Source of the DNA: a virus
Virus record (IMG/VR): IMGVR_UViG_3300041409_000599
Coordinates: 1 to 64,000 of that record
Length of the DNA: 64,000 nt
Reading direction: 5' to 3' (one strand)
Shown piece by piece: positions 1-64,000 of the stretch. The position numbers and the translations under genes were made by a program. Within the stretch, counting starts at the first letter, position 1, and each line of letters starts with the position of its first letter. The notes under the pieces are model-generated. The model saw nothing but the letters and a program-made list of their open reading frames with translations. It was not told the origin of the DNA and did no database searches.

Positions 1-59
1 ACCAGCCGCATACGCCGTGGCATGACCCTCCAACAGCACTTCCAGAACTGCGTCACTTC

Positions 60-431
60 ATGCTTCAGGTGCATGGCATCTACCATCGCAACGGGGACGG
101 CTCCAGCCGTCAGGAGATCATTCGGCGATGCCGCGCTGGCGACGTTCTGCGCTTCGTGCCTGAACCTGATAACCCGCATGATCAGTACGCTATTAAAGTA
201 TGCAGGGACAATGGAGATCAGCTCGGTTATCTCGATGCCGGCAACGCCATGCGCGTCACCGGGGAGTTATCCATTGGCTGGACCTATCGCGTCACTGTGG
301 ATGAAATCTTTGCCGCTGATCGACGTGGATATTACGGGTGCCGCATCCGCATAGGCGTATTAACCATGAGTGCCCGGACGGAAGCGCGAAGGAAGAAGAA
401 AGGTGCGGCAAAGGATTCAGGGGCTACTTAA
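60..431 (+). CDS. HIRAN domain protein (frame is open back to the window start, so it may be 5'-truncated)
   Basis: Motif L-x-F-x-PEPDNPHD-x-x-AIKV...QLGYL. Confidence 0.8.
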   Translation: MLQVHGIYHRNGDGSSRQEIIRRCRAGDVLRFVPEPDNPHDQYAIKVCRDNGDQLGYLDAGNAMRVTGELSIGWTYRVTVDEIFAADRRGYYGCRIRIGVLTMSARTEARRKKKGAAKDSGAT

Positions 432-657
432 CAGACTTTTCGAATCCTGGGAGCTTTGTGCCGCAAAACGGACAGAATTTCACATCGGTCAGAACCAGGT
501 AGGGGCCTTCATCGCCATATTGGCACCAAACGGCCCACCCGCTGATTCCGCCAACTTCGCAAAACGTTCCTGAATCAAATTGCCTTTTCAATTCGTCGCA
601 ACATAGCATTGCGCGTATGTTCTTTTGAAAGCTTTCGAGTTCATCAATAATGGGCAA
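424..657 (-). CDS. Small Cys-containing hypothetical protein
   Basis: N-terminal CC and C-terminal FCPFCG zinc-ribbon-like motif; in line with neighbouring - strand genes. Confidence 0.55.
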   Translation of the reverse strand: MPIIDELESFQKNIRAMLCCDELKRQFDSGTFCEVGGISGWAVWCQYGDEGPYLVLTDVKFCPFCGTKLPGFEKSVK

Positions 658-670
658 AGGGTTGCCTCGT

Positions 671-856
671 TTACTTCAGGTTTGCCAGATACCAGATGAG
701 CAGAAACGGCAGCGCAAACAGAAAGCTGGCAATAGCGATCTTCCAGACCAGAACGTACATCTGCATAATCGTGATCTGTTGAACAGCGCTGGCCGCTGTC
801 GGCGGCGCGCCGGCAATCGGTTTCTCGTCCCACAGCTTTGATCCCTGAGCTGACAT
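671..856 (-). CDS. Small single-TM membrane protein
   Basis: SD AAGGAG upstream; hydrophobic C-terminal segment. Confidence 0.55.
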   Translation of the reverse strand: MSAQGSKLWDEKPIAGAPPTAASAVQQITIMQMYVLVWKIAIASFLFALPFLLIWYLANLK

Positions 857-859
857 GGG

Positions 860-1249
860 TTACTCCTTACTGGCGTCTGTAGCCACAAACATTTCATCCG
901 GCCATTCCGCCCGGCCTATCAGTCCATTCAATTCTCTAATCCTCAACTTGCGCGCCGTGTAGTAAGAGAATGACCTTTTCACGTCGCCTTCAGGACCGCC
1001 TTTTGATCCGCTGGCCGGCATGGCCAGGCCGCCGCTCTTCAGCAGCTTCACCAACTCGTCAGGATGCATGGCTGCGCCGCGCTCATCCAGCAGCGTGCAG
1101 ACGCCATCAATGGTATCGATCCCATGAAAGCGGAAGAGTGACATCAGATCGGCTTCAAGCTGGCGCGTGTGACGTTCCACGATCTCTCGGACCTGCGCCG
1201 ATACTTCCGGTGGTAGTTCTCGTTTTGGCATGGCTCCCGCGGCGCTCAC
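860..1249 (-). CDS. Putative winged-HTH (HARE-HTH-like) DNA-binding protein
   Basis: LLDERGAAMHPDELVKLLKSGG...LIGRAEW pattern; GTGA overlap with the upstream gene. Confidence 0.45.
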   Translation of the reverse strand: MSAAGAMPKRELPPEVSAQVREIVERHTRQLEADLMSLFRFHGIDTIDGVCTLLDERGAAMHPDELVKLLKSGGLAMPASGSKGGPEGDVKRSFSYYTARKLRIRELNGLIGRAEWPDEMFVATDASKE

Positions 1250-1671
1250 ATTACTTCCTCAACAAAGCCAAACAGCGGCCGGTTATGGCCATCGATGAAG
1301 AGCATGTGTTGGATGTGACCAACGATGCTAGCATATTGACGCTTCAGGTTCTCCACCTGAATGTGAAAATCTGTCGGCGACGAAGCGCTCCTGGCTGCTT
1401 TCACCGTCAGCAGCGCGTCCACGGCCTCGCGGCTGGCCCGCATCACGGTGTCATATTTCTCGCCGTCAGGTGGCAGCACTTCGGCCTGGCCTCCGGCAAA
1501 ACGGATCGTGACTTCAAGGTTGTGCTGGGCCAATTTCAGCGCTTGCTCCCACGCCGGCGTCCGCTCGGACGATGTGGGAAAGTCTATGTGGCGATAAGCT
1601 CCGAGCAGCCGAATCGGTGTATCGGGGTCTATAAGAGGATCTGTGCGAAGTGGTGTTTCAGGCGTCATCAT
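1246..1671 (-). CDS. Hypothetical protein
   Basis: 141-aa ORF coupled to the downstream gene. Confidence 0.55.
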   Translation of the reverse strand: MMTPETPLRTDPLIDPDTPIRLLGAYRHIDFPTSSERTPAWEQALKLAQHNLEVTIRFAGGQAEVLPPDGEKYDTVMRASREAVDALLTVKAARSASSPTDFHIQVENLKRQYASIVGHIQHMLFIDGHNRPLFGFVEEVM

Positions 1672-1719
1672 GCTTTCTTCCCGTAAACTGAATTCCTTCC
1701 TACCTTTTACCTGGTGCCG

Positions 1720-2484
1720 TTATTCGGTGAACTGCGCCGCCGCGGCCAGTGTCTGGCGATGCGCGCCCACCATCTCTGCTACCTGCTCTGATGTGGCCTT
1801 CTCTGGAACTGTCTCCCTGGCCCACAAGGTGCAGCCCCACCACAACAGTGAAACAAAATAGGCCAGCATTCCCGTCCGTCGAACGAGCGCCGCGGTTTCC
1901 CGCGAAGTGATACCGATCATGAACATGGTTGCCCCGTTCACGCTCAAAGATATGAGTAAGCCAATAGCGATCCTTTGCGGCCATGGCCTCCAGCCAATTC
2001 CCAGATGCCGCGAATAAATGATCAGAATGACCAGTGAGATCAGTAGCGCCGAAACCAGCGCGGCCTCCAGACCGCCCATGACCACGACGTATTTCTCCGG
2101 ACCCAGCGGCCGTAACTCAATGGCCAGAAGCGCGCATGAACTGATGGCGGCGGCCAGCCATGCTCCAATGTTTCGTGGGACCCACGCCGGCACGCGCGCC
2201 CAGCGTTTTCCAAAGGTCTTGCGATAAAGTTCGCCGATCGCCACCGCCATTAGAACGCACTGCACCACTGAGATTGCGTAATAAGACCAAAAGTATGTCC
2301 ATGGTCGTCCGGAAGGTATGGCCATCAGATACCAGGTGGTCAATGCGGAGAAATAGATAAACAAGCAGAATGCGGGATATCGCTTCCCGGCGTCGCGCCT
2401 CAATAGCATGATAGAAAGCGCTGACTGGATTGCCGCGATGGCAAGCCATAGGAAGACATCGAAGCTAAATAGGTAAGCTAGCAT
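1720..2484 (-). CDS. 7-TM integral membrane protein (candidate peptide receptor or processing protein)
   Basis: Seven hydrophobic ~20-aa segments and a short soluble C-tail. Confidence 0.75.
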   Translation of the reverse strand: MLAYLFSFDVFLWLAIAAIQSALSIMLLRRDAGKRYPAFCLFIYFSALTTWYLMAIPSGRPWTYFWSYYAISVVQCVLMAVAIGELYRKTFGKRWARVPAWVPRNIGAWLAAAISSCALLAIELRPLGPEKYVVVMGGLEAALVSALLISLVILIIYSRHLGIGWRPWPQRIAIGLLISLSVNGATMFMIGITSRETAALVRRTGMLAYFVSLLWWGCTLWARETVPEKATSEQVAEMVGAHRQTLAAAAQFTE

Positions 2485-2531
2485 TGGGCTGCACCTCGGA
2501 AGGGGGTTGCTGAGAGGGGATGCAGCCCAAT
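2483..2531 (-). promoter_or_regulatory. Hairpin occluding the SD and start codon of the 7-TM gene
   Basis: Perfect 11-bp inverted repeat ATTGGGCTGCA/TGCAGCCCAAT including the AT of the ATG; inner CCTC can pair with SD GAGG. Confidence 0.6.
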
Positions 2532-2566
2532 TTGTAAACTATATCGGTTCGCGATGCAAGAACAGT

Positions 2567-2737
2567 TTAATTGACCGGGCACATCGGCATGCCAGGGCAC
2601 GGTGGTGGGTTGCCGCAGCAAAACATCACCGCTGCGTGCGCGGGCTGCGCCTTCGCTAGGGCGATGGCTTTTTCGCTTATTGAAATCGAAGTCAGTAAGG
2701 CAAAGGCAACGATAAGCGCACGTTCTACGTATTTCAT
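2567..2737 (-). CDS. Small secreted Cys/Pro-rich peptide precursor (56 aa)
   Basis: SD GGAG; signal-like N-terminus MKYVERALIVAFALLTSISI; C-terminus CCGNPPPCPGMPMCPVN. Confidence 0.7.
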   Translation of the reverse strand: MKYVERALIVAFALLTSISISEKAIALAKAQPAHAAVMFCCGNPPPCPGMPMCPVN

Positions 2738-3004
2738 TGTGCTCTCCATGCCGCTGATTGCGGCCATGGTTCGAATATAGTTTAAGTTGTGGCATTGGTT
2801 GCGCCTTTATTTTTAGGTAGCGATGTTCTAGTCCTATGTTGAGAATTGGTCAAATAAATAAGGGTTGGCTTAATATTGTGTTGCTTAACAATGTGTGGTG
2901 CCATTTCGGAATCTACCGCCATCCGCTTTACAAAGTTAACCGCTATTGTTCCATGTGCATGATCATGAACGCGCCGTGATGCCGCGATGGTCCATGGTTG
3001 TAGC

Positions 3005-3283
3005 ATGGCAACGCGTAAGCCCGGACCATCGAAGCCCGGACCATCGAAGCCCGGACCATCGAAGATCATAGGCAAGAACATCAGGGTGCGGCTGGGCGTC
3101 CGGGTGCAGGCATTGCGCCGGCGCCGAGGCTGGGGCCAGCCCGATCTCGCTGCCGAAAGCGGCCTCGACCGCTCATACATTTCCAAAATCGAAAATGGAC
3201 GCATCGAGATCGGCCTCACCACGCTGGAAGTCCTGGCCAACAGCTTCGGGATGACGGTGTCACAATTCATGCGCGGTGTGTGA
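3005..3283 (+). CDS. XRE-family HTH regulator (controller-protein-like)
   Basis: LGVRVQALRRRRGWGQPDLAAESGLDRSYISKIENG...TLEVLANSFG. Confidence 0.9.
   Translation: MATRKPGPSKPGPSKPGPSKIIGKNIRVRLGVRVQALRRRRGWGQPDLAAESGLDRSYISKIENGRIEIGLTTLEVLANSFGMTVSQFMRGV
3017..3064 (+). repeat. 15-bp perfect tandem repeat x3 (KPGPS x3)
   Basis: AAGCCCGGACCATCG three times, in frame. Confidence 0.95.
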
Positions 3284-3473
3284 CCCTCTCTGCGGATGGC
3301 GGTTCCATCTTCACGCGCACATGCTTGCTACCTTCCCATATGCGCCCTTTTCGATCTCGAACGTGAACCACAACCTCTACCGTTGCGCAATTGCAGTCAA
3401 CGCCATATACGATCATCGATTCCTCGATCACGTTATCGGCTTAGTTCCATCCCAGCCATCTCTTCAGATAATT

Positions 3474-3806
3474 TCATATTGCCGGGTACACCGTTAATTC
3501 AGCGCCGCATGCGCATTTGAAATGCTCGCCTATTGCGCCATAGAGCGGTGAGAATGCCCTTCCTTGGCACAGCATCGCAGTGTGGCAGTTGGTGCAGGTT
3601 ACCTCTTGCTGCGAGAAGGCACGGGCGCGCCTGTAGTCTTTTTCGTAGTCGTAGTTGGGATCGTTGCCGATCGGGATTTGCTTCCCGTCGATTTCTTTAA
3701 ACTGACGCTCGATCATCTGTCTCTCCATCGCTGATTCGACACCGGAAATGCTTGGGACGGATCTTCCGGATTGCCGGCTTGTGTTAGGCTTGCGCCTTTG
3801 CGCCAT
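3474..3806 (-). CDS. Hypothetical zinc-ribbon protein
   Basis: CTNC...CACG. Confidence 0.5.
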   Translation of the reverse strand: MAQRRKPNTSRQSGRSVPSISGVESAMERQMIERQFKEIDGKQIPIGNDPNYDYEKDYRRARAFSQQEVTCTNCHTAMLCQGRAFSPLYGAIGEHFKCACGAELTVYPAI

Positions 3807-3963
3807 CGCGGCTGCCTGGTTAGCGTTGCTTGGGGACGACGCGCCCGAGTTGCCGCAGTTGAAGCCTGTTTCGTCACAGGCTAGTCACAATTTAATTAGC
3901 GATTTGGAGCAATGCGGCGAGCATGAAGGCCAATGGAATCAACGCGGGGAAATCGACAGGTGA

Positions 3964-4013
3964 CAGCCCTGAAAAGGCTGGCGTCGGCGGTTCGATTCCG
4001 TCCCTGGCCACCA
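3964..4013 (+). other. att core: 3' half of tRNA-Phe(GAA), attP-like
   Basis: CAGCC-CTGAAAA-GGCTG anticodon arm, GGCGG-TTCGATT-CCGTC T-arm, CCTGGCCACCA end; no 5' acceptor strand or D-arm upstream; integrase adjacent. Confidence 0.9.
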
Positions 4014-4047
4014 TATTTGAATAACTTACAGACATCCATTTTCCGTT

Positions 4048-4067
4048 TTGGTTCCATTTGGTTCCAA
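4048..4067 (+). repeat. Putative integrase arm-type sites
   Basis: TTGGTTCCAT/TTGGTTCCAA direct repeat; inverted near-match ATGGAATCAA at 3933-3942 and a weaker one at 3904-3913 on the other side of the core. Confidence 0.55.
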
Positions 4068-4070
4068 TAA

Positions 4071-5258
4071 TCACTGCACTGTCGTGGACCGCGTGAACGA
4101 ATCCAGTTTACGAACGGCATCGCGCTGATGCTCATCCGATGTTTGTTGGTAAATATCAATCGTCGTACTGGCCCGCGCATGCCGCATCTGCCCTTGCGCG
4201 TCCCGCACCGGTATTCCGGCTCTTTTCATCCACGTAGCAAATGACGTTCTAAAACAACGCCAGTTCACGAAGGGGATCCCTAGCTTCCGCGCCGCCGGCT
4301 TGATGTGCCTGCTCAGGATATTGTTGTCCCGCATGACAACGCCTTTTCTTACCGACTGGAACACCAGATCGTCTGGTTCTGACCTCTTGACCAGTTTGAA
4401 AGTCTGGTATCCGCCGCGACCGCCGCCGATTACAACACTCAACTCCTTCAACCGATGGATCCGCTGAATGACGTGAGGGCTCACCGCCAGGACCGTGTTG
4501 CGGGCATCGGTCTTTGGCGCGCCCCAGTCGCCACGACAGCATTTCTCGTCGATTACTATGGCGTCCTCCAGAATATCCTTCCAGCGCAATGCGGCAATTT
4601 CGCTCGGAAGTAAGCCCGTGTTGACCGCAACAAAAATCATGGTTGCGTAAGGCTCAGCTACGAGTTCAAGAACTGCTGCCGCCTGCTCCGGCGTGATATT
4701 GGGCTTTGGTGCTCTCCCAACTTTCGCCCGCGGCAAAACTACATTTCCCGCAGGATTGACTGAGACGTAAGACTGCTCTACGGCCAACTGCATCACGGTC
4801 GAAAAGCAGCTAAGCATCTTGCTCATAGAGGCATGGGCAAGATTTTTGTCTTTGAGGCCGATGAAGTATTTCTGTACTTCAATGTCGGTAGGGCGCGCCA
4901 GATCGAAGAGTGCTATATCCCCAAACGCCGGAAGCAGATGGTTTTCGAGGATACCTTCATATCGGTCAGCGTGAGCCTTCGACTGCACCGGCAGAAATAT
5001 TTTCTTGTAAACATCATCGACAAAATGCCTGAATGTGACTGCAACGCCCGGGCTGCGCGGTTGCAGGTTAAGCGGGTCCATCACGGCTGCGGCCCGCTGC
5101 TGAGCTTCCCTGAAGCCGATATCGTTTACGGCGCCCAGGACGTGCGGCACGCGTTTACGGTTCCAGTCTCCATTCTCAAACACGTCTTTCCACACCAGAA
5201 TGCGCCACTGATTGCCATGACGCTTCGGTTTGGGGTTTTGATACCGCCTCCTGGCCAT
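4071..5258 (-). CDS. int: Tyrosine integrase (first catalytic Arg appears replaced by Leu)
   Basis: N-terminal SAM-like domain; TGLLPSEI, PKT, WRCFRTS and MRHARASTTIDIY boxes; likely start MARRRYQ. Confidence 0.92.
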   Translation of the reverse strand: MARRRYQNPKPKRHGNQWRILVWKDVFENGDWNRKRVPHVLGAVNDIGFREAQQRAAAVMDPLNLQPRSPGVAVTFRHFVDDVYKKIFLPVQSKAHADRYEGILENHLLPAFGDIALFDLARPTDIEVQKYFIGLKDKNLAHASMSKMLSCFSTVMQLAVEQSYVSVNPAGNVVLPRAKVGRAPKPNITPEQAAAVLELVAEPYATMIFVAVNTGLLPSEIAALRWKDILEDAIVIDEKCCRGDWGAPKTDARNTVLAVSPHVIQRIHRLKELSVVIGGGRGGYQTFKLVKRSEPDDLVFQSVRKGVVMRDNNILSRHIKPAARKLGIPFVNWRCFRTSFATWMKRAGIPVRDAQGQMRHARASTTIDIYQQTSDEHQRDAVRKLDSFTRSTTVQ

Positions 5259-5475
5259 TGCGTCAATCTCCGATCGCAACGACTCGCAGGGCTTCGTCCC
5301 CGCCACCCTACCACCGTTATATATGTGGAAATCCATGTAATTGAGCCACTTACCAGTCAACTAGCAGCCAACCGTCGCACCAGTTGACCTCGAAACACTA
5401 TTCCAACAGTCACCAGTTGTCAACACAGTTGTTACTGTCTAAGTAATTATTTCTGAGTTTTCCACAGAATAATGC

Positions 5476-5503
5476 TTTACAACCGTAACAGTTGATGTAT
5501 AGT
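5476..5503 (+). promoter_or_regulatory. Sigma70-like early promoter
   Basis: TTTACA-N16-TATAGT just upstream of ATG 5516; CAGTTG repeated at 5381, 5414, 5426 and 5489 (operator-like). Confidence 0.5.
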
Positions 5504-5515
5504 TCAAGGCGAACT

Positions 5516-5761
5516 ATGCCGCAAACAGATTCGCAACTCGAAAAGTTGACCCCGGCTGAAGCCCGGTGTCTCGCCGCTTTTAAGGCCGCGCGGCGCCGGA
5601 TGAGTCCCATACCGCCTTCCGTGCAGGACGTGGCGGACGAGATGGGAGTGACCAAGAAAACAGCGTCGGTGACCCTGCAGCAGCTTCAGGAAAAGGGAAG
5701 AGTCACCCGCGACGGCAGAAAGTCCCGGACCCTGCGCCTGGCCAGCCGGAGGACAGCATGA
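5516..5761 (+). CDS. LexA-type wHTH DNA-binding protein without peptidase domain (Cro/Xis-like position)
   Basis: LTPAE...PPSVQDVADEMGV...LQEKGRVTRDGRKSRTLRL. Confidence 0.8.
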   Translation: MPQTDSQLEKLTPAEARCLAAFKAARRRMSPIPPSVQDVADEMGVTKKTASVTLQQLQEKGRVTRDGRKSRTLRLASRRTA

Positions 5762-6009
5762 ACCACAAGTTTTTCCCGCAGCAGCAACGCGCATCCCTGG
5801 GGCAGTCGACCTCTGCCGACTGTCCCGATTTTTCCCTTGAGGCTGAAGCCACTCAGTTCTATCGCCCACAGCGCTTCAGCGGCTCATTGGATCGGGAATG
5901 TTACGGCGTGGTGGCCCTGCGAATTCTATATGCCGTGGCGGCGCTCGTCCTGCTGGGCATTGGATTGGCCGGGCTGGATAGGTTCGCATTTCTCTATTTC
6001 AAGAAGTAA
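5758..6009 (+). CDS. Small membrane protein
   Basis: ATGA coupling; C-terminal TM. Confidence 0.55.
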   Translation: MNHKFFPQQQRASLGQSTSADCPDFSLEAEATQFYRPQRFSGSLDRECYGVVALRILYAVAALVLLGIGLAGLDRFAFLYFKK

Positions 6010-6029
6010 CCGGAAAGTGAAGGTGATGT

Positions 6030-6419
6030 ATGAGCAGCAATCCGCAAGTTGGAAACTCCGCAAAGGTTGAGCACACGCCCGGGCCGTGGAAGACCGAGCA
6101 AAACGCCAATTCCATTGACATCATCGCCGCAGACGGAACCGTTGTCGCGATACTCATCAACGAAGATGAGTTAGAAATAACCGCTGCCATGAAGGGCAAT
6201 GCCCAGGCGCTGGTCACAGCGCCTGACATGCTGGCCGTGCTGCGCTCCCTTACCGAGTTCTGTGAAATCGTGCTTGATCATGGCCGTCTCTCCGGTGGCC
6301 AAATGAAAGCCAAGTACGGCATGGATCCGATGCTTGGCTATACGTTTGTCGAAGGCCACTGCAAAAAAGCGCAGCGCGAGATTAATTCCGTCATTCGTAA
6401 AGCAGGGGGCCGCGTATGA
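6030..6419 (+). CDS. Phage hypothetical protein (HTPGPW motif family)
   Basis: HTPGPW...NAQALVTAPDML motif common in phage early genes. Confidence 0.7.
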   Translation: MSSNPQVGNSAKVEHTPGPWKTEQNANSIDIIAADGTVVAILINEDELEITAAMKGNAQALVTAPDMLAVLRSLTEFCEIVLDHGRLSGGQMKAKYGMDPMLGYTFVEGHCKKAQREINSVIRKAGGRV

Positions 6420-6691
6420 GTGCAGCCCGAACATTTGAATTTGCTGGCGTTGCAATGCCGCCATTGCTGCAAGCCTCTCTTGATCGCTACGCCAATGAGC
6501 ACGTCGAGACCGGCGGCTTTCTGAAGTCAGTCCTGGAAAACGATCTCTGCGAAGCGGTGTGCCGCGCGGACGAATTCAATTTTCAGTTCCTCCCAGTACT
6601 CGTCCGCTATGTCTACAACGAATTGCCGTCGCCGTGCTGGGGCAGCAAAGAGAAAGTCGCGGCATGGCTCAAGAAAGCGGTGGCCAAATGA
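6416..6691 (+). CDS. Phage hypothetical protein
   Basis: GGFLKSVLENDL...CWGS motif; coupled overlaps. Confidence 0.7.
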   Translation: MSAARTFEFAGVAMPPLLQASLDRYANEHVETGGFLKSVLENDLCEAVCRADEFNFQFLPVLVRYVYNELPSPCWGSKEKVAAWLKKAVAK

Positions 6692-7197
6692 AACCCTGCG
6701 CCCACAAGTCCCGCGCTGAGGCTACCGCGTGTCCGTTCTTCCGCGCCCACAAAGCTGACCGCATTGCCCCGCTGCATGGACCCAACGAATTTACCTGGCA
6801 ACTCACCGTCCCGCAGCAGGCCATCATGGGCAGCATCGCGCAGCATGATCCGCGTCCCGTGGATACCTGCGATGTCTATGTGCCGATCCGCAGCTTCTTC
6901 CAGCACGACTGCACCGCTTATGCTTTGACGCTTTTTGAGATGCAAGCCCTGGGGCTGGTCTGGATTGACTATGACTCCAACCTTTGCGGATGGACGGCTG
7001 AGGGCAGAGAGCACGTGGAAAAAGAACTGGCCGCGGTCGGCACAACTCTGGCCATGTGGCGGCTTGCCGCCCAGGCTGAAGCGCCCAGCACGTTCCACTA
7101 TCCCGCGTCTTTTATTGATCGCATTCAATCATGCCTATCGGCCCACGACGAACGCAGGATCCTGAACGCGCCGTTGATCAGTGAGGCTGTGCAGTGA
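6688..7197 (+). CDS. Hypothetical protein
   Basis: ATGA coupling with the previous gene. Confidence 0.55.
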   Translation: MKPCAHKSRAEATACPFFRAHKADRIAPLHGPNEFTWQLTVPQQAIMGSIAQHDPRPVDTCDVYVPIRSFFQHDCTAYALTLFEMQALGLVWIDYDSNLCGWTAEGREHVEKELAAVGTTLAMWRLAAQAEAPSTFHYPASFIDRIQSCLSAHDERRILNAPLISEAVQ

Positions 7198-7297
7198 AGT
7201 GGCTGGATGCGGTGCCGTGGCGCTGGCGATTGGTGGCCGTGCTTTCCTTTGCTGGCGCGGTGTACGTCTACAGCCTGATGTTGATGGAGGTTACGCA

Positions 7298-7531
7298 ATG
7301 AAGTGTTGCCCGGTTGGAGCAATCGTGAACCGCGACGAACTCCGGACAATCGCTGACGCTATCGGAATAGCGATTCAGCACATTGACATAACAATTTCCT
7401 CAGAGGAGCGCCCGAACAAAAGGTTCCATGACGCTGAATATCGACAGCGCATGAAAGGACAGAAAGAGTTGCGCAAGGAATTCATGGCTACCTTGAAGCG
7501 GGTCGATGCCGCATACGAGCGATGTTCCTAA
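7298..7531 (+). CDS. Hypothetical protein
   Basis: SD GGAGG, ATG 7298. Confidence 0.45.
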   Translation: MKCCPVGAIVNRDELRTIADAIGIAIQHIDITISSEERPNKRFHDAEYRQRMKGQKELRKEFMATLKRVDAAYERCS

Positions 7532-7704
7532 AGCTGCTGGCGAAGTGGTTGGGGTGCCGGCACAAAGATTTTAGTTTTCCGCAGACCCCGCGACCCGGGC
7601 AGCGACGAACGGAGGCAGCAATGATTACCGGAACTTATGTGTGCTGCCTCAACTGTGGTCAAGAGTTCGCTTACGACTGGCACGAAATGAAGGTGGTTGA
7701 GTGA
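7522..7704 (+). CDS. Small zinc-binding protein (Acidobacteria-type)
   Basis: GCRH..FSFP...TYVCCLNCGQEFAYDW. Confidence 0.65.
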   Translation: MFLKLLAKWLGCRHKDFSFPQTPRPGQRRTEAAMITGTYVCCLNCGQEFAYDWHEMKVVE

Positions 7705-8207
7705 CACTCGAAGAAAAGCGCCGAGCCAAACACGTAAAACAAACCAGCGAATGGCGAAAAGCCAACCCAGATAAGGCGAAGGAGACTCGGCAGCGGTGGA
7801 CAGAGAAGAACAAAAAATACCTCCGAAAGCAATTTAATGCGTGGAGGAAAAAGTATTCCCGAATGAATCCGGAAAAGGTGAGGGCACAAAGAAAGCGATA
7901 CAGGAGCGCGCCGCAAGCCAGAGAGAAGCAGAGAGCCACCAAAATTCGATTTAGGCTGCGCCATCCGCATTACGACAGAACCAAGTACAGAACCAAGTGT
8001 GCATGCGGCGGCCTTCGATGGACGAAGAGTATAGCTTGCGGAAGTTGTGCAGGGATAGCTGCAACATTGTTCGGAGTGCCCAGCAAGCCAAATTTGCTGC
8101 TCGTTAGCAATTTAACAAAACAACAAAGGAGAAATGCGAAATGTCTACTAAGCGCAAAACGCCTAAGAGAAATGGTACTGAAGAAAATCAGACTATTAAA
8201 CCGGTAG
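7701..8207 (+). CDS. Very basic protein with W-R-K-x-N-P repeats and a Cys cluster (putative DNA-binding)
   Basis: WRKANPDK / RMNPEK repeats; CACG...CGSC. Confidence 0.5.
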   Translation: MTLEEKRRAKHVKQTSEWRKANPDKAKETRQRWTEKNKKYLRKQFNAWRKKYSRMNPEKVRAQRKRYRSAPQAREKQRATKIRFRLRHPHYDRTKYRTKCACGGLRWTKSIACGSCAGIAATLFGVPSKPNLLLVSNLTKQQRRNAKCLLSAKRLREMVLKKIRLLNR

Positions 8208-8428
8208 CACGTGCAAAACGTCGCACCTTCGCCATCACTCAGCGCGGCGTAAAAACGTCCCATGACCTGAGTAATTTCCACGCGGCGGCTCTTGCCGACA
8301 TAGATAGCGGCGCCGCCGATCTGCGCGAGATGGCGCGCATGACGGCTATCACTGGGCAGATGATCGCGCACGAGAACCTGAAACTGCGCGCCGGAATCAG
8401 GCGCGGCTTCCTAAGCTTGGGCAAATAG
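8141..8428 (+). CDS. Hypothetical protein
   Basis: SD AAGGAG upstream. Confidence 0.55.
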   Translation: MSTKRKTPKRNGTEENQTIKPVARAKRRTFAITQRGVKTSHDLSNFHAAALADIDSGAADLREMARMTAITGQMIAHENLKLRAGIRRGFLSLGK

Positions 8429-8457
8429 CAAATCCCGATTTATCCGGAAGGTGATAT

Positions 8458-9576
8458 ATGGCAGAAAAAGTATCAGCACTCGCAACCGTTCCACCGCAGC
8501 CCGTCGCAATCGCGCCGGAGCGTAGCAGCATCCTCAACCTAGCCCCGCGCAATTTCGATGAAGCCATGCGCTTCTCCAAACTGCTGGCCGATAGCGACCT
8601 CGCGCCGAAAGACTTCAAAGGCAAGCCAGCCAACGTACTGATCGCCCTGCAGATGGGCTGCGAAGTCGGACTGGCGCCCATGGCGGCAATTCAAAATATC
8701 GCCGTGATCAATGGACGTCCATCCATCTGGGGCGATGCCGCTCTGGCGATTGTGATGGCGCACCGCGACTTTGAAAATATCAAGGAAACCTTTGAAGGCG
8801 CCAACGAGAACAAGACCGCCATCTGTGAAGTGAAGCGTAGAGGCCATGATCCGCACATCGCGCGGTTCTCCGTGGCCGATGCCAAGAAAGCGCAGCTCTG
8901 GGGCAAGCAGGGACCGTGGACGAATTATCCCGACCGCATGTTGCAGATGCGCGCCCGCGGCTGGGCCATCCGTGACAAATTTGCCGACGCCCTGCGCGGA
9001 TTGAACATCGGCGAGGAAATGCAGGACGCGCCCACCATTGAGGCCTCGACCCTGCCGCAGATCGATCCTGCCAAAGAAACGCTGAAGAATGAGATTGACG
9101 CTCTGCTCACGTCGGTCGGAGTGAACGCCGCGAACCGCATGGCCATCCTGAGCGCGAACGATGCGGACCTCGCTGGATGTCTCGCCGCGCTAAAGACCAT
9201 CAAGCTTGTGCTGACCGATGAACGTATTCCGGTCCAGCAATGGCCGGCTCTGCTGCAAAAGCAGATGCGCAACCTGGACAACTACGCCAAAGGGCTCAAG
9301 GAAGCGCACGAAAAGAAGAACTGCCAAAAGCCCGATGAATCTCCCGCGCAGCCAGCGGAGACCGCTACATCAGCGGAACCCGCTACGCCCGAGGGGAACG
9401 GATCTGCTGCCCCCAACCATGGCCAGCAGCCAGCGCATCAGGGGACGGGAGCGGCCACCTGCTCTGGCGATTCCCGTCCTGCCGCTGGACCGCAAGACGA
9501 TTTGTTTATCAGCAAAGAAGAGACACAGCCAAAACAGTCCGCCGCGAATGGCGGCAAGGGAAGATTCAAGTTTTAA
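8458..9576 (+). CDS. recT: RecT-family ssDNA annealing recombinase
   Basis: PKDFKGKPANVLIALQMGCEVGLAPMAAIQNIAVINGRPSIWGD...WTNYPDRMLQMRARGWAIRDKFADAL; aromatic C-terminus. Confidence 0.85.
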   Translation: MAEKVSALATVPPQPVAIAPERSSILNLAPRNFDEAMRFSKLLADSDLAPKDFKGKPANVLIALQMGCEVGLAPMAAIQNIAVINGRPSIWGDAALAIVMAHRDFENIKETFEGANENKTAICEVKRRGHDPHIARFSVADAKKAQLWGKQGPWTNYPDRMLQMRARGWAIRDKFADALRGLNIGEEMQDAPTIEASTLPQIDPAKETLKNEIDALLTSVGVNAANRMAILSANDADLAGCLAALKTIKLVLTDERIPVQQWPALLQKQMRNLDNYAKGLKEAHEKKNCQKPDESPAQPAETATSAEPATPEGNGSAAPNHGQQPAHQGTGAATCSGDSRPAAGPQDDLFISKEETQPKQSAANGGKGRFKF

Positions 9577-9581
9577 CAAAT

Positions 9582-9734
9582 TTCTGCGGCGGCGTGGATG
9601 GACACGCTACAGCAATCGAAGGGGCTGAGTACGTGAAGGCTCAGGTTACCAGTCAGCAAAGTAATTAGCTAAGTGCAGACGCCAAGAGTCGCGTCGGTAA
9701 TTTCAGCAGTGGGTATCAAGGCCCACCCGCAGAA
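9582..9734 (+). ncRNA. tRNA-shaped structured RNA with an ~100-nt insert
   Basis: TTCTGCGG/CCGCAGAA closing stem, GCGTG-GATGGA-CACGC D-like arm, GTGGGT-ATCAAG-GCCCAC T-like arm, internal hairpins. Confidence 0.6.
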
Positions 9735-9754
9735 GCAAGATTGGAGTAGCTCAT

Positions 9755-9865
9755 ATGTTCACCGACCCATACATCGACGACCTACAGCGGCAGTCCGGAG
9801 TATTTGACGGCCCACCTTACGAACAGGAAGACGACGATAACGACGACGGCCCGATAGCCGCTTAA
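9755..9865 (+). CDS. 36-aa acidic peptide ending -IAA
   Basis: SD GGAG; MFTDPYIDDLQRQSGVFDGPPYEQEDDDNDDGPIAA. Confidence 0.45.
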   Translation: MFTDPYIDDLQRQSGVFDGPPYEQEDDDNDDGPIAA

Positions 9866-9870
9866 TCACC

Positions 9871-10299
9871 ATGTCATCACCCGAGCACGTCAAACGCGAA
9901 CGCATCACCCGACGCGAAGCCGGCATTGCCGGACTGGAAGCCCTGTTTAAGAGCTACTCCATCGTCAACGTGAATGCCGGATACCACTTTCGCGTCAATG
10001 GCATGCTCGATCTTTTTCCCACCAACTACCGCTTTCACAACCTTCGCACCGGCAAGCGTGGCGACTATCCTCCACGCCCTAAGAAGAAGCTGATCCCCTC
10101 CCATTTAGAGGCTGTACTTCCAGTAGTGAACACCAGGCGTAGCCGCAATCCGCTAGCCGCAAACTTCAATAAAACTCATTGCAAACATGGACATGAGTTC
10201 ACCCCGGAAAACACAAAGACACGAATTGATCGCCCTGGCACACGGGAGTGCAGGGCATGCGAGAGGTCAAAATGCCGACGCAAGCAAACAGCAGCATAG
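9871..10299 (+). CDS. Chimeric protein with an HNH-endonuclease C-terminal remnant and zinc finger
   Basis: PSHLEAV...VNTRR then KTHCKHGHEFTPENT...RECRAC. Confidence 0.6.
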   Translation: MSSPEHVKRERITRREAGIAGLEALFKSYSIVNVNAGYHFRVNGMLDLFPTNYRFHNLRTGKRGDYPPRPKKKLIPSHLEAVLPVVNTRRSRNPLAANFNKTHCKHGHEFTPENTKTRIDRPGTRECRACERSKCRRKQTAA

Positions 10300-11417
10300 C
10301 CCCGCCACTCAGCCAGTCACGCCTGAATCTTATGGGGTGCCCGCATCTTTACCAGAAGCGGGTGATTGAAGGGCTTCAGGAATCGGATAATCCGTTTGCC
10401 ATCCGTGGACGCGAATTCCATGATGTTCGAGCGGATTACGTTGTTCACCTGGTCGCCACACGCCAGCGCAAAGACCCGGCCAAGCTGGACGAACTGCTCA
10501 ATGACAATGCCATCAGCGAGGATGCTTATCAACTCCTCACCAACTCGCGGGATGAATTCGAAATAGATCCTGAGTCGGTTCTGCATATTGAGCAGCGCCT
10601 TTATCTGGGCGACGACTTTGAGCCAGTGGAGATCCCGAAGTTCGCGGCCTATGAAGGCAAGCCGGACTTGGTTTTAATCAACGGCGCCGAAGCCAGGATC
10701 CCGGATTACAAAACTACCTTCCAGATATTCGACGCGGACACGCCGCAGGGCCGTCTCTACTCGCTGCTGGTGATGATCCATTATCCGTTTGTGGAGCGCG
10801 TGGTCTTCGAGCTCCATTTCGTCCGGTATGGCTCGGCGAAGCGCAAGGCCGAATACACCCGCGACCAGATTTCGCATTTGAAGGGACGGGTTGCGCGGGA
10901 CCGGGATCGCCAGTTAGCCCTTCACGCGCTGACGGAGCGCGGAGAGGTAGCTCCGGCAATTCCCGGCGAGGCGTGCATTTATTGCCCGCTTCTGATGACC
11001 ACCTGCCCGAACCGCGAGATCAATGATTACGCGGTTTCCACTCCGGAAGATTTACTGAAGGAAGAAGTTTTCCTGAAGGCCAGAATCAAGCGCGTCTCGG
11101 GCCTGCTAAAGACGCATGTCAGCGTCGAGGGGCCAGTCAGCTATAGCGATGCCAATGGGCATACCTACTCGCGCGAGTTCGAGTTGAAGGAACGCACGAC
11201 GTTCCCGCTCATCCCGGTACTGGAAACGCTGATCGCCTGGACCAAGCGCACCGGCGAGGACATCACCGCGAAATTAAAGATCGGCGCCACCGAGTTGAAG
11301 CCATTGCTGAAAGCCAAGAAACGCGCGGAACTGGCGACTGAGGTTGAAGGCGTAAAGATCGTCGAACAGTACACGCAGTTCTCGCTGAAAGGCAGCGAGG
11401 ACGACGACGCAGCATGA
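10272..11417 (+). CDS. PD-(D/E)XK Cas4/RecB-like exonuclease
   Basis: LSQS...CP, GKPDLV...IPDYKT, C-terminal CIYCP...CP Fe-S-like cysteines; next to recT. Confidence 0.82.
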   Translation: MPTQANSSIAPPLSQSRLNLMGCPHLYQKRVIEGLQESDNPFAIRGREFHDVRADYVVHLVATRQRKDPAKLDELLNDNAISEDAYQLLTNSRDEFEIDPESVLHIEQRLYLGDDFEPVEIPKFAAYEGKPDLVLINGAEARIPDYKTTFQIFDADTPQGRLYSLLVMIHYPFVERVVFELHFVRYGSAKRKAEYTRDQISHLKGRVARDRDRQLALHALTERGEVAPAIPGEACIYCPLLMTTCPNREINDYAVSTPEDLLKEEVFLKARIKRVSGLLKTHVSVEGPVSYSDANGHTYSREFELKERTTFPLIPVLETLIAWTKRTGEDITAKLKIGATELKPLLKAKKRAELATEVEGVKIVEQYTQFSLKGSEDDDAA

Positions 11418-11524
11418 CCGCCGCTGTGATCTTCGCAGTGTTTCTGGCCGGCGTAGTTTCCGGCGTGACGGTGGTTTTGATTTTAACCGGCCACAGATGG
11501 ACCGCGCCGCAGGAGGAGCAATAG

Positions 11525-11806
11525 ATGATTCGTGCGAAGTCAGGCGATCTGCTGATGCTCGTAATTGAGCCAGGGAACATTGATCGGATCAAAAAGAACA
11601 TGCCTATTGACGTGCCGACGGAAGGCGCGCAGAGGCTGATGATCTTTTACTCGCCCGACGTTGTCTACATGCAGGAACTATGCGCGCAAGGCGTCCCATT
11701 TGCCGAAGCGCTCGAACTGTCTCAGGTGAGGCCACCCGTACATGAGCGGCCCTACGTTCCACCGAGCGAGCTAAGAAACGTCAAGGTGTCCGGAGAACCG
11801 GCCTGA
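11525..11806 (+). CDS. Hypothetical protein
   Basis: SD GGAGGAG. Confidence 0.6.
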   Translation: MIRAKSGDLLMLVIEPGNIDRIKKNMPIDVPTEGAQRLMIFYSPDVVYMQELCAQGVPFAEALELSQVRPPVHERPYVPPSELRNVKVSGEPA

Positions 11807-12024
11807 TGCAAGAACCAAAAACAGAAGCGTATTGGCGGGAGCGGGGATACAGGTTCTTCGAACTGTCTTCCTGTCCTGCCTGCGGCGACCCGATATCGGT
11901 ATGGGAGTCGCCGTCAGCGCACATGATCTTTCTGGAGGCGCAGACGCTGGAAACACATTTCAGTTCGTGCACCAGGGCCAGAGAGTACCGCACCGAGCAA
12001 CGCATGAAAGCAGGGGTTTTATGA
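11806..12024 (+). CDS. Small zinc-ribbon protein
   Basis: CPAC...HFSSC. Confidence 0.6.
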   Translation: MQEPKTEAYWRERGYRFFELSSCPACGDPISVWESPSAHMIFLEAQTLETHFSSCTRAREYRTEQRMKAGVL

Positions 12025-12326
12025 GGCCGCAAAGGATTCAGCGTAAGCGTACGAAGGGCTGGAAGATGCCGCCGGACACGGTCTATGTTGGCAGACCGAC
12101 AAAGTGGGGCAATCCATACAACATCGCGGACATGGATGAACCTACGCCAAACAAACGGGAAAACGCAGTGCTCGCTTACAGGATTTCCATGCTCACCGTT
12201 GGCACAGAGATAAGGCGCGAGCTTAGCGGCAAAAACCTAGCCTGCTGGTGCCCACTTGATCAACCCTGCCATGCCGATGTGTTGCTGGAAATTGCAAATC
12301 AAGAAACGCCAGAGGTCACACCATGA
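12021..12326 (+). CDS. DUF4326 family protein
   Basis: RIQRKRTKGW...YVGRPTKWGNPY...LSGKNLACWCP...CHADVL. Confidence 0.85.
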   Translation: MRPQRIQRKRTKGWKMPPDTVYVGRPTKWGNPYNIADMDEPTPNKRENAVLAYRISMLTVGTEIRRELSGKNLACWCPLDQPCHADVLLEIANQETPEVTP

Positions 12327-14218
12327 AAATCAACCGCCTATCTCTCACCAACTTTCGTTCCCATCGCGCCACTGAGTTTGACCTCGATCGCGTGACCATC
12401 TTTAGGGGCGTGAACGGCGCCGGGAAATCCTCAATCCAGGATGCGCTGGAATTTCTGTTTACAGGAACCACGCGCCAGACTGACGCCGGCGGCCGCGGCG
12501 CCGACCTGCTGGTTTCGCATGGAACGGGAATGCGCAATCCGGAGATGGCGGTTCAGGCACGCCTTGCCGACGATCTGGCATCCATCTGCATCCAGCGCAT
12601 CGGCGGCACCAACCAGTTTGAGATCAACTGGAAGGAAGGCGACCATTGGACGCGCTATCTGGGCGACCGCGGACGGGCATGCGTTGCGGAACACATCGCG
12701 CCGCTGCCGGTCCTGCAGGCCGTTCTCAACTCGGGACGCTTCCTGTCGCTGTCGGAGAAAGAGCAGAAGAACCTGCTCACGTCGGCGCTGGCCAGCAAGC
12801 CGGTAGTCGTGCCGGACGAAATTGTTAAGCCTATGCGCAAACTGCTGGAATTGGAGGCCCGCTCCCGCCTTTGCCTTGAGGTGCCTGATGCCGCAACCGC
12901 CGATTCCATCCACAAGATTTATTACGATCTCCGCACCGATCTCAATCGCCAGATCAAAGCTCTGGGCGAACTCACCGCCACGGAGGTCCCTGCCGACGCA
13001 CCCGACCCCGCCCTCGTAAAGAAGCAGCTCGCCGACCTCAACAAAGAGCGCGATGGACTGCTTCAATCCAGAGAGAAGCGCCAGGCCAGCCACGCCGCTG
13101 ACCGCATCAGGCTATCCGAAGCGCAGCGCCAGCTTGACGCATTCAAAGACGCCATCCTCGAAGACGGCGAAGTGGACAAGCTACAGAAGACCGCCGGCAG
13201 AAAGCTCAAGGCCGCCGAGATCCAGACGGAAATCGATAATCTTACCCGGCGCATCACCGCTGACCGCGACCTGGTAAAGCAGATGAAAGACGCGCCCGAT
13301 TCCTGCCATGCCTGCGGCCGCGCGCTGGTCAAAGACGATATCACCGCCAAAGTCGACGAACTGGAATTGGCCATCAAGACCGCTGAAGGCCTGCGCGAAG
13401 AAGCCCAGGCGCGTCTCACCAAACTGGGCGACCCGGCCACGGCAGACCAGAAGATTGCCGCGCACAAGAAAGCAGTCGTTGCCACCGGATCGGCTGAGCG
13501 CGCACTCAAGGAACTGAAAGACCTGCCGGAAACCTGCGACGTCAGCGACCTCACGCAGAAGCTTGCCGCCCTGGACCTGCGCATCGCCGATGGCGGGGAA
13601 GTGCTGGCTGAGGTACAGCGTCTGGCCGGAGCGAAGCAGCAATACGACCAGACCGTCGCCAAAAAACAGGAATTGGCCAACCGCGTTCTGGCGGCAGAGA
13701 AGATCATCAACGCCTTCGGGCCCGGCGGTCCTATCCGCGCGCAGTTGGTGGGCGCCCGCATCCATGACTTTCACCGCAAACTGAACGACTCGCTTGAACG
13801 CCTCGGCTTCAATTGTGATTTCACGCTTGAGCCGTACCACGTTGAACTGACGGAAGTGCGCGACGGGAAAATCAATTCTTCGCAGATACTGAGCCCGCGC
13901 CAACTCTCCGAGTCCGAGTCCTTCCGTTTCTCCATCGCGTTCCAGATCGCCCTGGCCGAAGCTACCGGCGTGAACTTCATTGTGATCGATCGCTCGGATG
14001 TTCTGTTGCCGGAGTTGCGGTCCACGCTGGCCGAGACGCTGCTCGAGTCAAAACTTGACCAGGCCATCGTGCTCGTCGCCGGTGACCATGCACCAGTGGC
14101 GCTGCCGCCCGACGTAAAACTGTACGACCTGGCCAAAGACAGTCAGGGGCACACCGGCGTTGCCGCCGAATACAAGTACTACGTCAATGAAACCGTTTGT
14201 GAGGAGATGCCGCAGTGA
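12323..14218 (+). CDS. Rad50/SbcC-like SMC ATPase
   Basis: LTNFRSH, Walker A GVNGAGKSS, coiled coils with CHAC zinc hook, degenerate signature LSESE, Walker B IVID. Confidence 0.85.
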   Translation: MKINRLSLTNFRSHRATEFDLDRVTIFRGVNGAGKSSIQDALEFLFTGTTRQTDAGGRGADLLVSHGTGMRNPEMAVQARLADDLASICIQRIGGTNQFEINWKEGDHWTRYLGDRGRACVAEHIAPLPVLQAVLNSGRFLSLSEKEQKNLLTSALASKPVVVPDEIVKPMRKLLELEARSRLCLEVPDAATADSIHKIYYDLRTDLNRQIKALGELTATEVPADAPDPALVKKQLADLNKERDGLLQSREKRQASHAADRIRLSEAQRQLDAFKDAILEDGEVDKLQKTAGRKLKAAEIQTEIDNLTRRITADRDLVKQMKDAPDSCHACGRALVKDDITAKVDELELAIKTAEGLREEAQARLTKLGDPATADQKIAAHKKAVVATGSAERALKELKDLPETCDVSDLTQKLAALDLRIADGGEVLAEVQRLAGAKQQYDQTVAKKQELANRVLAAEKIINAFGPGGPIRAQLVGARIHDFHRKLNDSLERLGFNCDFTLEPYHVELTEVRDGKINSSQILSPRQLSESESFRFSIAFQIALAEATGVNFIVIDRSDVLLPELRSTLAETLLESKLDQAIVLVAGDHAPVALPPDVKLYDLAKDSQGHTGVAAEYKYYVNETVCEEMPQ

Positions 14219-14520
14219 AAATCAGTAACGACCTTACCAACGCGGAACTTGAACGCCTTGCGATCCTCTCGGAAGAAATGGGCGAAGTGCAACAGACCAT
14301 CGGCAAGATCATCCGGTTTGGCTACGAGTCATGTAACCCCTCCATCATTACCGGGCAGACGAACCGACATGACCTGGAACGCGAGATAGCAGATGTCCAA
14401 GTTGCGATCAATATGCTTCTGCAAAATCGGGATGTAAACGGAGATGGCGTGGCCTTACGGATGAAGCGAAAAGCAGAAAATATCAAGCCGTACCTTCATC
14501 ATCAGGAGCCATCCAAATGA
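14215..14520 (+). CDS. MazG-like nucleotide pyrophosphohydrolase
   Basis: EEMGEV...EREIADV (EExxE...ExxD). Confidence 0.7.
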   Translation: MKISNDLTNAELERLAILSEEMGEVQQTIGKIIRFGYESCNPSIITGQTNRHDLEREIADVQVAINMLLQNRDVNGDGVALRMKRKAENIKPYLHHQEPSK

Positions 14521-14930
14521 TTTCCACACAACAAAAGATTGCCTTTCAGGATGTCACCATCCCTTGCCGGGAGTGCCATCGCGAGTTCATGTGGACCGCA
14601 GCCGAGCAGCAGCACTTCGCCGAAAAAGGCTTGAAGCACCAGCCCAAGCGCTGCCGGTCGTGCCGCACCAACAAGCCCACGCAGCCTATGCCGGAAATGG
14701 AAATCAGCCGCGGACGGGTGAAGTGGTTCAACGCCAACAAGGGCTATGGCTTCATCACGCCCGACAACCCGGAAAACGGCGACGTGTATGTCCACTTCAG
14801 CCAGATTGTCGGCAAGGGGTTCGTCAGCCTTACCACGGGCCAGACCGTGGATTTCAACATCGTTACGGCAGAAAAAGGGCTCGCCGCCGTTAATGTGCGC
14901 GTGGTCAACCCAACCGTGGAGGCCGTGTAG
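14517..14930 (+). CDS. Zinc-ribbon plus cold-shock domain fusion
   Basis: CREC...EQQHFAEKG..HQPKRCRSC followed by GRVKWFN..KGYGFI...DVYVHFS. Confidence 0.9.
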   Translation: MISTQQKIAFQDVTIPCRECHREFMWTAAEQQHFAEKGLKHQPKRCRSCRTNKPTQPMPEMEISRGRVKWFNANKGYGFITPDNPENGDVYVHFSQIVGKGFVSLTTGQTVDFNIVTAEKGLAAVNVRVVNPTVEAV

Positions 14931-14934
14931 AGCA

Positions 14935-15987
14935 TTGGTTAAATCTGGCAAACCGCCGGCATTCCAGTTCTACGCAAAGGACTGGATCAGTTCGAAAGCC
15001 ATTCGCGTGATGAATCCGACACAACGCGGGTACTACATTCAGCTCCTTGCCGAGGCATGGGACAACACCCCTATCGGCCACCTTCGGAACGAGCCGGAAT
15101 TGATCCGTTCCCTGGCCGGCGAACTGGACGATGAGACCTGGGAAAACAACCACAGACTCGTGCTTGAACAATTCAAAGTGCGGGGCAAGTTGATTTACAA
15201 CCCGCGTCTGGTCGAGGAAAGAAAGAAGCAGGAAAAAAATAAAATGACAGGCAAGAAAGGCGGGACTACATCGGCAAATCACAGAAAACAAAAGCAGATA
15301 GGTGTCAACCAAACGCCTACCCAAGCTCAACCCCATGCTACCGTTCCGGTTGAACCAAAAAGCAACCCTTCTTCTTCTACTTCTATTGCTATTGCTACTT
15401 CATCTTCTACTGCAGTAGAAGAACCAAAACCTTCTGCTCGTAAAACTCGCAGGGCCGCTCCAAGTCCAAAACGTGTAACTGACGCCACGGGCGAAACCAA
15501 ACACAAGCGCATTGAGCACATGCTGATGGCCGCATGGGAGGAACACAACCCCGGCGCCGGTAAATGTCCGTGGGGACCGGACGATGGTGCGCAATTGAAG
15601 CGCATGCTTGAGAAAACCGCCAACTGGCCGGATACCAGCTACGCGCAGTGCGTGATGCACCTTTACGCGACCGAGGGGTTCCCGCGGTCGGAATTGCCTG
15701 TCTATTTCCTGCCGCGACTACCAACGTATTTTCAGGGGCCCAAGGACAGATACAACCGCGAGATAGGACGAGGAAATGGGAACGGAAACCATACAAAAAC
15801 AGCAGCAGCAGGGCGAGCAAGTCGAAACGTGGAGGCCCTTGTACGCAGCAGCGTGGGAACAGGCGTTCAACGAGTTCATGTTCCTGATGGCGGAACAGTA
15901 CAACCTGGAACTGCTGATCGAAGCGGGCGGGAGGAGCGTTCCGTCGCCGACGGTGAAGTTCTGGCGGGAAAGCCTAAAGGAACTTAG
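14935..15987 (+). CDS. DUF1376 (YdaU)-type replication initiator
   Basis: PAFQFYAKDW...QRGYYIQLLAEAW N-terminal domain; Ser/Thr low-complexity centre; start codon (TTG) uncertain. Confidence 0.75.
   Translation: MVKSGKPPAFQFYAKDWISSKAIRVMNPTQRGYYIQLLAEAWDNTPIGHLRNEPELIRSLAGELDDETWENNHRLVLEQFKVRGKLIYNPRLVEERKKQEKNKMTGKKGGTTSANHRKQKQIGVNQTPTQAQPHATVPVEPKSNPSSSTSIAIATSSSTAVEEPKPSARKTRRAAPSPKRVTDATGETKHKRIEHMLMAAWEEHNPGAGKCPWGPDDGAQLKRMLEKTANWPDTSYAQCVMHLYATEGFPRSELPVYFLPRLPTYFQGPKDRYNREIGRGNGNGNHTKTAAAGRASRNVEALVRSSVGTGVQRVHVPDGGTVQPGTADRSGREERSVADGEVLAGKPKGT
15303..15432 (+). repeat. Candidate replication origin (degenerate AACC-core repeats and pyrimidine-rich tract) inside the initiator gene
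   Basis: TCAACCAAA, TCAACCCC, TGAACCAAAA, GCAACCC, AGAACCAAAA, with a (TCT/ACT/ATTGCT)n tract among them. Confidence 0.4.
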
Positions 15988-16441
15988 CCCAATGCAAATG
16001 CTCGAAGGACTGCGTGGGTACATGAAATCGGAACGCGGCAGGTTCAAGCCGACACCCGGCGAGATTGAAAACAACGCGCCGCAAGCTACAGACCGGCCGC
16101 GCAAGGTGTTTGATCCGAAATGCCGGGACTGCTCAGGAACCGGATTCCGTAAGGTCCTGGTCGACAGCAAGATCCACCTTGGGAAAAAAGCGCAAAGGGT
16201 ACAGAACTGCTATTGCGAACGCACGGTGTATGGCGGCCAGGAGTTTAAGCCGGAAGTGAAGCAACTGCCGCCGACCAATGAGGAAGCCGCCGCGATCATG
16301 GGCAAGCTGGCAAAGGAATTGCCAGGACTCGATGACATCGGCAAGAAAATGCCGGAGAGACGCGAGATGACCGACGAAGAAAAAGTCATCCGGCGCGACC
16401 AGATGAAAGCCGCCATGAAAGAGAGAGGGTTGCTGTCATGA
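15776..16441 (+). CDS. Putative helicase loader-like replication protein with zinc finger
   Basis: W...L...RFKPTPGEI motif, CRDCSGTG...CYC; follows the initiator; start uncertain. Confidence 0.55.
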   Translation: MGTETIQKQQQQGEQVETWRPLYAAAWEQAFNEFMFLMAEQYNLELLIEAGGRSVPSPTVKFWRESLKELSPMQMLEGLRGYMKSERGRFKPTPGEIENNAPQATDRPRKVFDPKCRDCSGTGFRKVLVDSKIHLGKKAQRVQNCYCERTVYGGQEFKPEVKQLPPTNEEAAAIMGKLAKELPGLDDIGKKMPERREMTDEEKVIRRDQMKAAMKERGLLS

Positions 16442-16872
16442 ATCCCTGCGATACCTGCGCATTCCGCAACGGCGCCGAAGCCAATAGCGAGCCATACAAT
16501 CGGCTGCGTGCTCTGGTGTGCGCCGTGAGCGGTATCCCGTTCTATTGCCATCACGGCTTTGACTGGCAGACCACCGATATCAGCCTGATCAATCGGCGGT
16601 TTGTGCCGGTCGGCGGCGAGCTCACCTGCAGGATGCACGCTTGCGCCGGCTGGAAGCGAGAGGTTGCGCGATTCAAAGCGAATGGACAGATTCCCAGCGA
16701 TCCGGCAGTACGAAGCGTGCAGCGCCAGTTCGGAGAGTATGCGCTCTGTCTGATCAAAGCCGCGATCGACGCGCCAGAGGATAGCGCAGAAAAGGAAGCG
16801 CACTGGAAAGAACTGCGCGGCGTGATGGAGATGTTGTTTCAGCGGCCAGGGCAAGCGGAGGAAGCAGCTTGA
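16438..16872 (+). CDS. Cys-rich phage protein
   Basis: PCDTCAF...FYCH...CAGW. Confidence 0.65.
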   Translation: MNPCDTCAFRNGAEANSEPYNRLRALVCAVSGIPFYCHHGFDWQTTDISLINRRFVPVGGELTCRMHACAGWKREVARFKANGQIPSDPAVRSVQRQFGEYALCLIKAAIDAPEDSAEKEAHWKELRGVMEMLFQRPGQAEEAA

Positions 16873-17750
16873 CCGCGATGAGCACATCTCGAATCACGCG
16901 GCCGGTTCTGCGTTATCACGGAGGCAAGTGGAAACTGGCACCGTGGATCATTTCGCACTTTCCGAAACACCAGATTTACGTTGAGTCTTTTGGTGGCGGC
17001 GGGAGTGTGTTGATCTCCAAGGAACGCAGTTACGCGGAAATTTACAACGATCTTGATCTTGAAATCGTTAACCTATTCCGCGTTGTCCGCGACCAGGGAC
17101 CAAAGCTGATCCGAGCAATCGAACTGACCCCTTACGCGAGGGAAGAATTCAACGCGAGCTTTAGGCCGTCATGCCGGCCGCTGGAGCAGGCGCGGCGCAC
17201 GGTGCTCCGGAGTTATGCAGGCTTCGGTGGAAACCTGACCAGGATTACTCGCGACCTAACCCCGCAACGGACCGGCTTCCGCGACTATTCCAAAAAGAAT
17301 CGGCACGCAATTCCTGCCCAGGACTGGCGCAACTGGCCTGGCGCCCTGCCGAACCTCATTGATCGGCTGCGCGGCGTGATCATTGAAAACCGAGACGCTA
17401 TCAGGATTATCACGAAGCACGATAGCCCTGAAACCCTCCATTACGTCGATCCCCCTTACGTCCACACAACTCGACGGTTCGACGGAAACGGCCACCGTGG
17501 CCATCGCCATGAATTGACCGACGACCAGCATCGCGAACTGGCAACACTGCTGCACTCCGTCAAAGGCATGGTCATCATCTCCGGCTATCCCTGCGACCTC
17601 TACGACAAAGAACTGTACCCAAATTGGAAGCGCATTGAACGCCAACATTTGGCCGACGGAGCGCGCAAGCGCACGGAAGTGATCTGGCTAAATCAGAACT
17701 GCGTAGACGGTCTGCGCCAAATGTCATTCCCCATGGAGGAAACACAGTGA
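16869..17750 (+). CDS. DNA adenine methyltransferase (Dam-like)
   Basis: YHGGKWKLA, YVESFGGGGSV, EIYND, YVDPPY. Confidence 0.93.
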   Translation: MTAMSTSRITRPVLRYHGGKWKLAPWIISHFPKHQIYVESFGGGGSVLISKERSYAEIYNDLDLEIVNLFRVVRDQGPKLIRAIELTPYAREEFNASFRPSCRPLEQARRTVLRSYAGFGGNLTRITRDLTPQRTGFRDYSKKNRHAIPAQDWRNWPGALPNLIDRLRGVIIENRDAIRIITKHDSPETLHYVDPPYVHTTRRFDGNGHRGHRHELTDDQHRELATLLHSVKGMVIISGYPCDLYDKELYPNWKRIERQHLADGARKRTEVIWLNQNCVDGLRQMSFPMEETQ

Positions 17751-19516
17751 AACTTTGCTTCCCCGAAAAAGTCCTCTTGCAGCACTTAATCGCCCTTGGC
17801 AAGACTGGCGCCGGCAAATCATCCGCGCTGCGCCACATTGTCGAACACCTGCTGCGCCACAAGAAGCGCGTCTGCATTGTCGACATCAAAGGCGACTGGT
17901 GGGGATTGAAGTCCTCAGCCGACGGCAAGAGCGCAGGCTTCCCCGTGGTCGCGTTTGGTGATTTCCGTGAGCCCAAAGCGCAGGATGTTCCCATCAACGC
18001 GCAGTCGGGCAAGCAGGTAGCTGAACTGATTGCCAGCGGCAACCGGCCGTGCATCATCGGCTTTCGTGGCTGGATGCCCAGCCAGGTCACCGACTTCTGG
18101 ATTGATTTCGCTTCCACGCTGTTCAACAAGAACGAAGGCGAACTGTTCGTCGTCATCTCCGAATGCCACAACTATGCGCCCAAGGGCAAGGTGCTGGACC
18201 CTAAAGCCGGAAAGGTGCTGCATTGGACGAACCGGCTATTGAGCGAAGGCCGCGGCCTGGGCATGACGTTCCTGCTCGATTCGCAGCGGCCACAGAAGGT
18301 CCACAACGACACGCTGACATCGTGCGAGACGCTGATCGCGATGCGTGTCACCCACGCAGCCGACCGCAACGCGCTGAAAGACTGGATTGACGGATGCGGC
18401 GACAAAGCTACCGGAACCGAAGTACTGAACACTGTCGCCGGGATGGCGCGCGGCGAGGGCTGGGTATGGTCGCCTGAAATTGGCTTCGGCCCGCAGCGCA
18501 TCCAGTTCCCGATGTTTGAGACGTTCGATTCCTTCGCGCCGGCACAGCTTCAGAACAAAGTCAGTGACAGCGGATGGTCGACGGTCGATCTCGAAGTGGT
18601 CAAGAGCAAGCTGGCCAAGGTGATTGAGGAAGCGAAGGAGAACGATCCTGCTGCGCTGAAGGCTGAGGTAGTCCGCTTGAAGCGCGTCGTCATTGAGCAG
18701 CAGACCGCGCAAGGTAAGCCGGATCATAGCGAGCAGGCCATTCTGAAGCGGATACAAACGGCCATCGAAGAACGCGACAAGGATTGGCGCTTTGCCATTG
18801 ACGTGTTCAAGCGGCAACTCAATAACCGCTATGTTGAAGTGGTCGAGACGATAGGGAAGGCATTCAAAGACATTTCTTTTCCATGGCCGGCCGATGTCCT
18901 GGTCGTATCGCCACCGTCTGCGAAAGTCGGCGGCATAGCAATCCGCACCGATCCCACCATGTCGCGTACCCAGGTCGACATCCAAGACCGGAATGGGCGC
19001 AGACCGGCGATCACCAACATCGGCTCCAGCAATGGCCACGGCGGTGAATCGCTCAGCGGACCGCAGCGCCAGATACTGCAACGTCTGGCCGAGTTTACGG
19101 CCTGCGGCCGTTCGTCTGTTCGCCTGTCATGGCTGGCTGCTTCTATGGGGACCACGGTTCGCGCCCGCGGCTTTGAAGAAAATATGCGCTCGCTAACCAA
19201 AGGCGGATTCGTCACAAAGCCTGATGGTGAATCAGTTAGGGCCACAGCAGAGGGGGAAGCGATAAGTGGTCGCCCCTCGCCACTATCAGGAGAAATCCTG
19301 CGCGCCAAGATCACGCAAATGCTCTCCGGTTCACAGGCTGACATCCTCCGCTACCTGATTGAAAGCCAGAGAGAAGAAGCGATTGAGCACGTAGCGGCTC
19401 GTTTCGATACGACCGTGCGCGCCCGCGGATTCGAGGAGAACATCCGTTTCCTGCGCAGCAATGACCTGATTGAAACCAACGGCGGCCAGGTCAGAGCGGC
19501 AGACTGGATTTTGTAG
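17747..19516 (+). CDS. HerA/DUF87-like P-loop ATPase with duplicated C-terminal wHTH
   Basis: GKTGAGKS, CIVDIKGDWWGL, GRGLG, SQRP; repeat TTVRARGFEEN x2. Confidence 0.8.
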   Translation: MKLCFPEKVLLQHLIALGKTGAGKSSALRHIVEHLLRHKKRVCIVDIKGDWWGLKSSADGKSAGFPVVAFGDFREPKAQDVPINAQSGKQVAELIASGNRPCIIGFRGWMPSQVTDFWIDFASTLFNKNEGELFVVISECHNYAPKGKVLDPKAGKVLHWTNRLLSEGRGLGMTFLLDSQRPQKVHNDTLTSCETLIAMRVTHAADRNALKDWIDGCGDKATGTEVLNTVAGMARGEGWVWSPEIGFGPQRIQFPMFETFDSFAPAQLQNKVSDSGWSTVDLEVVKSKLAKVIEEAKENDPAALKAEVVRLKRVVIEQQTAQGKPDHSEQAILKRIQTAIEERDKDWRFAIDVFKRQLNNRYVEVVETIGKAFKDISFPWPADVLVVSPPSAKVGGIAIRTDPTMSRTQVDIQDRNGRRPAITNIGSSNGHGGESLSGPQRQILQRLAEFTACGRSSVRLSWLAASMGTTVRARGFEENMRSLTKGGFVTKPDGESVRATAEGEAISGRPSPLSGEILRAKITQMLSGSQADILRYLIESQREEAIEHVAARFDTTVRARGFEENIRFLRSNDLIETNGGQVRAADWIL

Positions 19517-19662
19517 AACGGCCATCACGGGGAGATGGCAGAAAGGCACGGTGAAAAATGTAAGACGAACGACAAACAGCGAAGTATTCATCCACTTCAA
19601 TTTGGAGCCCGTACTTTGGCGAGTTTCGCGGCCCCACTTTAACCAGCCAACGAGGAGACACA

Positions 19663-19980
19663 ATGGAAAGCAGCCAGCCGTCCACCAAAGAACAATTAGC
19701 GCAGGTCATCGCGCAGAGCTATTCGTGCGGCATTTTATATAGCGAATTTGTACGTGAAGCCAAGAAGCGCTTCGTCGCGCACGTACTCAGAGAGAACCGC
19801 GGCAACCAAAGCAAGGCCGCCCGCGAACTGGGCATGCATCGCAACACCCTCAGCCGCACCATTGCCGAACTGAGACTCAGTCCAGCCGAGTGGGATCCAA
19901 ACCGCCAGCTCGCCGGCCGCTTTCCGTCAACGCGTTCCGCAACCACACCGGCAGGCAGGCAGAGAGCGCTCGGAGCGTAA
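19663..19980 (+). CDS. Fis-family HTH protein
   Basis: VLRENRGNQSKAARELGMHRNTLSRTI. Confidence 0.88.
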   Translation: MESSQPSTKEQLAQVIAQSYSCGILYSEFVREAKKRFVAHVLRENRGNQSKAARELGMHRNTLSRTIAELRLSPAEWDPNRQLAGRFPSTRSATTPAGRQRALGA

Positions 19981-19989
19981 GGGCGAATT

Positions 19990-20238
19990 ATGGCGACGGT
20001 CTATTACGGACAGGTCAATCCGGGAAGGTACGCAGCGGGCTCAACGGCGCACTATGCCGTGCTGCAGGAAGAACTGTCGCGGCTGAAGGCGGGCGACACG
20101 TTCACCGCAACGTTCCCGGGCAAGTACTCGGCCACGTGCGCGCGCAACGCTCTGACGCTTTACTGCCGCAACAAGCTTTTGTACCAGGTGGAATCACATC
20201 AGCGCGGCAACGTGCTGGAGATCAAGAGGACGAAGTAA
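19990..20238 (+). CDS. Hypothetical (possible DNA-binding) protein
   Basis: 82-aa ORF in the operon. Confidence 0.55.
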   Translation: MATVYYGQVNPGRYAAGSTAHYAVLQEELSRLKAGDTFTATFPGKYSATCARNALTLYCRNKLLYQVESHQRGNVLEIKRTK

Positions 20239-20241
20239 ACC

Positions 20242-20661
20242 ATGCAGACATTGACCGCTCGACAGTACAGCGTGTTCGCCTTCATCGCCGATTTCATGAT
20301 CGAAAAAGGCTACAGCCCAAGCCATGATGAAATCGGCAAAGCACTAGGGTTAAGTTCGCTCGCCACGGTTCACAAGCACGTAAAAACTCTGTGCGACAAA
20401 GGCCATTTAACGCACGATTACAACCGCTCGCGCTCCCTGAAATTGACAGCGCAGGCGGAGAGTTGGCACCGAAGGCGGAGCGCTGGAAAATCCCATCGAT
20501 GCGCAAACTGCATAGAAACCGCCCGCGTTCTGGATGAAATCATCACCCAAGCCAGCCCAGAGGCAATTCGCAGCGCGATCGCCAACGTGAGCACCGGAAT
20601 AAAAGCTGCACTCAGGGCGCGTGTTGATCCGCAGTTCGCCAAAGAAGCATTTCAGGACTGA
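20242..20661 (+). CDS. LexA DNA-binding-domain protein lacking the S24 peptidase
   Basis: LTARQ..VF.FI...GYSPSHDEIGKALGLSSLATVHKHV..L..KG.L....NRSRSL. Confidence 0.88.
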   Translation: MQTLTARQYSVFAFIADFMIEKGYSPSHDEIGKALGLSSLATVHKHVKTLCDKGHLTHDYNRSRSLKLTAQAESWHRRRSAGKSHRCANCIETARVLDEIITQASPEAIRSAIANVSTGIKAALRARVDPQFAKEAFQD

Positions 20662-20671
20662 GAGTGAGCGC

Positions 20672-20977
20672 ATGACCCCCACCGCCAAGATGATCGAAGT
20701 TATTCGCCGCATCCCCAAAGGCAAGGTGATGACATACGGCGATGTGGCCTACGTCGCCGGCTTCCCGCTCTGTGCTCGCGTTGTGGGCGCTGCGCTGAAT
20801 AAGTCGCCTGATCTTCCCTGGGAGCGCGTGGTCGGCGCTGACGGCAAGATCCTGCGGCCGGGGATTCTCGGGCAGGAACAGAGGCTGCGCCTGGAACAGC
20901 AGGGCGTGGAGTTCATCGGCCTGCGCGTCGACATGAAACGTTTCCGCTGCATGTTCAAGGAGGTTGCCGGTGCCTGA
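20672..20977 (+). CDS. Alkyltransferase-like (ATL/YbaZ, MGMT family) protein
   Basis: IPKGKVMTYGDVA...ARVVG...PWERVV (Trp in place of the catalytic Cys). Confidence 0.88.
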   Translation: MTPTAKMIEVIRRIPKGKVMTYGDVAYVAGFPLCARVVGAALNKSPDLPWERVVGADGKILRPGILGQEQRLRLEQQGVEFIGLRVDMKRFRCMFKEVAGA

Positions 20978-21314
20978 AACCGACCAACTTAGTCTGATCG
21001 ATCCGCTCGCGCCAGCCGAAGAAAAACTCACCGCCTGGGCCCTGATTGAACTATTCGGCCACCAGCGCGTTGTCGGCAAAATGACGGTTGACCCGCCTGA
21101 GTTTCCCGGCATGGTCCGCGTCGACGTTCCCGATCTGCTGAAAGATAAAAAGGTCGTGCGCAAAGGATTCACTCGTTATCTTGGCCGCGCTTCCATCTAT
21201 GGCGTTACGCCGATCGACGAAGAGACCGTGCGCGATCTGCTGCCTTCGGTCGACGGCACGCCAGCCCGTCCGCTTGGACTCAGGAGCTACAGCAGAAACG
21301 AGGAAGACTACTGA
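20964..21314 (+). CDS. Phage hypothetical protein
   Basis: WALIELFGHQRVVG...RVDVP...SIYGVTP motif. Confidence 0.7.
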   Translation: MPVPETDQLSLIDPLAPAEEKLTAWALIELFGHQRVVGKMTVDPPEFPGMVRVDVPDLLKDKKVVRKGFTRYLGRASIYGVTPIDEETVRDLLPSVDGTPARPLGLRSYSRNEEDY

Positions 21315-21841
21315 TGCTTAACCTCTCGCCCAGATTCGCCAAGCGCCGCGACGACCTCTTCCGATCCCAGCAAGGCCGTGCCCGCGGCAAAACCAGCAGC
21401 AAGACCGGCCGCGTCATTCGCCACGGCTACCTGCTCCCCTTCGACAAAAAGCAGTTCACCGCATGGCTGCTGGACAAATTCGGCGGCGAGAACAACGCCA
21501 TCCTCTGCCGCTACTGCCGCCGCCCCATCGACGTTTACAACTGCCAGCTTGACCACGGCGTCCCCATCTCGCGCGCCGGATCTCCGGGCCTGCCAAACAT
21601 CGATCCCGTATGCGAGCCATGCAACCACGTGAAAGGGAAGCTGACTCCGGATGAATTTGATTTCTTCCTGGTGAAGCTGCGCGAACTGGCTGACCACTTC
21701 CACAACGGCATTGCCGCCCAGGACATCAGCCATCGACTGGAAAGCTATTCAGCCATGAAAGCCACGGTCAACCGCGCGCATGCCGGCAGGAAGACAGCAG
21801 CGGCGCCGGTGCCAGCGGTCGAAGACGACCCAGACTTCTAA
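21314..21841 (+). CDS. HNH endonuclease
   Basis: CRYC...LDHGVPISRAG...NI..VCEPCNHVKG. Confidence 0.88.
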   Translation: MLNLSPRFAKRRDDLFRSQQGRARGKTSSKTGRVIRHGYLLPFDKKQFTAWLLDKFGGENNAILCRYCRRPIDVYNCQLDHGVPISRAGSPGLPNIDPVCEPCNHVKGKLTPDEFDFFLVKLRELADHFHNGIAAQDISHRLESYSAMKATVNRAHAGRKTAAAPVPAVEDDPDF

Positions 21842-21852
21842 AAGGAGAAACA

Positions 21853-22083
21853 ATGTCACAAACTGAAGCCAGCGATTCCAGCATCACCGACCTATTCACC
21901 TATCACAAACCGGACGAGGTCCAGCAGGCACAATACACGCGCGTCAACGCTGCTGCGGCCGTTCTGTACGAAGCCATCATGAATAGCTGCCCTCCCTGCG
22001 CCGACCGCAGCCACGCCCTGCGTTTGGTGCGCGATGCCAAACAGTGGGCCAATACCGCGATCGCGCTGAAAGGCAGAATCTGA
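21853..22083 (+). CDS. Acb2/Tad1-like small helical protein (candidate nucleotide-signal sponge)
   Basis: FTYHKP..VQ..QY...CP..ADRSHAL..VRDAKQWANTAIA. Confidence 0.7.
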   Translation: MSQTEASDSSITDLFTYHKPDEVQQAQYTRVNAAAAVLYEAIMNSCPPCADRSHALRLVRDAKQWANTAIALKGRI

Positions 22084-22382
22084 ACGAAGCCGCACAACTC
22101 GCCCTCGAAGACTTCGAACGCGAATACGAGGGTGTAGTCTGCGCGGCCTGCCAGCAAGAGAAATGGCCTAGTTCGCCATTTTGTAAGAAGTGCTCCATCA
22201 AGCTTCAGCGGGCACACCTGATGCGGGAGCTAGACGGAATATCGCATGGCTACGGCAAGGATTTACAGGAATGGACCGAGTATGCGCTTCAGGCCTACTG
22301 GCGTCATTACGATACCTGCCGCGATTTCCTGATCGACGTACGCAGACATTTTAATTCGGAGAAAGAGAGGACAGAAGCATGA
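22044..22382 (+). CDS. Zinc-finger hypothetical protein
   Basis: CAAC...CKKC; start uncertain. Confidence 0.5.
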   Translation: MGQYRDRAERQNLNEAAQLALEDFEREYEGVVCAACQQEKWPSSPFCKKCSIKLQRAHLMRELDGISHGYGKDLQEWTEYALQAYWRHYDTCRDFLIDVRRHFNSEKERTEA

Positions 22383-22981
22383 CTAGAGCCAACGGCAAAG
22401 CGCCGGCGGATCCACGCAATTCATTTTTCCCCGGCAAAAAGCGCCAGGTCACACTGGAGAACTGGTCGCCCAAACGGAACACTGAAGGCGAAAGACGCAT
22501 CCTGTTCAAATTCAAGATGCCCATCACCGGACAGCCCCTTACCGGCTTCCCTGATTTTCTCAATGAAGGCTTTCACGCTGTGGAAAAGGAACGCTCCGGC
22601 GGCGTCTTCACCTCTGACAGCGAGCTCGAGGCCATGGCCATCGAGTACTTTGATACCGCTGACAGCCCGGAAAAGATCACCCGGGCCGTCGGCGTCACCC
22701 TGCAGGGACTGACCCTTCAGCGCGAGAAGGAAGGCGAGAGCTACGTTACCGTCCTGCGCTATCACTACACCGTGCCATGGTTCAAAGGGCTGTGGCGCTT
22801 CGTTGACACCTACTGGGGCAAGGAACTGTTTTGCGACTTCACCCCCAGCGCGGACTACGTGCCGGACCAGGACGGCGATCGCACCAAGCAGATGAAGCTG
22901 GGCGACAAGAACGAAGACGAAGAAGGCGACGGCATGCCGCACCAGACCAAAGAGCGTGCCGCGGCAGTGCAAGAGGCGTAA
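22379..22981 (+). CDS. Hypothetical protein
   Basis: ATGA coupling, 200 aa. Confidence 0.65.
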   Translation: MTRANGKAPADPRNSFFPGKKRQVTLENWSPKRNTEGERRILFKFKMPITGQPLTGFPDFLNEGFHAVEKERSGGVFTSDSELEAMAIEYFDTADSPEKITRAVGVTLQGLTLQREKEGESYVTVLRYHYTVPWFKGLWRFVDTYWGKELFCDFTPSADYVPDQDGDRTKQMKLGDKNEDEEGDGMPHQTKERAAAVQEA

Positions 22982-23112
22982 AACCGAAAAGGGCTCGGCA
23001 GGGAGCCCTGTACGGGAATGAGCGCGACACGGCGGAGAGAGTGGAGGATGCAATGAACAACGATTGGAACGCAGGAGAATCACTCAAAATTCACGATAAA
23101 CGCGGAGGGAAT

Positions 23113-23373
23113 ATGGAAGTGAAAGTGTGGAGCGTTGGCGAGGATTCGGAATTGTACGCAGCTAAATCTGAGCAGGAACTGCGTGCCTATTTAGACGAAA
23201 CTCTCGGAAAAGAAGATGCTGCGGAAGCGGTCGCTGCTCATTTCGAGGAGTTGACCGACCTTGATGATGAACGCGAATTCTACTGTGACGGCGAGGTGAA
23301 ATGGCTTTCGTATCGGCAACTCATAGCGATGAATGACCCTGCCCCAACACAGATAAGCACGAGCTACAACTAG
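23113..23373 (+). CDS. Acidic hypothetical protein
   Basis: SD GGAGG before ATG 23113. Confidence 0.5.
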   Translation: MEVKVWSVGEDSELYAAKSEQELRAYLDETLGKEDAAEAVAAHFEELTDLDDEREFYCDGEVKWLSYRQLIAMNDPAPTQISTSYN

Positions 23374-23387
23374 GAAAGCGTGAGCCC

Positions 23388-23681
23388 ATGAGCGCGACAC
23401 AAGAGCGGAGAGAGCGGAAGGGTAAAACTATGCGACTAACTCAGAAAGAAACCTTAGCCATGTTCCGCAACGAATGTTATTCGGGCATGGGGATTGTAAA
23501 CGGTGAGCCGAAGCCAACTGATAGCGAGTGCATTAAGTGGATGGTGCGAGTGCGGCTTCACGCTGAAAAGTTGCAGGTCGGGCCGCAGCTACCTTCGTTG
23601 GGAATGCTCCCACCGTGGCGAGAGTGGATCAAGCAGCCATTGCCATTAGCAGTCTACGTGGACAGGAGCAAGAACAGATGA
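23388..23681 (+). CDS. Hypothetical protein
   Basis: ORF in a coupled chain. Confidence 0.45.
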   Translation: MSATQERRERKGKTMRLTQKETLAMFRNECYSGMGIVNGEPKPTDSECIKWMVRVRLHAEKLQVGPQLPSLGMLPPWREWIKQPLPLAVYVDRSKNR

Positions 23682-23920
23682 GCAGCGATAGCAGCAAGCC
23701 GCGCAACGCAATAAGGAATAGAAAGTGGATTCCGTTCAATCTGGCATTTCCGAAAGAAGGATTGCTGGTAAGGGTGCGCCTTAATCCAGAAAACGCGCTC
23801 AAGGCAACCCGGCTGGAGCACATGGTAGGCAGATGGCGCGGGAAGATGCTCTACCAGTGCGGGGAAACCTACAGCTATTACACCTATTTCTCACACTGGA
23901 GAAACGAGGAGCGGCCATGA
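23678..23920 (+). CDS. Hypothetical protein (DUF551-like W..P...HW pattern)
   Basis: WIPF...PKEG...SHW; ATGA coupling. Confidence 0.45.
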   Translation: MSSDSSKPRNAIRNRKWIPFNLAFPKEGLLVRVRLNPENALKATRLEHMVGRWRGKMLYQCGETYSYYTYFSHWRNEERP

Positions 23921-25167
23921 CCGAGAAGCCCAACAGCGTTTGTAAGTGGTGCGAAGAGCCTGAATCTAATCACCACCACGGAGTGTGCTCTATTCCGGTT
24001 CATATGATGTTTGAACCCGTGGCCGAACCCGCAGAGCCGAGTACATCGCCGGATTTAGGCCCTGTAATCAGTCAGGACGAAGCCTCTGCCAAAGGTAACG
24101 CCGCCTATTCGACTACGCTGAAAGTGCTGGAGAAAATAAGAAGCGCAGAGCCTACAGCAGCGGGGCATGACTGCGCGAAGTCAGGATTCAATCCACTAAT
24201 CAGCACATGTAGACAATGTCCCGCCCCGCAGCCAGTAATCGCCTGCCCGGGGATAGCCGCCTGCACCCAGAAAGAGGCTTGCCTGAAGGTCAACAGGTGT
24301 TTGATTAATCTGCCGCAGCCAGTAGCCGGAGAGGGGCCGGACGGGAATCTACGAAGGCTTGCACTAGAAGCATGTGACGGTTTTAATGCTCAGCCGAATC
24401 ATGGTTCACCTGAGGCCAAGAGGATCATGGATGCGCTGAGAGTAGCAGCCACAGCTCCCGAGGGAACGCCGAAGCTGGAAGAGGTCGCGGCCCGTCAGTT
24501 AAATGCTTTGACTGAATTTGCAGGCTGGTATCCGACTGGCGAACGCCGCATCAAGACGCTTGCAATTTTAGCCGACATTCTCCGCCCCTTCATCACCCCA
24601 GCCTGCGCGCCTCCGGCAGATTTATTAGAAGCATGGCATCACTTACGAGGCCAGATAGAAGCGGTGCTAGCAGGCAATCCGGTGAAGTGTTTCGATGAAA
24701 CGATGTCGGCAATGAATATCGCGGTTAGGCGAGCGGCGACCCCAGCCAGCACAGGGGAGGCGGGAAAGTGGGAAGAGCCATCCGAGTTGAAAATGGAAGC
24801 GGCAAAGGCGCACGTCCGGGAGTTCTTTCCTGATAGCGATCCCGATGCGATAGAAGCCTTGGCGAGAAGCCATATTCAATACGTCGCCTCTGTAAAAGAC
24901 GAAGTTGCGGAGCAGATTGAAAAGGTGAGCACGGGGGAGGCGAACGGGTGGATTAGCGTTGAAGAGAGGTTGCCAATAAATCATGATCTAGTTCTGGTTC
25001 ATAGGGAAACGGGTACGGTAGACGTTGGCTGGCATCACATAACTGCCAAACGTTGGTACTCGGGCCATACTCGCCCAGACGGTAATTTCACAGAGCAATT
25101 CGTGACGCATTGGCAACCACTTCCACCCGCCCCCACCAGCGTACCCCAAGCGGAGCCGCCGAAATGA
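23917..25167 (+). CDS. Mosaic phage protein with C-terminal DUF551
   Basis: WISVEERLP...VTHWQPLPPAP. Confidence 0.75.
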   Translation: MTEKPNSVCKWCEEPESNHHHGVCSIPVHMMFEPVAEPAEPSTSPDLGPVISQDEASAKGNAAYSTTLKVLEKIRSAEPTAAGHDCAKSGFNPLISTCRQCPAPQPVIACPGIAACTQKEACLKVNRCLINLPQPVAGEGPDGNLRRLALEACDGFNAQPNHGSPEAKRIMDALRVAATAPEGTPKLEEVAARQLNALTEFAGWYPTGERRIKTLAILADILRPFITPACAPPADLLEAWHHLRGQIEAVLAGNPVKCFDETMSAMNIAVRRAATPASTGEAGKWEEPSELKMEAAKAHVREFFPDSDPDAIEALARSHIQYVASVKDEVAEQIEKVSTGEANGWISVEERLPINHDLVLVHRETGTVDVGWHHITAKRWYSGHTRPDGNFTEQFVTHWQPLPPAPTSVPQAEPPK

Positions 25168-25174
25168 GAGCCCC

Positions 25175-26251
25175 TTAGCGCCGTCTGCCCATCCGCGCCG
25201 GCTGGCCCTGCGCCTTCACCCGGTCCACTGTTTGGTTGTAGCGAATTAACGCACTCGTCAAATCACCCTGCTCGGCCAGGGGCGCAACCGCTTCCTTGGC
25301 AATCTGCTGCATCGTTTTGATCGTCGGCTCGGGATGGCTCATTGCCAGATACTTAGCCGCGTCGCGGGCATGGTTGTCTTTGTCGACGATTGCTTCAGCC
25401 ACGTTCCGCGTCAACAGCTGCTGGTTCGTCAGCTTAACGCGCCTGGTCCGCATCATCTCCCACAGCAGGTTGGGGCAATCCCAGTTGTGCAGCCCTGGCT
25501 GCGGCTTTTCTGACCAGTTGCGGCAAACGATCTTCAGCGTCGGCTCACGGTGCTCAAGGTTTGACCAGTGCATCATTACGCGGGCGGCAAAGCTTACGTC
25601 CATACGATCGCCAGCAAACGGCGAGAACAACTCTATCCCCTGCTCGCAATACAGTTCGTTGATTGACTTCGCGCGCTCCTGGACCTTGTTCGGTGTTTGC
25701 GATTGCTGCATGGTATCAGGGAAGATCGACGGGTCGGCGTAACAGGCCGAGACTTTCCTTATGTCGTCCATCTTCTTCAGGTACGGAACGTGCTGCCAGA
25801 CTTCGAGTCCCGGCATGTAGTACTCGCCGCAGAAGATGATCACGCCATCGTTGTCGACATATGCGCGCTCGAAGGCCGTTGGATTTGTCTTGCCATGGTC
25901 AAACCCGGCTTCGCAGCGCCATGTCGGATGCGGCTTGTAGCGCATATCGGTAATTACGATTTTGTCCCAGTGGTCGCGCAGAACGCTGGCGAATACCAGT
26001 TCACCGCCGCCGGCATCATCCATAATTTCCTGCTCTCTGTCCCAGTCGGCCTGGGATGTGTAGAGGGCGCGCTGAGTTTTCTTCCACGCCGGGTTGAGGT
26101 TGGGGTCGCGCTCAGGGTCTGCTGAGTAGTGCAGCTTGATTACGGGAATGCCGCCCTTCGTGCGTCTCACGCTCATACCGCGGACGATTTCAACAGGCGT
26201 CTGCGGCGTCACTTCGCGGGATTTCCTGAGTGCTTTCTTTACATCCATCAC
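25175..26251 (-). CDS. Terminase large subunit, nuclease half
   Basis: AGFDHGKTNPTA, YADPS, DKDNHARDAAKY RNase H-like acidic motifs. Confidence 0.85.
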   Translation of the reverse strand: MMDVKKALRKSREVTPQTPVEIVRGMSVRRTKGGIPVIKLHYSADPERDPNLNPAWKKTQRALYTSQADWDREQEIMDDAGGGELVFASVLRDHWDKIVITDMRYKPHPTWRCEAGFDHGKTNPTAFERAYVDNDGVIIFCGEYYMPGLEVWQHVPYLKKMDDIRKVSACYADPSIFPDTMQQSQTPNKVQERAKSINELYCEQGIELFSPFAGDRMDVSFAARVMMHWSNLEHREPTLKIVCRNWSEKPQPGLHNWDCPNLLWEMMRTRRVKLTNQQLLTRNVAEAIVDKDNHARDAAKYLAMSHPEPTIKTMQQIAKEAVAPLAEQGDLTSALIRYNQTVDRVKAQGQPARMGRRR

Positions 26252-27018
26252 AGTGAAATGTCCCTCTTCGCGTCAGCAAACCAGCCAGGGTTGGCCGAAC
26301 TGTTGAACACGATCTTTCCTTTGACGGCTGAGATTGATTCGTTGTAGCAATCGCCGGCATAGGGCTGGAATGCCGACTCGTCGTTGAACAGTCCCCACGG
26401 GTGATAGAACCTGATCTTGCCCTTGCCGCTGGGAATACGCAGGATCTCGGAACCGTTGGCAAAGGCCAGTATCTCTGCCGCCTGGGTGTCCGCCGGCTTT
26501 ACCAGTGGGTGAGCCTCTTTCAGCCAGTCCGGCTGATTGCCGTAGAGCACCTTGGCGTAATCAACCAGTTCTGTCGCTTTCTCGCCTTCCATGGTTTGGA
26601 ACAGCACGCGACGTTCCGGGAACTTCATCGCCTGCCACAGAAAGAATGCGACGATGCCCCATGACACCATCATGTCGCGGCTCTTCTCCCACCAGTAAAC
26701 CGGCTCGTCCGGATCCATCAACAGATCGAACATTGGCTGGAAGTAGGGCTTATCGGGGAAAGGCTCGTAAGGGCTGGGGCGATGTTCTTCTACCCAGTGA
26801 GGATTGAATGTTTTGGTGAAATGGCGGGCCCAATGGTAGGGATGGCGCGTAGCGTCGGCGACCTTCTCCATCAGCGTTTCAAGCTGCTGGGCCTGTTCGG
26901 TGGCTGAGCCTTGGGCCTGGGCTTTAAGACGGCGGGATTGATTGAGTTGGACCTGCGCAAAGACGCGCAAATCCAACGGCGCCGGGTTCTCCGGCGACCA
27001 CTGATCTAGTATGCTCAT
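26248..27018 (-). CDS. Terminase large subunit, ATPase half
   Basis: PFPDKPY, Walker A variant EKSRDMMVSW, FANGSEI, Walker B LFNDESAF, motif III SSA. Confidence 0.85.
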   Translation of the reverse strand: MSILDQWSPENPAPLDLRVFAQVQLNQSRRLKAQAQGSATEQAQQLETLMEKVADATRHPYHWARHFTKTFNPHWVEEHRPSPYEPFPDKPYFQPMFDLLMDPDEPVYWWEKSRDMMVSWGIVAFFLWQAMKFPERRVLFQTMEGEKATELVDYAKVLYGNQPDWLKEAHPLVKPADTQAAEILAFANGSEILRIPSGKGKIRFYHPWGLFNDESAFQPYAGDCYNESISAVKGKIVFNSSANPGWFADAKRDISL

Positions 27019-27021
27019 TCG

Positions 27022-27041
27022 ACAAATCGCTCAGAATTTGT
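27022..27041 (-). promoter_or_regulatory. CUGAGC-loop hairpin 3 nt before the TerL-ATPase start
   Basis: ACAAATT-CTGAGC-GATTTGT on the - strand. Confidence 0.6.
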
Positions 27042-27070
27042 AACGAACGAATCTGCTTTTAGGGGATACG

Positions 27071-27553
27071 TTAGTTGACGCTGCCCTGGCCGCCGCTCTC
27101 AGACTTTGGCCAGTATCCGTGCTCTACAAAGAATTCCTTTTCCGCTTCGCTCTTGCCTTCCAGTTGTTTCCTGAACTGATCGTGCTCCTGGCCTTTCACC
27201 ATGAAGCCCTGCATCTCAGCCACTAGGCGCAACGCCGCCACCTGGCCTGTGATATTGCTGTTCGTTTCTTTGGGCAGCATGTCGGCCAGCTTCAGCGCTC
27301 GTTCCGTCACGTCGATCTTGCTGGCCTTGGTGGCAATCTTCCGGGCTGATACCTCAACCATCTGCTTCCGCTTTTCCTCGATCGCCTTGGCAATCTCTGG
27401 TATCTGCATCAGACGAAACGAGTCGCGTGCCGGATCGGAGAACCCAGCATCGCGCGCCGCCTGTACGTCATCACCCTTCCACGCCAGCACGTAGGCCATG
27501 CGCATTTCCGTCCACTTGAATTTGTTCTTGCCGGTTCTCTTGTGTGACGCCAT
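27071..27553 (-). CDS. Terminase small subunit
   Basis: QAARDAGFS....SFRLMQIPEIAKAI HTH pattern; directly upstream of TerL. Confidence 0.78.
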   Translation of the reverse strand: MASHKRTGKNKFKWTEMRMAYVLAWKGDDVQAARDAGFSDPARDSFRLMQIPEIAKAIEEKRKQMVEVSARKIATKASKIDVTERALKLADMLPKETNSNITGQVAALRLVAEMQGFMVKGQEHDQFRKQLEGKSEAEKEFFVEHGYWPKSESGGQGSVN

Positions 27554-30500
27554 TACCGCTCCTCAAAGGCATGCAGTGCACCTTCGCGTTCGCCTTCAAT
27601 GGGATTGCCCCGCATGGTGCTGACGGCCTTCTTCAGCATGATTGGCCGGATAATCGCTTTCTCTTCCGGCGTGGCCGCGTTGAATACCTTCTTTACGTCT
27701 GAGTAGCGATCGAGGCGCGGCAGGTAGAAGCTCAACTCGTCCAGCGCCTGCTTCTTCAGTTGGGCTTTGCGCTCCTTCTGGCTCAAGTCGCCGGACTCGA
27801 TGCGCGCGCGCTTGTCGTCCAATTGCTTCTGCAGGTCCGGAGTCAGCGCCATGTTCTCGCGCAGGAGTTCGTGCATCAGCCGCACCGCGGTCGATTGCGT
27901 TTCGGAATTGGGGAAGGTAACGCCAGCCTGGTAGGCCAGCAGGTCGCGGGTCGGAGTCTCTGACCGTTCTGCCTTTTCTACCTGCTGCGTCGGGCCCAGG
28001 GCGCCAGTAATCTTTTTGCCCACATCATGCGCGATCGTTGCCGCCGGCGCATGCCGATCGTAGATCCTGCTGCCGCTGTAGAAGTCACGATTGAACGCCA
28101 ACTCCGCCGCTGTCTTCGGCAGGACCGCCGGCGTGAATGTTCCCTGAATCAATTCCTCTGGCGGCTTGTTGCCTTTTACAATCTCATTCACCAGATACGG
28201 CACCGCCGAAGCGCCAGAGCGTACCATGCGCGCCTTGGGGTCGCCCGTAATCTTCTTCAGCAGTTTGTCCCACATCTCATAGGCCACAAACGTCAGCAGC
28301 CCCAGCATGAACAGGTGATCAAACCCGCGCGCCCGGTCCTTCCATGTGCTGTCCGGGCTAGCCGCTTCCTTCAACATCTGCCCGTAGGATTTCCACACGC
28401 CATAGTGGTACCGGCTGAATACCGTCAGCATGTGGCTGTTCATGAATTTCGAAAGACCATGCGAGTTGAGCACCCGTGAAGGGATCCGGTAATCAGGGAT
28501 GTGCTTCGCCGTCTCCGCAGCAGCCTCTTCAAAGGGCATGCCGCCCAGGGCTTTCTCATAGGTCGCCTGCAGAAAAAAGATATCGTTCGACATCCACGTC
28601 ATCTTCTGCCCCAGCTTGTACAGCCCTTTCATCATGTCCAGATGGTTGGCGTAGCCGGCCGCTTTCGCCAGCATGCTCGCCACGTCGGTGTGATGGTCAA
28701 GGTAGCCGAGGATTGAATCCACCAGGTGCTTATGCAGTTCGCGCAGGTCCTGGCGATGGCTCATCATCGGCGCGCCGTGGTCCAGCGCCTGCACAAAGTC
28801 GTCGTTCTGCGTTACCACGGCTTTGATTGCCCGAATGCCGGCTTTGAACGAACGCGGATACCTGAACACGTTGAAATTGCCGGTGACGCCTCGTTCCACC
28901 AGCCAGTGATTGCCGATGTTATAGACGTGCCGCGCGGGATTGAGCACCAGGGACGCTGTCATCAGGTTGCCGATCTTTTCCATGGCGCCGGCAGGGTCGG
29001 CATGCAGTTCGTCGGCAAAGCGGTCCAGCGTTTCCGCCAGATGCTTTTCAAAATAGTAGCCATTGAATTGCGGCAGGTTCACCGTGCGCCAGCCGTCCGG
29101 AGGCATCTCGCCATGCTCCGGCTTGAAACTCAGGCTCTTGAACTCAGGGTCTTCCTTCATCGCATCGAGCGCGTCATTGGCTCGTTCCGCGCGCCGAAGT
29201 TGCAGATAGTCCACCACGGTGTTGGCCAGCGCGTTCTTGTAGTAGCGAACGCCGGTGTGCTCCTCAATCTCTTTAGTTGTGGCCTGCTTCAACGTCCAGC
29301 GCTGGCCGTCTTTATCGTTGAACTCATCTCCCACCTGCAAGCCGGGCTTGTCTTTGGCGAACTCTGAAGCGCTGCCGTTATCGAACGCCGTCATGGTGTC
29401 GCCATTGCGATGGACCACCACGCGCTGGCCGTCTTCGTCTTCCGCGGCAAACATCCGGCGCCCTTTGAGAGAACTGGCCGCTTTCGATAGCACGTTGCCT
29501 TTGCCGGTGCCGCCTTTGCCGCGCATGGCGCGTTCCATCTGGTTGTTCTTGCCCTGGACCTCGCGATGGATATAACCGTCGTCCTCGCCCATGGGAACGC
29601 CGGCCTTGTTCAGCTTGGCGCGCATTTCGGAATTGGCGTCCATCAGCGGCTGTACTACGCCCTCAAGGTTGGCCTGCTGCCGGGCCGTCAGCGCTTCGCC
29701 GCTATCTTCTTTATGGTGGTAGATGGCGGCCTGGTCTTCGGGCGAGGTTGTCGGGCCCACGGCCTTCAGCAGCTTGATCACGCGCAGCACGTCGGCATCT
29801 GACTGCTTGCCCAGCTGGTAGAGCGTGTCGTCAATATTCTTGGCCGCTTTGTTTAATCCCGGTTCCAGTACTCGGTCCCAGGTCTTTTCTTTCGCGGCCT
29901 TCACCAGATCGGCTACGGCCGATGGAACGTTGAGACGGGCAAAGCCGGATTCACCGCTCTTGTCCTTGAGCGTCTTCAGTCCGACGGTTACAGTCTTGCC
30001 GTCGTCGGTCTTGACCCGGGCAATATTCATTTCCGGGTGGACGTACTGCACTTGACCGCTGCGGCCATCGGCCAGGGTTACGGTTTCGCCTTTGGCTGGT
30101 GCGCCCGGCTGATTGAATAACCCGCTCTGCCCGCTCGCTTCCGAATCGCGAAACAGCGGCGAGTTGCGTTCCATTTCGCCGGTCTTGGTGCTTATCGATT
30201 CTTTTGGCGCGGTAATCTCGCGCGAGAGGTCTTCGCCGTGCTTTTCAGCAACGGCTTCCTTTTCTGCCGCAACATGAGGTTCCATGCCGGGCAGTGTTGG
30301 CTCTTCAGATTTGTTTTTTGGTCTGCGTAGCTCTTCCAGGTCGGAAGGTTTTACTGAGGCTTGCCGGTCGGCGTTTCCTGCATCTTCTTCTGCATGTCCT
30401 GGATGCTCTTGAACTCGTTCAGCACCCTGCCCTTCGCTCCCGGTGACAGCTTTTCGTAGCTCGGCTCTGACGGCTTGGTAGGCTCTGCTCTTAACGTCTT

Positions 30501-33500
30501 CCGGTTTGTGGTATCCACTGGCTAACTCCTTGGCGGACTTTTCCAGAATGTCATTGACCGGGCCGGTGTGCGAACTCAGTTTATTGTACGCCTCCTCGGC
30601 CTGCCCGGCGGCATCGGCAATCTTTCTGTTCTGCTCGGCCTTCAGCTTCTGGCCCTTCACCTGGCCCAGCGCGGACGCTTTGTCCTCGGTCGCCACTGAT
30701 CCAAACACCCTGCGCTCTTTTGCTATCTGCGCTTTGATGTGCGCCGATATCTCCGCTTTCTCCAGAGCCAGAGAATGGATCTGCTGATTGGCGCCGAACA
30801 ATCCCCCTTGCTCAATGGTCTTGTTGCCGGAGTTGCCCACGAACCGCGCCAGCTCCGCGACCGTCGCATCAGTAACGCTCTTGCCTTGCTTCTCGCGCTT
30901 GTCGAGCAGTTTTAGAATCGCTTCCTGCTGCGCCGGATCACTCGTCGCCTGTCCGATGGCCACGCCGCGGCCTTCGCTCATCTTGCCCGTGGCCACACGC
31001 TCAAAGATCGATTGATCGAGTTTAGATAGCGCCAGGCCGTCCGCGGCTTTGGACTCGCCCAGGGAGATGCCGTGCTTGCTCAGGTCGGCGGGTGAGATGC
31101 CGCTCTCGCGGAAGAATTTTGCCGCGTCGACGGCTGTCCCTCTGCCTTCAGCAATGTTCTGCAGGGCGCCCGTTGCGCGCGCTTCGCCTGCGGTGTCAAC
31201 ATTCAAATGGCGCGCAAGAAGATCATGTGCGCCGTTTTCTTTTGCCAGTTGAACGCGATGGTGTCCATTGACCACGTAAGTCTTGCCATCGGCGGGATTG
31301 TGCCAGATGGAGACCACGCCAGCCAGATCGTCATTCCATTTCTGCCCGGAAAGAAGGTTGGTTACGCCGTGTTCGTTGGTGTTGAGTTTGTACTGAAATT
31401 CTTTTGGCGCGATCGTGAGGTCATCCACGCGGACGCGGCCAGCCTGCCCTTTGGCCGGGATGCCTTCAGGCAGTTGATGCTCAATCTCTGATTCGTGGAA
31501 GGTCTGGGGAGCTACTTCTTCGGTTCCACCTTGAGTGGCGGCTTCATGTCCGACTTCAGTAATTCCTCTAAGCTCACCACGGGCACGCTCTCCGGCTGCT
31601 TCTCTGGCGGTCTTGTGTTTGTGGAGTTCGGCTTCTGCGGATTTGAGGTCGGTTCCTGTGCCATAGCTAAAGTCTACTCCTTGGAGCGTGACGGTATTTC
31701 CATCTGCATCGGTGACGGTAAACTCGCGGTTCCTGAGGATCGCGCGCGCCTTTTCCAGCCCGGCTTTCAATTGCTCCGGCGATTCACCGCGATAGAGAAA
31801 TTCATCACCCTTCTGATGGTAAGCGTCCAGTCCGGCTTCTTTCGCCGCTTCGGCTTTGGCCACCAGAATAGTGTTGCCTGCCTTGTATCCAAACTTGTCA
31901 TTGAAGGCTTTCAGCGCGTCGGCGTCCGACATGGCCACCGCCGGCGACGAGGGCGCATCGTGGAAGGCGCGGCCATTCGGAATTGGCATCTCTGTGTGTG
32001 TGCCGTCGCCATTGTCCAGCCGCGACGTGTGCAGTTCCCGCGCCATCTCATGCGGCTTCATATCCGCCACGCGCTTGCGCTCGGCCACGTTGGTGCGGCG
32101 GTCCGGCTTGTTGCCGTATACCGTACCTTTGCCAGAATCGTAATCGGGAAAGAGCACGACTACATTGTGTGGGCCGTACTTTTTCCCTGCGGATCGGCCA
32201 CCTTCGTGGCGCAACCCGTGATATCCCATCTCCACCAGATTCTGGGAGATGTCGCCGAGCAGGTCCTGAATTTCGTAAGCCGGGATGCGCTGCGCCGCCG
32301 ATTCATCCCGTAATTCTGAATAGATGTGCGTGCCCTTGGTGCCTTCAGGAAAGGCAGACATGCCCAAGGGGGTGTACTGTTCAATTCGTTTATTGAAGAG
32401 CTGGAGAACTTTGTCCGGCAGAGGCTTTTCCAGATCCAGAACTTTTGCGCCTGGTAACTCGGCTGAGAGCACGTGACGCTGTTCTGTCCTACCCTCGTCA
32501 GGTTTTCTGGTTCGCTTGTAACCTTCTGCCACTTTCGGATTATCGGTAAGGTAAAGCCCTGGACCGTAAATGTTCAATTCACCGGAGAACCCTACCGGAT
32601 CAGCCTCTTTCAGTTCCGTCAAACCATGGGGCGTGCCGTGATAAAACGTCTTGCCGCCGGGCAATTCCTCGTGTGTCAATGGTTCATATTTGTAGCCGCC
32701 TTCAAGGGGTATGCGTTCTTCTGTCCCATCTCTCTTGCTGACGACAACATGGTCCACAGGGATCTTGCCGCCCTCCAGATGGCTGCCGCCTTCATATTTG
32801 GCAACATGTTCCGGCTTCACGTAGCCCAGAGTGACGTGCGGCTTATACTCGCCGTGGTCGTCCGGCTTAAACTCGCCGGCGCCCTCAACCGCTGAACGCA
32901 AGGCGTTAAGTTCGGGAGATTTCTCCACGTGCACAATGACTGGATGGGCACCTTCCTTGGTGGCCGGGAATGATCCAGTCTTGCCGACCGTGGCCTCAAA
33001 CGGCGCTATCTTGGCCGCCGCATCCTTTATATGGGCGATGGCTTCAGGGCTGTCGTCTTTCAGGCCATAACGCACCGTAACGTGCGGAGTCTTTTCCTTG
33101 CCGTTCGGCCCCAGATGCTCTTCCGGGATGGCCGCAACCGCTTCGGTATGCCGCTGGCCCAGCTCGCTCTTGGGCTCGATATTGACTTGCGTGGACGCAT
33201 ATTCATGCGCTGGCTGGATGTCATTCTCGGTGAATACTTTAGGAGCAGCTACTTCCTGTTTTGCTCCCTCATTTCCGGTCAGATTTTGGGTAGATTGAGA
33301 CTCCTGGGGCACACCAGGAGCCTGTGTTTCGCCCAAGTCAGTCTGAACCGGCTGCGGAGTGGGTGCCTGTGGCTCTTGAGCCGGTGTTGCCTTCGGTGGA
33401 CGCGAACTGGCTAGGAACTGTCTGACCGGTGCTGCCGGCGTACTTGTGGCTTCAGGTGTCCTATTGGCAGCTTCCGGTGAGCTTTTGGCCGGTTGCTGTG

Positions 33501-35010
33501 AGCTTTCGGTCTTTACTTGCACCTTGGCCGCTTCAGCCGTGGCCTTATCGTGCGCTGCCACGCCATCATTAATAAGCTTGGCCGCCAGTGCTTCCGCTGC
33601 GTCGGGCGTCTTCGCGATGTGGATCTTGCCATCCACCACGACCTTGCCCTTGTTGTCGGCAATCCACTGCGTCAGGTTCTGGTGCGCCTCGTCGATAACC
33701 TGGTTGCGTTTTCCTTCCGGGACTTTTGCGATCGTCTGCGCCAGATGGTCAACCTGCGCGCCCGAAAGCTTGTTGCCAAACTCCTCGCCCGGAGTGGGTG
33801 GCGGCGGCGCCGGAGGCGGTACCGCTGGCCTTCCTGCAACAACGTTCTTGGCCATCGTCGCGGAGGCGTTGGCCTTCACCATCGACGCAACCTCAGAAGG
33901 CATCGGCCTTGGAGGTGCTTCAGGATTGTGCGGCGTACCGGTTATTTCTCCCGGCCCGGGTCCAAGTTGGCGTGGCTGGCCGGTTCTTCCAGTTGATGTG
34001 TCGCCTTCCGGTGCGGCTTTGTCCTCATAAGAAAATCCTCGCGAGAACTTTCGTCCGAATCGCGTATCACCGACTTTGGCCCCAATCGTCACGTCTTCCG
34101 GGGTCACGCGGACACCGCCAGATACCCTGTCACCAAAAGCGGAGAACTCTCCTATCCGGGTTGGACGTGGTCCCGGGCCTTTACCGTAGCCGGACTTCAG
34201 CCCGGAAACCACGCCCAGGGCTGACGGCGCAAACATCGACACCGTGCGAATCAGGTCTTCATCTTCAGGCGATACATGCCCGTGGACGGCTGCGCCTGCG
34301 CCCTCGCTGGCGAGCATGCCTGCGCCGAATCCCAGCGCTGTCTTGGCCGGGGCCATCACACCAGATGCCGCTACCAGCGGCAAACTGACATCGCCTACGC
34401 CCTTGATGGTTTCAGCAATGCCGCTCATTTCCTGCCGCCGGGCTGCTTCGGGCATCCGTGTAAGCGGTACGCGCTGGCCGGTACGAGGATTGGTAAAGAA
34501 CGCGCCGTTGTCCGGTACCTGCTGGCTTTCAGCTTTCTTGATGTCGCTGGCACCGCTGGCAATCTGCTCCGGGCCAGTCGTAAACGGACGCGCCGGATCA
34601 TAGATCGGCATATCCGCTTCAGGCACGGCAGAGAGTGGAACGCGCTGGCCAGTCCGAGGATTCGTGAAATGGCCGTCCGTTGGTTCCTTCGGTGCACCTG
34701 CAACCGGAGCCAGCGGCATACCGGCGGATTCACTGGCGGCAGTCTGTGGACTCTTCGCGCGCGCCACGGACGCCTGTGTGTCTTTGTCCGGCTGGTTCCA
34801 GAGCGTTCCAACCACATCAGAAAACTTTGGCGCAGGACGAGACGCGGCCGGTGCTTTGTATCCGGGAGAGCCGGGGCCAAGGGGATTGCCGCCGAGCGCA
34901 GTTCCGGTGCTGGGTTTGGCTATCTCGTCTTCGCCGAAGGTGATCGGCTTGGACGACTGGCCGGACTGATCGATGTCCTGATCGCTAAAAACTACCGGGG
35001 AATCGGGCAT
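27553..35010 (-). CDS. Giant polyvalent, probably injected protein (2H phosphoesterase + ART-like + GGDEF-like + ParB-like + helical C-terminus)
   Basis: HVTV...HVTL; FYHGT...GPGLYLT; DADALKAFNDKFG..AG...KGDEF; FQYK...YVVNGHHR; follows the ejection genes. Confidence 0.85.
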   Translation of the reverse strand: MPDSPVVFSDQDIDQSGQSSKPITFGEDEIAKPSTGTALGGNPLGPGSPGYKAPAASRPAPKFSDVVGTLWNQPDKDTQASVARAKSPQTAASESAGMPLAPVAGAPKEPTDGHFTNPRTGQRVPLSAVPEADMPIYDPARPFTTGPEQIASGASDIKKAESQQVPDNGAFFTNPRTGQRVPLTRMPEAARRQEMSGIAETIKGVGDVSLPLVAASGVMAPAKTALGFGAGMLASEGAGAAVHGHVSPEDEDLIRTVSMFAPSALGVVSGLKSGYGKGPGPRPTRIGEFSAFGDRVSGGVRVTPEDVTIGAKVGDTRFGRKFSRGFSYEDKAAPEGDTSTGRTGQPRQLGPGPGEITGTPHNPEAPPRPMPSEVASMVKANASATMAKNVVAGRPAVPPPAPPPPTPGEEFGNKLSGAQVDHLAQTIAKVPEGKRNQVIDEAHQNLTQWIADNKGKVVVDGKIHIAKTPDAAEALAAKLINDGVAAHDKATAEAAKVQVKTESSQQPAKSSPEAANRTPEATSTPAAPVRQFLASSRPPKATPAQEPQAPTPQPVQTDLGETQAPGVPQESQSTQNLTGNEGAKQEVAAPKVFTENDIQPAHEYASTQVNIEPKSELGQRHTEAVAAIPEEHLGPNGKEKTPHVTVRYGLKDDSPEAIAHIKDAAAKIAPFEATVGKTGSFPATKEGAHPVIVHVEKSPELNALRSAVEGAGEFKPDDHGEYKPHVTLGYVKPEHVAKYEGGSHLEGGKIPVDHVVVSKRDGTEERIPLEGGYKYEPLTHEELPGGKTFYHGTPHGLTELKEADPVGFSGELNIYGPGLYLTDNPKVAEGYKRTRKPDEGRTEQRHVLSAELPGAKVLDLEKPLPDKVLQLFNKRIEQYTPLGMSAFPEGTKGTHIYSELRDESAAQRIPAYEIQDLLGDISQNLVEMGYHGLRHEGGRSAGKKYGPHNVVVLFPDYDSGKGTVYGNKPDRRTNVAERKRVADMKPHEMARELHTSRLDNGDGTHTEMPIPNGRAFHDAPSSPAVAMSDADALKAFNDKFGYKAGNTILVAKAEAAKEAGLDAYHQKGDEFLYRGESPEQLKAGLEKARAILRNREFTVTDADGNTVTLQGVDFSYGTGTDLKSAEAELHKHKTAREAAGERARGELRGITEVGHEAATQGGTEEVAPQTFHESEIEHQLPEGIPAKGQAGRVRVDDLTIAPKEFQYKLNTNEHGVTNLLSGQKWNDDLAGVVSIWHNPADGKTYVVNGHHRVQLAKENGAHDLLARHLNVDTAGEARATGALQNIAEGRGTAVDAAKFFRESGISPADLSKHGISLGESKAADGLALSKLDQSIFERVATGKMSEGRGVAIGQATSDPAQQEAILKLLDKREKQGKSVTDATVAELARFVGNSGNKTIEQGGLFGANQQIHSLALEKAEISAHIKAQIAKERRVFGSVATEDKASALGQVKGQKLKAEQNRKIADAAGQAEEAYNKLSSHTGPVNDILEKSAKELASGYHKPEDVKSRAYQAVRAELRKAVTGSEGQGAERVQEHPGHAEEDAGNADRQASVKPSDLEELRRPKNKSEEPTLPGMEPHVAAEKEAVAEKHGEDLSREITAPKESISTKTGEMERNSPLFRDSEASGQSGLFNQPGAPAKGETVTLADGRSGQVQYVHPEMNIARVKTDDGKTVTVGLKTLKDKSGESGFARLNVPSAVADLVKAAKEKTWDRVLEPGLNKAAKNIDDTLYQLGKQSDADVLRVIKLLKAVGPTTSPEDQAAIYHHKEDSGEALTARQQANLEGVVQPLMDANSEMRAKLNKAGVPMGEDDGYIHREVQGKNNQMERAMRGKGGTGKGNVLSKAASSLKGRRMFAAEDEDGQRVVVHRNGDTMTAFDNGSASEFAKDKPGLQVGDEFNDKDGQRWTLKQATTKEIEEHTGVRYYKNALANTVVDYLQLRRAERANDALDAMKEDPEFKSLSFKPEHGEMPPDGWRTVNLPQFNGYYFEKHLAETLDRFADELHADPAGAMEKIGNLMTASLVLNPARHVYNIGNHWLVERGVTGNFNVFRYPRSFKAGIRAIKAVVTQNDDFVQALDHGAPMMSHRQDLRELHKHLVDSILGYLDHHTDVASMLAKAAGYANHLDMMKGLYKLGQKMTWMSNDIFFLQATYEKALGGMPFEEAAAETAKHIPDYRIPSRVLNSHGLSKFMNSHMLTVFSRYHYGVWKSYGQMLKEAASPDSTWKDRARGFDHLFMLGLLTFVAYEMWDKLLKKITGDPKARMVRSGASAVPYLVNEIVKGNKPPEELIQGTFTPAVLPKTAAELAFNRDFYSGSRIYDRHAPAATIAHDVGKKITGALGPTQQVEKAERSETPTRDLLAYQAGVTFPNSETQSTAVRLMHELLRENMALTPDLQKQLDDKRARIESGDLSQKERKAQLKKQALDELSFYLPRLDRYSDVKKVFNAATPEEKAIIRPIMLKKAVSTMRGNPIEGEREGALHAFEER

Positions 35011-35029
35011 TTGGATTTATGATTGGGGC

Positions 35030-35230
35030 ATGAGAGGACGCGATAATTCAAAAGAGCGCTATTGGCAAGCGTCGGTAATGTGTGCGTTGGGATCGCTAGT
35101 CTACGCTGTGTTTTTTGGAATCGCGATTGCTAAGCAATTCCCTACTGCCGTGCCAATAATTTACGCTCTGATATGTGCATGGTTTCTGTGGCACGCCAAA
35201 CGTCTATGGGATGGCGATGTAGCTCAATGA
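35030..35230 (+). CDS. Small 2-TM protein (antisense moron)
   Basis: Two hydrophobic segments; fills the gap between late genes on the opposite strand. Confidence 0.55.
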   Translation: MRGRDNSKERYWQASVMCALGSLVYAVFFGIAIAKQFPTAVPIIYALICAWFLWHAKRLWDGDVAQ

Positions 35231-35562
35231 ACCGCCGCAACTTTCTTCAACTCGCCGCTCTCGCCGTCGCCGGACAAGCCGCAGAGCGTGTCTTTCCCTT
35301 CAGGGTATACAGCATCCCGAAAAATATTGTGGTGGCATCCAACTGGGATCAATTGATCATGCCGCCGTCCTCTCTCTACGGCATGCCTTACTATTTCCCG
35401 CCCGGCTGCCTTGGTAGTGTCGGCCCGTGGATGGGAATCAGCCGTGCCGAGTTCATCCCCTTCACAACATTAAAAAAGGACAGCGAAACCGCTGAAGCCG
35501 CCAGGACGCTGGCTAAGGCGCTGGACTGCCCTCATACTTACCGCCGGGCAGAATCTTTGTGA
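35227..35562 (+). CDS. Twin-arginine signal protein
   Basis: MNRRNFLQLAALAVAG; ATGA coupling. Confidence 0.6.
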   Translation: MNRRNFLQLAALAVAGQAAERVFPFRVYSIPKNIVVASNWDQLIMPPSSLYGMPYYFPPGCLGSVGPWMGISRAEFIPFTTLKKDSETAEAARTLAKALDCPHTYRRAESL

Positions 35563-36871
35563 TCTTTATCTTCTGCCCTTTCACCGTCACGATATCGCCC
35601 TTCTGCCGGCCAGTCTGCGTATTCGAGGTCTGACGCTGCGCTGCTTCGCCCTGTAGCTTCCCGCCTTTGCGGTGAGAGAGAATGTCATCACGCACCTGAT
35701 CGCGTTCGCCTTGAGCATCAGCCAGTTGCTTGTCGATGCCATTCGTATCCTGCTTGAACAGCACCGCATCGCGCCGCGCTCCCATCAGCGAATCGATCTT
35801 CTTGTCATTCAACTTCGTGCGGTTCTTAAAGTCTCGCTGCTCCGCCGGCGAGAGTCCATTTAGTTCCTGATTGTTCTCGTCCTTCCCGCCGCTCTTGCGA
35901 TGCATGTAGTTGAACATCGCCCGCGCGTTCGGATCGCCCAGCAGCGCGCCCTCTTCCGCCGTCTTCGGCGTGTACGGCACCATCTGCCCGCCCTTGGTCT
36001 TCACCATCAATTCCACTTTGCCGGTTGCGGGATTCTTCTGCAGTGACGGCCGCGCGTTCTGTGCCGGAGTGTTCTGGTCCTCCTGCGCTTTCCGTGTCTC
36101 TTCCGCGCGATCGTGCTTTGCTTTTTCCTCCGCCAGTGACGACCGGGCGCTTGCGGTTTCCTGCTGCGCTGCCGCCGTCTCTCCCCGCGCTGCGCCGATC
36201 TGCTGGTCGTACGCCTGCTTGTTGGCCGATTCAAACAGCTTGCGGTTTTCCTCGCCCAGGTCTTTCTGCTGCTTGATCTGGGTATCGAGGTTTTCCACGT
36301 TGCCCTGGCGCTGTGCCTCATCCTGTGAGTAGCGTGAGTTCGTCGCTCCGGGTCCGACGTTGGCCACCACGCCATGTCCCGACAATCCCGAGCCAAAGTT
36401 CGCCAGCGTCCCCGCAATCCTCGCGCCGATACCCATTCGATACTTGGGATCCATCTTCCCGCCGGCATCACGGATCGGTATCGGCGAGCCAATCTGCGCG
36501 CGCTTCTGCATCAGCTCGCCATAGGTCTGCTGCGGCGATGGCGGCGCCGGGGGATACTGCCGGGTAGTCGAACTGAGATCAAGCGGCGTGCCGCCATTGG
36601 GATTCGCGCTGCCCGGAACCGTTGGCGCTGGCGCGCCATCTCCGGAACTGGCAATGCGCTGGCCCAGGCTTGGACGTGGCTGCTGCTCGGGCTGCGCCGG
36701 CGCTTGCGGCGCGGCTGCTGGCTCAGGCTGCTGCGGAGGCTGTGGAATTTCCTGTGCGCGTTCGCCGGTCGATTCCATCTCGTCGGCGCGCCCCGGCACC
36801 TTCACCTTGAAGCCGCCTACATCCTGGTATTTATGCTCGTTTTCTTCTTCTGGTTGCTCAATATCAAACAC
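35513..36871 (-). CDS. Internal virion/ejection protein
   Basis: Q/A/P-rich coiled protein with a Gly-rich amphipathic segment; position between nozzle and giant protein. Confidence 0.6.
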   Translation of the reverse strand: MFDIEQPEEENEHKYQDVGGFKVKVPGRADEMESTGERAQEIPQPPQQPEPAAAPQAPAQPEQQPRPSLGQRIASSGDGAPAPTVPGSANPNGGTPLDLSSTTRQYPPAPPSPQQTYGELMQKRAQIGSPIPIRDAGGKMDPKYRMGIGARIAGTLANFGSGLSGHGVVANVGPGATNSRYSQDEAQRQGNVENLDTQIKQQKDLGEENRKLFESANKQAYDQQIGAARGETAAAQQETASARSSLAEEKAKHDRAEETRKAQEDQNTPAQNARPSLQKNPATGKVELMVKTKGGQMVPYTPKTAEEGALLGDPNARAMFNYMHRKSGGKDENNQELNGLSPAEQRDFKNRTKLNDKKIDSLMGARRDAVLFKQDTNGIDKQLADAQGERDQVRDDILSHRKGGKLQGEAAQRQTSNTQTGRQKGDIVTVKGQKIKITKILPGGKYEGSPAP

Positions 36872-36881
36872 AGTTGATCTC

Positions 36882-37835
36882 CTATGCCATTACCCAGATG
36901 CCGTCTGCCATGTAGATATGAGAACCGCCAAGCTTCAGCGGGTAAACCACCTGCGCGCCAATATCTTCCACCGATGTGACGATGTCGGTATCGCTTTCAG
37001 CCAATACAACCTGCCCGGCCAACTCCGGCATGAATCCGTAGCCACCGATGGCCAGCGCCACGGTGTGCGTCTCGCTTCCGCGATGCCTGCGCCCACCCTC
37101 GGTTGCCATCGCAAACGATCTGGCCACGGTCGACAGCGGAGTCTCAAGCACCGGATTCGGCGGCGCCGACGTGCTGAGCGCCCACACATAATCGCCTTTG
37201 CGGACTTCTTCAATCGGCTTGTCTGAGCCGTCTGCCATGCGGATCATCGAGCCCGCGCATGGGCAGAAGCCCGCCGCGGCCGTACCTGCGCCCTGCGCGA
37301 TCGCCGGAGCCAGCGTGTCCCAGAATCCCGGCGTTCTCGCCGCGCCCGCCGCATTGCCCAGCGCTCCATTCGCTCCGCTGATCCCAGTGCCATACAAGCT
37401 TGCCTGAATCTCTGCCGGTACCTTCGAAGCGTCCACGCCGTACTGCTCCACTGCTGAAAGATTTCTCAGGCGTTCGGCATTCGACGTTGCCATCTCATTC
37501 ACCACGTCACGCTGCCGCGCCCTGCTGTCTTCCCCTGCTGCCGTCGCGTAGCCGGACGTATTCTCGCCCGTCCGCATCGACCGCAAGGCCAGATCGCCCT
37601 CCAGAGCCGTATGTCCCGCACTTGCTGCTGTATTGGCCAACGTGTTCTGTGTGGTCTGGTAATCGCCACCCTCGCCGTAGGTCTTGCGGCCAAAGTTCAT
37701 GAACCGGCCCAGATTGGCCTTGTAATCGCCAATCGACGCATTGGTGTCACTGAGCGATTTCTGCGCGTTGGCCTGGTCCTGCGATGATTGCTGCGTGCCC
37801 TGGTTTACGACCTGCTTTGATTCAGTGCGGCCCAT
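36882..37835 (-). CDS. Ejection-type protein with C-terminal Hint domain
   Basis: Gly/Ala/Gln-rich N-terminal part, then CPCAGSMIRMADGSDKPIEEVRKGDYV...SETH...VYPL.L..SHIYMADGIWV. Confidence 0.8.
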   Translation of the reverse strand: MGRTESKQVVNQGTQQSSQDQANAQKSLSDTNASIGDYKANLGRFMNFGRKTYGEGGDYQTTQNTLANTAASAGHTALEGDLALRSMRTGENTSGYATAAGEDSRARQRDVVNEMATSNAERLRNLSAVEQYGVDASKVPAEIQASLYGTGISGANGALGNAAGAARTPGFWDTLAPAIAQGAGTAAAGFCPCAGSMIRMADGSDKPIEEVRKGDYVWALSTSAPPNPVLETPLSTVARSFAMATEGGRRHRGSETHTVALAIGGYGFMPELAGQVVLAESDTDIVTSVEDIGAQVVYPLKLGGSHIYMADGIWVMA

Positions 37836-38306
37836 CTAGTCCCCCAACTCGCTGAAATCAATTCCCACCGGCGTCAGGCTCTTCCATACCCTGATATGCG
37901 GATATCGCTTCAGGAACCGCGTCATGGCCACGGCAAACCGCTGTGGCACCAGTCCCCAGCCGCTGCGAAATCCGCGCGACTTTGCCCATTGCGCTTCGTG
38001 CGTCAACTCCGTGCCCAGCGATTCCATCACCGCTTTCGATCCGGTAATGATCGCCACTTCGGCCACCACTTCGGTGTACCTGAAGCCGCTGATCACTCCG
38101 TCCTCTTCCGCCACGGCCACGCGAATCACCGGCGGACAGTACGGCGCGAACGCCTGGCTGTCTTCCTCTTCACAGAACAGTTTTGGCCGGTCAACCTTTA
38201 CGTCAGTGCCAGCAAAGCGCTTTTCCTGCTCATCCCACAATTCCATGATGCGCGGCAAATCTTCCGCCACCGCCGGACGCCAGACTATTTCGGTCCGCAT
38301 CCGCAA
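37836..38306 (-). CDS. GNAT-fold-like virion assembly protein (T7 gp13-like position)
   Basis: WRPAVAEDLPRIMELW GNAT-type start; synteny. Confidence 0.5.
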   Translation of the reverse strand: MRMRTEIVWRPAVAEDLPRIMELWDEQEKRFAGTDVKVDRPKLFCEEEDSQAFAPYCPPVIRVAVAEEDGVISGFRYTEVVAEVAIITGSKAVMESLGTELTHEAQWAKSRGFRSGWGLVPQRFAVAMTRFLKRYPHIRVWKSLTPVGIDFSELGD

Positions 38307-38641
38307 TCCTTTTCGTCGACGCTCGCCGCCGCTGCCGCCTTGCCCAGATTCTCAGGATGGTCCGGATGCGCCAGCACCGCCGGATGCTGCGCGTGTCCGC
38401 TCTCTAGGCAATGCGCCAGAAACGCCAGTTCGCGCTCACGCATCATGTGGCGTATGTTTTCAAGCTTCTGGCCGGCATCGTACGGGACAATCCTGACCTT
38501 GCCCAAAGGGAAAGGCTTTGCCGGATCCTCCACCGCTGTATGCGTCGGGTGTACGACCGTTTGCGCGTGCCCGAAATCGTCCCAGAGTTCCACGGTGACG
38601 GAATGCGTTTTCGGGTCAAGCGTGTTCTTTTCGTGGATCAT
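38285..38641 (-). CDS. Hypothetical protein
   Basis: Coupled ORF. Confidence 0.55.
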   Translation of the reverse strand: MIHEKNTLDPKTHSVTVELWDDFGHAQTVVHPTHTAVEDPAKPFPLGKVRIVPYDAGQKLENIRHMMRERELAFLAHCLESGHAQHPAVLAHPDHPENLGKAAAAASVDEKDCGCGPK

Positions 38642-39567
38642 AGCTGTGGCAGCTTCCTTGATCCGCTCCCCGGAGCCCCGCCGCCGGCGGTCGTGCCGCC
38701 GCCACCAGGTATGCCGCCGGTGCCGTCAGCCTTCACCGTATGCGTGGTCGCGATATAAAACAGAGCGTCCGCAATCGTCTTCAGGTATTGCGTTGCCGTG
38801 GGGAACGCCTGCATCAGATTCACGGTCGACCACACCACGGCATAGTCGGTGTCCTGCGCCGCACCCAGGATGATTGCGCCAGCGGTAGAAATCGCGTTGC
38901 CCTGGCCGTCAAAGCGGCTGAAGGCGCTGCCGACGCCGCCCGCGCCATAAACGCGAATATCATCCGTGCCGCCATCCACTACCGAATCCACCGTCGCATT
39001 GTTGGTGCTGTTCAACGGCGACCGCGGCGCGATGGAAGGCGACCGCATAAACCCGCTCTGCACGCCTACCGGCCCGCAGGTCTGTGCCGACGAAAAAATC
39101 TGCCAGTCATTGAAGTTCTGTCCATCGAACGAACTGCGCACCCGGAAAAAGCGGGTCTCGTTGGGCCGCTGGTCCTGGCCAAAAACATCCGGGGTAATCC
39201 CGTAGTCCAGCAGGCTCGAAGAATTATTGAAATTGCTGTCCGTCGCCGATTGCACATTGTGGAGAATCACCGCGCCGTTGAGGTTCATGCCCTGGGCGAG
39301 CTGGGCGCGCATCTGCGCTACCGACTGCGGATTCACGTTCTGCGGGTTGGTGATGATCCAGCGGAATTTACCGTCAATGCCTATCACGCTCAACGCACAC
39401 GCCGGCGGCGGCGCTGTCTGCGTCGGCTGCTGGTTCGGATCATCCACGAAGCGCGGAACCTTGCCGCCACCGTTGACCGCGATGGAGTCCAGATGCTGGT
39501 CCAGGGCGATAACAAACTGCTGCTGCTGGCCGGTGAACGCGCCGACATAGCTTCTCAGTCCGCTCAT
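38638..39567 (-). CDS. Putative tail protein
   Basis: Beta-rich; C-terminal G-rich stretch; follows the nozzle gene. Confidence 0.55.
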   Translation of the reverse strand: MSGLRSYVGAFTGQQQQFVIALDQHLDSIAVNGGGKVPRFVDDPNQQPTQTAPPPACALSVIGIDGKFRWIITNPQNVNPQSVAQMRAQLAQGMNLNGAVILHNVQSATDSNFNNSSSLLDYGITPDVFGQDQRPNETRFFRVRSSFDGQNFNDWQIFSSAQTCGPVGVQSGFMRSPSIAPRSPLNSTNNATVDSVVDGGTDDIRVYGAGGVGSAFSRFDGQGNAISTAGAIILGAAQDTDYAVVWSTVNLMQAFPTATQYLKTIADALFYIATTHTVKADGTGGIPGGGGTTAGGGAPGSGSRKLPQL

Positions 39568-42233
39568 CCGTGCCTCGCCGCGGACGTAACACGCGCATAG
39601 ATAGCAGCCCACTTCAGATCAAACCACACGTCTTTCTGGTTGCCATTGCTCACGCGCAGACGGTACTTCTCATAATTCCCGCGCGCGCCGCAGGCGTAGG
39701 GAATTCCGGCAATCAGTGGTTTCTTGAGCGCTATCACCTGCCGCCGGTCAGCGCTTGGGCCGTCCGATGGGTCCTTCGCGCGCATGGCCAGCACTTCCGC
39801 GCGATTCACGCCCTGGCCGTCCACGTTGGCCTGTACGCCACCCAGTTGCGATGGCTTCAGGAACTCTTCCGGGCAGACCGTCTCAAAGACTGAATTGATG
39901 GGCATGCCGTTGTCGTTGAACACAAACGGCACGCTCGCGCTCACTACGCCGTCAGGATTCGATGAACCAAAAAGAATCTGGCTCTGCGTCGTCGCCAGGT
40001 CCATGTCCGGAGGCGGATTCACCAGCTTGCGTTCCGCCCGGATACAGACATTCGCCGCAATGTCGTCAATCGACCACTTGTAGCATGTGCCGGCTGCAAT
40101 CTCTTTGCCGATATAAGGCGAGAAGTGGATGGGCCTGCCGAAGTCCGGCGACTCTTCATAATTACACTTCAGCACCAGGCTGGGCTCGGTCACGTTCGGC
40201 CCGTAAGGAACGCCGACGCGAATCTCGCGCGTCTCGTCGTCGATCATGATCCAGATGGTGTGCTTCGCCGCCCAGTTTACTTTTGTCCACGTGATGGGAA
40301 GTTCCAGGCTGATGAGCAGCGGGTCGCCGCCTTTGTAGATCCACACTCCGGAGCGATGCACGTACGCCATGAACGTGGTACAGACATCCACCGCGCGGAA
40401 GCCGCATGGCCCGGAGCCGCTCCACTGCTTCACCGGCAGCCAGTCCGCAGGATTGTCAGCCGACGGGCTCACCAGCCAGCCCGAATCTTCCTTCATGGCA
40501 TAAGTGTTGGTCTTGTAATCGCGGATGGCCACGCGGTTGAAGCCATTGTCCTGCGCTACCTGCATGATGCTGGTGTCGCCGTAGATCGACTCGGGATCGT
40601 CCAGCAATGAAACATACCAGCCGCTTTTGAGCGTGTCGGCCGCGTAGAACATGCGCTTCAGGTTGGCCGAGTAGTACACGTCGGCCGCGCTCGGGACCTG
40701 AATCTTGCGGAAGTAGGAAGACACGTCATTCAGCGTGAGCTTCAGATAGTCGTCGGTGAAATTGAATGTCGCCGAGGTTGTGGTGTTGTCATTGATCAGC
40801 GTCGATGTCATCGCAATGCCGTTCACCACTTCCGCCACGGTCACGCCGGCGGCAATCGTCGAAAGATCAAAGATGCCGTTGGGGAAGTTGGGCGAGATCC
40901 AGAAATACGGTCCTGCGCTCGATATCCCATTGCCCGCCGCGGAACTCAACTGGCCCGCCGGAGTCAGCGCCACAATGCGCGCCGCGGTGCTGGGACTGGG
41001 AAAGGTTGGCAGATGGGCCATGTAGAGTTGCAGGCCATCGCCCGGACTCGAAGCCGGGTTGTAGCTGACGATCGCGGCCTGCGCCACTCCGGTAATGTAG
41101 CCATTGCGATTCACGCCCAGCACCAGGGCATAGCGCAAGCCGGAACAGATGTTGCCCACCGGTACGATGCGCGAGTTATCCACCTGCGGGACAACCGCTC
41201 CGGTGGCGGTCGTCGTGACGGTAAGGTTTGCCCCAATGGCGGTGAGACCGCCAAAGGCCTTGAACGCCGTAGGCAGTGGCGCCGCGTTGCCGTGGGCCAC
41301 GTCCGCCTCGTAAACGCTGTAGCCTGTCACCGCATTCGCGCCGGCAAGCTGCTGCACCCATGTTGGCAGTACCGGCGAGACAACGGTAAAACCGTCATTC
41401 AGCGTTGTGTTCAGGAAGATGAAGATGGTCGATAGAGCAGATTCTCCGTTGCCATTCGTAAGCGTGACTACGATGTAAACGTCGCGGGCGGCGGCGAATG
41501 TCCCCGCAGCTCCAACGCGATTCACCGTCGGCGCAGTTTGCAGCAGAAGCTGAAGCGTCTGCGCCATTACCGGAGTGGTCTCGGTCCAGGTAATCCCGTT
41601 GTCAGCGATCGTGCCGCCTTCGGTCACGGGAAAGACAGGTTGCGCGGCGCCACTGGTTCCAGCCACGGTGCAGCGGTAGATGTGGCTATTGCCGCCCACC
41701 GGAGTCGAAGGCGTGACCGTGTCGCCCACCTGGTACACCGTGTTGGCAGACCACGGAACCCCGGTCGGCTTGGCTGACAGCGGATCAAGGTTGAGTGTCT
41801 GAAGATTCAGAACGGCCGGCGCGGCCTGCGTGCTCAGCAGGTCGGTGAAAGCCAGATACGCCTTCTTGTACGCCGCTGCTGCCTGCAGGCTGAATTGCGG
41901 AAGCGTGACCTGGGCGCTGGTGATTGGCACCAGCACCCCACTGCCCACCGGGGATTCCACTTTCAGATTGCCGCCCTGGTCGTAGACGAGCGGTATCTGG
42001 GTATCGGGATTCCCGCCCAGCTTCAAGGATGCAAGGCCGGTGATCTGCTTCAGGTTGCCGGTGGAAAAGCCCCAGTCTGAGCGTATGCCGTCGCGCGTGC
42101 GGACAGACGTCAGATGGTACTTTACGTTCCGGGCAACCGCAGCCACACCCAGCGGCAGGGCAGTAGGATCGTCTTGTTCTACAAGGCTTGAGAAGCGAGT
42201 GATCGCTTCTTCTTGCCAGTCAGTAAAGTTCAT
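39564..42233 (-). CDS. Tail nozzle/tubular protein with an inserted carbohydrate-binding-like module
   Basis: 889 aa beta-rich, downstream of the adaptor; WSANTVYQVGD...YRCTVAGTSG..QPVFP...DNGITW insert. Confidence 0.65.
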   Translation of the reverse strand: MNFTDWQEEAITRFSSLVEQDDPTALPLGVAAVARNVKYHLTSVRTRDGIRSDWGFSTGNLKQITGLASLKLGGNPDTQIPLVYDQGGNLKVESPVGSGVLVPITSAQVTLPQFSLQAAAAYKKAYLAFTDLLSTQAAPAVLNLQTLNLDPLSAKPTGVPWSANTVYQVGDTVTPSTPVGGNSHIYRCTVAGTSGAAQPVFPVTEGGTIADNGITWTETTPVMAQTLQLLLQTAPTVNRVGAAGTFAAARDVYIVVTLTNGNGESALSTIFIFLNTTLNDGFTVVSPVLPTWVQQLAGANAVTGYSVYEADVAHGNAAPLPTAFKAFGGLTAIGANLTVTTTATGAVVPQVDNSRIVPVGNICSGLRYALVLGVNRNGYITGVAQAAIVSYNPASSPGDGLQLYMAHLPTFPSPSTAARIVALTPAGQLSSAAGNGISSAGPYFWISPNFPNGIFDLSTIAAGVTVAEVVNGIAMTSTLINDNTTTSATFNFTDDYLKLTLNDVSSYFRKIQVPSAADVYYSANLKRMFYAADTLKSGWYVSLLDDPESIYGDTSIMQVAQDNGFNRVAIRDYKTNTYAMKEDSGWLVSPSADNPADWLPVKQWSGSGPCGFRAVDVCTTFMAYVHRSGVWIYKGGDPLLISLELPITWTKVNWAAKHTIWIMIDDETREIRVGVPYGPNVTEPSLVLKCNYEESPDFGRPIHFSPYIGKEIAAGTCYKWSIDDIAANVCIRAERKLVNPPPDMDLATTQSQILFGSSNPDGVVSASVPFVFNDNGMPINSVFETVCPEEFLKPSQLGGVQANVDGQGVNRAEVLAMRAKDPSDGPSADRRQVIALKKPLIAGIPYACGARGNYEKYRLRVSNGNQKDVWFDLKWAAIYARVTSAARHG

Positions 42234-42241
42234 CGACTGGG

Positions 42242-42622
42242 TTAGTCTTCTACCCGGCCAATAGCCTCAACGTAGGTGTCAATATCGGCGGTAACGCCGC
42301 CAGCGTACGCGCCCGCGGCCAACTCGGTGCCGGGTGTCGTGCCGAAGAATTTCAATATCGGATGCAGGTTGTCGGCGCCCTGGATGATCTCCACGCCGAA
42401 ACCACCGAAGCCATTGAGCGGATAGACGCGGGTCGGCCCGTCCTTTCCCCACAGCGCCTGCGCCACGTTCTTGGGGTTGGTGGCGCCATTCAGGTTGAGA
42501 ACCTCGCCGGTAGCAGAGAGACGCACGGCCTGAACGTAGGCGCCGGAGAGGGTGACCTTGTAGCGGATAAGCCTCACCCGCCCATCTGTGTAGGAATCAT
42601 CAATTTGCAATGTATTTGGCAT
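42242..42622 (-). CDS. Putative structural protein
   Basis: Strong SD AAGGAG; beta-rich 126 aa. Confidence 0.55.
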   Translation of the reverse strand: MPNTLQIDDSYTDGRVRLIRYKVTLSGAYVQAVRLSATGEVLNLNGATNPKNVAQALWGKDGPTRVYPLNGFGGFGVEIIQGADNLHPILKFFGTTPGTELAAGAYAGGVTADIDTYVEAIGRVED

Positions 42623-42669
42623 CTGCTGTGCTCCTTGAAGGATTTTGAAATTGGTTTTAAGGACTGGTC

Positions 42670-43368
42670 TTACGGACGAGGTAGAGTGAAGCCGCTTCCG
42701 GTCTCTCTGCGTGACATTCTGCCCACGCGCCTGTTCTTCGAAAGATTCGCCTTGGTCAGCGCGATGTTGAGGTCATCGAATGTTTCCTTCTCTTCCTCCT
42801 CGTAATCGACGACAAGCTGTCTGCGTCCGCGCGCCTTGGCCACCGCTCGAACCATCAAATATGAGAGAACTGGGTTAGCGGTAATCTCAATCTCGATCGG
42901 TGAATTGCCGTCGGTCAGCGGGTCAAAGAGGAAGTCCCCGGTGACTCGCAGATCAAGCGCGGTCGAAAACCTGCTCACCTGCAGCTTGCGCCGGATCCAC
43001 GCCCATGCGCTGAGTTGCGGAATTCCGGCAACAATATCCGGCAGCTTGTCCAGCGGCCCGGAGGCTTCAAGATAATTCGAAGCATCCTGTCCCGGCAGCT
43101 TCCACTCCACCATGCGCGGCTGCACCATCAGGGCCAGCACTGCGCCAGGAGCCTGATACACGCCAAGATCAGGTATGCCGGCCGCCACCGCAGGCAGCTC
43201 AATCGTGACTTGGTCAAAGTTGTGGCCGTTGGCGCGCAGCTTGTTGTAGAGCCGGTCATACTGGTTTTGCGCGAAGCCGGTAATGTAGTCCGGATCGCCG
43301 TCGCCCGTACCTTCCGGGTCATCCAGCATGAACTGCACGCGGCTGATGATGTCGCTAAGAAGTGCCAT
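42670..43368 (-). CDS. Head-tail adaptor-like protein
   Basis: LSDIISRVQFMLDD N-terminal helix; size and synteny. Confidence 0.6.
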   Translation of the reverse strand: MALLSDIISRVQFMLDDPEGTGDGDPDYITGFAQNQYDRLYNKLRANGHNFDQVTIELPAVAAGIPDLGVYQAPGAVLALMVQPRMVEWKLPGQDASNYLEASGPLDKLPDIVAGIPQLSAWAWIRRKLQVSRFSTALDLRVTGDFLFDPLTDGNSPIEIEITANPVLSYLMVRAVAKARGRRQLVVDYEEEEKETFDDLNIALTKANLSKNRRVGRMSRRETGSGFTLPRP

Positions 43369-43768
43369 TGGCGGTAGCTTCAATTCTCTCGAATCGCGAA
43401 TATCCTTCGATGGTGTGCTTGCGTTGCTCTGTGGGCGGCAGCTTTAAGAATGGAGAGCCGGGCAGAGGATCATGAATTGGCACTCCGTCGTGCATCACGA
43501 GTGCGTGAAGGATGCCCGGGGCAAGTAAAACGTGAGCCACCGAATAGCCCTTTGGCCACGGCCCCCAGTTTTGCTCATCGTAGGTCGTACATGTCCACTC
43601 ATATCCAATCGAAGCAAAGAATTTATGCCAGCGTTGCCGCCACTCTTCCTCGTCTGGAATAGCTGGGTCAATGTCAGGTATTTCTTCCAGTTCCAGCACG
43701 GACGCAACGCAAGCGCCGAAGCAGTTCCCAGTGGGTACACCGAACGTTGTCTGAAATACGTTTTTCAT
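43355..43768 (-). CDS. Phage protein with papain/C39-like C...H...D pattern
   Basis: GNCFGACVASVL...HALV...IHDP. Confidence 0.55.
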   Translation of the reverse strand: MKNVFQTTFGVPTGNCFGACVASVLELEEIPDIDPAIPDEEEWRQRWHKFFASIGYEWTCTTYDEQNWGPWPKGYSVAHVLLAPGILHALVMHDGVPIHDPLPGSPFLKLPPTEQRKHTIEGYSRFERIEATANGTS

Positions 43769-43770
43769 AA

Positions 43771-43807
43771 GAAAATTAAAAGAGGCGCGGTTTCCGGCCG
43801 CGCCTCT
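43771..43807 (-). terminator. Rho-independent terminator
   Basis: AGAGGCGCGG/CCGCGCCTCT 10-bp stem followed by TTTAATTTTC on the - strand. Confidence 0.75.
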
Positions 43808-43831
43808 CTGTCGTTCACCTGCGAAACGAAG

Positions 43832-44974
43832 TTATTTCTTCGTCTCAGTCTTTCCACCAGCAGGTTTCTTGGCTTTGCCGCGTTCGGCTTTCTGCTTCTC
43901 GCGCTCTTCATAAATTGCTTCGGCTTCGGCGTACTCATCTGAAGTCAGCGCGTCGAACTTGGCATGTCCCCACTCGATCGCGTAATCCTTAAACGCTTCC
44001 AGGGCATTCAGGATGCTGTTGCAGCTCAGGCACTTGTATGCGCCCTTGCGCCGCGGCGTTCCGCAGGCCTTGCAGTTGTCCTGTTCCAGCCCTTCGTCCG
44101 AGCGGTCGCCCGGGTTCCAATCCGGAAGCTTTGCAATCAGCCCTTCGGACAGCAGCACTTCTGAGATCAGCATGTGCTTGGGCGTGACCAGAAACTTTCC
44201 TTTGCCGCCGGGCAGGTTGTAATCCCGGTAAGCCCGCCGATACTTGTCCAGATAAATGCGGTTGCGCACCTGCCGCGCTTCCTCAATCAACTCGGACAGC
44301 TTGCGTTTGATCGGCACGGCAATCATCGCCGCTTCTTCCTGGTCTTCCGCGTTAAAGACCACGCCCGGAACTTCGCGTGTCTGCACGCGGCCAATCGGAT
44401 CGTAGACCTCAACTTCGCCCATCTTGTCAGGATGGCCATCCCCTTCGTAGACAATCACGCCGCCGCCATCGTTGTGCTGATCGGAAAACTCGCGCACAAA
44501 CTGCGCCGCCAGGGTGATTGGCAGAATCTCCATAAACTTCTGCGTTCCGTCCTCGTTGTATTCCCAGTCCATGCGATAGCCACGAATGTGGTGGTACGCG
44601 AAGGGCATTCCGGGATGGCAGGCCGGAATCTGGATGCCGCGCAGCAGCCTGATACCGGAGGGAAACATTAGGTCCCAGGGATGCAGATTGATGACCGTGG
44701 CCGCTTTCGCCGGCGTTGACCGCATGCGCGCGCGCAAATCGTTCAGGCTGTTTTGTGACTTGTCGTCCAGACGGTTGGCGCTCTTGCGCTGCTCGGCTGT
44801 CTTCGCGCTGATCAATGCATCCAGCATCGGATTGGCCTTGGCAAACTCTTCCGCCGCCTTCGATGTCTGCTGCGCCGCGGGTGACAGACGCACCGCGCCA
44901 CCCTGATAGGGAATCACGCGATCGGTGGAGGGCAGTGGACCGCCCGGCATAGGTAATGATGTTTCTTCAGACAT
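43832..44974 (-). CDS. Hypothetical protein with C-terminal zinc ribbon
   Basis: SD AAGGAG; CKAC...CLSC. Confidence 0.7.
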   Translation of the reverse strand: MSEETSLPMPGGPLPSTDRVIPYQGGAVRLSPAAQQTSKAAEEFAKANPMLDALISAKTAEQRKSANRLDDKSQNSLNDLRARMRSTPAKAATVINLHPWDLMFPSGIRLLRGIQIPACHPGMPFAYHHIRGYRMDWEYNEDGTQKFMEILPITLAAQFVREFSDQHNDGGGVIVYEGDGHPDKMGEVEVYDPIGRVQTREVPGVVFNAEDQEEAAMIAVPIKRKLSELIEEARQVRNRIYLDKYRRAYRDYNLPGGKGKFLVTPKHMLISEVLLSEGLIAKLPDWNPGDRSDEGLEQDNCKACGTPRRKGAYKCLSCNSILNALEAFKDYAIEWGHAKFDALTSDEYAEAEAIYEEREKQKAERGKAKKPAGGKTETKK

Positions 44975-44985
44975 AGGTTCTCCTT

Positions 44986-45043
44986 GCCGCGCTCAGGCGG
45001 CGTTCGTGGTTATAGGTTTTCCATTGCCCGGCGCTTAGACCGG
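44986..45043 (-). promoter_or_regulatory. Tandem CUAAGC/CUGAGC-loop hairpins abutting the SD
   Basis: CCGGT-CTAAGC-GCCGG ... GCCGC-CTGAGC-GCGGC-AAGGAG. Confidence 0.65.
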
Positions 45044-45111
45044 ATTGTGGATTTGGGTGCTCGAATTTTTACAGGTGGTTAAAAATTTTACGGGGTGTAA
45101 ATAATTTCGCG

Positions 45112-45885
45112 TCAGTTTCCGTAATTGCCCTTGAGTCCCGCCTGGTCGGCTAATTGCTGCCTGATTCTTCCGGCGCCCAGACTCAACCGATTACGCAGGT
45201 TCCCCAGCGGACCATCCTTCATCAGGTTCTCGATCATGTTCCTGCGATTGGCCTTCTTCTTCTGTAACGCCAGTTCGCGCCGCTGCAACAGCATCAGCAC
45301 ACGTTGCTTTGCGCTGGCCGGCCGCTCGTCGATCTGCTTCATGTCAAAGCGAATCGCTTCAGCAATCTGCGCTTCTGTCAGCATGTAAGGCGTAGGCCCG
45401 GCGCAGTACTCGTAATCGCCGTGCTGTGGATACGGACCCAGAACGCTCTCGCCTTTGAACCTGTAGTTTTCCCATTCGGAAGGTGAGCCATAGGTGTGCG
45501 AAGCTTTCCATTTCTCCAGCACGAAACCCTCGTAGCCGTACACAGGGATTTCCTTCAGACCCAGCGTCACGCTGCGCGGCCTGACCGCAAGGCGCGATTG
45601 CAGGAACTCGGTTATTTCCTCAACGCACTTCTTTTCCTGCACCATCTCGCGCATCTCGCCGATGCCCAGGCCTGAGATGTCATCGAGCGAGGCGTCTTCT
45701 GGCCATTCGTTCCACTCGCCCGACGCGATGGTATAGCGGTCCTGCGCCAGAATCAGCCGGTACAGCGGTTCGCCGTATTGATTGGTCCCACCCACAATCA
45801 GGATCTTCCGCAGCAGCTTGGGCGGGATGGCGATCGAGGGATGCAGGTCGCGGCGTTTCAGCCTGCCGGTCTTCACCTGCTTCAT
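45112..45885 (-). CDS. Conserved-looking phage hypothetical protein
   Basis: GGTNQYGEPLYRLI...VLEKW...LGPYP..GDYE. Confidence 0.7.
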   Translation of the reverse strand: MKQVKTGRLKRRDLHPSIAIPPKLLRKILIVGGTNQYGEPLYRLILAQDRYTIASGEWNEWPEDASLDDISGLGIGEMREMVQEKKCVEEITEFLQSRLAVRPRSVTLGLKEIPVYGYEGFVLEKWKASHTYGSPSEWENYRFKGESVLGPYPQHGDYEYCAGPTPYMLTEAQIAEAIRFDMKQIDERPASAKQRVLMLLQRRELALQKKKANRRNMIENLMKDGPLGNLRNRLSLGAGRIRQQLADQAGLKGNYGN

Positions 45886-46323
45886 TTAGCCGACCACCAC
45901 GCGAATGTCTTCTTCGCGGATTTGCGCCACCTGATGGCCGCCAATCTCGATCTGCATAGCCGAGTACTTGGTATAGACCACGTAGTTTCCGACTTTCACT
46001 TCCAGCGGCACCCGCAGGCCGTTTTCAATGTAGCCGCTGCCAACGGCAATCACGATGCCGCATGTCTGTTCCGCCCGCGCCTCTTCCGGAATGATGATGG
46101 AGGAATAGTGCTCGCTCGGCGGCAATGGCAACACCAGTATCTTGTCGCCCAGGGGACGCGCTTTAATTGCCACCAGGTCGTCAGCGACATTGAGCGCTTC
46201 TGTGACCAGATGCGCGGCCCGGACCATCACGGGAAGGTTGGCGTCGGTGACCTCGTCCTGTTTCCTCGCGCTCAGGCGATTGTCGGTGACTTTCAAAATA
46301 GAATCGGTTTTGGTCATTGACAT
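45886..46323 (-). CDS. groES: GroES/Cpn10 co-chaperonin (start uncertain)
   Basis: RPLGDKILV...IIIP...GIVIAVGSG...PLEVKVG..V.Y.KY...IREEDI. Confidence 0.9.
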   Translation of the reverse strand: MSMTKTDSILKVTDNRLSARKQDEVTDANLPVMVRAAHLVTEALNVADDLVAIKARPLGDKILVLPLPPSEHYSSIIIPEEARAEQTCGIVIAVGSGYIENGLRVPLEVKVGNYVVYTKYSAMQIEIGGHQVAQIREEDIRVVVG

Positions 46324-46712
46324 TACTGCTTCCTTCCTTTCACGTCTTCGGTCATGAGCATGGTTCCCAACATAAATACTGACGCAAAGACCTTGCCGTC
46401 GTATCCCACCAGATTGACCTGGTTGGGCAGCACTTGCAGGTTCTGCATGATTGGCTTTTTGTTGACGGTGATGGTGGGCATATCAGGATCGGGGCTCACC
46501 GGAGTTCCCGGCGCCGCTTCCTCAATCGTGCCCAGTTGTTCATACGCCATGATGGCGATAGGGTGCATCACCAGGCTGGCGCATTTCTCGTTGCTGGCAA
46601 TCCACTTCACCGTATCAACGCGCATAAAGCGCTGCGCCATCGCGAATTGCTTTCTCAGTTCCGCATCGCTTGCGTTCTCAAGGGTAGGGGCATTCTGTTT
46701 GCGGTTCGTCAT
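46323..46712 (-). CDS. Hypothetical protein
   Basis: Coupled ORF. Confidence 0.55.
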   Translation of the reverse strand: MTNRKQNAPTLENASDAELRKQFAMAQRFMRVDTVKWIASNEKCASLVMHPIAIMAYEQLGTIEEAAPGTPVSPDPDMPTITVNKKPIMQNLQVLPNQVNLVGYDGKVFASVFMLGTMLMTEDVKGRKQ

Positions 46713-47176
46713 GCGTTCTGCACCGCCTTCAGGTAATCGCTGATCGTGATTCCAGTGTTGAGAACAACTTGTACGCAGCGATCATCCCAGAGTTCGATCA
46801 TGCCGAAGTCCTTGGTGCAGGTGATATCGAGAACGGCACCAAAATGCTTATCGCACCAGACCTGAATAAAAGACCTGGCGTTCATCGTTTCATTCCAACG
46901 CTTGAGCCATTCCTTGTGTTCGCTCTCAATACGTTCCAGTTCTGCGGGTGCACTAACTGCACCTTCGGCGAGCTTCTTATAGAGCCATGGCTGCGTTGGC
47001 TCCGGAGGGCAATACACTCTTGCCGTGAAAATCTTTACCGTCTTGCCTTCAGCCAGCCATCCCTTCACTCGTTCCACCATCGGCATGATTGGTTCGCCGA
47101 TGTGCTCCGGGCCTTTCCATCCCGCGTAATGCGCCAGCGTGCCGTCTAGGTCTACGCCGATCCAACCGTTGTGCAT
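46709..47176 (-). CDS. HAD-superfamily phosphatase-like protein
   Basis: VDLDGTLA, IFTAR, K, WDDR. Confidence 0.85.
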   Translation of the reverse strand: MHNGWIGVDLDGTLAHYAGWKGPEHIGEPIMPMVERVKGWLAEGKTVKIFTARVYCPPEPTQPWLYKKLAEGAVSAPAELERIESEHKEWLKRWNETMNARSFIQVWCDKHFGAVLDITCTKDFGMIELWDDRCVQVVLNTGITISDYLKAVQNA

Positions 47177-47191
47177 CTTTCCTCCAGAATT

Positions 47192-47220
47192 TCAGGGCCC
47201 ACCAATGCGGCAGACCCTGA
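47192..47220 (-). terminator. 12-bp hairpin after the capsid gene (terminator or mRNA stabiliser)
   Basis: TCAGGGTCTGCC-GCATT-GGTGGGCCCTGA; weak U-tract. Confidence 0.5.
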
Positions 47221-47260
47221 CAGGTTTTAGCTAATTGCTAATTGCTTCCTTGCTAATTGC

Positions 47261-48541
47261 TTAATTGTTCGTCGGTACTTTTCCGCCGGTGATCGCAGCC
47301 TGCGCCATCGGATTGTTCACGTACCACTGCTCGGCGCAGACCCAGTACATGACTTCCTGCACGGTCGGCGTGCCGGTCGTCGGATCCACCAGTTGGAAGA
47401 TCATCTGATTGCCGCGGTTCTTGAACCAGAATTGGCCCTGTCCCCACTTGATGGTGTTCCATGCTTCTTTGAGCAGCAGGTCCCAGCGCGTCTGGTCGGC
47501 GTGCTGGTTGATGTAAATCTTCCTGCCATTCAGGGTGAAGTCGGCAAACAGCGGATCGTACGTGCCCGCCTTTCCGCCATCCAGGGGCACATAGCTGTCA
47601 CCGAAGGCCATCTCTTCCACCGCCTGCAACTGTGACGGATGCGTGTGGTAGAACTGGTTTTTCAGGCCCTTCTTGCCCAGCCGCTGAATGATCTGGTTCT
47701 GCAAGATGCGGAACACAGGCTTGGTCACCTGCGCCGTATTCGACAGATTCAGACCGTTCGCCACCACGTAAGGCAATGCGCGGCTGATGCCGTACAGGTT
47801 GCCCGCCGTCGAGGTGCTGACGAAGACCGGGATGCCGTTCACAAACTGCGGTCCGCCCGGAGTTGCGCCGCCAACGATGATCAAATCGCCGGCCACCGTG
47901 CCCGGAGGAATCGCGTCCACTTGGAACTGCTGTGTGCCGCCCAGCGCCTTGAAGACGTTCTGGATGGTGCAGCTTCCACGCAGCACGTACGCCGGTGACA
48001 TGACCTGAACGGTCTGCTGTTCCTGTCCCAGATGCGCGCCGCGGCCATCGATTGTGCTCGTGGTGGTCGAACGCAGGTTGATGAAGTTCGCGCCGGTGGT
48101 CGAATCCACCGAGCCGATCGAACCGTCACCAGGCGTCTGCAACCAGATATCGCGGCAGCGGATTGCCTCTTCCACGATGTCCGAGATGGTGTCGGTCACC
48201 GCGTTGTCCGTGGCAACGCCATCGCCTTCGCCCACCAGTTGCGCCAGTTGGCTGTACTGGATAGGCAGGGTCCACGCGACGGGAGTGAGCAACATCTGGT
48301 CGTACTTGTTGCCAACGCCGTTAGGCAGCGAGCCCTGGTCAAGGCCGATCTGTTGCGGGTTGGAAGCGATTGCGGTCTTCAGGCGCGCGCGGAACGAGCG
48401 CAGAGACACGCGGGTTGCTTTGCCGGCGCCGTTGCCGAGCAGGCGGGCCAGTTCACCATCGGTATCAACGGTGTTGGCAATGTTGGGGGCAAAGGCTTCC
48501 AGTTGCAACGGGAGAGCCTGTACTGCTGTTAGAGGCGGCAT
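47261..48541 (-). CDS. Major capsid protein
   Basis: 426 aa directly after the scaffold; strong SD; composition and C-terminal NNPMAQAAI motif typical of this capsid type. Confidence 0.8.
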   Translation of the reverse strand: MPPLTAVQALPLQLEAFAPNIANTVDTDGELARLLGNGAGKATRVSLRSFRARLKTAIASNPQQIGLDQGSLPNGVGNKYDQMLLTPVAWTLPIQYSQLAQLVGEGDGVATDNAVTDTISDIVEEAIRCRDIWLQTPGDGSIGSVDSTTGANFINLRSTTTSTIDGRGAHLGQEQQTVQVMSPAYVLRGSCTIQNVFKALGGTQQFQVDAIPPGTVAGDLIIVGGATPGGPQFVNGIPVFVSTSTAGNLYGISRALPYVVANGLNLSNTAQVTKPVFRILQNQIIQRLGKKGLKNQFYHTHPSQLQAVEEMAFGDSYVPLDGGKAGTYDPLFADFTLNGRKIYINQHADQTRWDLLLKEAWNTIKWGQGQFWFKNRGNQMIFQLVDPTTGTPTVQEVMYWVCAEQWYVNNPMAQAAITGGKVPTNN

Positions 48542-48565
48542 GAAACTTGTCTCCTGGGAAAGCGC

Positions 48566-50125
48566 TTACTTCCGTGCCGCGAACGCTCCGCTCCGCTTCA
48601 TCTGCTCTTTGATCAAGTGCTCGCGCGGCATCTCTTCGTTCGGGTGCGCCGCGGCCCATTCGGTGCGTATCTGGGCAATCAGCGCATTCGGATCGGTTAC
48701 AGGTGCCGGTTGTGCGGGTGTCGTAGAGCGAGTCTTCGGGTCGGTGTTCGAGGCGGCGGTTTGTGTGGTGCGCGTTTCCTGCCGGGTTTCCTGACGGGTG
48801 AGCGTGCCGCCCTTGGCTTCGCGGATAACTTGCGCCGCGATCGGGCCAAGGATCTGGTTCGTCCACTTCAGCAGATGCGCGAGATGTTCTTTCTCCCGCG
48901 TCTCGCCTGGTGCACGACTGAGGATCGAATCAAGAGCAGGTTGGTAATAATCCAGCTCTGCCAGCTTCTGATCAACAAGCTGGCCGATTTTCACCATTGC
49001 GGCGTTTTGCTCGAACTCCGTAAGTCCGGCGGTTTTGAATTTGGGTTGCAACTGGGCAACGATGGAGTCTTCAGCTTTCTTCTCCGCGCGCTCAATCGAC
49101 TGCGTATTTACTTCGGTCCTGCGCTTGATGTCGGCCTGCTGGTCGGATTTTTCTTTCTCCGACACGGCTTGCTCGCGCTGCTTGAGTGAATCCGCGAATG
49201 GCTTCAGTTCTTCCGGGACTTCCCCTAACGCCGGGGAGGACGGCGCGTTTACCTCCTCAAGGATGTCCAGGGCGGCTAAGAGCCGTTCGTTCTGGGTTGA
49301 CTCAGCTTTGGCCCTCAGCACAGAGAGCCGGTTATCGAAAATGTGATTGAAGGTGTTCAGTAACGCGGGATGAAACTTGTATTGGCCCTTCTCGTCGAGG
49401 ACCGGCTGGCCCTTGTCGTCGGTGTACATGGCCATCTGCGTCCACTTGTCCAGAAACTTTCCCGCGCCTTCTTTGGTCGTGGCGCCAAGGAACAGGTTGT
49501 CGGTGGACTGCCACGTCGCAGCGCCTTGTGCCATCACCTTCGCGGTTTCAACATCGGGAACAATCTGCCGGATCTCGCGGTTCTCCGCGTCTCTCCGCAG
49601 TGCGCCAAAGACCTGGCCCTTGAGTTCAGGGTTATCGTCAAAGAACTTTTTGGTGGCCGGGTCAGCCTCGATCGCTTTGGCGAATTCCTGCGGTCCCAGA
49701 CTTGTGCCATCGTCCAGTTCAGGGACTTCTGCGGCTGCGGCCGCTGCTGCCTGTTGTTCTTCCGGTGTCGGAGCGTTGGGAGCGGTCGGGTCTTGCTGCT
49801 CTGCCGCGGCGGCTGCTTCGGCAATCTGTTCCGCCGTCTGCGTTGCCGGCACTTCTGCCGGGACCTCAGCAGGCACTTCGGCTGGTGCTGCGCTGCCATT
49901 GCCTTCTTCCAGTGGCACGGAAGCCTTAGCTTCGTCCCATCCCGCGCGTAGCTTGTCCTGGATCGACAGTTCGCCAGAGGGATTACTTGCTGGCGTTGAC
50001 GCTGGTGTAGAAACTGGCGTAGGCGTAGCTGATGGAGTAGGCGCAGAACTCGCTGGCGCTGCCGGTGCGGGAGTGCTCGGAGCTGATGGGGCCGCTGGTG
50101 CGGACGGTGTGATGACTTCAGACAT
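48566..50125 (-). CDS. Scaffolding protein
   Basis: P/A/T-rich acidic N-terminus, coiled coils, basic C-terminus; between portal and capsid. Confidence 0.7.
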   Translation of the reverse strand: MSEVITPSAPAAPSAPSTPAPAAPASSAPTPSATPTPVSTPASTPASNPSGELSIQDKLRAGWDEAKASVPLEEGNGSAAPAEVPAEVPAEVPATQTAEQIAEAAAAAEQQDPTAPNAPTPEEQQAAAAAAAEVPELDDGTSLGPQEFAKAIEADPATKKFFDDNPELKGQVFGALRRDAENREIRQIVPDVETAKVMAQGAATWQSTDNLFLGATTKEGAGKFLDKWTQMAMYTDDKGQPVLDEKGQYKFHPALLNTFNHIFDNRLSVLRAKAESTQNERLLAALDILEEVNAPSSPALGEVPEELKPFADSLKQREQAVSEKEKSDQQADIKRRTEVNTQSIERAEKKAEDSIVAQLQPKFKTAGLTEFEQNAAMVKIGQLVDQKLAELDYYQPALDSILSRAPGETREKEHLAHLLKWTNQILGPIAAQVIREAKGGTLTRQETRQETRTTQTAASNTDPKTRSTTPAQPAPVTDPNALIAQIRTEWAAAHPNEEMPREHLIKEQMKRSGAFAARK

Positions 50126-50143
50126 GACGATTCGTTTCCTTCC

Positions 50144-50198
50144 TCGGCGCTCAGGCCGATTTGGCGGTGAAATAGAAAGGCCCAGCCGCTTAGGGCTG
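50144..50198 (-). promoter_or_regulatory. Tandem CUAAGC/CUGAGC-loop hairpins abutting the scaffold SD
   Basis: CAGCC-CTAAGC-GGCTG ... TCGGC-CTGAGC-GCCGA-GGAAGGA. Confidence 0.65.
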
Positions 50199-50231
50199 AG
50201 CCTCGATTACTGAATTCGGTAATTTGGTAAA

Positions 50232-50684
50232 TTAGTCGCCGTCGGTCGCGGGCGGCTTCTGCTCTTCCACCACTGGCGGATCGCCGGCAGCGTCAAGCTG
50301 CTCGGTCACGTCGGGCTCGGCATTGTGCTCTGCCACATGCTTGTCGAACTCCGGCCTTGGCTTCGCAATCAACCGGCCGCTGTCATCCTGCTTCTTCTGT
50401 TCAAAGGGATGGTCATTCGCTGGATGGTCCACTGGCAGCGCCAGGTGCTCTTCGCTCAGCCGCTTCCAGCAATTCAAGCTGTACTGCGGCAGCGCCGGAT
50501 TCGTCTCTTTCTTCGAATCGTCGCTCATGTGCGGAACGCCAAACTCGGTTTTGAGCGCATCGGTCTTGGGGTCAAAGTAGGCGACGTCCAGAACTTCAGG
50601 GTTGAGGTTGTTAACTCCGACCACCAGCGCAGCAAACACGACGCTGGCACGGTCGATATAAAGCACGACTGATCCTTTATTCAT
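50232..50684 (-). CDS. Hypothetical protein
   Basis: SD AAGGAG; GSVVLY...AALV...VPH...W. Confidence 0.65.
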   Translation of the reverse strand: MNKGSVVLYIDRASVVFAALVVGVNNLNPEVLDVAYFDPKTDALKTEFGVPHMSDDSKKETNPALPQYSLNCWKRLSEEHLALPVDHPANDHPFEQKKQDDSGRLIAKPRPEFDKHVAEHNAEPDVTEQLDAAGDPPVVEEQKPPATDGD

Positions 50685-50694
50685 AAATTTCTCC

Positions 50695-53088
50695 TTATGC
50701 CATCGCTGGCTGCGGTTGAGGTTGTCCTTGCGGCGGCGGCATTGCTCCCGGAGGCATTCCACCCGGTGCGACCATCTGCGCCTCTGCCATCTTTTCTTTT
50801 GCAAACTGAACGCACAACTTATAGAACGCCACCAGATTGTCTACGGCTGGCTGGTTGCCTTCGAGCTTGTCCCAGTGTTCCTGCGCCCACGCCGGAATGA
50901 TCTTCTGCCAGGCGTCCAGATCGTCGAGATACTTCTGCGGCATGACTGAAGGCAGAAGGAACGGCTCTCCCGTCTCTGGATCCGGCATCCCGGTATCGAT
51001 CGGCCCGGAACTTACAAGCTGCGCTATCACGCGCAGAGACTTGGACCGCATCGCCGCTCCCGGAGCTATCAGCCCCGGAACGCCCATGTACCGGATAAAC
51101 GTGTCGATGTTCTTGGGCTCGGCTGAGAACCAGTCCAGCAGCATCGAATCTTTCTGCGTAATCAGGTTCTCGAACCAGTCTTTGATTTCCGAGTATGTCA
51201 TCGGGAAACCCTGGTCGGCTTCCGGCTCGGCGTGTACTGAGCCCTTCATCTGGTCCAGATGGACATACTCGTTCCGCGCTTCTTTGGTTTCATCGGTGAC
51301 CACCTGAAACCAGTCTTCCGTCATGTTCTCTGCGGCGCAGGCAACGCCATTCTCGGCCGCTTCCGCGTGCTCGGTCTGCAGTCCTTTCCACATCAGGCCC
51401 AGCTTGTTCTTGGCGGTCGACAACTGCTGTCCTTGGCCGGTCGCAGTCTGAATGTTCGGATCGCCATTGCCGCCGAACAACTGCGGCGGCGTTCCCACCA
51501 GCAGCTCCATATCGTGCTTCAGGCTTTCCACGTACTGGAAAATCGCGTGGTCGATCTCCGTCTTGACCTGGAAGATTGCGTGCTGGATATCCGCCATCTG
51601 ATGTGCCGCCCTGAGCGCAATGCCATTCAAGACGCCTGGCCGCAGCACCTTGTTGTTCATGGCCTGCGTATCGATCATTCCCTCATTGGCCAGCAGGAAC
51701 CCGGCGCACAGCCGATCAAAGTACTCGTCTATCTTCGAATAGGCATCATTGATGCGTTCCTGAATCGGGACCGCAGGGTCACCCGCGGGCGCCGGATACA
51801 GGCCATAGCCTTTGGTTTCAGTGCCGCACCAGGTAAGTTCCTTGGTCAGTTTGGCTGGCTTGATGAACAGCGGCATCTCGCCGATCCATGCTAGCATGCA
51901 GCCCTTGGGAAAAAGCTCTTGCAGCCGCTCGCAGGTAGGCCGGTCGTCCATCTCCGCAAACGCCGTTACCTGAAACCATGTGCGATTGTAGGTAAGCTTC
52001 TCGTTTGAAGTAGTCCGCAGCCCGGAACCAGCACCCGCCGGCGAACTCAGCATGTCGCGCTGCTGACGGTCCATCGTCTCGCCCGACGCGCCCGATGTCA
52101 TTCCCGCTTCTAGCTTGTCCCAAAGCTTTGGGAAGATTGTCCGCGCCCAGCCCAGGGTTACATCGTCGGCAACATTGACCAGCGGAGAATCGTCAATCGT
52201 CGCCGCGTCCGGGTCGGCGTCAACGTTCATGGCGCCGTAGACCGTCTGGATCACCATGCCGTTCGCAACATCGTCTTTCTGTTGCGCAATCGGGATAGTG
52301 TCTACATGGTCTTCGTGGTAATTCTCCTGGCCCAGAGGCTGGCCGCACTGCGGGCATGCCAGCCCTTGCGGGTTCTGTACGATCTCATTCTCCGGCGTGG
52401 TGGCGCCGCAGTTGTAGCAGACAAACCGCGCCGGCAGCACGTCAGTGCGCGTAAGCTGCCAGACCGTTTCTTTGTGCGTTCCCGTGCGATCGGCATCCAC
52501 CACGTAGCGGTTGAACTTGAAATAGCAGCCGCCGGTGAACAGCTCCATCAGTTCCTGGCCGACCATCGTGTCGGCCTTGTTCGCCCGCTCGATGATGGTT
52601 TCCACCCGGGATCCTGCTTTTGCCGTTTCGCGGTCGGATTCGTCGTCGGCATTGGCCGGCATGAACCGCACCTTGGGAACCGAGAGCAGCGCAGAGCGGT
52701 AGGCCTTCTCTACCATCTGGTAGAAGTTATGCGGACGCCGGTCCATCGAGCGGTCTTCGCTGTCTTTGTTCTGGGAGCCGGCGAAGTTGTAATACTCGTC
52801 AAAGGCGTCGAACTGGTTCAGCGTTCCCGGCCACACCCCGGTGTAGTGGTTGCCTTTTAGCATCTCCTTGTTCTTGAGGACCTTGGCGCGGATGGCGCGC
52901 AGCTTCGGCTGCCAGCGGTCGCGGATGCGGTTGGAGAGCTCAATCAGTTTGGTCGCATCGCCCGGCTGCATGCCTTTATAAAGGGCATTGTCCTGGCCGG
53001 TGGAATTAGAGGGCGCGTCTTTGCTGGGTTCTTGGCTGGCCGGTGTGGGTGACTGCGGCTGCCGGAGATTAAAGCTCGAGGTTGCCAT
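50695..53088 (-). CDS. Portal protein (with zinc-ribbon insertion)
   Basis: 797 aa; PIQERIN, TATG, Q/P-rich C-tail; upstream of scaffold and capsid. Confidence 0.8.
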   Translation of the reverse strand: MATSSFNLRQPQSPTPASQEPSKDAPSNSTGQDNALYKGMQPGDATKLIELSNRIRDRWQPKLRAIRAKVLKNKEMLKGNHYTGVWPGTLNQFDAFDEYYNFAGSQNKDSEDRSMDRRPHNFYQMVEKAYRSALLSVPKVRFMPANADDESDRETAKAGSRVETIIERANKADTMVGQELMELFTGGCYFKFNRYVVDADRTGTHKETVWQLTRTDVLPARFVCYNCGATTPENEIVQNPQGLACPQCGQPLGQENYHEDHVDTIPIAQQKDDVANGMVIQTVYGAMNVDADPDAATIDDSPLVNVADDVTLGWARTIFPKLWDKLEAGMTSGASGETMDRQQRDMLSSPAGAGSGLRTTSNEKLTYNRTWFQVTAFAEMDDRPTCERLQELFPKGCMLAWIGEMPLFIKPAKLTKELTWCGTETKGYGLYPAPAGDPAVPIQERINDAYSKIDEYFDRLCAGFLLANEGMIDTQAMNNKVLRPGVLNGIALRAAHQMADIQHAIFQVKTEIDHAIFQYVESLKHDMELLVGTPPQLFGGNGDPNIQTATGQGQQLSTAKNKLGLMWKGLQTEHAEAAENGVACAAENMTEDWFQVVTDETKEARNEYVHLDQMKGSVHAEPEADQGFPMTYSEIKDWFENLITQKDSMLLDWFSAEPKNIDTFIRYMGVPGLIAPGAAMRSKSLRVIAQLVSSGPIDTGMPDPETGEPFLLPSVMPQKYLDDLDAWQKIIPAWAQEHWDKLEGNQPAVDNLVAFYKLCVQFAKEKMAEAQMVAPGGMPPGAMPPPQGQPQPQPAMA

Positions 53089-53227
53089 TATTTATTTGGG
53101 CCAGTAGGTTCGAGGAGCGTCAATCAGGTTCTGGACTGAGTCGATCAAGCAATTATCGGCAGGGCTATTGCCGTCAGCTTTCGCGTAATCCAAGTTCTGT
53201 TGCGCGGATTCAAGCAATCCATTGATT

Positions 53228-53647
53228 TCAGTATTTGCCGATGACCTGTCCGCGTGCCGTTTCAAAAATCTGCTGTACCGGATGCGCCGCTCGCGCTGCC
53301 TGCACCTGCTCTGACTGGCCTTCCTGCGCGAGCACATCCGCAAGCTGTGACGGCCGGTGCCGCTTCGTCCATGCAATCCGATCTTTGCGCCGCTGCTCTT
53401 CGTTCCGTATTTCCTGCTCGAATACCTGCTCCGGCGTCAGCGGGACTTCCGGCTCCGGCTTCACTTCCGGGATGGTGTCGAACACCTGCACTCCGAAGTT
53501 GGCCTTGTAAATCAGGTCATGCATGCGCCGGGTTTCGCGCTCGAGATCCGCGATGCGCTTGTCCCGCTGACCGAGCTGGGTATTCTTCTCGCGCAGCATG
53601 TCGTCGAATCGGGCTGCGGAGGTCCAGGGCCAGCGCAATGGCAACAC
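53228..53647 (-). CDS. Coiled-coil hypothetical protein
   Basis: Precedes the portal; start uncertain. Confidence 0.5.
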   Translation of the reverse strand: MLPLRWPWTSAARFDDMLREKNTQLGQRDKRIADLERETRRMHDLIYKANFGVQVFDTIPEVKPEPEVPLTPEQVFEQEIRNEEQRRKDRIAWTKRHRPSQLADVLAQEGQSEQVQAARAAHPVQQIFETARGQVIGKY

Positions 53648-54012
53648 TATTCGTCCTCTGTCACGTTCACGTTCGTTACGCCGGCCGCCTTGGATCTTGC
53701 CTTCAGATAGGTGGTAGCCGCAGAGGGCGCGGTTGCGCCGCCGATATTCTGGGCGGGCCATCCCAATATTGGCCCCTGGTTATTCCCCTGCCCCACGGAA
53801 TTGCCAAGGTCGATCTGCGGGGCTGGAGGACTGCCAGGAACACCCACAACGTATTGCTGGGTGAAGTTATCGTTGGGCAACAGGTACTGCAAGCCGACCG
53901 CTGCGGCAGCTTCGTCTTCACGCACCCGCACCCGCCGCGCCGGGATGGTTGAGACAATCGCCACCATGGCGCCGCCGCTACCGTTAAGAGCAATCTGTCG
54001 CTGTGCCGGCAT
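53647..54012 (-). CDS. Hypothetical (possibly structural) protein
   Basis: SD GGAGG; TAATG coupling. Confidence 0.6.
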   Translation of the reverse strand: MPAQRQIALNGSGGAMVAIVSTIPARRVRVREDEAAAAVGLQYLLPNDNFTQQYVVGVPGSPPAPQIDLGNSVGQGNNQGPILGWPAQNIGGATAPSAATTYLKARSKAAGVTNVNVTEDE

Positions 54013-54299
54013 TAGTTTGCCTCCAGAAACTTTTCCAGGTCATCTGCCCAGATGCAGTGGACTTCCGTTCCCGCCAGTCTTTCGTCGGGATGGTCGGCAG
54101 GATGCGAGCGATGGTTGCAACACATCACTTCCTTAAGTCCGCCCATCAGTTGGTTGAATTTCGCCTCGCCCAGCTTCGCCCGGACTTCCTCTGAGTCAAA
54201 GGCCAGGTGGAAGGCATCGCTGCCCTTGCTGGCCACGAACTCCAGTCCCAGCGCCAGCGAACGCGGAAAGCGGGACTCAAGGTATGGGTGATGAGCCAT
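54012..54299 (-). CDS. Hypothetical protein
   Basis: Coupled ORF. Confidence 0.6.
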   Translation of the reverse strand: MAHHPYLESRFPRSLALGLEFVASKGSDAFHLAFDSEEVRAKLGEAKFNQLMGGLKEVMCCNHRSHPADHPDERLAGTEVHCIWADDLEKFLEAN

Positions 54300-54481
54300 T
54301 ATTTCCCTCTGTCCGCCAGGCGCTGGCCGAAGCTGCGCCGCGGCTTCTGTTTGCTTGCGCGCTCCGGCAGGTCCTTGCCCTTGCTGGCCGCGTTGTATTC
54401 GTCCACGTCCACGCCCTGGTCTTCCATCTTGTCGCGATTGGCATTGAAGAATCGGCGCTGACTGTCAGATTTGTAAGGCAT
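54299..54481 (-). CDS. Small basic phage protein (MPYKS.SQRR family)
   Basis: MPYKSDSQRRFF...SKGKDLPE. Confidence 0.65.
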   Translation of the reverse strand: MPYKSDSQRRFFNANRDKMEDQGVDVDEYNAASKGKDLPERASKQKPRRSFGQRLADRGK

Positions 54482-54552
54482 ATCGACCGCTCTCTTTGGC
54501 TTTCGGTTGACGCCCTCTTTCTGCAAGGGCTGTGATGATTCAGCCGTCAGGC

Positions 54553-54960
54553 TCACTTCGTTGTCACCAGAAACTCTACGAACTGCGGATTGTCCTGAAT
54601 GAAGGCCAGCAGTTCGCCGGATCCCCAGTAAATTCCCGCGTGTCCGTCTTCGCCGTCGTCTTTGTCGCCTGAGTTGTTCCACTTCTGGTCTTGCTTGAAG
54701 CTGCCGTCACAAGCCAGCGCGTGCATGATTTCATGCAGCAAAGCCTTTGCCAGTTCCCGCCCTTGAATGTCCTTGCGAACATCCACGCGCTTGAAGGCGC
54801 AGAAGGTCACCGCGTCGTTCGTCGCATCGGCATCCACTACTCCGACATACCTGATGGTCCAGGCTTCCCCGTGTTTGGTGAATCCGTGCGGAAGGGTATC
54901 CACGGATCGCGCCCAGACACTCAGGAAAGCCAGGACTACCAGGCCGGCGACAACGCGCAT
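54553..54960 (-). CDS. Exported HExxH zinc-metallopeptidase-like protein
   Basis: Signal peptide; LLHEIMHAL. Confidence 0.7.
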   Translation of the reverse strand: MRVVAGLVVLAFLSVWARSVDTLPHGFTKHGEAWTIRYVGVVDADATNDAVTFCAFKRVDVRKDIQGRELAKALLHEIMHALACDGSFKQDQKWNNSGDKDDGEDGHAGIYWGSGELLAFIQDNPQFVEFLVTTK

Positions 54961-54963
54961 CTT

Positions 54964-55515
54964 CTAGAACCTCAGCACCAAACCGGCCGCGGCCCGGATG
55001 TTGCTCTCCGACCCGTGGAAGGCTTCGGTGTAGATGTAATCGACCTGCGGAAGCCGTATAGCCACGCGCTTACTCACCCCGATATCCAAGCCACCGCCCA
55101 GGGCATAGGCAAAACTGGAATCAGCCAGCGCTGTCAGATGAAAGCCTTTAAGCTTCTGCACTTCGTAGGCGCCACCCACCAGCGCGTGTGCAAACACCCG
55201 GCTCTGCTTGAACCGCCCGGACAACTCCGGCCCGCCCATAAAGAGGAATTGGTTCTGTGTGGCGTTGTGGGAGAAGTTCAGGTCGCTGGCCAATCCGAAC
55301 CAGCGATTAACGTTAACTGACAGTTCAGCCACGCCTCCAGGGATGTTGGCGCCGCTCTCCAATGCGCCCAGCGCGCCCTTGAAGCTGTGCGGCAGAGCGC
55401 CGTTGTGGGTAACGCTTGCGCCCAGGAAAACGTCGGCGCGGTTATCCTGCGCCACGGCGCTGCCGGCGATCATCAGGATCATGGCGATCATGCATACGAA
55501 TACGGTCTTCTTCAT
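54964..55515 (-). CDS. Outer-membrane beta-barrel protein
   Basis: Signal peptide, alternating beta strands, FAYALGGGLD, C-terminal Phe. Confidence 0.85.
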   Translation of the reverse strand: MKKTVFVCMIAMILMIAGSAVAQDNRADVFLGASVTHNGALPHSFKGALGALESGANIPGGVAELSVNVNRWFGLASDLNFSHNATQNQFLFMGGPELSGRFKQSRVFAHALVGGAYEVQKLKGFHLTALADSSFAYALGGGLDIGVSKRVAIRLPQVDYIYTEAFHGSESNIRAAAGLVLRF

Positions 55516-55539
55516 CGTGTTTTCTCCTTAGAAATAAGT

Positions 55540-55562
55540 TGGCCCCTCATCACAAGGGGCCA
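55540..55562 (-). terminator. Possible terminator hairpin
   Basis: TGGCCCCT/AGGGGCCA stem followed by ACTTATTTCT. Confidence 0.45.
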
Positions 55563-55593
55563 TGGAAATTTCACTTCGGGTTACGAGATGCCG

Positions 55594-55953
55594 TTAGCCG
55601 ACAGCGTTCGCCGTCGCGTCCGGTTGATCAGCAGCCTGGCCAACAGTATTGGCTGCGGCCGGCAAGCTGGGCTGGGGCGCTGGCGGGAACAACTGTCCCG
55701 CTACTTCGTCGATCGTCGCGCTGACCACCGGACGGAATAGATTGATCATGTCCGAAGTCCTCTGGTCTCCAACCACGCCAAAACCTGCGGCTGTTCCCAG
55801 AGCTGCGGCATTGAACAGTTCCTGCGCCGCGGCTTTCTTGGTCTGGCCGGTCTTCTTACCAAACAGCGTTTCAAGGCTGCGCATGAAGAACGGCAGAAGC
55901 TTCAGTCCAACTCCGACTGAGGTAACGATTGTTTGCTGCGATTGCTGAGACAT
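55594..55953 (-). CDS. Hypothetical lysis-region protein
   Basis: ETLFGKKTGQTKK motif seen in holin-associated proteins. Confidence 0.5.
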   Translation of the reverse strand: MSQQSQQTIVTSVGVGLKLLPFFMRSLETLFGKKTGQTKKAAAQELFNAAALGTAAGFGVVGDQRTSDMINLFRPVVSATIDEVAGQLFPPAPQPSLPAAANTVGQAADQPDATANAVG

Positions 55954-55985
55954 ATCCTGTGAATCTCCTTCTTGAATTGGTGGAA

Positions 55986-56294
55986 CTAAACTTTTGGGCT
56001 TTCCGCGACTCCGGCCGCGTGAACCTCATCCTTGGTGGGAGCGCGCAGGACCGCGAACGCGCCGACAATCAAATTCGATCCCTGCTCTTTCTGTCCGCAG
56101 CAGGTCAGCAGGACGCCACCGGCAAGGATAAGCACCATCCATACCGTGATAGAAACGCGGTTGACGGCATCGACCAACGGAGCGAGAAACGCCTGCTGTC
56201 TCAGCCGCAGGCCAAAGAAAAGCAGGAAGATGATCGTCAGGAAAACGCCCCAGATCACGTTGTGCAGCGCATTGATAGCTTGTACAAAGTTCAT
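55986..56294 (-). CDS. Holin-like membrane protein
   Basis: 2-3 TM segments near the endolysin. Confidence 0.5.
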   Translation of the reverse strand: MNFVQAINALHNVIWGVFLTIIFLLFFGLRLRQQAFLAPLVDAVNRVSITVWMVLILAGGVLLTCCGQKEQGSNLIVGAFAVLRAPTKDEVHAAGVAESPKV

Positions 56295-56815
56295 CCTTCA
56301 ATCCTCTCTTCCTTCGCGCAACCAAGCCCCAAGATGAAATCCTTCTGACTTTGCAGGGCTAGGCCAAAATGCTCTGCTTCCATGAGCGCGTTCTCAGGCG
56401 TCCATCCGTTCACCAGAACTCGATAAGCCGCCACCATGCAGCCAGTGCGTCCTTGCCCTTGCTCGCAATGGATGAAGACTGGCTCACGCGCCGCCTGCAT
56501 GATCGACTGCAATTCCATTACGTCCTTATTGGACGGCGCTGTGTTGTCGATTATCGGAATGTTGAACGCCACGCTTCCAACCGCCCGAACAACCGCATCC
56601 TGTGAGCGTTCGGCGCATAGATTGACTGCGGTCGTAATTCCCATCGCTCTGAGCCCGCTCAGGTGCTTAGCGTCTGGCCAGGAGCCACGATAGAGCTTTC
56701 CGGGGTCCACTTCCGCGATATACCAATGGATCGGGTAAAGAGGTCTGCCGGCTAGTTTTTCCAGCCGCCCGAATTCAGCAGCTATTGCGCTCTCAGCCTT
56801 ACCCAGCAGCGTCAT
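56291..56815 (-). CDS. Cys-dependent dual-specificity/tyrosine phosphatase
   Basis: LYRGSWP...VNL...PVFIHCEQGQGRTG (CX5R). Confidence 0.9.
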   Translation of the reverse strand: MTLLGKAESAIAAEFGRLEKLAGRPLYPIHWYIAEVDPGKLYRGSWPDAKHLSGLRAMGITTAVNLCAERSQDAVVRAVGSVAFNIPIIDNTAPSNKDVMELQSIMQAAREPVFIHCEQGQGRTGCMVAAYRVLVNGWTPENALMEAEHFGLALQSQKDFILGLGCAKEERIEG

Positions 56816-57372
56816 TGCTTGATCTCCAGCGCGGGATGCAGTTCAACTCCGTTGGGTGCAACCCCTTTTTGCCCATGAATCTTGTCGAAGAACAGAACCC
56901 CGCTGGCCTTCACGCGCACCGGATTTGCCAGAGTCTTAAATGTCGGCGATGCTTTGCCGTCCAGCGAATCGATGAACGCGCGGAGTTGCGTGAGCGCTTC
57001 CTTGTAGTTCCCCGGTGCACATAAGGGGTCAGGAATCTCCATGATCATGGTTTGCTTCGGCTTGCCGGGTGTGCTCAATACAACGTGGTAATCGCCGTCG
57101 CCGGAGTTGGTGCTCTTGTTAAAAGCCTCATGCTTGTAGCCGATGATGTCGGCTACGACCTCATAGACCTGCTTCTCTGAGTCCTGCCGCGGCAGGGTGT
57201 TGCCAATCTTTACCGGCGGCTTCAGCTTCCGCATCTCGCCAACCGTGGCCGATACCGGCTTCATGTGGATCTCGACCGTCGCCTTGTCGCGCAGGTCTTT
57301 CACGTCGGTACGTTCCACTCCACATTGCGCGAAGGCAGCGCCGCTAAGCGCCAGCAGTAGAAGTATTCTCAT
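56812..57372 (-). CDS. Exported OB-fold-like protein
   Basis: Signal MRILLLLALSGAAFA; DGDYHVVL...EIP...GVLFFD..H...ELHP. Confidence 0.65.
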   Translation of the reverse strand: MRILLLLALSGAAFAQCGVERTDVKDLRDKATVEIHMKPVSATVGEMRKLKPPVKIGNTLPRQDSEKQVYEVVADIIGYKHEAFNKSTNSGDGDYHVVLSTPGKPKQTMIMEIPDPLCAPGNYKEALTQLRAFIDSLDGKASPTFKTLANPVRVKASGVLFFDKIHGQKGVAPNGVELHPALEIKQ

Positions 57373-57797
57373 TGCGTGTAACTCTCCATCTTGGCCAGCA
57401 CTTCGTCGGGATACGCCGCATTGCCGCCGCCATTCCATGCCAGCAGCCCCTTGCGCACATCGCCGCCGTGGGCATCCAGCTTGGCTTTCAGGTGTCTGCA
57501 TCCCCAGTCCAGGCCCGTATCTGGATCACAGAGGCTTGCCATCTTCGCGTTGAATCCCATCTCTCGCGCTGACTGACCCATGAGCTGCATCAGTCCCCAT
57601 GAGATTGAGCGCGCAACTGTTTCTGTTTGTCCCAGGGCAAGAGGTTCGACGTACCGCTTTTGAAACGCAGGCTCATAGCGGATGGCCCATGGCGCCCAGT
57701 TCGATTCCTGCTCAACTACCGCACAGACAAGAGCGCCATTAAGATCATGAAGGCGCGCAAAGTATCGGGCTTTGTCTTTCAGATCGTCTATGGTCAT
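57369..57797 (-). CDS. Endolysin, SLT lytic transglycosylase
   Basis: AVVEQES, AIRYE, WGLMQ, AWNGG...Y. Confidence 0.9.
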   Translation of the reverse strand: MTIDDLKDKARYFARLHDLNGALVCAVVEQESNWAPWAIRYEPAFQKRYVEPLALGQTETVARSISWGLMQLMGQSAREMGFNAKMASLCDPDTGLDWGCRHLKAKLDAHGGDVRKGLLAWNGGGNAAYPDEVLAKMESYTQ

Positions 57798-57880
57798 TCT
57801 GGAATCACCGCAGGGACAAGCTTTGTCAGTTTCATCGCCAGCCAGGTCGCCCAATCAAGCGACTGCTGAAACGTCATGAT

Positions 57881-58420
57881 TTAAATGGAGCTCCCGGATG
57901 GATTTTCACCACCGACCTCTTGCTTCAATGGCAAGTGCTCTGCCGGAGCTGCGGGAGCGTTAAACGGCCACATTCCTGTGGCCTCTGCCGTACACATCGT
58001 CCGCGCCGATTGCGATGTACTTACGAAACTGGCTCCCCGCTGACCATTCAAGGCCACTTCAGCGCTAGCAACCGAAGGCGGGGAATAACGCCACAGCTTG
58101 TAATTAGCTAGTGGCAAACTGTTTTCTTGCGTCAATGGCTCGGTCGCAACCGCCGACGTGCCAAACTGCGGATTGTCCGGATCGATGAACTGAAGGTTGG
58201 GAATACCAGCGTCCCGCAGCTTCCCAATCGCCTTGTTGAGGGACTTCTCACTTAATGCCTGCAGCACGATCACCCGCGGGATGCCGATGGCGCTGCATCC
58301 GAAATTCCTGAAGTAGACGCCGGCCATATGGAACACGGCATGGTTCGCCTGGACAATCTGCTGCTCGACCGGCAATTCATTGCGTACGAAAATGTAGATT
58401 GTGCGCTCGTCAATGTTCAT
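57881..58420 (-). CDS. PTH2 (peptidyl-tRNA hydrolase type 2)-fold protein with a tail encoded by the tRNA-like region
   Basis: YIFVRNELP..QQIVQANHA...VIVL...L...GI....F.DPD....TSAVATEP...YKLW. Confidence 0.75.
   Translation of the reverse strand: MNIDERTIYIFVRNELPVEQQIVQANHAVFHMAGVYFRNFGCSAIGIPRVIVLQALSEKSLNKAIGKLRDAGIPNLQFIDPDNPQFGTSAVATEPLTQENSLPLANYKLWRYSPPSVASAEVALNGQRGASFVSTSQSARTMCTAEATGMWPFNAPAAPAEHLPLKQEVGGENPSGSSI
57886..57958 (-). tRNA. Non-canonical tRNA-like gene, anticodon UUG (Gln), within the PTH2-like ORF
   Basis: GCTCCCG-CA-GCTC-CGGCA-GAGC-A-CTTGC-CATTGAA-GCAAG-AGGTC-GGTGG-TGAAAAT-CCATC-CGGGAGC-T-CCA: full cloverleaf, but C8, A33 and an atypical T-loop. Confidence 0.75.
58030..58084 (-). 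ncRNA. D-armless mini tRNA-like element ending in CCA
   Basis: TCCCCGC-CTTCGGT-TGCTAGC-GCTGAAG-TGGCC-TTGAAT-GGTCA-GCGGGGA-G-CCA. Confidence 0.55.
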
Positions 58421-58608
58421 GCCGTGCCCACCTTCGCTCCAAAACTTACCCAGGCGTTGATGATCGTGTGCACCACTTCAATCCCGCAGTACGCCTCGTC
58501 CAGTTCGTCGTCAAAGATGTCCATCCCGGTCATGAAGTACGCTCTTCCTTCGGAGTTCTGACACAACTCGTCGCGCCACTTCATAGAAGGAACACCCCGC
58601 GAAACCAC
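58417..58608 (-). CDS. Small acidic hypothetical protein
   Basis: ATGA coupling to the PTH2-like gene. Confidence 0.4.
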   Translation of the reverse strand: MVSRGVPSMKWRDELCQNSEGRAYFMTGMDIFDDELDEAYCGIEVVHTIINAWVSFGAKVGTA

Positions 58609-58627
58609 AGCATGAACACCAGGCCAG

Positions 58628-58900
58628 TCATGTAAGCGAATCCAGCCGGTCGCTATATTGCTTTACCAGTGGCTGTAGCCCCCATTTGGAAATGTTCCGC
58701 TTTGCGCCCATGAAGTACTTGCGCTTACATTCCGACCACAACCTGTAAACTGCGTCGAAGTCTTTATTTCCGTTGAACATTGCTTCCATAAATGGAGCAT
58801 CAATCGGATGGCTGTAGATCACGGGCTCTCGCTCCGGGCGGAAAGTCGTAAGCCGGTCAATCATGGTCTGGATGTGTTCCCGTTTGAGCGTTGTGGTCAT
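58628..58900 (-). CDS. Hypothetical protein
   Basis: 90-aa ORF in the operon. Confidence 0.5.
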   Translation of the reverse strand: MTTTLKREHIQTMIDRLTTFRPEREPVIYSHPIDAPFMEAMFNGNKDFDAVYRLWSECKRKYFMGAKRNISKWGLQPLVKQYSDRLDSLT

Positions 58901-58906
58901 AACCCT

Positions 58907-59155
58907 TTAAAGTCGCGGGATCTCCAGAAAATGTTGACGATCAAACTCTCTGCACTCCGGCAGTGGCTTGATCCTGATGTGTACTTTTTCGCAGTTGTAG
59001 CCGCCGTATTTAGCGGCACGGCAGGGCTTGCCAAAACCGTCCACCTCAATACAGTGAGGCGGCACAAAGTGAACTTGCGATTGCTGTTTCACAGCCGCGC
59101 TGCCATCCATCGCCAGCAATGACAGCGCAGCCATGACTCTCAGGAGCTTCATCAC
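58907..59155 (-). CDS. Small exported Cys-rich protein
   Basis: Signal peptide plus 4 Cys. Confidence 0.5.
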   Translation of the reverse strand: MMKLLRVMAALSLLAMDGSAAVKQQSQVHFVPPHCIEVDGFGKPCRAAKYGGYNCEKVHIRIKPLPECREFDRQHFLEIPRL

Positions 59156-59165
59156 AGTGAGTCGC

Positions 59166-60920
59166 TTAGTTGACGATTCTTAAGGTCGCTCCCTGCAACG
59201 TACTGCCGGCGCCATCGGTGCCCGTGGTATGGACCAGTTCGATTGTCAGGTGGGCCGGCAGGGCCAGATTAAGCGAGCCAACGCCAGCCACTAAGCTGCT
59301 CGATCCAGTAGATGGGTTAGCGCCCGCCGCCACTTGACTGACGGCCGCCCATCCAGTTCCCGGCGTGATGGTTCCGCCAGTGGCCGAAGTAGAGGCTACG
59401 GTTGTGGTTAACTGCTGGCAGAAGTGGAAGTTTGCCGCGGCCGCTAACGCTGTGGCTTCGGTAATTCTGATGGAACTGAGCTGCACCGGAGTTCCCGCTG
59501 TAACGTTCGATCCTTCCGCATCCCACCATACCTGTATTTGATCAACCGTATCGGCGGTGGTCGAGGTCTTAACGATCAACCCGCAGACCTCAATCGTTCG
59601 CCCGAGATAGTTCATGAAGTTGGATGGGAGCGGAATACTCCCTTCGACTTCGCCGATGGTCGTCTGTGCCGCCGCTGTAACTGGAAACACGATGTGCATC
59701 GCCTGTACTCCCGGGATGCCAATGCGATTTCCTGGCACATACGCATAGGTGGCGTGTGCCTCTTCGTTGGGATTGTGCTGCAGCGCCGATACCGACCCGA
59801 TCTCAGGGGCCAGAGTGCTGGTAACTACCGGGAAGCCGGTAAACTGCGCTCCGCCTTTAGAGAACAGTCCAGCCGCACCGGTAGTCGATGCCGCCTGCCC
59901 GTAAAGGGTATTAGCGATCGCGCAAGCCGGAGTTGTGGTTTCCAGAGTGGTTAGAGTGCAGACACCAGCCGAAACTGGAGCCGCCAGCAATACCGTGGGT
60001 TGAGTCAGCAACGGCAGCGAGAACGCTTGCGCATAGGATCCGGCGCTTACTGAAAGATACGGCTTCCACCCCACTACGTTGTCAGCGCGTGATGCGGGAG
60101 CGCCGATGTCAATCGCCTTGCTGGCTACTGAGGTAAAACTGGCGTCAGCCGAGCACGGAGATTCGTTGCCGTTGATGTCTACCAGGGTAATGCAGCCATG
60201 GACCGTGCCACCCCATGAGGCCGAGCCCACCACCGTTGCATCGGAGCAGAACGTGTGCGTGGTATCGCAAGCTGCTTGTGCAGTCAGTGTAGTAGGAGCT
60301 GCAAGCAGGGTGGTGGTCGAAGGCATAGTGTTCCAGTCCTGTTCCGCTCCCCGGCGCGTGTCTTTGATGGTCACGCTGGAAAATGGCAGCGCAGCGCTGA
60401 TCATGGCGTCAGTGCCAGACCAGAACGGGTCCACCATCACCGATCCGCCTCCCATAGCGAGTGCATCTTGGATGGCTTCCTGCAGTCCGAAAGTTCCGGA
60501 ACCTACCAGCGCTCCGGCGCCATGGGCATTCGCCAGCGTAGCAGTAAAGCTGCACCCTGCGGCCGAGTTGACTACCGCGGTCGGTGTCACTGTCTCCGAG
60601 GTAGCATCGCTGATAGTCAACGGCACACCGACCGCAATTGGGCTGAATGTCCGCCCGTTGACTGCGGTAAATGTGCAGGGGGTCTGGGTAAAGTTGCTGG
60701 CCGTGCTACCCGGATAGCCGACCTGGACTGTTTGGGCGCCCGACGCCACACTGCCGTAGACCACCAGTTGCCACTTGCTGTAATCGCTGGCATCGAAGAA
60801 CGCCTTAGGCGTGTTCGGAAAGTTCTGGGCCGCTGCCGGCGGCGCTGTGCTGATCACCATCAAACAGATCATCAGCATCGCCACCAGCGAACGGACGAAT
60901 GCGAATCCATGCTTTGTCAT
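59166..60920 (-). CDS. Signal-peptide-bearing, T/A/S/G-rich virion-like protein
   Basis: Sec signal ending AAA|Q; GLQEAIQDA...GGGSV.V tailspike-cap-like motif. Confidence 0.6.
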   Translation of the reverse strand: MTKHGFAFVRSLVAMLMICLMVISTAPPAAAQNFPNTPKAFFDASDYSKWQLVVYGSVASGAQTVQVGYPGSTASNFTQTPCTFTAVNGRTFSPIAVGVPLTISDATSETVTPTAVVNSAAGCSFTATLANAHGAGALVGSGTFGLQEAIQDALAMGGGSVMVDPFWSGTDAMISAALPFSSVTIKDTRRGAEQDWNTMPSTTTLLAAPTTLTAQAACDTTHTFCSDATVVGSASWGGTVHGCITLVDINGNESPCSADASFTSVASKAIDIGAPASRADNVVGWKPYLSVSAGSYAQAFSLPLLTQPTVLLAAPVSAGVCTLTTLETTTPACAIANTLYGQAASTTGAAGLFSKGGAQFTGFPVVTSTLAPEIGSVSALQHNPNEEAHATYAYVPGNRIGIPGVQAMHIVFPVTAAAQTTIGEVEGSIPLPSNFMNYLGRTIEVCGLIVKTSTTADTVDQIQVWWDAEGSNVTAGTPVQLSSIRITEATALAAAANFHFCQQLTTTVASTSATGGTITPGTGWAAVSQVAAGANPSTGSSSLVAGVGSLNLALPAHLTIELVHTTGTDGAGSTLQGATLRIVN

Positions 60921-60978
60921 GTCGTTTAAGCTCCTGAGTTTTAAAGTTGGTTCTGAGAGATTGGTCTGGGTCTACGGA

Positions 60979-61182
60979 TTACGACCCGTTCTTGCTCATC
61001 ACGGCGTCATAATGCCGCTGGATCTCGGGTTTGCGTTCCACCAGGTCGTCAAAGCAGAGATTGGCTTTCACTCTGGTATGTTCCGCCCGGTCAAGCCGCT
61101 GCGTGGCGCGATGCAGAAACCACGTGCCTATGGCAATGGCGATGGTCAAAAGTGCCTGGATAAACATCCCGAGCAGGTTCAA
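60979..61182 (-). CDS. Small single-TM protein
   Basis: N-terminal TM followed by a charged tail. Confidence 0.5.
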   Translation of the reverse strand: MNLLGMFIQALLTIAIAIGTWFLHRATQRLDRAEHTRVKANLCFDDLVERKPEIQRHYDAVMSKNGS

Positions 61183-61275
61183 GGTTGTGGGCTCCTGGTG
61201 TGCTGAGTCTGCGGCAAAAGCTTCGTCCGGGAAACTACTTGGCTTCTACCTCGAAACTGGTAGAATTCGGGCGCT

Positions 61276-61692
61276 ATGAAAAGAACGTCTTTAGCGCAAT
61301 TGCTGATTTTGCTGCAAGCCGTCACCCTCATCGGTTTAGGTATTTCGCTTGTAGGTCCACTCACGTCGGCAGCCAGCCAGTTCTTAAGTCCGCTCTTTAT
61401 CATTGAAAGCAAAGGAAGCGGTGTAGCCTCTGCCGTCTTCTTTAGCTCTTTGCCGCAAGCCATACTGCGCTGCCTGATTGCAGTTGCCGCGCTCTGGTGG
61501 CTCTCAGAACAGAAGCGCATCGTCGCCGCAGGGGAAGGCGAAACTCTGCCGCGATTGAGCCTGAGAGCCAAACTCATTGTCTGCGCTGTCTTCGCGGTTG
61601 CTGTGTCGATTGGCATATTCCTTATTCCGAGGACCGTGGCGGCCCCGCCCGTCGTCTTTGAAGAGAGGGACATTCAGAGTTCTCCCAAATGA
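61276..61692 (+). CDS. Membrane protein (antisense moron)
   Basis: 3-4 TM segments. Confidence 0.5.
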   Translation: MKRTSLAQLLILLQAVTLIGLGISLVGPLTSAASQFLSPLFIIESKGSGVASAVFFSSLPQAILRCLIAVAALWWLSEQKRIVAAGEGETLPRLSLRAKLIVCAVFAVAVSIGIFLIPRTVAAPPVVFEERDIQSSPK

Positions 61693-61807
61693 ACGGCTCT
61701 CCCGCACTCTGGCCTTGCAGGGTGCTATAATTTCGCCTTCTGTGCATTACCGGCCCGATGCGGAAATGAGTAGCCGTGTCGGGCCCCTACCCAAAGGAAA
61801 AGCCGCG

Positions 61808-62716
61808 TTGATCTGTGCATTCTGCAATTCATCCGCCCATGAGTCTCATTCCGTCCGCGAAATGATGTTTGGACTCCGTGAGCGGTTCACCTATATTGAA
61901 TGCTCTGGCTGCGGGGCGCTGACTCTAGCCAACCCACCGCACGATCTCTCTCCCTATTACCCGAAGGACTATTACAGCTTTACCCTGCAAGGCGGCTTTT
62001 CCGCTAAAGCAAAATCCGTGATTCGCCACGCGATAGTCCGCGCCGGGCTGCGCTCCACTATGGGATTCCTGTTTCCCGAAGTGACCCGTAACCTCATCAA
62101 CACCCTCAAGCTGAGTCCAGAGATGCGGATTCTTGATGTGGGCGGCGGCAATGGCCAGCAGGTTAAAGACTTGATTACCGCTGGTTTCGCCGGCGCTCTT
62201 TGTATTGATCCGTTTACGTCTCAGGAAAGCGCCTACTGCCAGAAGAAATCCCTTGCCGAAGTGACCGGCCAATGGGATCGCATCATGTTTCACCATTCCC
62301 TTGAGCACATCGAAGATCAGATTGGCACCCTGGCCGAAGTGAAAAGAAAACTCGCTCCCGGTGGCCTCTGTCTGATTCGTATTCCCGTGGCTCGCTGGGC
62401 ATGGCGACATTACGGCGTCAACTGGGTCCAACTAGATGCGCCGAGGCACATGGTCATTCACACGCCCGATAGCATGATAAAAGCCGCCGAAATAGCAGGC
62501 TTGGAAGTTGCCACGATTAAAAATGATTCGTGGGCTTTCCAATTTTGGGGAAGCGAACTATACCGCAAGGACATCCCATTAGCTGAAGGACGCCCACATC
62601 TCTCAAGGTATTTTGACGCTGCCGATATGAAGCGATTCGATGCAAAGGCCAAATCTCTCAATGATTCAGGACAAGGCGATCAGGCTGCTTTCATTCTCAC
62701 CGCGCAAGGCATTTAA
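61808..62716 (+). CDS. Class I SAM-dependent methyltransferase of the type found in surface-polysaccharide loci
   Basis: CAFC...CSGC, YYPKDYY, ILDVGGGNG, MFHHSLEH, WVQLDAPRH. Confidence 0.85.
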   Translation: MICAFCNSSAHESHSVREMMFGLRERFTYIECSGCGALTLANPPHDLSPYYPKDYYSFTLQGGFSAKAKSVIRHAIVRAGLRSTMGFLFPEVTRNLINTLKLSPEMRILDVGGGNGQQVKDLITAGFAGALCIDPFTSQESAYCQKKSLAEVTGQWDRIMFHHSLEHIEDQIGTLAEVKRKLAPGGLCLIRIPVARWAWRHYGVNWVQLDAPRHMVIHTPDSMIKAAEIAGLEVATIKNDSWAFQFWGSELYRKDIPLAEGRPHLSRYFDAADMKRFDAKAKSLNDSGQGDQAAFILTAQGI

Positions 62717-64000
62717 CTACCACTATATCGCTGGCCACCCAAGCTGCCGCAGCGGGTGTAGTGTTGAAATTACCAATGACTGCTGTTGATACGCTTCCGC
62801 CAGTTTGTTTACAGCGATTGACGGTAACCGACGTGGTTGTCTGATCTTCGCAGTCACAATTCCACCCATTAAACGATGTCGGCAGTCCAATTGTTCCACT
62901 GTTCGCTGTGCCGCCGGTTCCTACGTTGATGGCAAAAGACGCTGAGCCATTACTGCCGACGATCGACGCTCCCGTGCCGAAGCCAGCAGAGATGGTTGGG
63001 GCCGTATCTGAAATTAAAAGATGACCAGTTGCCCGAGGGCGATAGGTGGTTGCGTCCACAAAGAAAGTGAACACATCTGACCACGCAAGCCCCGCACTCC
63101 CAAGAGGAACAGTGCCGTTAGTTGCGGGCAGGAAACCCGACGCTGCCGCAATTGTAAGAGCTCCTCCGTTGTTAGAATCCAGCTTAACGCAATTGTTGCT
63201 TGCATCAGAGTATGAGTAATTGTTTTGGGCCTGCGGGAAGATAACGCAATTTTTAGTATTGGCCCCTATTGTTACATCTTGAACCGTGTGTCCGTTGATG
63301 TTATTGCCAATCAGAATGAATTGAGTTAACTGAGTGGCCGCGCCCACTGGGAAGGCTGTACAAAGCCCCCTTGCTCCAACGCTAGTTCCAAGCAGTGTAT
63401 TTCCCGTAAGCAGATGTCCGAAGCCATCGTTTAGATTCACATCGCAGGTTGTATTGGTTTCAAAATCGGAATTGGTTACATGAAGTTGGGTGTTAACGGC
63501 CCCCGCTGCAACATTGATGCCGTTGTTGGAGTCCGCAGCCGTTGATGCGACCATGTCTATTCCGCGAGACGTTGCTCCAGAAATATTCCAGCCGTCTGCC
63601 GTGCCGGGATTAAATGAAGCATTATTGCCACCGCACAGGTCAGCGGTTGATTGCAGGAAGTGAATCTGGCTGTTTACCCCAGAACTTACTCCGTCTTTTA
63701 GAACGTAGCAGTGGCTTCCTGATTGATCAACATGCACATTCAGGAAGTTAATCATGAAGGCATTATCTTTGATGACAAAGCCTGAGCCTTTGGGCTGATT
63801 ACATTGAATATTCTCAAAACTGAGAGCGCGAACCTGCGTTGATCCGCTTCCGCCGTTAATATCTACGCAGTCGCCCGCCGTAGCCCCGCCCACGGTCTTG
63901 TTGCCAATCATGGCAAAGTCGCGGAACGTTACGCCTTCAACGGATGTACCACCGCCAAGCGAAATGACAAAGAAACTGTTGCCAGTTGAGGTATTCGTTA
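62697..64000 (-). CDS. Tailspike/tail fibre with parallel beta-helix (5' end outside the window)
   Basis: N/G/I/T-rich beta-helix repeats; C-terminal GWNC motif domain. Confidence 0.75.
   Translation of the reverse strand, partial: TNTSTGNSFFVISLGGGTSVEGVTFRDFAMIGNKTVGGATAGDCVDINGGSGSTQVRALSFENIQCNQPKGSGFVIKDNAFMINFLNVHVDQSGSHCYVLKDGVSSGVNSQIHFLQSTADLCGGNNASFNPGTADGWNISGATSRGIDMVASTAADSNNGINVAAGAVNTQLHVTNSDFETNTTCDVNLNDGFGHLLTGNTLLGTSVGARGLCTAFPVGAATQLTQFILIGNNINGHTVQDVTIGANTKNCVIFPQAQNNYSYSDASNNCVKLDSNNGGALTIAAASGFLPATNGTVPLGSAGLAWSDVFTFFVDATTYRPRATGHLLISDTAPTISAGFGTGASIVGSNGSASFAINVGTGGTANSGTIGLPTSFNGWNCDCEDQTTTSVTVNRCKQTGGSVSTAVIGNFNTTPAAAAWVASDIVVVKCLAR

Follow-up and report, generated by a model that had tools for sequence, protein, structure and literature searches.

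A gene for a small Pro-rich peptide with an export signal and a gene for a seven-helix membrane protein (7TM protein) constitute an undescribed pair found commonly in a family of soil Acidobacteria. The member analysed here lies in a 64,000-nucleotide stretch of viral DNA (positions 1 to 64,000 of the IMG/VR record IMGVR_UViG_3300041409_000599), called the window in the following. The locus most likely represents a mobile-element-borne member of a large acidobacterial two-gene module, encoding a candidate peptide and its membrane partner. No description of this module was found in the literature.

Organization of the cassette

The minus strand carries a five-gene operon for a 56-aa exported peptide, a 254-aa 7TM protein, two soluble proteins of 141 aa and 129 aa, and a 61-aa transmembrane protein. 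The features of the locus are given below, where L001 is a related element in another genome.

2567-2767 (-): precursor of the exported Cys/Pro peptide; longest ORF 66 aa, likely 56 aa from the ATG at 2737
2484-2530 (-): intergenic RNA hairpin (peptide/7TM), from RNA folding
1720-2484 (-): 7TM membrane protein, 254 aa, from the ORF and an AF2 model
1246-1671 (-): 141-aa soluble protein, from the ORF
860-1249 (-): 129-aa soluble protein (123 aa from Met-7), from the ORF
671-856 (-): 61-aa protein with a single TM helix, encoded by the operon's final conserved gene; counterpart at L001:9612-9818 (phmmer E 2.8e-7)
2987-3283 (+): divergent XRE-family HTH regulator, 98 aa (Pfam HTH_31 3e-12, HTH_3 3.6e-11)
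2768-2986 (no strand): divergent promoter/spacer region, 42.5% GC, with blocks conserved in L001
3267-3431 (-): 54-aa ORF, syntenic with L001:7023-7232 (phmmer E 2e-17)
3964-4018 (+): att core of 55 nt, the 3' half of tRNA-Phe(GAA), with an identical second copy ~69.8 kb rightward
4071-5360 (-): tyrosine integrase of the adjacent ~70-kb prophage (Pfam Phage_integrase 3.4e-11)

All cassette ORFs named in an initial annotation of this DNA are present in the ORF list. That annotation had described a 56-aa precursor with a signal-like N-terminus and four Cys at its C-terminus, a 7TM protein without an enzymatic domain, a 141-aa ORF on the same strand, and an XRE gene divergent across an AT-rich spacer. 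These descriptions are borne out: orthologues keep the C-terminus of the precursor, the membrane protein has seven TM helices and matches no family, the 141-aa ORF is found at 1246-1671(-), and the spacer (219 bp) has 42.5% GC, compared with 57% for the whole window. The four operon ORFs that were named are also real, but the operon is longer than was proposed, continuing to the 61-aa TM ORF. The last of the four, called winged-helix-like at the time, exists as the 129-aa ORF, and only tentatively deserves that designation, as discussed below.

The exported peptide

The start codon of the peptide gene, the ATG at 2737, has a GGAG 6 nt upstream. The encoded precursor (MKYVERALIVAFALL...CCGNPPPCPGMPMCPVN) combines a Sec signal, a Cys motif and a Pro-rich C-terminus. 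A linker of variable sequence joins the signal peptide to the conserved part at the very C-terminus, CCGNPPPCPGMPMCPVN; pro-peptides of the Phr/AimP type are laid out in the same way. The C-terminal 17 aa are kept in orthologues, as CCADPPACPGLPMCPIN in L001 (7751-7912) and as CCGDPPPCPGMPMCPVN in P0167, and within the 17 conserved codons the synonymous changes are about as many as the non-synonymous ones. Judging from these sequence comparisons, the peptide ORF is a real gene. It has no Pfam match at E <= 0.1.

In the subtype studied here the conserved C-terminal part is Pro-rich and contains four Cys; most chromosomal copies have a C-x6-C motif. Across genera, Cys pairs keep a fixed spacing, as in MPIPMCAPDDPNACGM, and Met and Cys residues cluster in conserved C-termini such as VMFCCGNPPPCPGMPMCPVN and MPIPMCAPDDPNACGM. 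Across the peptide family, Pro-richness is steadier than the presence of Cys, which is absent from some of the peptides; several paralogues lack any Cys or Met. The mature peptides are short and rich in Pro, with no amphipathic or hydrophobic character. Tandem duplication of the peptide gene is frequent.

The seven-helix membrane protein

The AF2 model of the 254-aa protein (pLDDT 79) consists of seven TM helices and a C-terminal helix. In the predicted topology, the N-terminus is outside, the C-terminus is inside, and the C-terminal helix is cytoplasmic. No family was matched in Pfam, NCBIfam, PHROG or PADLOC, and a Foldseek search for structural relatives in BFVD returned nothing at E <= 0.001. 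The protein has no output domain. Residues R30, E85, P99, G175 and W216 are invariant, and the family has neither a conserved His/Cys/Ser/Asp catalytic set nor conserved metal-ligand residues. Across 137 representatives, conservation is 0.41 in the cytoplasm-facing regions versus 0.26 in the periplasm-facing regions, an asymmetry to be taken as soft evidence because greater variability of outward loops is the general rule in membrane proteins.

Structural alignment with VIA-align places the fold closest to GPCR/rhodopsin-type bundles, with Z scores of 11-13, rmsd values of 4-5 Å, ~200 aligned residues and 5-10% identity; these best matches, to GPCRs, are within the chance range of helical bundles, which reach ~13-14 by arrangement alone. 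Features in common with class A/B GPCRs and with yeast Ste2, the partner of alpha-factor, are the seven helices, the N-out/C-in orientation, the helix after TM7, and a conserved acidic residue at the cytoplasmic end of TM3 (here in GELYRK). Bacteria, in contrast, are without G proteins, and the resemblance to GPCRs is one of arrangement and not of demonstrated kinship. Foldseek comparison with microbial rhodopsins gave E values >= 0.13. There is no Lys in TM7 (residues 195-221), hence the retinal-binding Lys of rhodopsins is missing.

Prediction of a complex between the mature peptide and the 7TM protein gave a score of 0.39, compared with 0.00 for the best of three controls. Of 80 solved complexes 58 attain the mark applied to this score, as do 2 of 110 mismatched pairs, and a majority of passes at or below 0.60 are wrong. 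At least 19% of the contacts are shared between the runs, and the pLDDT of the partner is at least 31. The modelling is thus weakly suggestive of a peptide-7TM complex.

Distribution of the gene pair

The 7TM family, which corresponds to no database family, comprises ~2,780 representative clusters and was found in 28 of the 33 sampled genomes of the host's family (soil Acidobacteria). The pair is not phage-specific, and most family members are chromosomal. The initial annotation had expected homologues of the 7TM protein to have an adjacent small ORF with a signal peptide and Pro/Cys content, and this expectation was clearly satisfied. In the host's own genome, each of the six 7TM paralogues has a Pro-rich small ORF with a signal peptide directly upstream on the same strand. 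When a strict automatic rule was applied to 36 7TM genes in 35 loci, such an upstream ORF was counted for 19, versus 9 of 1,323 control genes. A recognisable peptide is absent from at least eight 7TM loci.

Searches of viral and environmental sequences were negative. No relative was found in the viral contigs scanned, including with the prophage-internal 7TM protein as query, or in one scan of metagenome contigs, and a tblastn search of 50,697 phage records was without a hit.

A hairpin next to the 7TM start codon

The peptide and 7TM genes are separated by a hairpin with the 5' arm UUGGGCUGCAUCCCCUC and the 3' arm GAGGUGCAGCCCAA. In the 3' arm, which directly adjoins the start codon of the 7TM gene, lies the Shine-Dalgarno sequence GAGG (2497-2494). 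Both arms are identical in L001, though the loop and the flanks differ, and a hairpin of the same design is present in the diverged paralogue L004. The median opening energy at 7TM start regions is 12.8 kcal/mol versus 6.9 kcal/mol for 400 control genes, with 11 of 23 start regions reaching or exceeding the controls' 95th percentile. Folding and statistics together show a conserved hairpin that is predicted to sequester the Shine-Dalgarno sequence and to hold down translation of the 7TM gene. With this site sequestered, synthesis of the putative receptor would be coupled to that of the peptide and stay below it.

A hairpin on the ribosome-binding site also introduces a rival explanation, in which the small ORF is not a signal but a cis-acting exported leader of the CutF/SecM/MifM type. 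Translating and exporting it, with a delay at the Pro-rich C-terminus, would open the hairpin over the 7TM ribosome-binding site, and 7TM synthesis would then answer a periplasmic cue (metal or redox state acting on the Cys residues), or the status of secretion or EF-P. We regard this explanation as unlikely. [quoted passage not shown] The Sec signal, the Cys motif, the Pro-rich C-terminus including PPP, the stem-loop over the downstream Shine-Dalgarno sequence and the short intergenic distance relate the module to CutF of Rhodobacter capsulatus (DUF2946) and to SecM, MifM and VemP. The conservation of the hairpin, the unusually structured 7TM start regions, and a Pro-richness more constant than Cys point in the same direction, as does the paralogue L006, in which the anti-Shine-Dalgarno sequence sits within the PPL codons of the peptide itself.

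Other observations count against a leader. The peptides are only 42-60 aa long with the Cys motif in the last 17 residues, about half the length of CutF (~115 aa). From the length of the ribosomal tunnel, the Cys motif would not be outside the ribosome during stalling and would still be in the tunnel at termination, so that co-translational sensing of the periplasm, as in CutF, would not be expected. The hairpin, unlike that of CutF-type leaders, starts ~30-60 nt past the stop codon in most copies: the 5' arm is 37 nt away in the window (31-37 nt across the window, L001 and L004) and 50-64 nt away in L027 and L028, probably beyond the reach of a terminating ribosome. The peptide also does not match Pfam DUF2946 (PF11162) and has no sequence kinship to it, and the downstream gene encodes an orphan 7TM protein, not a metal enzyme. 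Finally, the Cys-pair spacing conserved across genera and the tandem peptide genes are better accounted for by a functional mature peptide than by an arrest sequence.

Soluble partners, regulator and spacer

Among the cassette proteins, conservation is highest for the 141-aa protein, with 77% identity to the L001 copy. It was assigned to no family, an SCP2 match in Pfam being below the cut-off, and a search of PDB sequences found nothing; its Atlas model has low pLDDT. In chromosomal copies the third gene encodes a TM-anchored protein of ~180 aa, to which the 141-aa protein has no profile similarity by hhalign. Likewise, the C-terminal domain of a 398-aa fusion protein (P0044) shows no similarity to the third genes by phmmer.

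The 129-aa protein is helical and has the conserved C-terminal motif G..WP[DE][DE].F. Its neighbours in ESM feature space are clusters with 16-36% HARE-HTH carriers (scores 0.88), and its top rows in VIA are all winged-helix domains with Z <= 5.0; Pfam gave no match and Foldseek nothing. The protein is, weakly, winged-helix/HARE-HTH-like. Source contigs of its homologues are equal in size to those of the 7TM homologues, a point in favour of a conserved cassette. Distant relatives also occur without any 7TM protein, and the two soluble proteins may therefore form a module of their own.

The XRE protein has an N-terminal 3x PGPSK repeat and scores above the Pfam gathering thresholds for HTH_31 (47.1 bits, cut-off 27) and HTH_3 (43.4 bits, cut-off 23). 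An orthologue occupies the same divergent position in L001 (7216-7488). The gene accompanies the operon in this subtype only. The 219-bp spacer between the XRE and peptide genes shares nucleotide blocks with L001. A simple promoter scan of it revealed no sigma-70 consensus, and no inverted repeat was found; because both searches were negative, no operator is proposed.

Two mobile elements in tandem

The att core at 3964-4018, the 3' half of a tRNA-Phe and not an intact tRNA, lies 681 bp from the cassette. The two identical 55-nt cores, ~69.8 kb apart, enclose genes for RecT, an SbcC-like protein and TerL, which are prophage genes. The ~70-kb prophage is of the tRNA-integrating type, having the tyrosine integrase, tRNA 3'-half direct repeats at both ends, and phage genes inside. 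The site had been taken for an attP, which it is not: it is an integrated junction, and the core acts both as the attR of the element that carries the cassette and as the prophage's attL. The reported distance of ~700 bp between cassette and att site stands, but the integrase mentioned with it is on the opposite side of the core. The cassette belongs to the neighbouring tandem element and not to the integrase-bearing prophage, and the integrase at 4071-5360(-) is not part of the element that carries the cassette. In that tRNA-Phe-integrating element the cassette is located 0.7-1.7 kb inside the attR end. L001 has the same layout, with an identical tRNA-Phe core and a homologous element-side arm.

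The prophage has its own diverged copy of the cassette just inside its other att core, and the two cassettes are thus placed at the ends of two mobile elements that are in tandem at one tRNA site. They have in common a four-gene order (peptide, 7TM, a protein of ~130-140 aa, and one of ~130-143 aa ending in WP[DN]E.F). The two 7TM proteins are only 25% identical, and the 141-aa protein of one cassette and the 127-aa protein of the other have no detectable similarity. The contig was also considered as a circular permutation of a single phage; this was dropped because cassettes only ~25% identical indicate two different elements. A diverged cassette at the equivalent position in the prophage suggests accessory cargo, with a private peptide/partner pair for each element.

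This arrangement would also suit a secreted toxin (a Sec-dependent bacteriocin) with a 7TM immunity or exclusion protein, forming a mobile competition or superinfection-exclusion cassette. A small exported Cys peptide is followed by a polytopic membrane protein, peptide copies occur in tandem, several diverged pairs are present per genome, the site is accessory and att-proximal in two mobile elements, and translational coupling would ensure immunity whenever the peptide is made. We nevertheless consider a toxin/immunity pair improbable. Presence in 28 of 33 genomes of the family is broad, while bacteriocins are usually patchy; the peptides are short and Pro-rich with neither amphipathic nor hydrophobic character; the 7TM protein is conserved on its cytoplasmic and not its periplasmic face; and PADLOC and PHROG are without a match.

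Least probable, and very doubtful in our view, is an envelope or metal-homeostasis module, in which the Cys/Met/Pro peptide would be a periplasmic metal-binding (e.g. Cu(I)) or redox-active subunit, and not a diffusible signal, with the 7TM protein as transporter, sensor or anchor: the clustered Met and Cys of VMFCCGNPPPCPGMPMCPVN and MPIPMCAPDDPNACGM favour it, but Met is not invariant, several paralogues are devoid of Cys or Met, the 7TM protein lacks conserved metal ligands, and the loci examined contain neither MNIO/DUF692 nor multicopper oxidase, P-type ATPase or any other metal genes. Bufferins (BufA with MNIO enzymes), exported Cys peptides that act in copper biology, are similar in being small Sec-exported Cys precursors with several paralogous copies in soil bacteria. 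In contrast, the peptides here are much shorter, neither the cassette nor the paralogous loci contain MNIO (DUF692) or DUF2063 genes, and there is no DUF2282 or BUF_6/12Cys match. CutF is another exported Cys peptide with a role in copper biology (PMC9973294).

Discussion

Since the 7TM genes passed the adjacency test and the 7TM protein belongs to no known enzyme or transporter family, a peptide with a membrane partner stays the best reading of the locus. In its full form, as a peptide and a membrane receptor that are translationally coupled and carried as mobile-element cargo, we favour this reading tentatively. The Sec-exported pro-peptide would bear its conserved part at the extreme C-terminus, as a 4-Cys Pro-rich knot here and as a C-x6-C loop in most chromosomal copies, and would be released to the periplasm or the cell exterior. 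The co-encoded 7TM protein (N-out, C-in) may bind the peptide from the periplasmic side, and its conserved cytoplasmic face could relay the signal to cytoplasmic partners, which would be the 141-aa and the weakly winged-helix-like 129-aa proteins here and the TM-anchored ~180-aa protein in chromosomal copies. The hairpin would couple receptor synthesis to peptide synthesis and hold it below the peptide level.

Of the peptide communication system initially proposed, the peptide and membrane partner remain, while a phage-specific system is unsupported. The suggested control of lysis-lysogeny or excision is not upheld either, given that the cassette is outside the integrase-bearing prophage, that most members are chromosomal, and that the XRE gene is limited to this subtype.

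The closest parallels among communication systems are arbitrium (AimP/AimR/AimX) and Rap-Phr of Bacillus phages and ICEs. They likewise have a Sec-signal pro-peptide with the mature part at its extreme C-terminus, a peptide gene beside that of the presumed partner, diverged 'private' pairs on prophages and integrative elements, and an XRE-type regulator nearby (here in this subtype). They differ in that the partner here is a 7TM protein of no known family instead of a cytoplasmic TPR/RRNPP receptor, the cassette proteins having no TPR or RRNPP-type match in Pfam or NCBIfam, and in that the peptide is predicted to be Cys-bridged, the host is diderm and the members are mostly chromosomal. Agr (AgrD/AgrB/AgrC/AgrA) and ComX/ComP resemble the module in having a peptide gene that adjoins a polytopic membrane protein gene in one operon and a mature form that is constrained (cyclic or, as predicted here, bridged). 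In contrast to Agr, the peptide here has a classical Sec signal and not an amphipathic leader, and the cassette proteins have no AgrB, HisKA/HATPase or Response_reg match in Pfam.

A more far-reaching version, which we think unlikely to hold as a whole, is that soil acidobacterial elements and prophages each carry a private, diverged disulfide peptide and a kinase-less, GPCR-shaped 7TM receptor, to which a small winged-helix partner and, for one subtype, a switch of the XRE type are added. Kin elements would then be sensed by lysogens through an arbitrium-like diderm channel that is built from different parts and was recruited from a chromosomal peptide-sensing family of the host.

If the peptide/receptor pair is real, it would represent bacterial peptide sensing by a stand-alone seven-helix protein, without a histidine kinase or an imported-peptide receptor. 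Such a sensing system would be plentiful within a major soil-bacterial family and would have been captured repeatedly by mobile elements. It would add a new class to the ways in which diderm bacteria, or their elements, communicate with each other, and provide a function for an unannotated protein family with thousands of members. Were the peptide instead a leader, one half of an immunity pair or a metal partner, the locus would still reveal a large unannotated small-gene family with a conserved translational control element.

A conserved peptide gene heads a five-gene operon

Five closely spaced ORFs occupy the minus strand of the window from 2767 to 671, and none of the five proteins has a match in Pfam, NCBIfam, PHROGs or PADLOC.

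Genes of the cassette (window positions)
2987-3283, divergent from the operon: XRE-family gene, 98 aa
2567-2767, minus strand: small ORF (peptide precursor), 66 aa at longest, 56 aa from the ATG at 2737, which has GGAG 6 nt upstream
1720-2484, minus strand: seven-helix membrane protein (7TM), 254 aa
1246-1671, minus strand: 141-aa ORF
860-1249, minus strand: 129-aa ORF, overlapping the stop of the preceding ORF by 4 nt
671-856, minus strand: single-TM ORF, 61 aa

The XRE gene, described in the initial annotation as divergent across an AT-rich spacer, is confirmed as such, with a Pfam HTH_31 match (E 3e-12) and a 219-bp spacer to the peptide gene of 42.5% GC, against 57% window-wide. Its 5' end contains three exact tandem 15-nt units (CCCGGACCATCGAAG) at 3020-3064, encoding PGPSK three times; the repeat is absent from the XRE orthologue of L001, a related locus in a Terriglobales MAG.

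The product of the small ORF begins with a basic N-terminus, followed by a hydrophobic core and an Ala-rich cleavage region, and its C-terminus is CCGNPPPCPGMPMCPVN. The whole cassette is found again at L001 (XRE, peptide, 7TM, 139 aa, 129 aa and a small TM protein), and a 54/69-aa ORF beyond the XRE gene is also common to both loci. The L001 peptide ends in CCADPPACPGLPMCPIN, and that of a third orthologue, P0167, taken from a JGI metagenome, in CCGDPPPCPGMPMCPVN. The signal peptide is moderately conserved among these orthologues, the linker is variable, and the C-terminal 17 residues are kept. Aligned as nucleotides, the last 17 codons show about as many synonymous as non-synonymous changes, a pattern of purifying selection. 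These alignments show the small ORF to be a real gene.

The cassette lies at a repeatedly visited tRNA-Phe site

No tRNA was found in the window by ARAGORN or Rfam; positions 3964-4018 do, however, correspond to the 3' half of a tRNA-Phe(GAA). This 55-nt core recurs without any change about 69.8 kb rightward on the same contig (C197 of the host genome, G000), and neither copy is an intact tRNA. The interval between the cores holds a tyrosine integrase (4071-5360), RecT, an SbcC-like protein and a terminase, and ordinary chromosomal genes follow the second core. The prophage thus fills the inter-core interval, and the cassette lies outside it, beyond the left core. The initial annotation put it ~700 bp from att/int; it sits on the far side of that core from the integrase. 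At L001 the same 52-nt core has the same position relative to the cassette, and the element-side flank is homologous. The cassette therefore belongs to elements of a second, related family that integrates at tRNA-Phe, and lies 0.7-1.7 kb in from their attR end. From this arrangement of cores and flanks, we conclude that the cassette's element is inserted in tandem with the ~70-kb prophage at the tRNA-Phe site.

The prophage has a paralogous four-gene cassette of its own just inside the right core, outside the window (G000:C197:70298-72174; L004, L038:8299-10175). It encodes a 60-aa peptide ending DCCIPPCPPLCPGNPPTALQK, a 252-aa 7TM, a 127-aa protein and a 143-aa protein ending ASWPNEKFKI; an MmcB-like nuclease gene lies upstream of it. 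In the chromosomal flank to the right of the second core, a 36-codon remnant of the window-type 129-aa gene (G000:C197:~74247-74357, minus strand; L045) matches the C-terminus of that protein (hmmsearch E 1.2e-10) and is probably the relic of an earlier element at the same site. The two cassettes and the remnant around the cores indicate that the tRNA-Phe site has been visited repeatedly by cassette-bearing elements.

Several neighbouring genes were also recorded. An 89-aa LexA/MarR-like winged-helix protein (5492-5761, plus strand) adjoins the prophage integrase and may serve the prophage proper as a repressor or as a regulator of excision. A 202-aa AAA+ fragment (L038:7313-7921, minus strand; G000:C197:~69312-69920) with a BCS1-like lid and weak IetA/TRIP13 PADLOC matches is found two genes downstream of the cassette inside the prophage. 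Directly after the L001 cassette (L001:9815-12534) are an ATP-dependent DNA ligase, a DUF3606 protein and a DNA methylase fused to an Mrr-like endonuclease domain. Window positions 1-413 are absent from contig C197 (76,136 nt; the protein database records 80,460 nt), and a HIRAN-domain ORF (60-431) straddles this boundary at 413.

7TM genes are paired with small exported peptides

Close homologues of the window 7TM number only 12 (61-78% identity). A profile built with four distant paralogues from its own genome included matches 2,780 representative clusters at E <= 0.001, with 1,342 at the stricter E <= 1e-10. In a phylum-wide survey of 401 sampled genomes, 28 of the 33 that belong to the host's own family carried 7TM, mostly in multiple copies; it was also found in two other families of the class and in 1 of 241 genomes representing 67 of the remaining families of the phylum, while the 27 other families listed in the survey yielded none.

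The initial annotation had called for a small signal-peptide ORF consistently beside 7TM homologues, and such ORFs are present. All six paralogues in the host genome have a same-strand ORF of 39-60 aa directly upstream, each coding for a signal peptide and a C-terminus that is rich in Pro and in most cases contains Cys. Under a strict automatic rule, an upstream peptide ORF was recognised at 19 of 36 7TM genes, compared to 9 of 1,323 own-genome control genes. The commonest type in other genomes ends in a C-x6-C loop (e.g., MPIPMCAPDDPNACGM, VPMCPPNDPNACGW, PVPLCLPGSGDYCGMQ), its gene frequently in two tandem copies; Cys-free, Pro-rich types also occur. At L018:276-1888 and L021:1492-3147 there are two tandem 7TM paralogues each, and no upstream peptide ORF is recognisable. 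One profile representative, P0044 (398 aa), is a 7TM fused to a ~150-aa C-terminal cytoplasmic domain, which showed no phmmer similarity to the TM-anchored third genes of chromosomal modules.

Structure of the 7TM protein and its partners

The AlphaFold2 model of 7TM, made with the paralogue alignment, has seven TM helices and a C-terminal helix (pLDDT 79, pTM 0.77). Lys and Arg are concentrated in loops 1, 3, 5 and the tail, which puts the N-terminus outside and the C-terminus inside. Foldseek returned weak matches only, to microbial rhodopsins and GPCRs (E >= 0.13, TM about 0.5). The best VIA-align matches are solved GPCRs and LYCHOS/GPR155 (Z 11-13, rmsd 4-5 Å, 5-10% identity), values that helical bundles reach by arrangement alone, so the likeness is taken as shared topology only. 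The protein is not a rhodopsin, as TM7 has no Lys. R30, E85 (within GELY at the cytoplasmic end of TM3), P99, G175 and W216 are invariant across the paralogues, and no conserved catalytic set was found among those compared. Over 137 representatives, conservation is 0.41 in cytoplasm-facing segments versus 0.26 in periplasm-facing ones.

The 141-aa protein, for which no database match was found, is the most conserved in the cassette (77% identity to the L001 copy). The close homologues of the 129-aa protein sit on contigs whose lengths equal those of the contigs with 7TM homologues (10,488, 6,896 and 4,283 nt). The ORF annotated initially as wHTH-like does exist; its winged-helix identity is a weak lead, given language-model neighbours in clusters partly annotated HARE-HTH (scores of 0.88, a lead only), no Foldseek match, and VIA-align top rows that are all winged-helix (Fur/Zur, histone H1/H5, MecI, RNA polymerase delta N-terminus) with Z <= 5.0. 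AF2 models the 129-aa protein as helical (pLDDT 71). Members of its family are rare, present in 5 of 301 genomes from the host's family, and distant relatives keep the G..WP[DE][DE].F ending with no 7TM protein alongside. Chromosomal modules usually have a TM-anchored protein of 170-205 aa in place of the window-type soluble partners.

A hairpin covers the 7TM ribosome-binding site

The 82 nt from the peptide stop to the 7TM start contain a hairpin, UUGGGCUGCAUCCCCUC...GAGGUGCAGCCCAAUG, whose 3' arm includes the SD GAGG and extends into the start codon. The window and L001 share identical arms but differ in the loop and flanks. At the diverged paralogue L004 the hairpin follows the same design (GGGCUGCCACCUC...GAGGUACAGCCCUGUG), hairpins of other sequence also sequester the SD at further 7TM loci (e.g., L027, L028, L029, L032), and at L006 the anti-SD is located in the peptide's own PPL codons. 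The median SD-to-start opening energy is 12.8 kcal/mol for 23 7TM genes versus 6.9 kcal/mol for 400 control genes, and 11 of the 23 are at or above the 95th percentile of the controls (Mann-Whitney p 9e-7, a value that overstates independence because the genes are kin). By folding and these statistics, the conserved hairpin shields the 7TM ribosome-binding site. We propose that it would tie receptor translation to peptide translation, holding the receptor at a lower level.

Function of the cassette

The best-supported reading is that of a peptide with a membrane partner. It is based on the very consistent adjacency of the two genes, a pro-peptide layout in which the extreme C-terminus is conserved, Cys pairs at fixed spacing, tandem peptide copies and several diverged pairs per genome, a 7TM protein with no catalytic residues and a conserved cytoplasmic face, dedicated cytoplasmic partners, and a weak pass in peptide-7TM complex prediction. 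The complex scored 0.39 against 0.00 for the best control, in a range (<= 0.60) where passes are more often wrong than right; contact agreement between runs was at least 19% and partner pLDDT at least 31. Of the solved complexes, 58 of 80 attained the mark, as did 2 of 110 mismatched pairs.

The main rival is an exported leader peptide of the CutF/SecM type. CutF has a Sec signal, a Cys motif, a PPP-containing C-terminus and an SD-shielding stem-loop (PMC9973294; bioRxiv 10.1101/2025.02.05.636593), and every one of these is present at the window cassette. However, at only 42-60 aa the peptides would reach termination with the Cys motif still inside the ribosomal tunnel, the hairpin's 5' arm is 30-60 nt past the stop codon in most copies, and there is no kinship to DUF2946 (Pfam). 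A toxin/immunity pair or a metal-partner module is possible, with less support.

For the proposed control of lysis-lysogeny or excision no link was found: the XRE gene is limited to the window subtype, and the prophage-internal cassette has no divergent regulator.

The peptide-7TM module has no family in Pfam, NCBIfam, PHROGs or PADLOC, and no description of it was found in the literature. What is new here is the subtype carried by mobile elements, in which a 4-Cys peptide is joined by two soluble partners and an XRE gene; its recurrence in two tandem tRNA-Phe elements, at the attR end; and a conserved SD-sequestering hairpin with opening-energy statistics.

What the first reader, a model, noticed from the sequence alone, without database searches (positions are those of the whole stretch)
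27022..50198. CU(G/A)AGC-loop hairpins with different stems at late-gene start regions: an unrecognised RNA operator
Seen on the coding (-) strand: scaffold leader CAGCC-CUAAGC-GGCUG (50198-50183) and UCGGC-CUGAGC-GCCGA (50159-50144); leader of the 380-aa zinc-ribbon gene CCGGU-CUAAGC-GCCGG (45043-45028) and GCCGC-CUGAGC-GCGGC (45001-44986); TerL-ATPase leader ACAAAUU-CUGAGC-GAUUUGU (27041-27022); and UCGC-CUGAGC-GCGA (46279-46266) in the 5' part of groES. The loop is conserved while stems differ, G-U pairs work only on this strand, and two leaders share the same order (CUAAGC, ~25 nt, CUGAGC, SD). A weaker UAAGC variant precedes the capsid SD (48573-48557). Known: P22 scaffold autoregulates its translation, and Mu Com and lambda N read hairpins. 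Inference: one protein coordinates head-assembly and packaging stoichiometry. Candidates are the scaffold, the 380-aa zinc-ribbon protein or the zinc-ribbon/CSD protein.
Basis: partly seen in the sequence, partly recalled or inferred. Interest (0 to 1): 0.78.

Follow-up and report, generated by a model that had tools for sequence, protein, structure and literature searches.

The report
Conserved-loop RNA hairpins in prophage late leaders
A small family of RNA hairpins with the same six-base loop (CUNAGC) but different stems sits just ahead of a few late genes of an Acidobacteriaceae prophage and its nearest relatives; it looks like a new cis-regulatory RNA site, but what reads it is unknown.

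Summary
Six CURAGC-loop hairpins lie at the stated coordinates, all on the late-gene coding (-) strand. Five are intergenic: a terminator-like hairpin plus an SD-adjacent hairpin before the scaffold gene, a similar tandem pair before the 380-aa gene, and one 3 nt before the TerL-ATPase start. The sixth (groES-like ORF, 4-bp stem) and the 'UAAGC variant' before the capsid are not supported.

The signal is modest by count but strong by position. Only 3.7% of the late region is non-coding, yet it holds 5 of 12 CURAGC words (P about 4e-5), and all 5 are hairpins. The host MAG shows no such loop in its terminators.

Relatives with 61-67% capsid identity carry CUCAGC, CUAAGC, CUAACC or CUGAGU loops on the coding strand, partly at other sites and on different stems. 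More distant relatives (43-49%) lack them, apart from one isolated hairpin.

Best reading (about 0.4): loop-specific binding sites for an unidentified factor, acting mainly on translation initiation. This resembles tandem-hairpin operators (thrS, ANTAR dual hexaloop, phi21 boxB), but membership in those families is not met.

No Rfam family matches. No RNA data or closer relatives could be obtained.

The parts
50177..50204 (-). Hairpin W1: 11-bp stem (with G-U), loop CUAAGC, tail UUUCUAUUU. It is intrinsic-terminator-like, lies after the 150/190-aa gene, and is the first element of the scaffold leader.
   Evidence: terminator scan; -19.8 kcal/mol, z -4.15
50144..50159 (-). Hairpin W2: UCGGC-CUGAGC-GCCGA. 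It directly abuts the SD GGAAGGAAA and ends 18 nt before the scaffold ATG (50125).
   Evidence: (22.7 bits)
45027..45044 (-). Hairpin W4: (U)CCGGU-CUAAGC-GCCGG(G) with U-G pairs. It is the first element of the leader of the 380-aa gene and has no U tract.
44986..45001 (-). Hairpin W5: GCCGC-CUGAGC-GCGGC. It abuts the SD AAGGAG, 11 nt before the ATG of the 380-aa gene (44974). It is conserved, with loop CUCAGC, in G402 and G403.
27022..27041 (-). Hairpin W6: ACAAAUU-CUGAGC-GAUUUGU, an A/U-rich, weak stem (-2.7 kcal/mol), 3 nt before the ATG of the TerL ATPase half (27018). There is no separate SD.
   Evidence: (TerL PHROG)
46266..46279 (-). Doubtful member: UCGC-CUGAGC-GCGA, a 4-bp stem inside the groES-like ORF (codons about 15-19).
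   Evidence: 15 bits, E 0.2; Cpn10 domain at residues 55-143
48557..48573 (-). Not a member: hairpin GGAAG-UAAGCG-CUUUC before the capsid SD. The scaffold stop codon TAA lies in its loop.
   Evidence: absent from model hits at E <= 10
43832..44974 (-). The 380-aa gene (zinc ribbon CxxC at 301/315, basic tail) downstream of the W4/W5 leader. Its function is unknown.
48566..50125 (-). Scaffold-position gene (519 aa; role assigned by position only, no family match) downstream of the W1/W2 leader, followed by the capsid gene 47261-48541.

Best explanation
The five intergenic hairpins are cis-acting RNA elements on the late transcript of a roughly 70-kb temperate phage integrated in an Acidobacteriaceae genome; its structural genes follow a T7-like order. 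Their hexaloop C-U-N-A-G-C, closed by a C-G or U-G pair, is read sequence-specifically by a trans-acting factor that is not yet identified. That factor is most likely a protein, phage-encoded within the late module or supplied by the host.

Three hairpins end 3-18 nt before a start codon and touch the SD. A bound factor would therefore sit in the 30S binding site and set the translation of the scaffold, the 380-aa protein and the TerL ATPase. In two leaders a second hairpin of the same loop type lies 39-42 nt upstream. This fits a dimeric or cooperative binder, as in the thrS operator or the ANTAR dual hexaloop. At the scaffold leader that upstream hairpin is also a terminator, so the same factor could couple read-through with translation.

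Shown: existence, strand, position, loop conservation with stem turnover, restriction to one phage subclade, and absence from host terminators.
Inferred: RNA-level function, existence of a binder, and the direction of the effect.
For: - Positions and strand.
- Intergenic enrichment: P 4e-5, with all intergenic copies in hairpins.
- Share of late-operon hairpins: of the six G+C-rich perfect intergenic hairpins between 53 and 36 kb, four carry this loop.
- Geometry: hairpins end 18, 11 and 3 nt before the ATG; loop spacing is 39 and 42 nt.
- G-U pairs make the coding-strand fold the better one.
- Host genome: no enrichment. Its terminator-like hairpins favour GCAA/GAAA/UUCG loops, and 0 of 90 six-base loops fit CTNASC.
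- Relatives G402/G404 and G403 (61% capsid identity) have CUCAGC/CUAAGC hairpins only on the coding strand: in the 380-aa gene leader (tandem, the second abutting the SD), after the capsid gene (9-bp stem with two G-U pairs), and a CUAACC loop on the scaffold-leader terminator.
- At the orthologous terminator the stems are unrelated, but the loops are CUAAGC (window), CUGAGU (L029) and CUAACC (G402).
- A model built only from the five window sites gives its eight best hits in 322 kb of relatives all in this subclade and all on the coding strand.
- CTNAGC ranks first or joint first among 1024 loop patterns in three genomes.
Against: - No binder was identified. Pfam and PHROGs name almost nothing in the late module.
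- The count-based signal in this genome alone is only a tie for first place.
- Several stems share a CGGC/GCCG consensus, so some sites may be old duplicates rather than independent.
- The G402/G403 site at +21 of the scaffold ORF encodes a Pro/Ala-rich stretch (inferred from the sequence; not separately tested) and may be incidental.
- L021 (68% capsid identity) keeps the two-hairpin scaffold leader but with other loops, UACG and GCGCUG. The loop is therefore not indispensable for that architecture.
- The TerL site is not conserved.
- Only three or four genomes carry the motif, and they are related.
- There is no expression data.
Confidence: 0.4

Rival explanations
1. These are structure-only elements. 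The hairpins are ordinary terminator, 5'-stabiliser or processing hairpins of a polycistronic late mRNA. The loop is a lineage-specific, well-folding hexaloop: a tetraloop-like U-N-A-G/C core flanked by C and C, or a C1-G5 pseudo-triloop. It would be kept for folding or by descent, with no specific reader.
For: - W1 is terminator-like.
- Orthologous positions in all relatives hold a terminator whatever the loop.
- Related loops are CUAACC and CUCACC (a UMAC-type fold is known for phi21 boxB, PMC12550061), and CUACGC/UACG in L021.
- Hexaloops can form pseudo-triloops (PMC8934654).
- L021 keeps the two-hairpin leader without the loop.
Against: - Host terminators use GNRA/UUCG loops and never this one.
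- The phage's own strongest other hairpins (43809-43779 and 47220-47192) do not use it.
- The loop is kept while stems are replaced at the same site.
- SD-adjacent placement of three sites is not explained by stability alone.
Confidence: 0.27
2. These are boxB-like nut sites. A small N-like protein binds the hexaloop hairpins in the nascent late RNA and makes RNA polymerase read through the terminators that punctuate the late operon (W1 itself, 47220-47192 and 43809-43779).
For: - The loop resembles the CUAACC hexaloop of phi21 boxB (PDB 1NYB; PMC12550061), and G402 has exactly CUAACC.
- Each hairpin pair precedes a gene block that ends in a terminator-like hairpin, with essential genes beyond it.
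- The scaffold and capsid genes lie directly behind a strong terminator with no room for a promoter after it.
Against: - No boxA-like sequence lies near the sites.
- No convincing arginine-rich small protein was found. The one N-terminal R-rich stretch (ORF 53228-53761) lies in a part of the ORF that is probably not translated.
- The sites are in the late operon rather than promoter-proximal early leaders.
- Abutting the SD has no role in this model.
- One hairpin is the terminator itself.
Confidence: 0.15
3. This is chance plus shared descent. A few GC-rich palindromes around a common word, copied between leaders by recombination, with no function tied to the loop.
For: - It is a tie, not a unique outlier, in the loop-pattern count.
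- Leader cassettes are visibly duplicated in G403.
- The stems share a CGGC/GCCG consensus.
- A 22-nt match in the unrelated provirus G401 is a coding-region coincidence.
Against: - Intergenic concentration has P 4e-5.
- All sites are on one strand, with G-U pairs.
- W1, W6, the G402 post-capsid hairpin and the L029 terminator have unrelated stems and flanks.
- The finding replicates in relatives with a model trained only on the window.
Confidence: 0.12
4. This is a DNA-level site. CTNAGC (a CTNAG palindrome core; CCTNAGC is a Bpu10I-type word) would be bound, nicked or methylated as DNA, or would form part of a late promoter.
For: - The core CTNAG is palindromic (direct reading of the sequence).
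- An AT-rich, promoter-like stretch and a shared AATTC-N-AGCAC word lie upstream of the 380-aa gene leader in the window and in G403.
Against: - The flanking inverted repeats vary in sequence while pairing is kept, including G-U pairs that are mismatches in the complementary strand. That is the signature of RNA, not of a duplex DNA site.
- No sigma-70-like promoter is predicted on this strand.
Confidence: 0.06

Closest known systems
Phage phi21 N / boxB (nut site), and lambda and P22 boxB
   Same: A short G+C stem capped by a hexaloop with flanking C and C and a U-N-A-x core. phi21 boxB is CUAACC, read by an arginine-rich peptide (PMC12550061, PDB 1NYB). One relative here has exactly CUAACC. 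Both are phage-specific RNA hairpins near terminators.
   Different: Position 5 is G in nearly all sites here. There is no boxA and no N-like protein. The location is the late operon and next to SDs, and one copy is the terminator itself.
ANTAR dual-hexaloop RNA targets (EutV, AmiR, NasR/NasT; actinobacterial ANTAR RNAs overlapping RBSs)
   Same: Two tandem small hairpins, each with a six-base loop, little stem conservation, loop bases as the determinant, placed at terminators or overlapping ribosome binding sites (PMC8934654, PMC3369931, PMC8164766).
   Different: ANTAR loops have A1 and G4; here they have C1, U2, A4, G5 and C6. The inter-hairpin linker here is 17-32 nt. No ANTAR domain (PF03861) was found in the MAG, including the prophage contig.
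E. coli thrS translational operator (established knowledge, not checked in a paper here)
   Same: The architecture hairpin, single-stranded linker, hairpin, SD, AUG, with two like loops bound by a dimer that competes with the 30S subunit.
   Different: The thrS loops mimic a 7-nt anticodon loop and the binder is a synthetase. Here the loops are 6 nt and the binder is unknown.
Start-associated sequences (SAS/ESAS) of Cluster K mycobacteriophages
   Same: A phage-clade-specific, one-orientation repeat tied to the translation starts of a subset of genes, some with an upstream inverted repeat. Its function is still unknown (PMC3203893).
   Different: SAS is a 13-bp linear word containing the SD, present in 11-19 copies in non-structural genes. 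In ESAS the arms of the inverted repeat are conserved. Here the loop is conserved and the arms vary, with 5 copies in the structural operon.
Phage Mu Com / mom mRNA, MS2 and PP7 coat-protein operators, IRE/IRP pseudo-triloop (established knowledge)
   Same: A single hairpin at or just 5' of the RBS whose loop is read by a protein that switches translation. The IRE loop CAGUGN has a C1-G5 cross-loop pair, as CUNAGC could form.
   Different: There is no sequence relation. None of those proteins has a detectable homologue here.

Membership tests
lambdoid boxB/nut site | Short stem with a GNRA-like penta- or hexaloop read by N | tested here: inconclusive
   The loop form C-U-N-A-G-C resembles phi21 CUAACC. 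An exact CUAACC occurs only in relative G402. The fold was not tested.
lambdoid boxB/nut site | boxA element a few nucleotides 5' of boxB | tested here: not met
   No CGCTCTT(T/A)A on the - strand, and no relaxed GCTCTT near any site. Only the E. coli-type consensus was used.
lambdoid boxB/nut site | Small arginine-rich N protein encoded by the phage | tested here: inconclusive
   An ORF scan for K/R-rich windows found none convincing. The R-rich N-terminus of 53228-53761 overlaps a conserved upstream gene and is unconserved. N proteins cannot be found by homology.
lambdoid boxB/nut site | Promoter-proximal position in early operons, upstream of terminators | tested here: not met
   All sites are in the late structural operon; there are none on the early (+) strand.
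ANTAR dual-hexaloop target | Two tandem hairpins with six-base loops | tested here: met
   W1+W2 and W4+W5; also in G402 and G403.
ANTAR dual-hexaloop target | A at loop position 1 and G at position 4 | tested here: not met
   The loops are C1 U2 N3 A4 G5 C6. Consensus taken from PMC8934654.
ANTAR dual-hexaloop target | ANTAR-domain protein in the genome | tested here: not met
   PF03861 has no match at E <= 0.1 in G000. The MAG is 75.7% complete, so a host copy is not excluded, but the prophage contig is fully covered.
Intrinsic (Rho-independent) terminator | G+C-rich hairpin followed directly by a U tract | tested here: met
   Met for W1 only (11 pairs, tail TCTATTTC). W2, W4, W5 and W6 have no U tract.
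Rfam families (any) | Covariance-model match | tested here: not met
   No match at gathering score over the window, and none at E <= 1 over 43700-51000.
Cluster K SAS/ESAS | 13-bp word GGGATAGGAGCCC at starts, with conserved 17-bp inverted-repeat arms | tested here: not met
   The word is different, and the loop rather than the arms is conserved. This is an analogy only.

The most novel reading that the evidence does not exclude
A subclade of temperate Acidobacteriaceae phages with T7-like structural gene order uses its own post-transcriptional regulon. An unknown RNA-binding factor reads a C-U-N-A-G-C hexaloop on tandem hairpins. Through the same sites it couples read-through of the terminator in front of the scaffold/capsid genes with translational dosing of the scaffold, a 380-aa virion-module protein and the terminase ATPase. 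This would be a hairpin-loop regulon unrelated in sequence to N/boxB or ANTAR.
Probability: 0.3. Interest if true: 0.65.

Novelty: new variant of a known kind. Interest (0 to 1): 0.45.

Why it matters
Late-gene dosing in tailed phages is mostly explained by promoters, terminators and SD strength. Documented RNA operators are few (N/boxB, Com, RegA, coat proteins). A loop-defined hairpin family that turns over between leaders within one phage clade would be a compact, testable case of phage post-transcriptional control in Acidobacteriota, a phylum with almost no phage genetics. The tandem hairpin plus SD module is short enough to test in reporters and pull-downs. If a binder is found, it could serve as an orthogonal RNA-protein pair. 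If the loops prove to be only a folding preference, the finding reduces to an annotation note on terminators and leaders.

Tried and rejected
The DNA of about 40 closer relatives (capsid 65-98% identical) could not be fetched, so no proper covariation test (R-scape type) was possible.
- The IMG/VR, JGI metagenome and GTDB scans gave only relatives at <= 69% capsid identity.
- Public runs: no RNA holder was listed, only two soil DNA runs.
- A pattern scan for the SD-adjacent hairpin found one extra hit, in the unrelated provirus G401. It lies in a coding Rz/Rz1-like region and is judged a coincidence.
- zf-CSD protein as binder: it is absent from the relatives' prophage contigs.
- The 380-aa protein as binder: AF2 model pLDDT 80.8. 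Foldseek gave nothing at E <= 0.001, and VIA-align's best Z was 4.1 on a terminal helix. This gives no evidence either way.
- An ANTAR protein was not found. A boxA was not found.
- Ideas considered and dropped:
  - Pairing of CUGAGC with 16S rRNA nt 22-27 (GCUCAG): that region is buried in helices 2 and 3 (established knowledge).
  - Kissing between CUGAG and CUCAG loops: the two types never occur in the same genome.
  - Anticodon-arm mimicry of tRNA-Leu(NAG), C32-U33-N34-A35-G36: the loop is one base short.
  - REP-like mobile palindromes: the stems are not conserved.
  - N4-type hairpin promoters: wrong location and loop size.
- The pair counts on alignment A2 are circular, because the rows were chosen as hairpins. 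They are not used as evidence.
Full report
**Setting.** Window positions 414-64000 are the first 63,587 bases of a 76,136-base contig (C197) of a 4.25-Mb, 75.7%-complete MAG. Relatives of the capsid come from Acidobacteriaceae MAGs and soil metagenomes.

A 55-bp direct repeat with the 3' half of a tRNA-like sequence lies at window 3964-4018 and again at the contig-equivalent of 73775-73829. An integrase-like ORF lies beside the first copy, so the element is a prophage of about 69.8 kb.

Early genes run on the + strand to about 25.1 kb. The structural and late genes run on the - strand in a T7-like order: portal 50695-53088, a 150/190-aa gene, scaffold-position gene 48566-50125, capsid 47261-48541, several small genes including a Cpn10-domain protein, the 380-aa gene, a putative nozzle-like 889-aa protein, a 2485-aa protein, and a terminase large subunit split into ATPase (26248-27018) and nuclease (25175-26251) halves. 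The capsid has no relative in the INPHARED phage set.

**The observation.** A regex scan of the whole contig (loop CTRAGC, stem of 4 bp or more, G-U allowed) finds exactly these six, all on the - strand and none on the + strand.
- W1 (50204-50177) is longer than reported. It has an 11-bp stem, folds at -19.8 kcal/mol, and is followed by UUUCUAUUU. The terminator scan lists it.
- W2 (50159-50144) abuts the scaffold SD.
- W4 (45044-45027) and W5 (45001-44986) form the same tandem before the 380-aa gene.
- W6 (27041-27022) ends 3 nt before the TerL ATPase ATG.
- Loop-to-loop spacing in the two tandems is 39 and 42 nt.
- Folding the complements of W1, W4 and W6 gives weaker structures, as expected from the U-G pairs.

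**Is it more than chance?** By raw count the case is moderate.
- Shuffles give 1.6 hairpins (both strands, stem of 4 bp or more) against 6 observed, and 0.64 against 5 for stems of 5 bp or more.
- Among all 1024 xxNxxx loop patterns, CTNAGC only ties for first place in this genome. The exact word CTGAGC ties with two others.

Position changes the picture.
- In 25175-53761 only 1,046 of 28,587 bases are non-coding. Yet 5 of the 12 CURAGC words on the coding strand lie there (binomial P 4e-5).
- All five are hairpins with stems of 5-11 bp. The seven coding copies have 0-1 bp of flanking complementarity, apart from the 4-bp groES site.
- Of the six G+C-rich perfect intergenic hairpins between 53 and 36 kb, four carry this loop.
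- A covariance model separates the five intergenic sites (18-22.7 bits) from everything else. The groES site scores 15 bits (E 0.2), the next hit 13.5 bits, and the capsid-leader 'variant' is not listed.

I therefore accept five sites and treat the other two as unsupported.

**Specificity.**
- The rest of the MAG is not enriched: 21 CTNAGC hairpins with stems of 6 bp or more in 4.2 Mb, at about background rate.
- Among 637 terminator-like host hairpins the favoured loops are GCAA, GAAA and UUCG. None of the 90 six-base loops fits CTNASC.
- The prophage's own other strong hairpins (43809-43779, loop CCGGAAA; 47220-47192, loop CAU) do not use it.
- No Rfam family matches, even at E <= 1.

Available were:
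- G402 (the same prophage as in G404) and G403: capsid 61% identical.
- L029: 67%, a decaying prophage with a frameshifted capsid gene.
- L021 and L020: 68-69%, short contigs.
- A 45% clade that includes two complete 69-kb phages.
- G617, G637 and G106: 43-49%.

Gene order is conserved.

G402 and G403 carry CUCAGC or CUAAGC hairpins only on the coding strand.
- The 380-aa gene leader keeps the tandem: CGGC-CUAAGC-GCCG, a 30-32-nt C/A-rich linker, GCCGC-CUCAGC-GCGGC, then the SD.
- A 9-bp hairpin with two G-U pairs and loop CUCAGC follows the capsid gene.
- The scaffold-leader terminator has loop CUAACC.

At that orthologous terminator the stems are unrelated among the window, L029 and G402, but the loops are CUAAGC, CUGAGU and CUAACC.

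A model trained only on the five window sites puts its eight best hits in 322 kb of relatives' DNA in this subclade, all on the coding strand. CTNAGC ranks first or joint first among loop patterns in G402 and G403.

Limits of this evidence:
- The G402/G403 hairpin at +21 of the scaffold ORF encodes a Pro/Ala-rich stretch (inferred from the sequence; not separately tested) and may be incidental.
- L021 keeps the two-hairpin scaffold leader with other loops (UACG, GCGCUG), and has CUACGC after the capsid gene.
- The TerL site is not conserved.
- The 43-49% relatives have none, apart from one hairpin spanning a stop codon in G637.
- The 45% clade instead has a linear word, TTTAGCAGTACC, in exactly the same two leaders. 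This suggests that the scaffold and 380-aa-gene leaders are co-regulated across the wider family by interchangeable signals.

**What it most likely is.**
- The variable stems with kept pairing, the G-U pairs and the single strand argue for RNA rather than duplex DNA.
- Loop conservation over stem replacement, absence from host terminators and restriction to one phage subclade argue for a specific reader rather than a folding preference.
- Placement argues mainly for translation. Three hairpins occupy positions -4 to -34 relative to start codons and touch the SD, where a bound factor would clash with the 30S subunit.
- The tandem arrangement recalls operators bound by dimers. The thrS case is established knowledge; the ANTAR dual hexaloop is documented in PMC8934654.
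- Because W1 is also a terminator directly in front of the most highly needed genes, with no room for a promoter behind it, a transcription-level role (antitermination, boxB-like) remains a serious rival or an additional function.
- The loop resembles the CUAACC hexaloop of phi21 boxB, which folds as a GNRA-like UMAC motif with a flanking C-C pair (PMC12550061). Alternatively C1-G5 could close a pseudo-triloop (PMC8934654).

**Who reads it?** This is unknown.
- Only the late module is shared between the window prophage and the complete G404 prophage, so a conserved phage-encoded reader should lie there. Pfam and PHROGs name almost nothing in it.
- The zinc-ribbon/CSD protein (14517-14930) is missing from the relatives' prophage contigs.
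- The 380-aa protein gives a confident model (pLDDT 80.8) with no known fold. Its first roughly 75 residues align only within the hairpin-bearing subclade, which is a weak hint at best.
- No ANTAR domain, boxA or convincing N-like peptide was found.

**Comparison and novelty.** The motif works most like known hairpin-loop operators and nut/ANTAR sites, but it fails defining features of each (see the membership table). The closest phage analogy in kind is the start-associated sequences of Cluster K mycobacteriophages, whose function is also unknown (PMC3203893). I class it as a new variant of a known kind, namely a candidate cis-regulatory RNA motif. It has moderate interest and rests on three or four related genomes with no expression data.

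**Unpublished genomes.** No main claim rests on them. The side note that capsid relatives occur in 17 of 28 sampled genomes of a sister family includes G420, G422, G424 and G429. G025 appeared in the family search.

Noticed in passing
window 3964-4018 and G000:C197 73362-73416 (window-equivalent 73775-73829; L019 17226-17280): A 55-bp direct repeat containing a tRNA 3'-half-like sequence (variable arm, T arm, CCA). An integrase-like ORF at 4071-5258 (-) lies next to copy 1. These are likely attL/attR of a roughly 69.8-kb prophage. ARAGORN finds no complete tRNA at either copy.
   Followed up: partly
L024 12724, L025 8358 and 14123, L027 8358 and 12322 (all + strand): The 45%-capsid clade (including two complete DTR phages of 69 kb) carries the linear word TTTAGCAGTACC, on the coding strand only, exactly in the scaffold and 380-aa-gene leaders. 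Its terminators share the tail TTTTTATTGCCC. This may be a late promoter or processing signal that replaces the hairpin motif.
   Followed up: partly
window about 47262-47228 (-): Three copies of GCAATTAGC between the capsid stop and a 13-bp hairpin (47220-47192) that precedes the next gene.
   Followed up: no
L023 7185/8310 and 14219/14965: In relative G403, the hairpin-containing leader plus the first codons of the scaffold gene and of the 380-aa gene are each duplicated about 0.75-1.1 kb apart, as if leader cassettes travel with inserted genes.
   Followed up: no
window 14517-14930 (+): A 137-aa protein with an N-terminal CxxC...CxxC zinc ribbon and a cold-shock domain (PF00313, 81 bits) in the early region. 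It is not found in the related prophage contigs.
   Followed up: partly
window 19663-25167 (+) and 56291-56815 (-): Pfam hits: Fis-type HTH (19663-19980), LexA DNA-binding domain (20242-20661), HNH endonuclease (21314-21841), Acb2/Tad1 hairpin domain, a possible anti-CBASS/Thoeris sponge (21853-22083), double zinc ribbon (22044-22382), DUF551 (23833-25167) and a dual-specificity phosphatase (56291-56815).
   Followed up: no
G409-G440 (sister family f2): Capsid relatives at 33-38% identity occur in 17 of 28 sampled genomes of a sister family, an unusually high prevalence for a prophage capsid. The tally includes unpublished genomes G420, G422, G424 and G429.
   Followed up: no
window 48557-48573 (-); L060 6465-6484 (-) = L069 19832-19851 (+): In two hairpins the stop codon TAA of the upstream gene sits in the loop: the scaffold stop in the window, and a CUAAGC hairpin in G637.
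   Followed up: no
window 43832-44974 (-): The 380-aa protein folds confidently (pLDDT 80.8, 26-sequence alignment) but matches no solved structure (Foldseek E > 0.04; best VIA-align Z 4.1). It has about 38 relatives, all unnamed metagenomic proteins.
   Followed up: partly
They presumably come from a neighbouring record.
   Followed up: partly
G405:C3 166657-167923 (L029): The capsid gene of this related prophage is split over two frames (residues 8-295 and 289-426). The prophage is decaying, which may explain its degenerate hairpin loops (CUGAGU, CCCUAGC).
   Followed up: no

What the first reader, a model, noticed from the sequence alone, without database searches (positions are those of the whole stretch)
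57881..58420. PTH2-fold gene whose reading frame runs through two CCA-ending tRNA-like structures: possible nonstop-mRNA-controlled rescue or tRNA-decoy system
Seen: the PTH2-like domain ends at YKLW. Six nt later, still in frame with no stop, a 55-nt element begins (58084-58030) with a 7-bp acceptor stem, T-like arm, discriminator and CCA. Two more hairpins follow, then a complete 73-nt cloverleaf (57958-57886, anticodon UUG, CCA). The stop codon comes 2 nt after the last CCA, so the last ~67 codons are structured RNA. Known: RNase P cuts 5' of tRNA-like acceptor stems, and arfA is regulated by being translated from a cleaved nonstop mRNA that tmRNA tags for degradation. Inference: processing at 58084 would leave a nonstop PTH2 mRNA, so the protein would accumulate only when trans-translation is saturated or blocked, while releasing tRNA-like RNAs that could be decoys for anticodon nucleases or substrates of the PTH2 fold. 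Caveat: the Lys of the Pth2 GKxxAQ motif is absent, so the protein may bind rather than hydrolyse.
Basis: partly seen in the sequence, partly recalled or inferred. Interest (0 to 1): 0.88.

Follow-up and report, generated by a model that had tools for sequence, protein, structure and literature searches.

The report
Stopless phage PTH2 gene abutting tRNAs
A soil-phage gene for a peptidyl-tRNA-hydrolase-like protein has no stop codon of its own and runs straight into a conserved 55-nt tRNA-like minihelix and then a tRNA, a layout shared by many relatives, which suggests that cutting out the RNAs controls how the protein is made.

Summary
ORF 57881-58420(-) has a folded PTH2-type domain (aa ~5-113). 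Foldseek's top 13 hits are all Pth2. The domain is followed by a disordered 67-codon tail.

The tail is two RNA genes.
- A CCA-ending acceptor/T-arm minihelix lies at 58084-58030.
- A non-canonical tRNA lies at 57958-57886 (Rfam 42.3 bits, cut-off 29).

In three homologous loci and five further homologous proteins, the minihelix follows the domain after two codons with no stop between. It shows compensatory pair changes. Its DNA is better conserved (73-96%) than the domain's (48-69%). Its 3' strand CAGCGGGGAGCCA is read in two different frames in different relatives. It is therefore conserved as nucleic acid, not as peptide.

In the wider family (717 representatives), many ORFs also run into translated tRNA genes, while others stop right after the domain. 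Cultured jumbo phages carry the domain in or near tRNA arrays with a normal stop.

My best reading is that RNase P excises the RNAs. That leaves a non-stop message ending exactly at the domain's end, as in arfA and brfA. This part is inferred, not shown. Tolerated read-through is a close rival. The function of the minihelix is unknown.

Earlier scan notes cover only this same stretch.

The parts
58085..58420 (-). PTH2-fold domain coding part (aa 1-112, ...LANYKLWRY)
   Evidence: AF2 model: residues about 5-117 folded (10-residue pLDDT means mostly 69-88, dipping to 59 and 57), last strand 108-113. Foldseek top 13 hits are all Pth2, E 4e-5, TM to target 0.61-0.66. Profile hit to PDB PTH2 24bt_A at E 0.005. 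27 of 78 family members hit Pfam PF01981.
57881..58420 (-). Whole 179-codon ORF; codons 113-179 overlie RNA genes
   Evidence: Tail 118-179 has pLDDT <50. The ORF frame is the only one of three without stops across the 199-nt RNA region.
58030..58084 (-). 55-nt tRNA-like minihelix: acceptor UCCCCGC/GCGGGGA, 7-bp hairpin with loop containing CUAG, 5-bp T-like arm, discriminator G, CCA
   Evidence: Fold. Over 4 loci, 96% of cells are paired versus 37-55% when the partner is slid, and 3 pairs have changes on both sides. Covariance model scores 85-87 bits. DNA identity is 73-96% versus 48-69% for the domain. No Rfam family matches.
57959..58029 (-). 71-nt spacer with two hairpins, specific to this lineage
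   Evidence: Fold z -2.06. Absent in L001, L002 and L030, where the tRNA follows the minihelix after 1 nt. Present in a 92.5%-identical soil contig.
57886..57958 (-). Non-canonical tRNA (anticodon UUG, A33, C8, 5-nt D loop, T-loop UGAAAAU, U73, encoded CCA)
   Evidence: Rfam RF00005 at 42.3 bits. ARAGORN calls it only when relaxed. Cloverleaf over 4 loci: 21 pairs, 7 with compensatory changes.
57881..57883 (-). TAA, first in-frame stop, 2 nt after the tRNA's CCA

Best explanation
This is a compact phage module of three genes on one strand.
- A divergent PTH2-fold protein: the Pth2 GK lysine is replaced by Gln, while Gln-x-x-His-Ala and the Asp are kept.
- A previously undescribed 55-nt CCA-ending acceptor/T-arm minihelix RNA.
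- A tRNA with an aberrant anticodon loop.

The protein gene has no stop codon of its own. The minihelix starts at the codon after the last strand of the domain, so codons 113-179 are RNA genes that happen to be read through. They are not a selected peptide. This much is shown.

What follows is inferred. Both RNAs have the features of bacterial RNase P substrates: a 12-bp acceptor/T stack, U at -1 and an RCCA 3' end. They would therefore be excised from the transcript. Cleavage at 58084 would leave a message ending ...UGG CGU UAU with no stop. Its product is exactly the folded domain (112 aa).

Ribosomes reaching that end would be handled by tmRNA-SmpB. The protein would then accumulate mainly when trans-translation is saturated, for example when a tRNA-cleaving defence stalls ribosomes. 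This is the logic known for arfA and brfA. The protein would then act on peptidyl- or N-blocked aminoacyl-tRNA, and the co-released tRNA would replace a host tRNA.
For: Shown:
- The PTH2 fold.
- The tRNA.
- The minihelix with covariation.
- The minihelix is the best-conserved DNA of the locus.
- Its 3' strand CAGCGGGGAGCCA is read as QRGA in the window and L002 and as SGEP in L001 and L030. It is therefore conserved as nucleic acid.
- All 9 close homologues have the domain, two codons, then the minihelix, with no stop.
- Where the ORF finally stops is haphazard. In L002 it stops at the tRNA's own U8-A9-G10 TAG. In the window, L001 and L030 it stops after the tRNA.
- Of 146 family representatives, 94 have tails longer than 20 aa. 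At least 29 of these carry a strict translated D-arm plus T-loop signature, and 31 stop within 8 aa.
- A 92.5%-identical soil relative shows 19 of 28 listed differences at third codon positions in the domain, but 1 of 5 in the RNA region (the list is partial).
- The host bin has type-A RNase P RNA and SmpB.

Precedent:
- ArfA and BrfA are made from messages truncated inside the ORF and are repressed by trans-translation (PMC10107115, PMC6881298).
- PTH2 in jumbo phages has been proposed to act in ribosome rescue after tRNA cleavage (PMC7824862).
Against: - There are no RNA data. Cleavage, a non-stop message and tmRNA dependence are all untested.
- The catalytic Lys of Pth2 is absent, so hydrolase activity is uncertain.
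- Relatives in cultured phages have ordinary stops (ME3, GAP32, Arash, RsoM2USA, CM1, phiKp_21). In phiKp_21 a tRNA lies 13 nt after the stop. The protein therefore does not need non-stop expression.
- A ribosome following RNA polymerase could read through before the RNAs fold.
- The tRNA's elbow nucleotides are atypical in all four loci (no GG in the D loop, or G55/A56). This could weaken RNase P recognition of the tRNA, though not of the minihelix.
- The tmRNA gene was not found in the 76%-complete bin.
- Host assignment rests on binning only.
Confidence: 0.4

Rival explanations
1. Tolerated read-through. The PTH2-like gene lies directly against RNA genes in a compact phage transcript. Ribosomes coupled to transcription read through to the next chance stop. 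The disordered tail is harmless, and the RNAs are excised afterwards. The missing stop has no regulatory meaning.
For: - The stop position varies with frame and indels.
- The tail is predicted disordered.
- Relatives with normal stops exist, sometimes 13 nt from a tRNA.
- At 57% GC, chance stops are relatively rare (my inference).
Against: - A stop needs only 3 nt, yet it is absent in all 9 close homologues and in many deep branches of the family.
- The RNA begins exactly at the domain's end.
- Once RNase P has cut, later ribosomes must run off the end, so some non-stop translation seems unavoidable.
Confidence: 0.33
2. Translation-gated RNA release. Ribosomes translating through the minihelix and tRNA keep them unfolded. 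When translation of the ORF slows, as under a translation-targeting defence, the RNAs fold and are excised. They then act as a replacement tRNA and as a decoy or competitor for enzymes that attack tRNA acceptor ends or CCA tails.
For: - The ORF frame is the only open frame across 199 nt in the window.
- The anticodon differs between close relatives (UUG, UCU, ACG and an 8-nt loop), with A33 in two of them. This matches the pattern described for phage tRNAs that evade anticodon nucleases (PMC10264068).
- Defences that cut CCA tails exist (PMC12851939).
Against: - There is no evidence for any decoy target.
- In L002 and probably P0004-6 and P0008, the frame closes at the start of the tRNA.
Confidence: 0.12
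3. The RNA-like elements are relics with no present function: a decaying tRNA array, or an attP copy of a host tRNA.
For: - The window's tRNA has changed C8, A33 and its T loop.
- ARAGORN at default settings rejects it.
- The minihelix looks like a tRNA that has lost arms.
Against: - All stems are intact, with compensatory changes across loci whose protein domains are only 46-57% identical.
- The minihelix is more conserved than the coding DNA.
- No host tRNA resembles either element.
- In the viral contigs for which contig coordinates were given, the module lies away from contig ends.
Confidence: 0.03
4. The tail is a genuine conserved C-terminal peptide (RYSPPS.ASAEVALDGQRGA), and the RNA folds are incidental.
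For: Y112, S113, P114, P115, S119 and V122 are invariant in the 9-sequence protein alignment.
Against: - The 3' half is read in two frames (QRGA versus SGEP) while the nucleotides stay the same.
- Amino-acid changes track base-pair partners.
- AF2 gives pLDDT <50 for the tail.
Confidence: 0.02

Closest known systems
Peptidyl-tRNA hydrolase 2 (PTH2, PF01981; archaeal/eukaryotic Pth2 and Bit1; PTH2 of jumbo phages such as RaK2 ORF188)
   Same: Same fold. It shares the V-R-x-[DE]-L, Q-x-x-H-A, Asp and T-A-x-A-x-x-P motifs. Phage PTH2 and its link to tRNA biology are already noted in PMC7824862 and PMC3622015. Relatives sit in or near phage tRNA arrays.
   Different: The window's protein matches no Pfam model at E <= 0.1. 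The GK lysine is replaced by Gln. The gene has no stop and overlaps RNA genes.
arfA (E. coli) and brfA (B. subtilis): rescue factors made from messages truncated inside the ORF
   Same: A structured RNA element lies inside the 3' end of the ORF, before the stop. The truncated product would be the complete functional domain. The protein belongs to the peptidyl-tRNA and ribosome-rescue sphere (PMC10107115, PMC6881298).
   Different: The truncating element would be an RNase P substrate (a tRNA-like RNA), not an RNase III hairpin or an intrinsic terminator. The excised piece is itself a conserved RNA. The module is phage-borne. Nothing has been shown experimentally.
tRNA punctuation of polycistronic transcripts (mitochondria; RNase P cuts in bacterial and phage operons)
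   Same: tRNA-shaped elements directly abut coding sequence, so excision would define the mRNA end.
   Different: Here the reading frame continues through the tRNA. Completion of a stop codon by tailing is not known in this setting. UA precedes the last leader U in all four loci, which I only note as a curiosity.
Minimal RNase P / CCA-enzyme substrates, and the tRNA-like domain of tmRNA
   Same: An acceptor stem stacked on a T arm, an RCCA end, and no anticodon/D domain.
   Different: An extra 6-7-bp hairpin sits at the junction. There is no G3-U70 pair and the discriminator is G. Rfam's tmRNA and all other families give no match.
Phage tRNAs with anticodon-loop changes that evade tRNA-targeting defences (PMC10264068)
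   Same: A phage tRNA with intact stems but altered loop positions (A33). The anticodon differs between close relatives.
   Different: It is a single tRNA tied to a PTH2-like gene, not part of an array. The elbow nucleotides are also atypical. No nuclease has been identified.

Membership tests
PTH2 (PF01981) | Pth2 alpha/beta fold | tested here: met
   Foldseek top 13 PDB hits are all Pth2, E 4e-5, prob 1.0, TM to target 0.61-0.66. The model is confident for about aa 5-117.
PTH2 (PF01981) | Match to the Pfam model above its cut-off | tested here: not met
   The window protein matches no family at E <= 0.1. 27 of 78 family members hit PF01981 at E <= 0.01. The phiKp_21 relative passes the cut-off, 26.9 versus 23 bits.
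PTH2 (PF01981) | Catalytic Lys of the GK motif and the Asp of DAG. Their roles are taken from my knowledge of Pth2 mutagenesis, not tested here. | tested here: not met
   In the profile alignment to 24bt_A and 2zv3, the Lys aligns to Q20/Q21. The Asp aligns to D80, and Q24-x-x-H27-A28 is kept.
PTH2 (PF01981) | Hydrolysis of peptidyl-tRNA | not testable with these tools
   Needs an enzyme assay.
tRNA (RF00005) | Cloverleaf scoring above Rfam's gathering score | tested here: met
   42.3 bits versus 29. Homologous loci score 59.2 and 53.4 bits. Over 21 pairs, 7 have compensatory changes.
tRNA (RF00005) | Conserved nucleotides U8, U33, G18G19 and T54-Psi55-C56 | tested here: not met
   The window has C8, A33 and T-loop UGAAAAU. 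L001, L002 and L030 lack GG in the D loop. ARAGORN at default settings finds nothing in the window.
tRNA (RF00005) | Aminoacylation and decoding | not testable with these tools
   -
arfA/brfA-type non-stop-regulated genes | An element inside the ORF truncates the mRNA before the stop | tested here: inconclusive
   The minihelix has the features of an RNase P substrate, and the host bin has type-A RNase P RNA. No end mapping was possible.
arfA/brfA-type non-stop-regulated genes | The truncated product is the functional form | tested here: inconclusive
   A cut at 58084 leaves aa 1-112. The model's last strand is 108-113, and relatives with stops end 1-5 aa after the equivalent position.
arfA/brfA-type non-stop-regulated genes | Protein level repressed by tmRNA-SmpB | not testable with these tools
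   SmpB is present. The tmRNA gene was not found in the 76%-complete bin.
D-armless or amber-suppressor mini-tRNA | A 7-nt anticodon loop with CUA, and tRNA-like dimensions | tested here: not met
   CUAG is invariant in 4 loci, but the loop is 9 nt in L001 and L030. One soil relative has a loop without CUAG. There are no connector nucleotides, so by my geometric estimate the CCA-to-loop distance is far below that of a tRNA. ARAGORN -mt does not call it at default settings. There is no TAG recoding in the window.
tmRNA tRNA-like domain | Match to RF00023 and the G3-U70 alanine identity pair | tested here: not met
   No Rfam match other than tRNA at E <= 10. Pair 3-70 is C-G and the discriminator is G.

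The most novel reading that the evidence does not exclude
A family of phage PTH2-like genes is built to be expressed from tRNA-punctuated, stop-less messages. RNase P excision of an in-frame tRNA-like RNA both releases a new class of small CCA-ending minihelix RNA and turns the protein into a sensor of the cell's trans-translation capacity. The result would be a phage-encoded back-up for translation under tRNA-targeting defence. The minihelix might act as a decoy or competitor for enzymes that attack tRNA acceptor ends.
Probability: 0.25. Interest if true: 0.88.

Novelty: new variant of a known kind. Interest (0 to 1): 0.72.

Why it matters
Three things follow if the module works as read here.

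- It would add a third, independent way of making a non-stop message for a translation-rescue-type protein: RNase P at an in-ORF tRNA mimic. It would also be the first such case in a virus.
- It defines a conserved, structured small RNA, the CCA-ending minihelix. This RNA is in no RNA family database and is physically tied to a tRNA-end enzyme fold.
- It shows that gene callers systematically extend this family's ORFs through tRNA genes. That matters for annotating phage genomes, and for anyone who reads the resulting C-terminal tails as protein.

The module is small enough to test directly in E. coli.

Tried and rejected
Tools and searches that gave nothing:
DNA for P0002-P0006 and for the 146 family representatives could therefore not be fetched. 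Their RNA elements are inferred from translations only.
- The metagenome DNA-pattern scan gave only three chance matches.
- The viral pattern scan returned 39 stretches. Only L013 (the same contig as L001) and L030 were real.
- A second pattern found only ordinary tRNA arrays.
- No RNA holder was listed for this stretch. The laid runs were DNA contigs only, so there is no evidence on expression or ends.
- The whole-window Rfam run at gathering threshold returned nothing, although the local run scored the tRNA at 42 bits.
- The promoter/terminator scan found nothing useful in the module.

Ideas rejected:
- TAG recoding of this phage: TAG ends many long ORFs, and making it sense gains no more than making TAA sense.
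- attP or a copy of a host tRNA: no host tRNA resembles either element.
- The minihelix as a decoding amber suppressor: see the membership test.

Ideas considered but left untested:
- The invariant UAU before the minihelix could yield UAA after cleavage one nucleotide upstream plus A-tailing.
- The palindromic GCUAGC loop could mediate kissing dimers.

Complex prediction was not used, because it does not take RNA partners.

Full report
**What is there.**
ORF 57881-58420 on the minus strand encodes 179 aa. It lies between small ORFs of unknown function and an SLT-type lysozyme gene (57369-57854). A dual-specificity phosphatase-like gene lies further downstream.

The window is almost the whole of a 63.6-kb contig binned into a 76%-complete soil MAG. 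Relatives of the module lie on IMG/VR viral contigs, so the setting is a phage or prophage.

The AlphaFold model, built from an alignment of 9 sequences, is confident for residues about 5-117 and gives pLDDT below 50 for 118-179.

Foldseek against the PDB returns only Pth2 structures in its first 13 places (Bit1 1q7s, 1wn2, 2zv3, 3erj, 1rlk, 1xty). E is about 4e-5 and TM to target is 0.61-0.66.

The window protein hits no Pfam model. However, 27 of 78 family members hit PF01981, and a family profile finds a solved PTH2 chain at E 0.005.

In that alignment the V-R-x-[DE]-L, Q-x-x-H-A and Asp positions are kept. The GK lysine falls on Gln20/Gln21. The protein is therefore a divergent PTH2-fold protein whose chemistry is open.

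**The tail is RNA.**
Six nucleotides after the W110 codon, a 55-nt element (58084-58030) begins. It folds into a 7-bp acceptor stem, a 7-bp hairpin and a 5-bp T-like arm, followed by G-CCA.

After a 71-nt spacer with two hairpins, Rfam's tRNA model matches 57958-57889 at 42.3 bits, against a gathering score of 29. Every stem is intact, but several nucleotides are atypical: C8, A33, a 5-nt D loop and T-loop UGAAAAU.

ARAGORN finds the tRNA only at a relaxed threshold or in -mt mode. The stop TAA comes 2 nt after the encoded CCA.

**Relatives.**
A word-based protein search gave only five relatives. Scans of viral and genome collections gave three loci with DNA:
- L001 and L030, both viral contigs.
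- L002, from a Candidatus Angelobacter MAG.

In all of them the domain is followed after two codons by the same minihelix and then, 1 nt after its CCA or UCA end, by a tRNA. The tRNAs score 59.2 and 53.4 bits in Rfam for L001 and L002. ARAGORN calls L001, L002 and L030.

No stop codon separates the domain from the minihelix in any of the nine sequences.

**Nucleic acid, not peptide.**
Three observations settle this.
- The T-like arm differs by one nucleotide between two subtypes. As a result the invariant 3' strand CAGCGGGGAGCCA is translated QRGA in the window and L002, but SGEP in L001 and L030.
- On four sequences, 96% of cells pair, against 37-55% when partners are slid. Three pairs change on both sides. 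RNAalifold predicts the same structure independently.
- Pairwise DNA identity is 73-96% for the minihelix, against 48-69% for the domain-coding DNA.

A covariance model of the minihelix scores 85-87 bits in the four loci and finds nothing else in the 4.25-Mb genome.

The tRNA cloverleaf shows 7 of 21 pairs with compensatory change.

A 92.5%-identical soil contig gives weaker support. It carries 19 of 28 listed differences at third codon positions in the domain, but 1 of 5 in the RNA region. Only 40 of its 69 differences were listed.

**Where the ORF ends is accidental.**
In L002 the frame closes at the tRNA's own U8-A9-G10 (TAG). The tails MLP*, SMLA* and TLA* of P0004-6 and P0008 fit the same reading, but this is inferred from protein only. 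In the window, L001 and L030 the frame runs to a stop after the tRNA.

**The wider family.**
A profile search of 1.84 billion representatives finds 717 proteins at E <= 1e-3. The domain end could be mapped in 146 of them.
- 31 stop within 8 residues of the domain end.
- 94 have tails longer than 20 residues.
- At least 29 of those tails carry a strict translated-tRNA signature, with D-arm strings such as VAQLREH or SSEKEH followed by T-loop strings such as GSxP.
- 24 have Y-S-[PSA] directly after the domain, as here.
- In some the tRNA itself starts two or three codons after the domain.

Running into a tRNA-shaped gene without a stop is therefore a recurrent trait of this family, not an oddity of one contig.

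In cultured phages the domain is present at 30-39% identity in 27 records. I looked at seven of these loci.
- Salmonella phage Arash carries it inside a tRNA array, annotated as peptidyl-tRNA hydrolase.
- In Klebsiella phage phiKp_21 it lies between tRNA-Leu (31 nt upstream) and tRNA-Gly (13 nt downstream).
- All seven loci have an ordinary stop.

**How it probably works.**
The minihelix has a 12-bp acceptor/T stack, U at -1 and an RCCA end. That is what bacterial type-A RNase P recognises; this is established knowledge, not tested here.

The host bin has such an RNase P RNA (286 bits) and SmpB (177 bits). Its tmRNA gene is not in the assembly.

Cleavage at 58084 would end the message at codon 112, which lies in the last strand of the modelled domain. 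That makes it a non-stop mRNA whose product is the bare domain.

ArfA and BrfA are both made from messages truncated inside the ORF and are kept low by trans-translation (PMC10107115, PMC6881298). Phage PTH2 has been proposed to help rescue ribosomes after tRNA cleavage (PMC7824862).

I therefore give about 0.4 to the full model of excision, non-stop message and trans-translation-dependent level. I give about 0.33 to plain tolerated read-through and about 0.12 to translation-gated release of the RNAs.

The role of the minihelix is unknown. Its loop always contains CUAG in the four loci, but one soil relative lacks it. Its geometry also argues against decoding.

The tRNA's anticodon differs between close relatives: UUG, UCU, ACG and an 8-nt loop, with A33 in two of them. 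This fits the arms-race picture drawn for phage tRNAs (PMC10264068), but no nuclease is identified.

**Limits.**
- There are no expression data.
- Only four loci have DNA. Family-wide statements rest on translated tails.
- Host assignment is by binning.
- Earlier notes of this scan are first-reader notes on this same stretch and add no independent evidence.

Noticed in passing
L047 577-650 and about 1489-1815 (genome G101, contig C62): A relative of the PTH2-like gene has an in-frame TAG at residue 42, with homology continuing beyond it. A canonical suppressor tRNA(CUA) lies about 850 nt upstream. This may be amber read-through or TAG recoding in that prophage.
   Followed up: partly
L050 998-1071 (Acinetobacter phage ME3), L052 2798-2872 (Salmonella phage Arash), L048 1362-1433(-), L047 577-650: A tRNA with anticodon CUA lies within about 1 kb of the PTH2-like gene in 4 of the first 6 further loci I scanned; 4 more phage loci scanned later had none (4 of 10). 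In Arash the record annotates that tRNA as tRNA-Phe, whereas ARAGORN reads cta. The association is unexplained.
   Followed up: partly
L058 1015-1800 (Stenotrophomonas phage CM1): Here the PTH2-like domain is the C-terminal part of a 261-aa ORF. The N-terminal ~150 aa contain an H-D-I-G-K string reminiscent of HD phosphohydrolases. Pfam did not confirm any N-terminal domain.
   Followed up: partly
G000:C201 (L049 ORF 1348-2028): A second, divergent paralogue of the domain lies in the same bin (E 1.5e-19). It has a ~60-aa protein-like C-terminal extension and no tRNA, and it sits upstream of a large ORF that looks like a DNA methyltransferase.
   Followed up: no
window 1-64000: Rfam cmscan of the whole window at gathering threshold reports nothing. 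The same tRNA scores 42.3 bits when 1.6 kb is searched with lax filters. Fast filters can therefore hide atypical tRNAs.
   Followed up: yes
G000:C161:17960-18300: There is a second, weaker RNase P RNA match (133 bits) besides the main one on C308 (286 bits). This may be a sign of a mixed bin.
   Followed up: no
window 56291-56815(-): A 174-aa dual-specificity phosphatase-like protein (several DSP/PTP Pfam families, E 1e-15 to 1e-9) lies just downstream of the lysozyme gene in the phage.
   Followed up: no
window 56812-57501(-) versus 57369-57854(-): The 229-aa ORF and the SLT lysozyme ORF overlap by about 130 nt in different frames. One of the two starts is probably miscalled.
   Followed up: no
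family representatives P0044, P0048, P0069, P0071, P0073 (tails): Several tails translate T arms whose loop reads UGC... instead of UUC... (for example D-A-G-A-N-P). The X4/X5 soil relative of the window has UGCAAAU. G at position 55 may be a hallmark of these tRNA-like elements.
   Followed up: no
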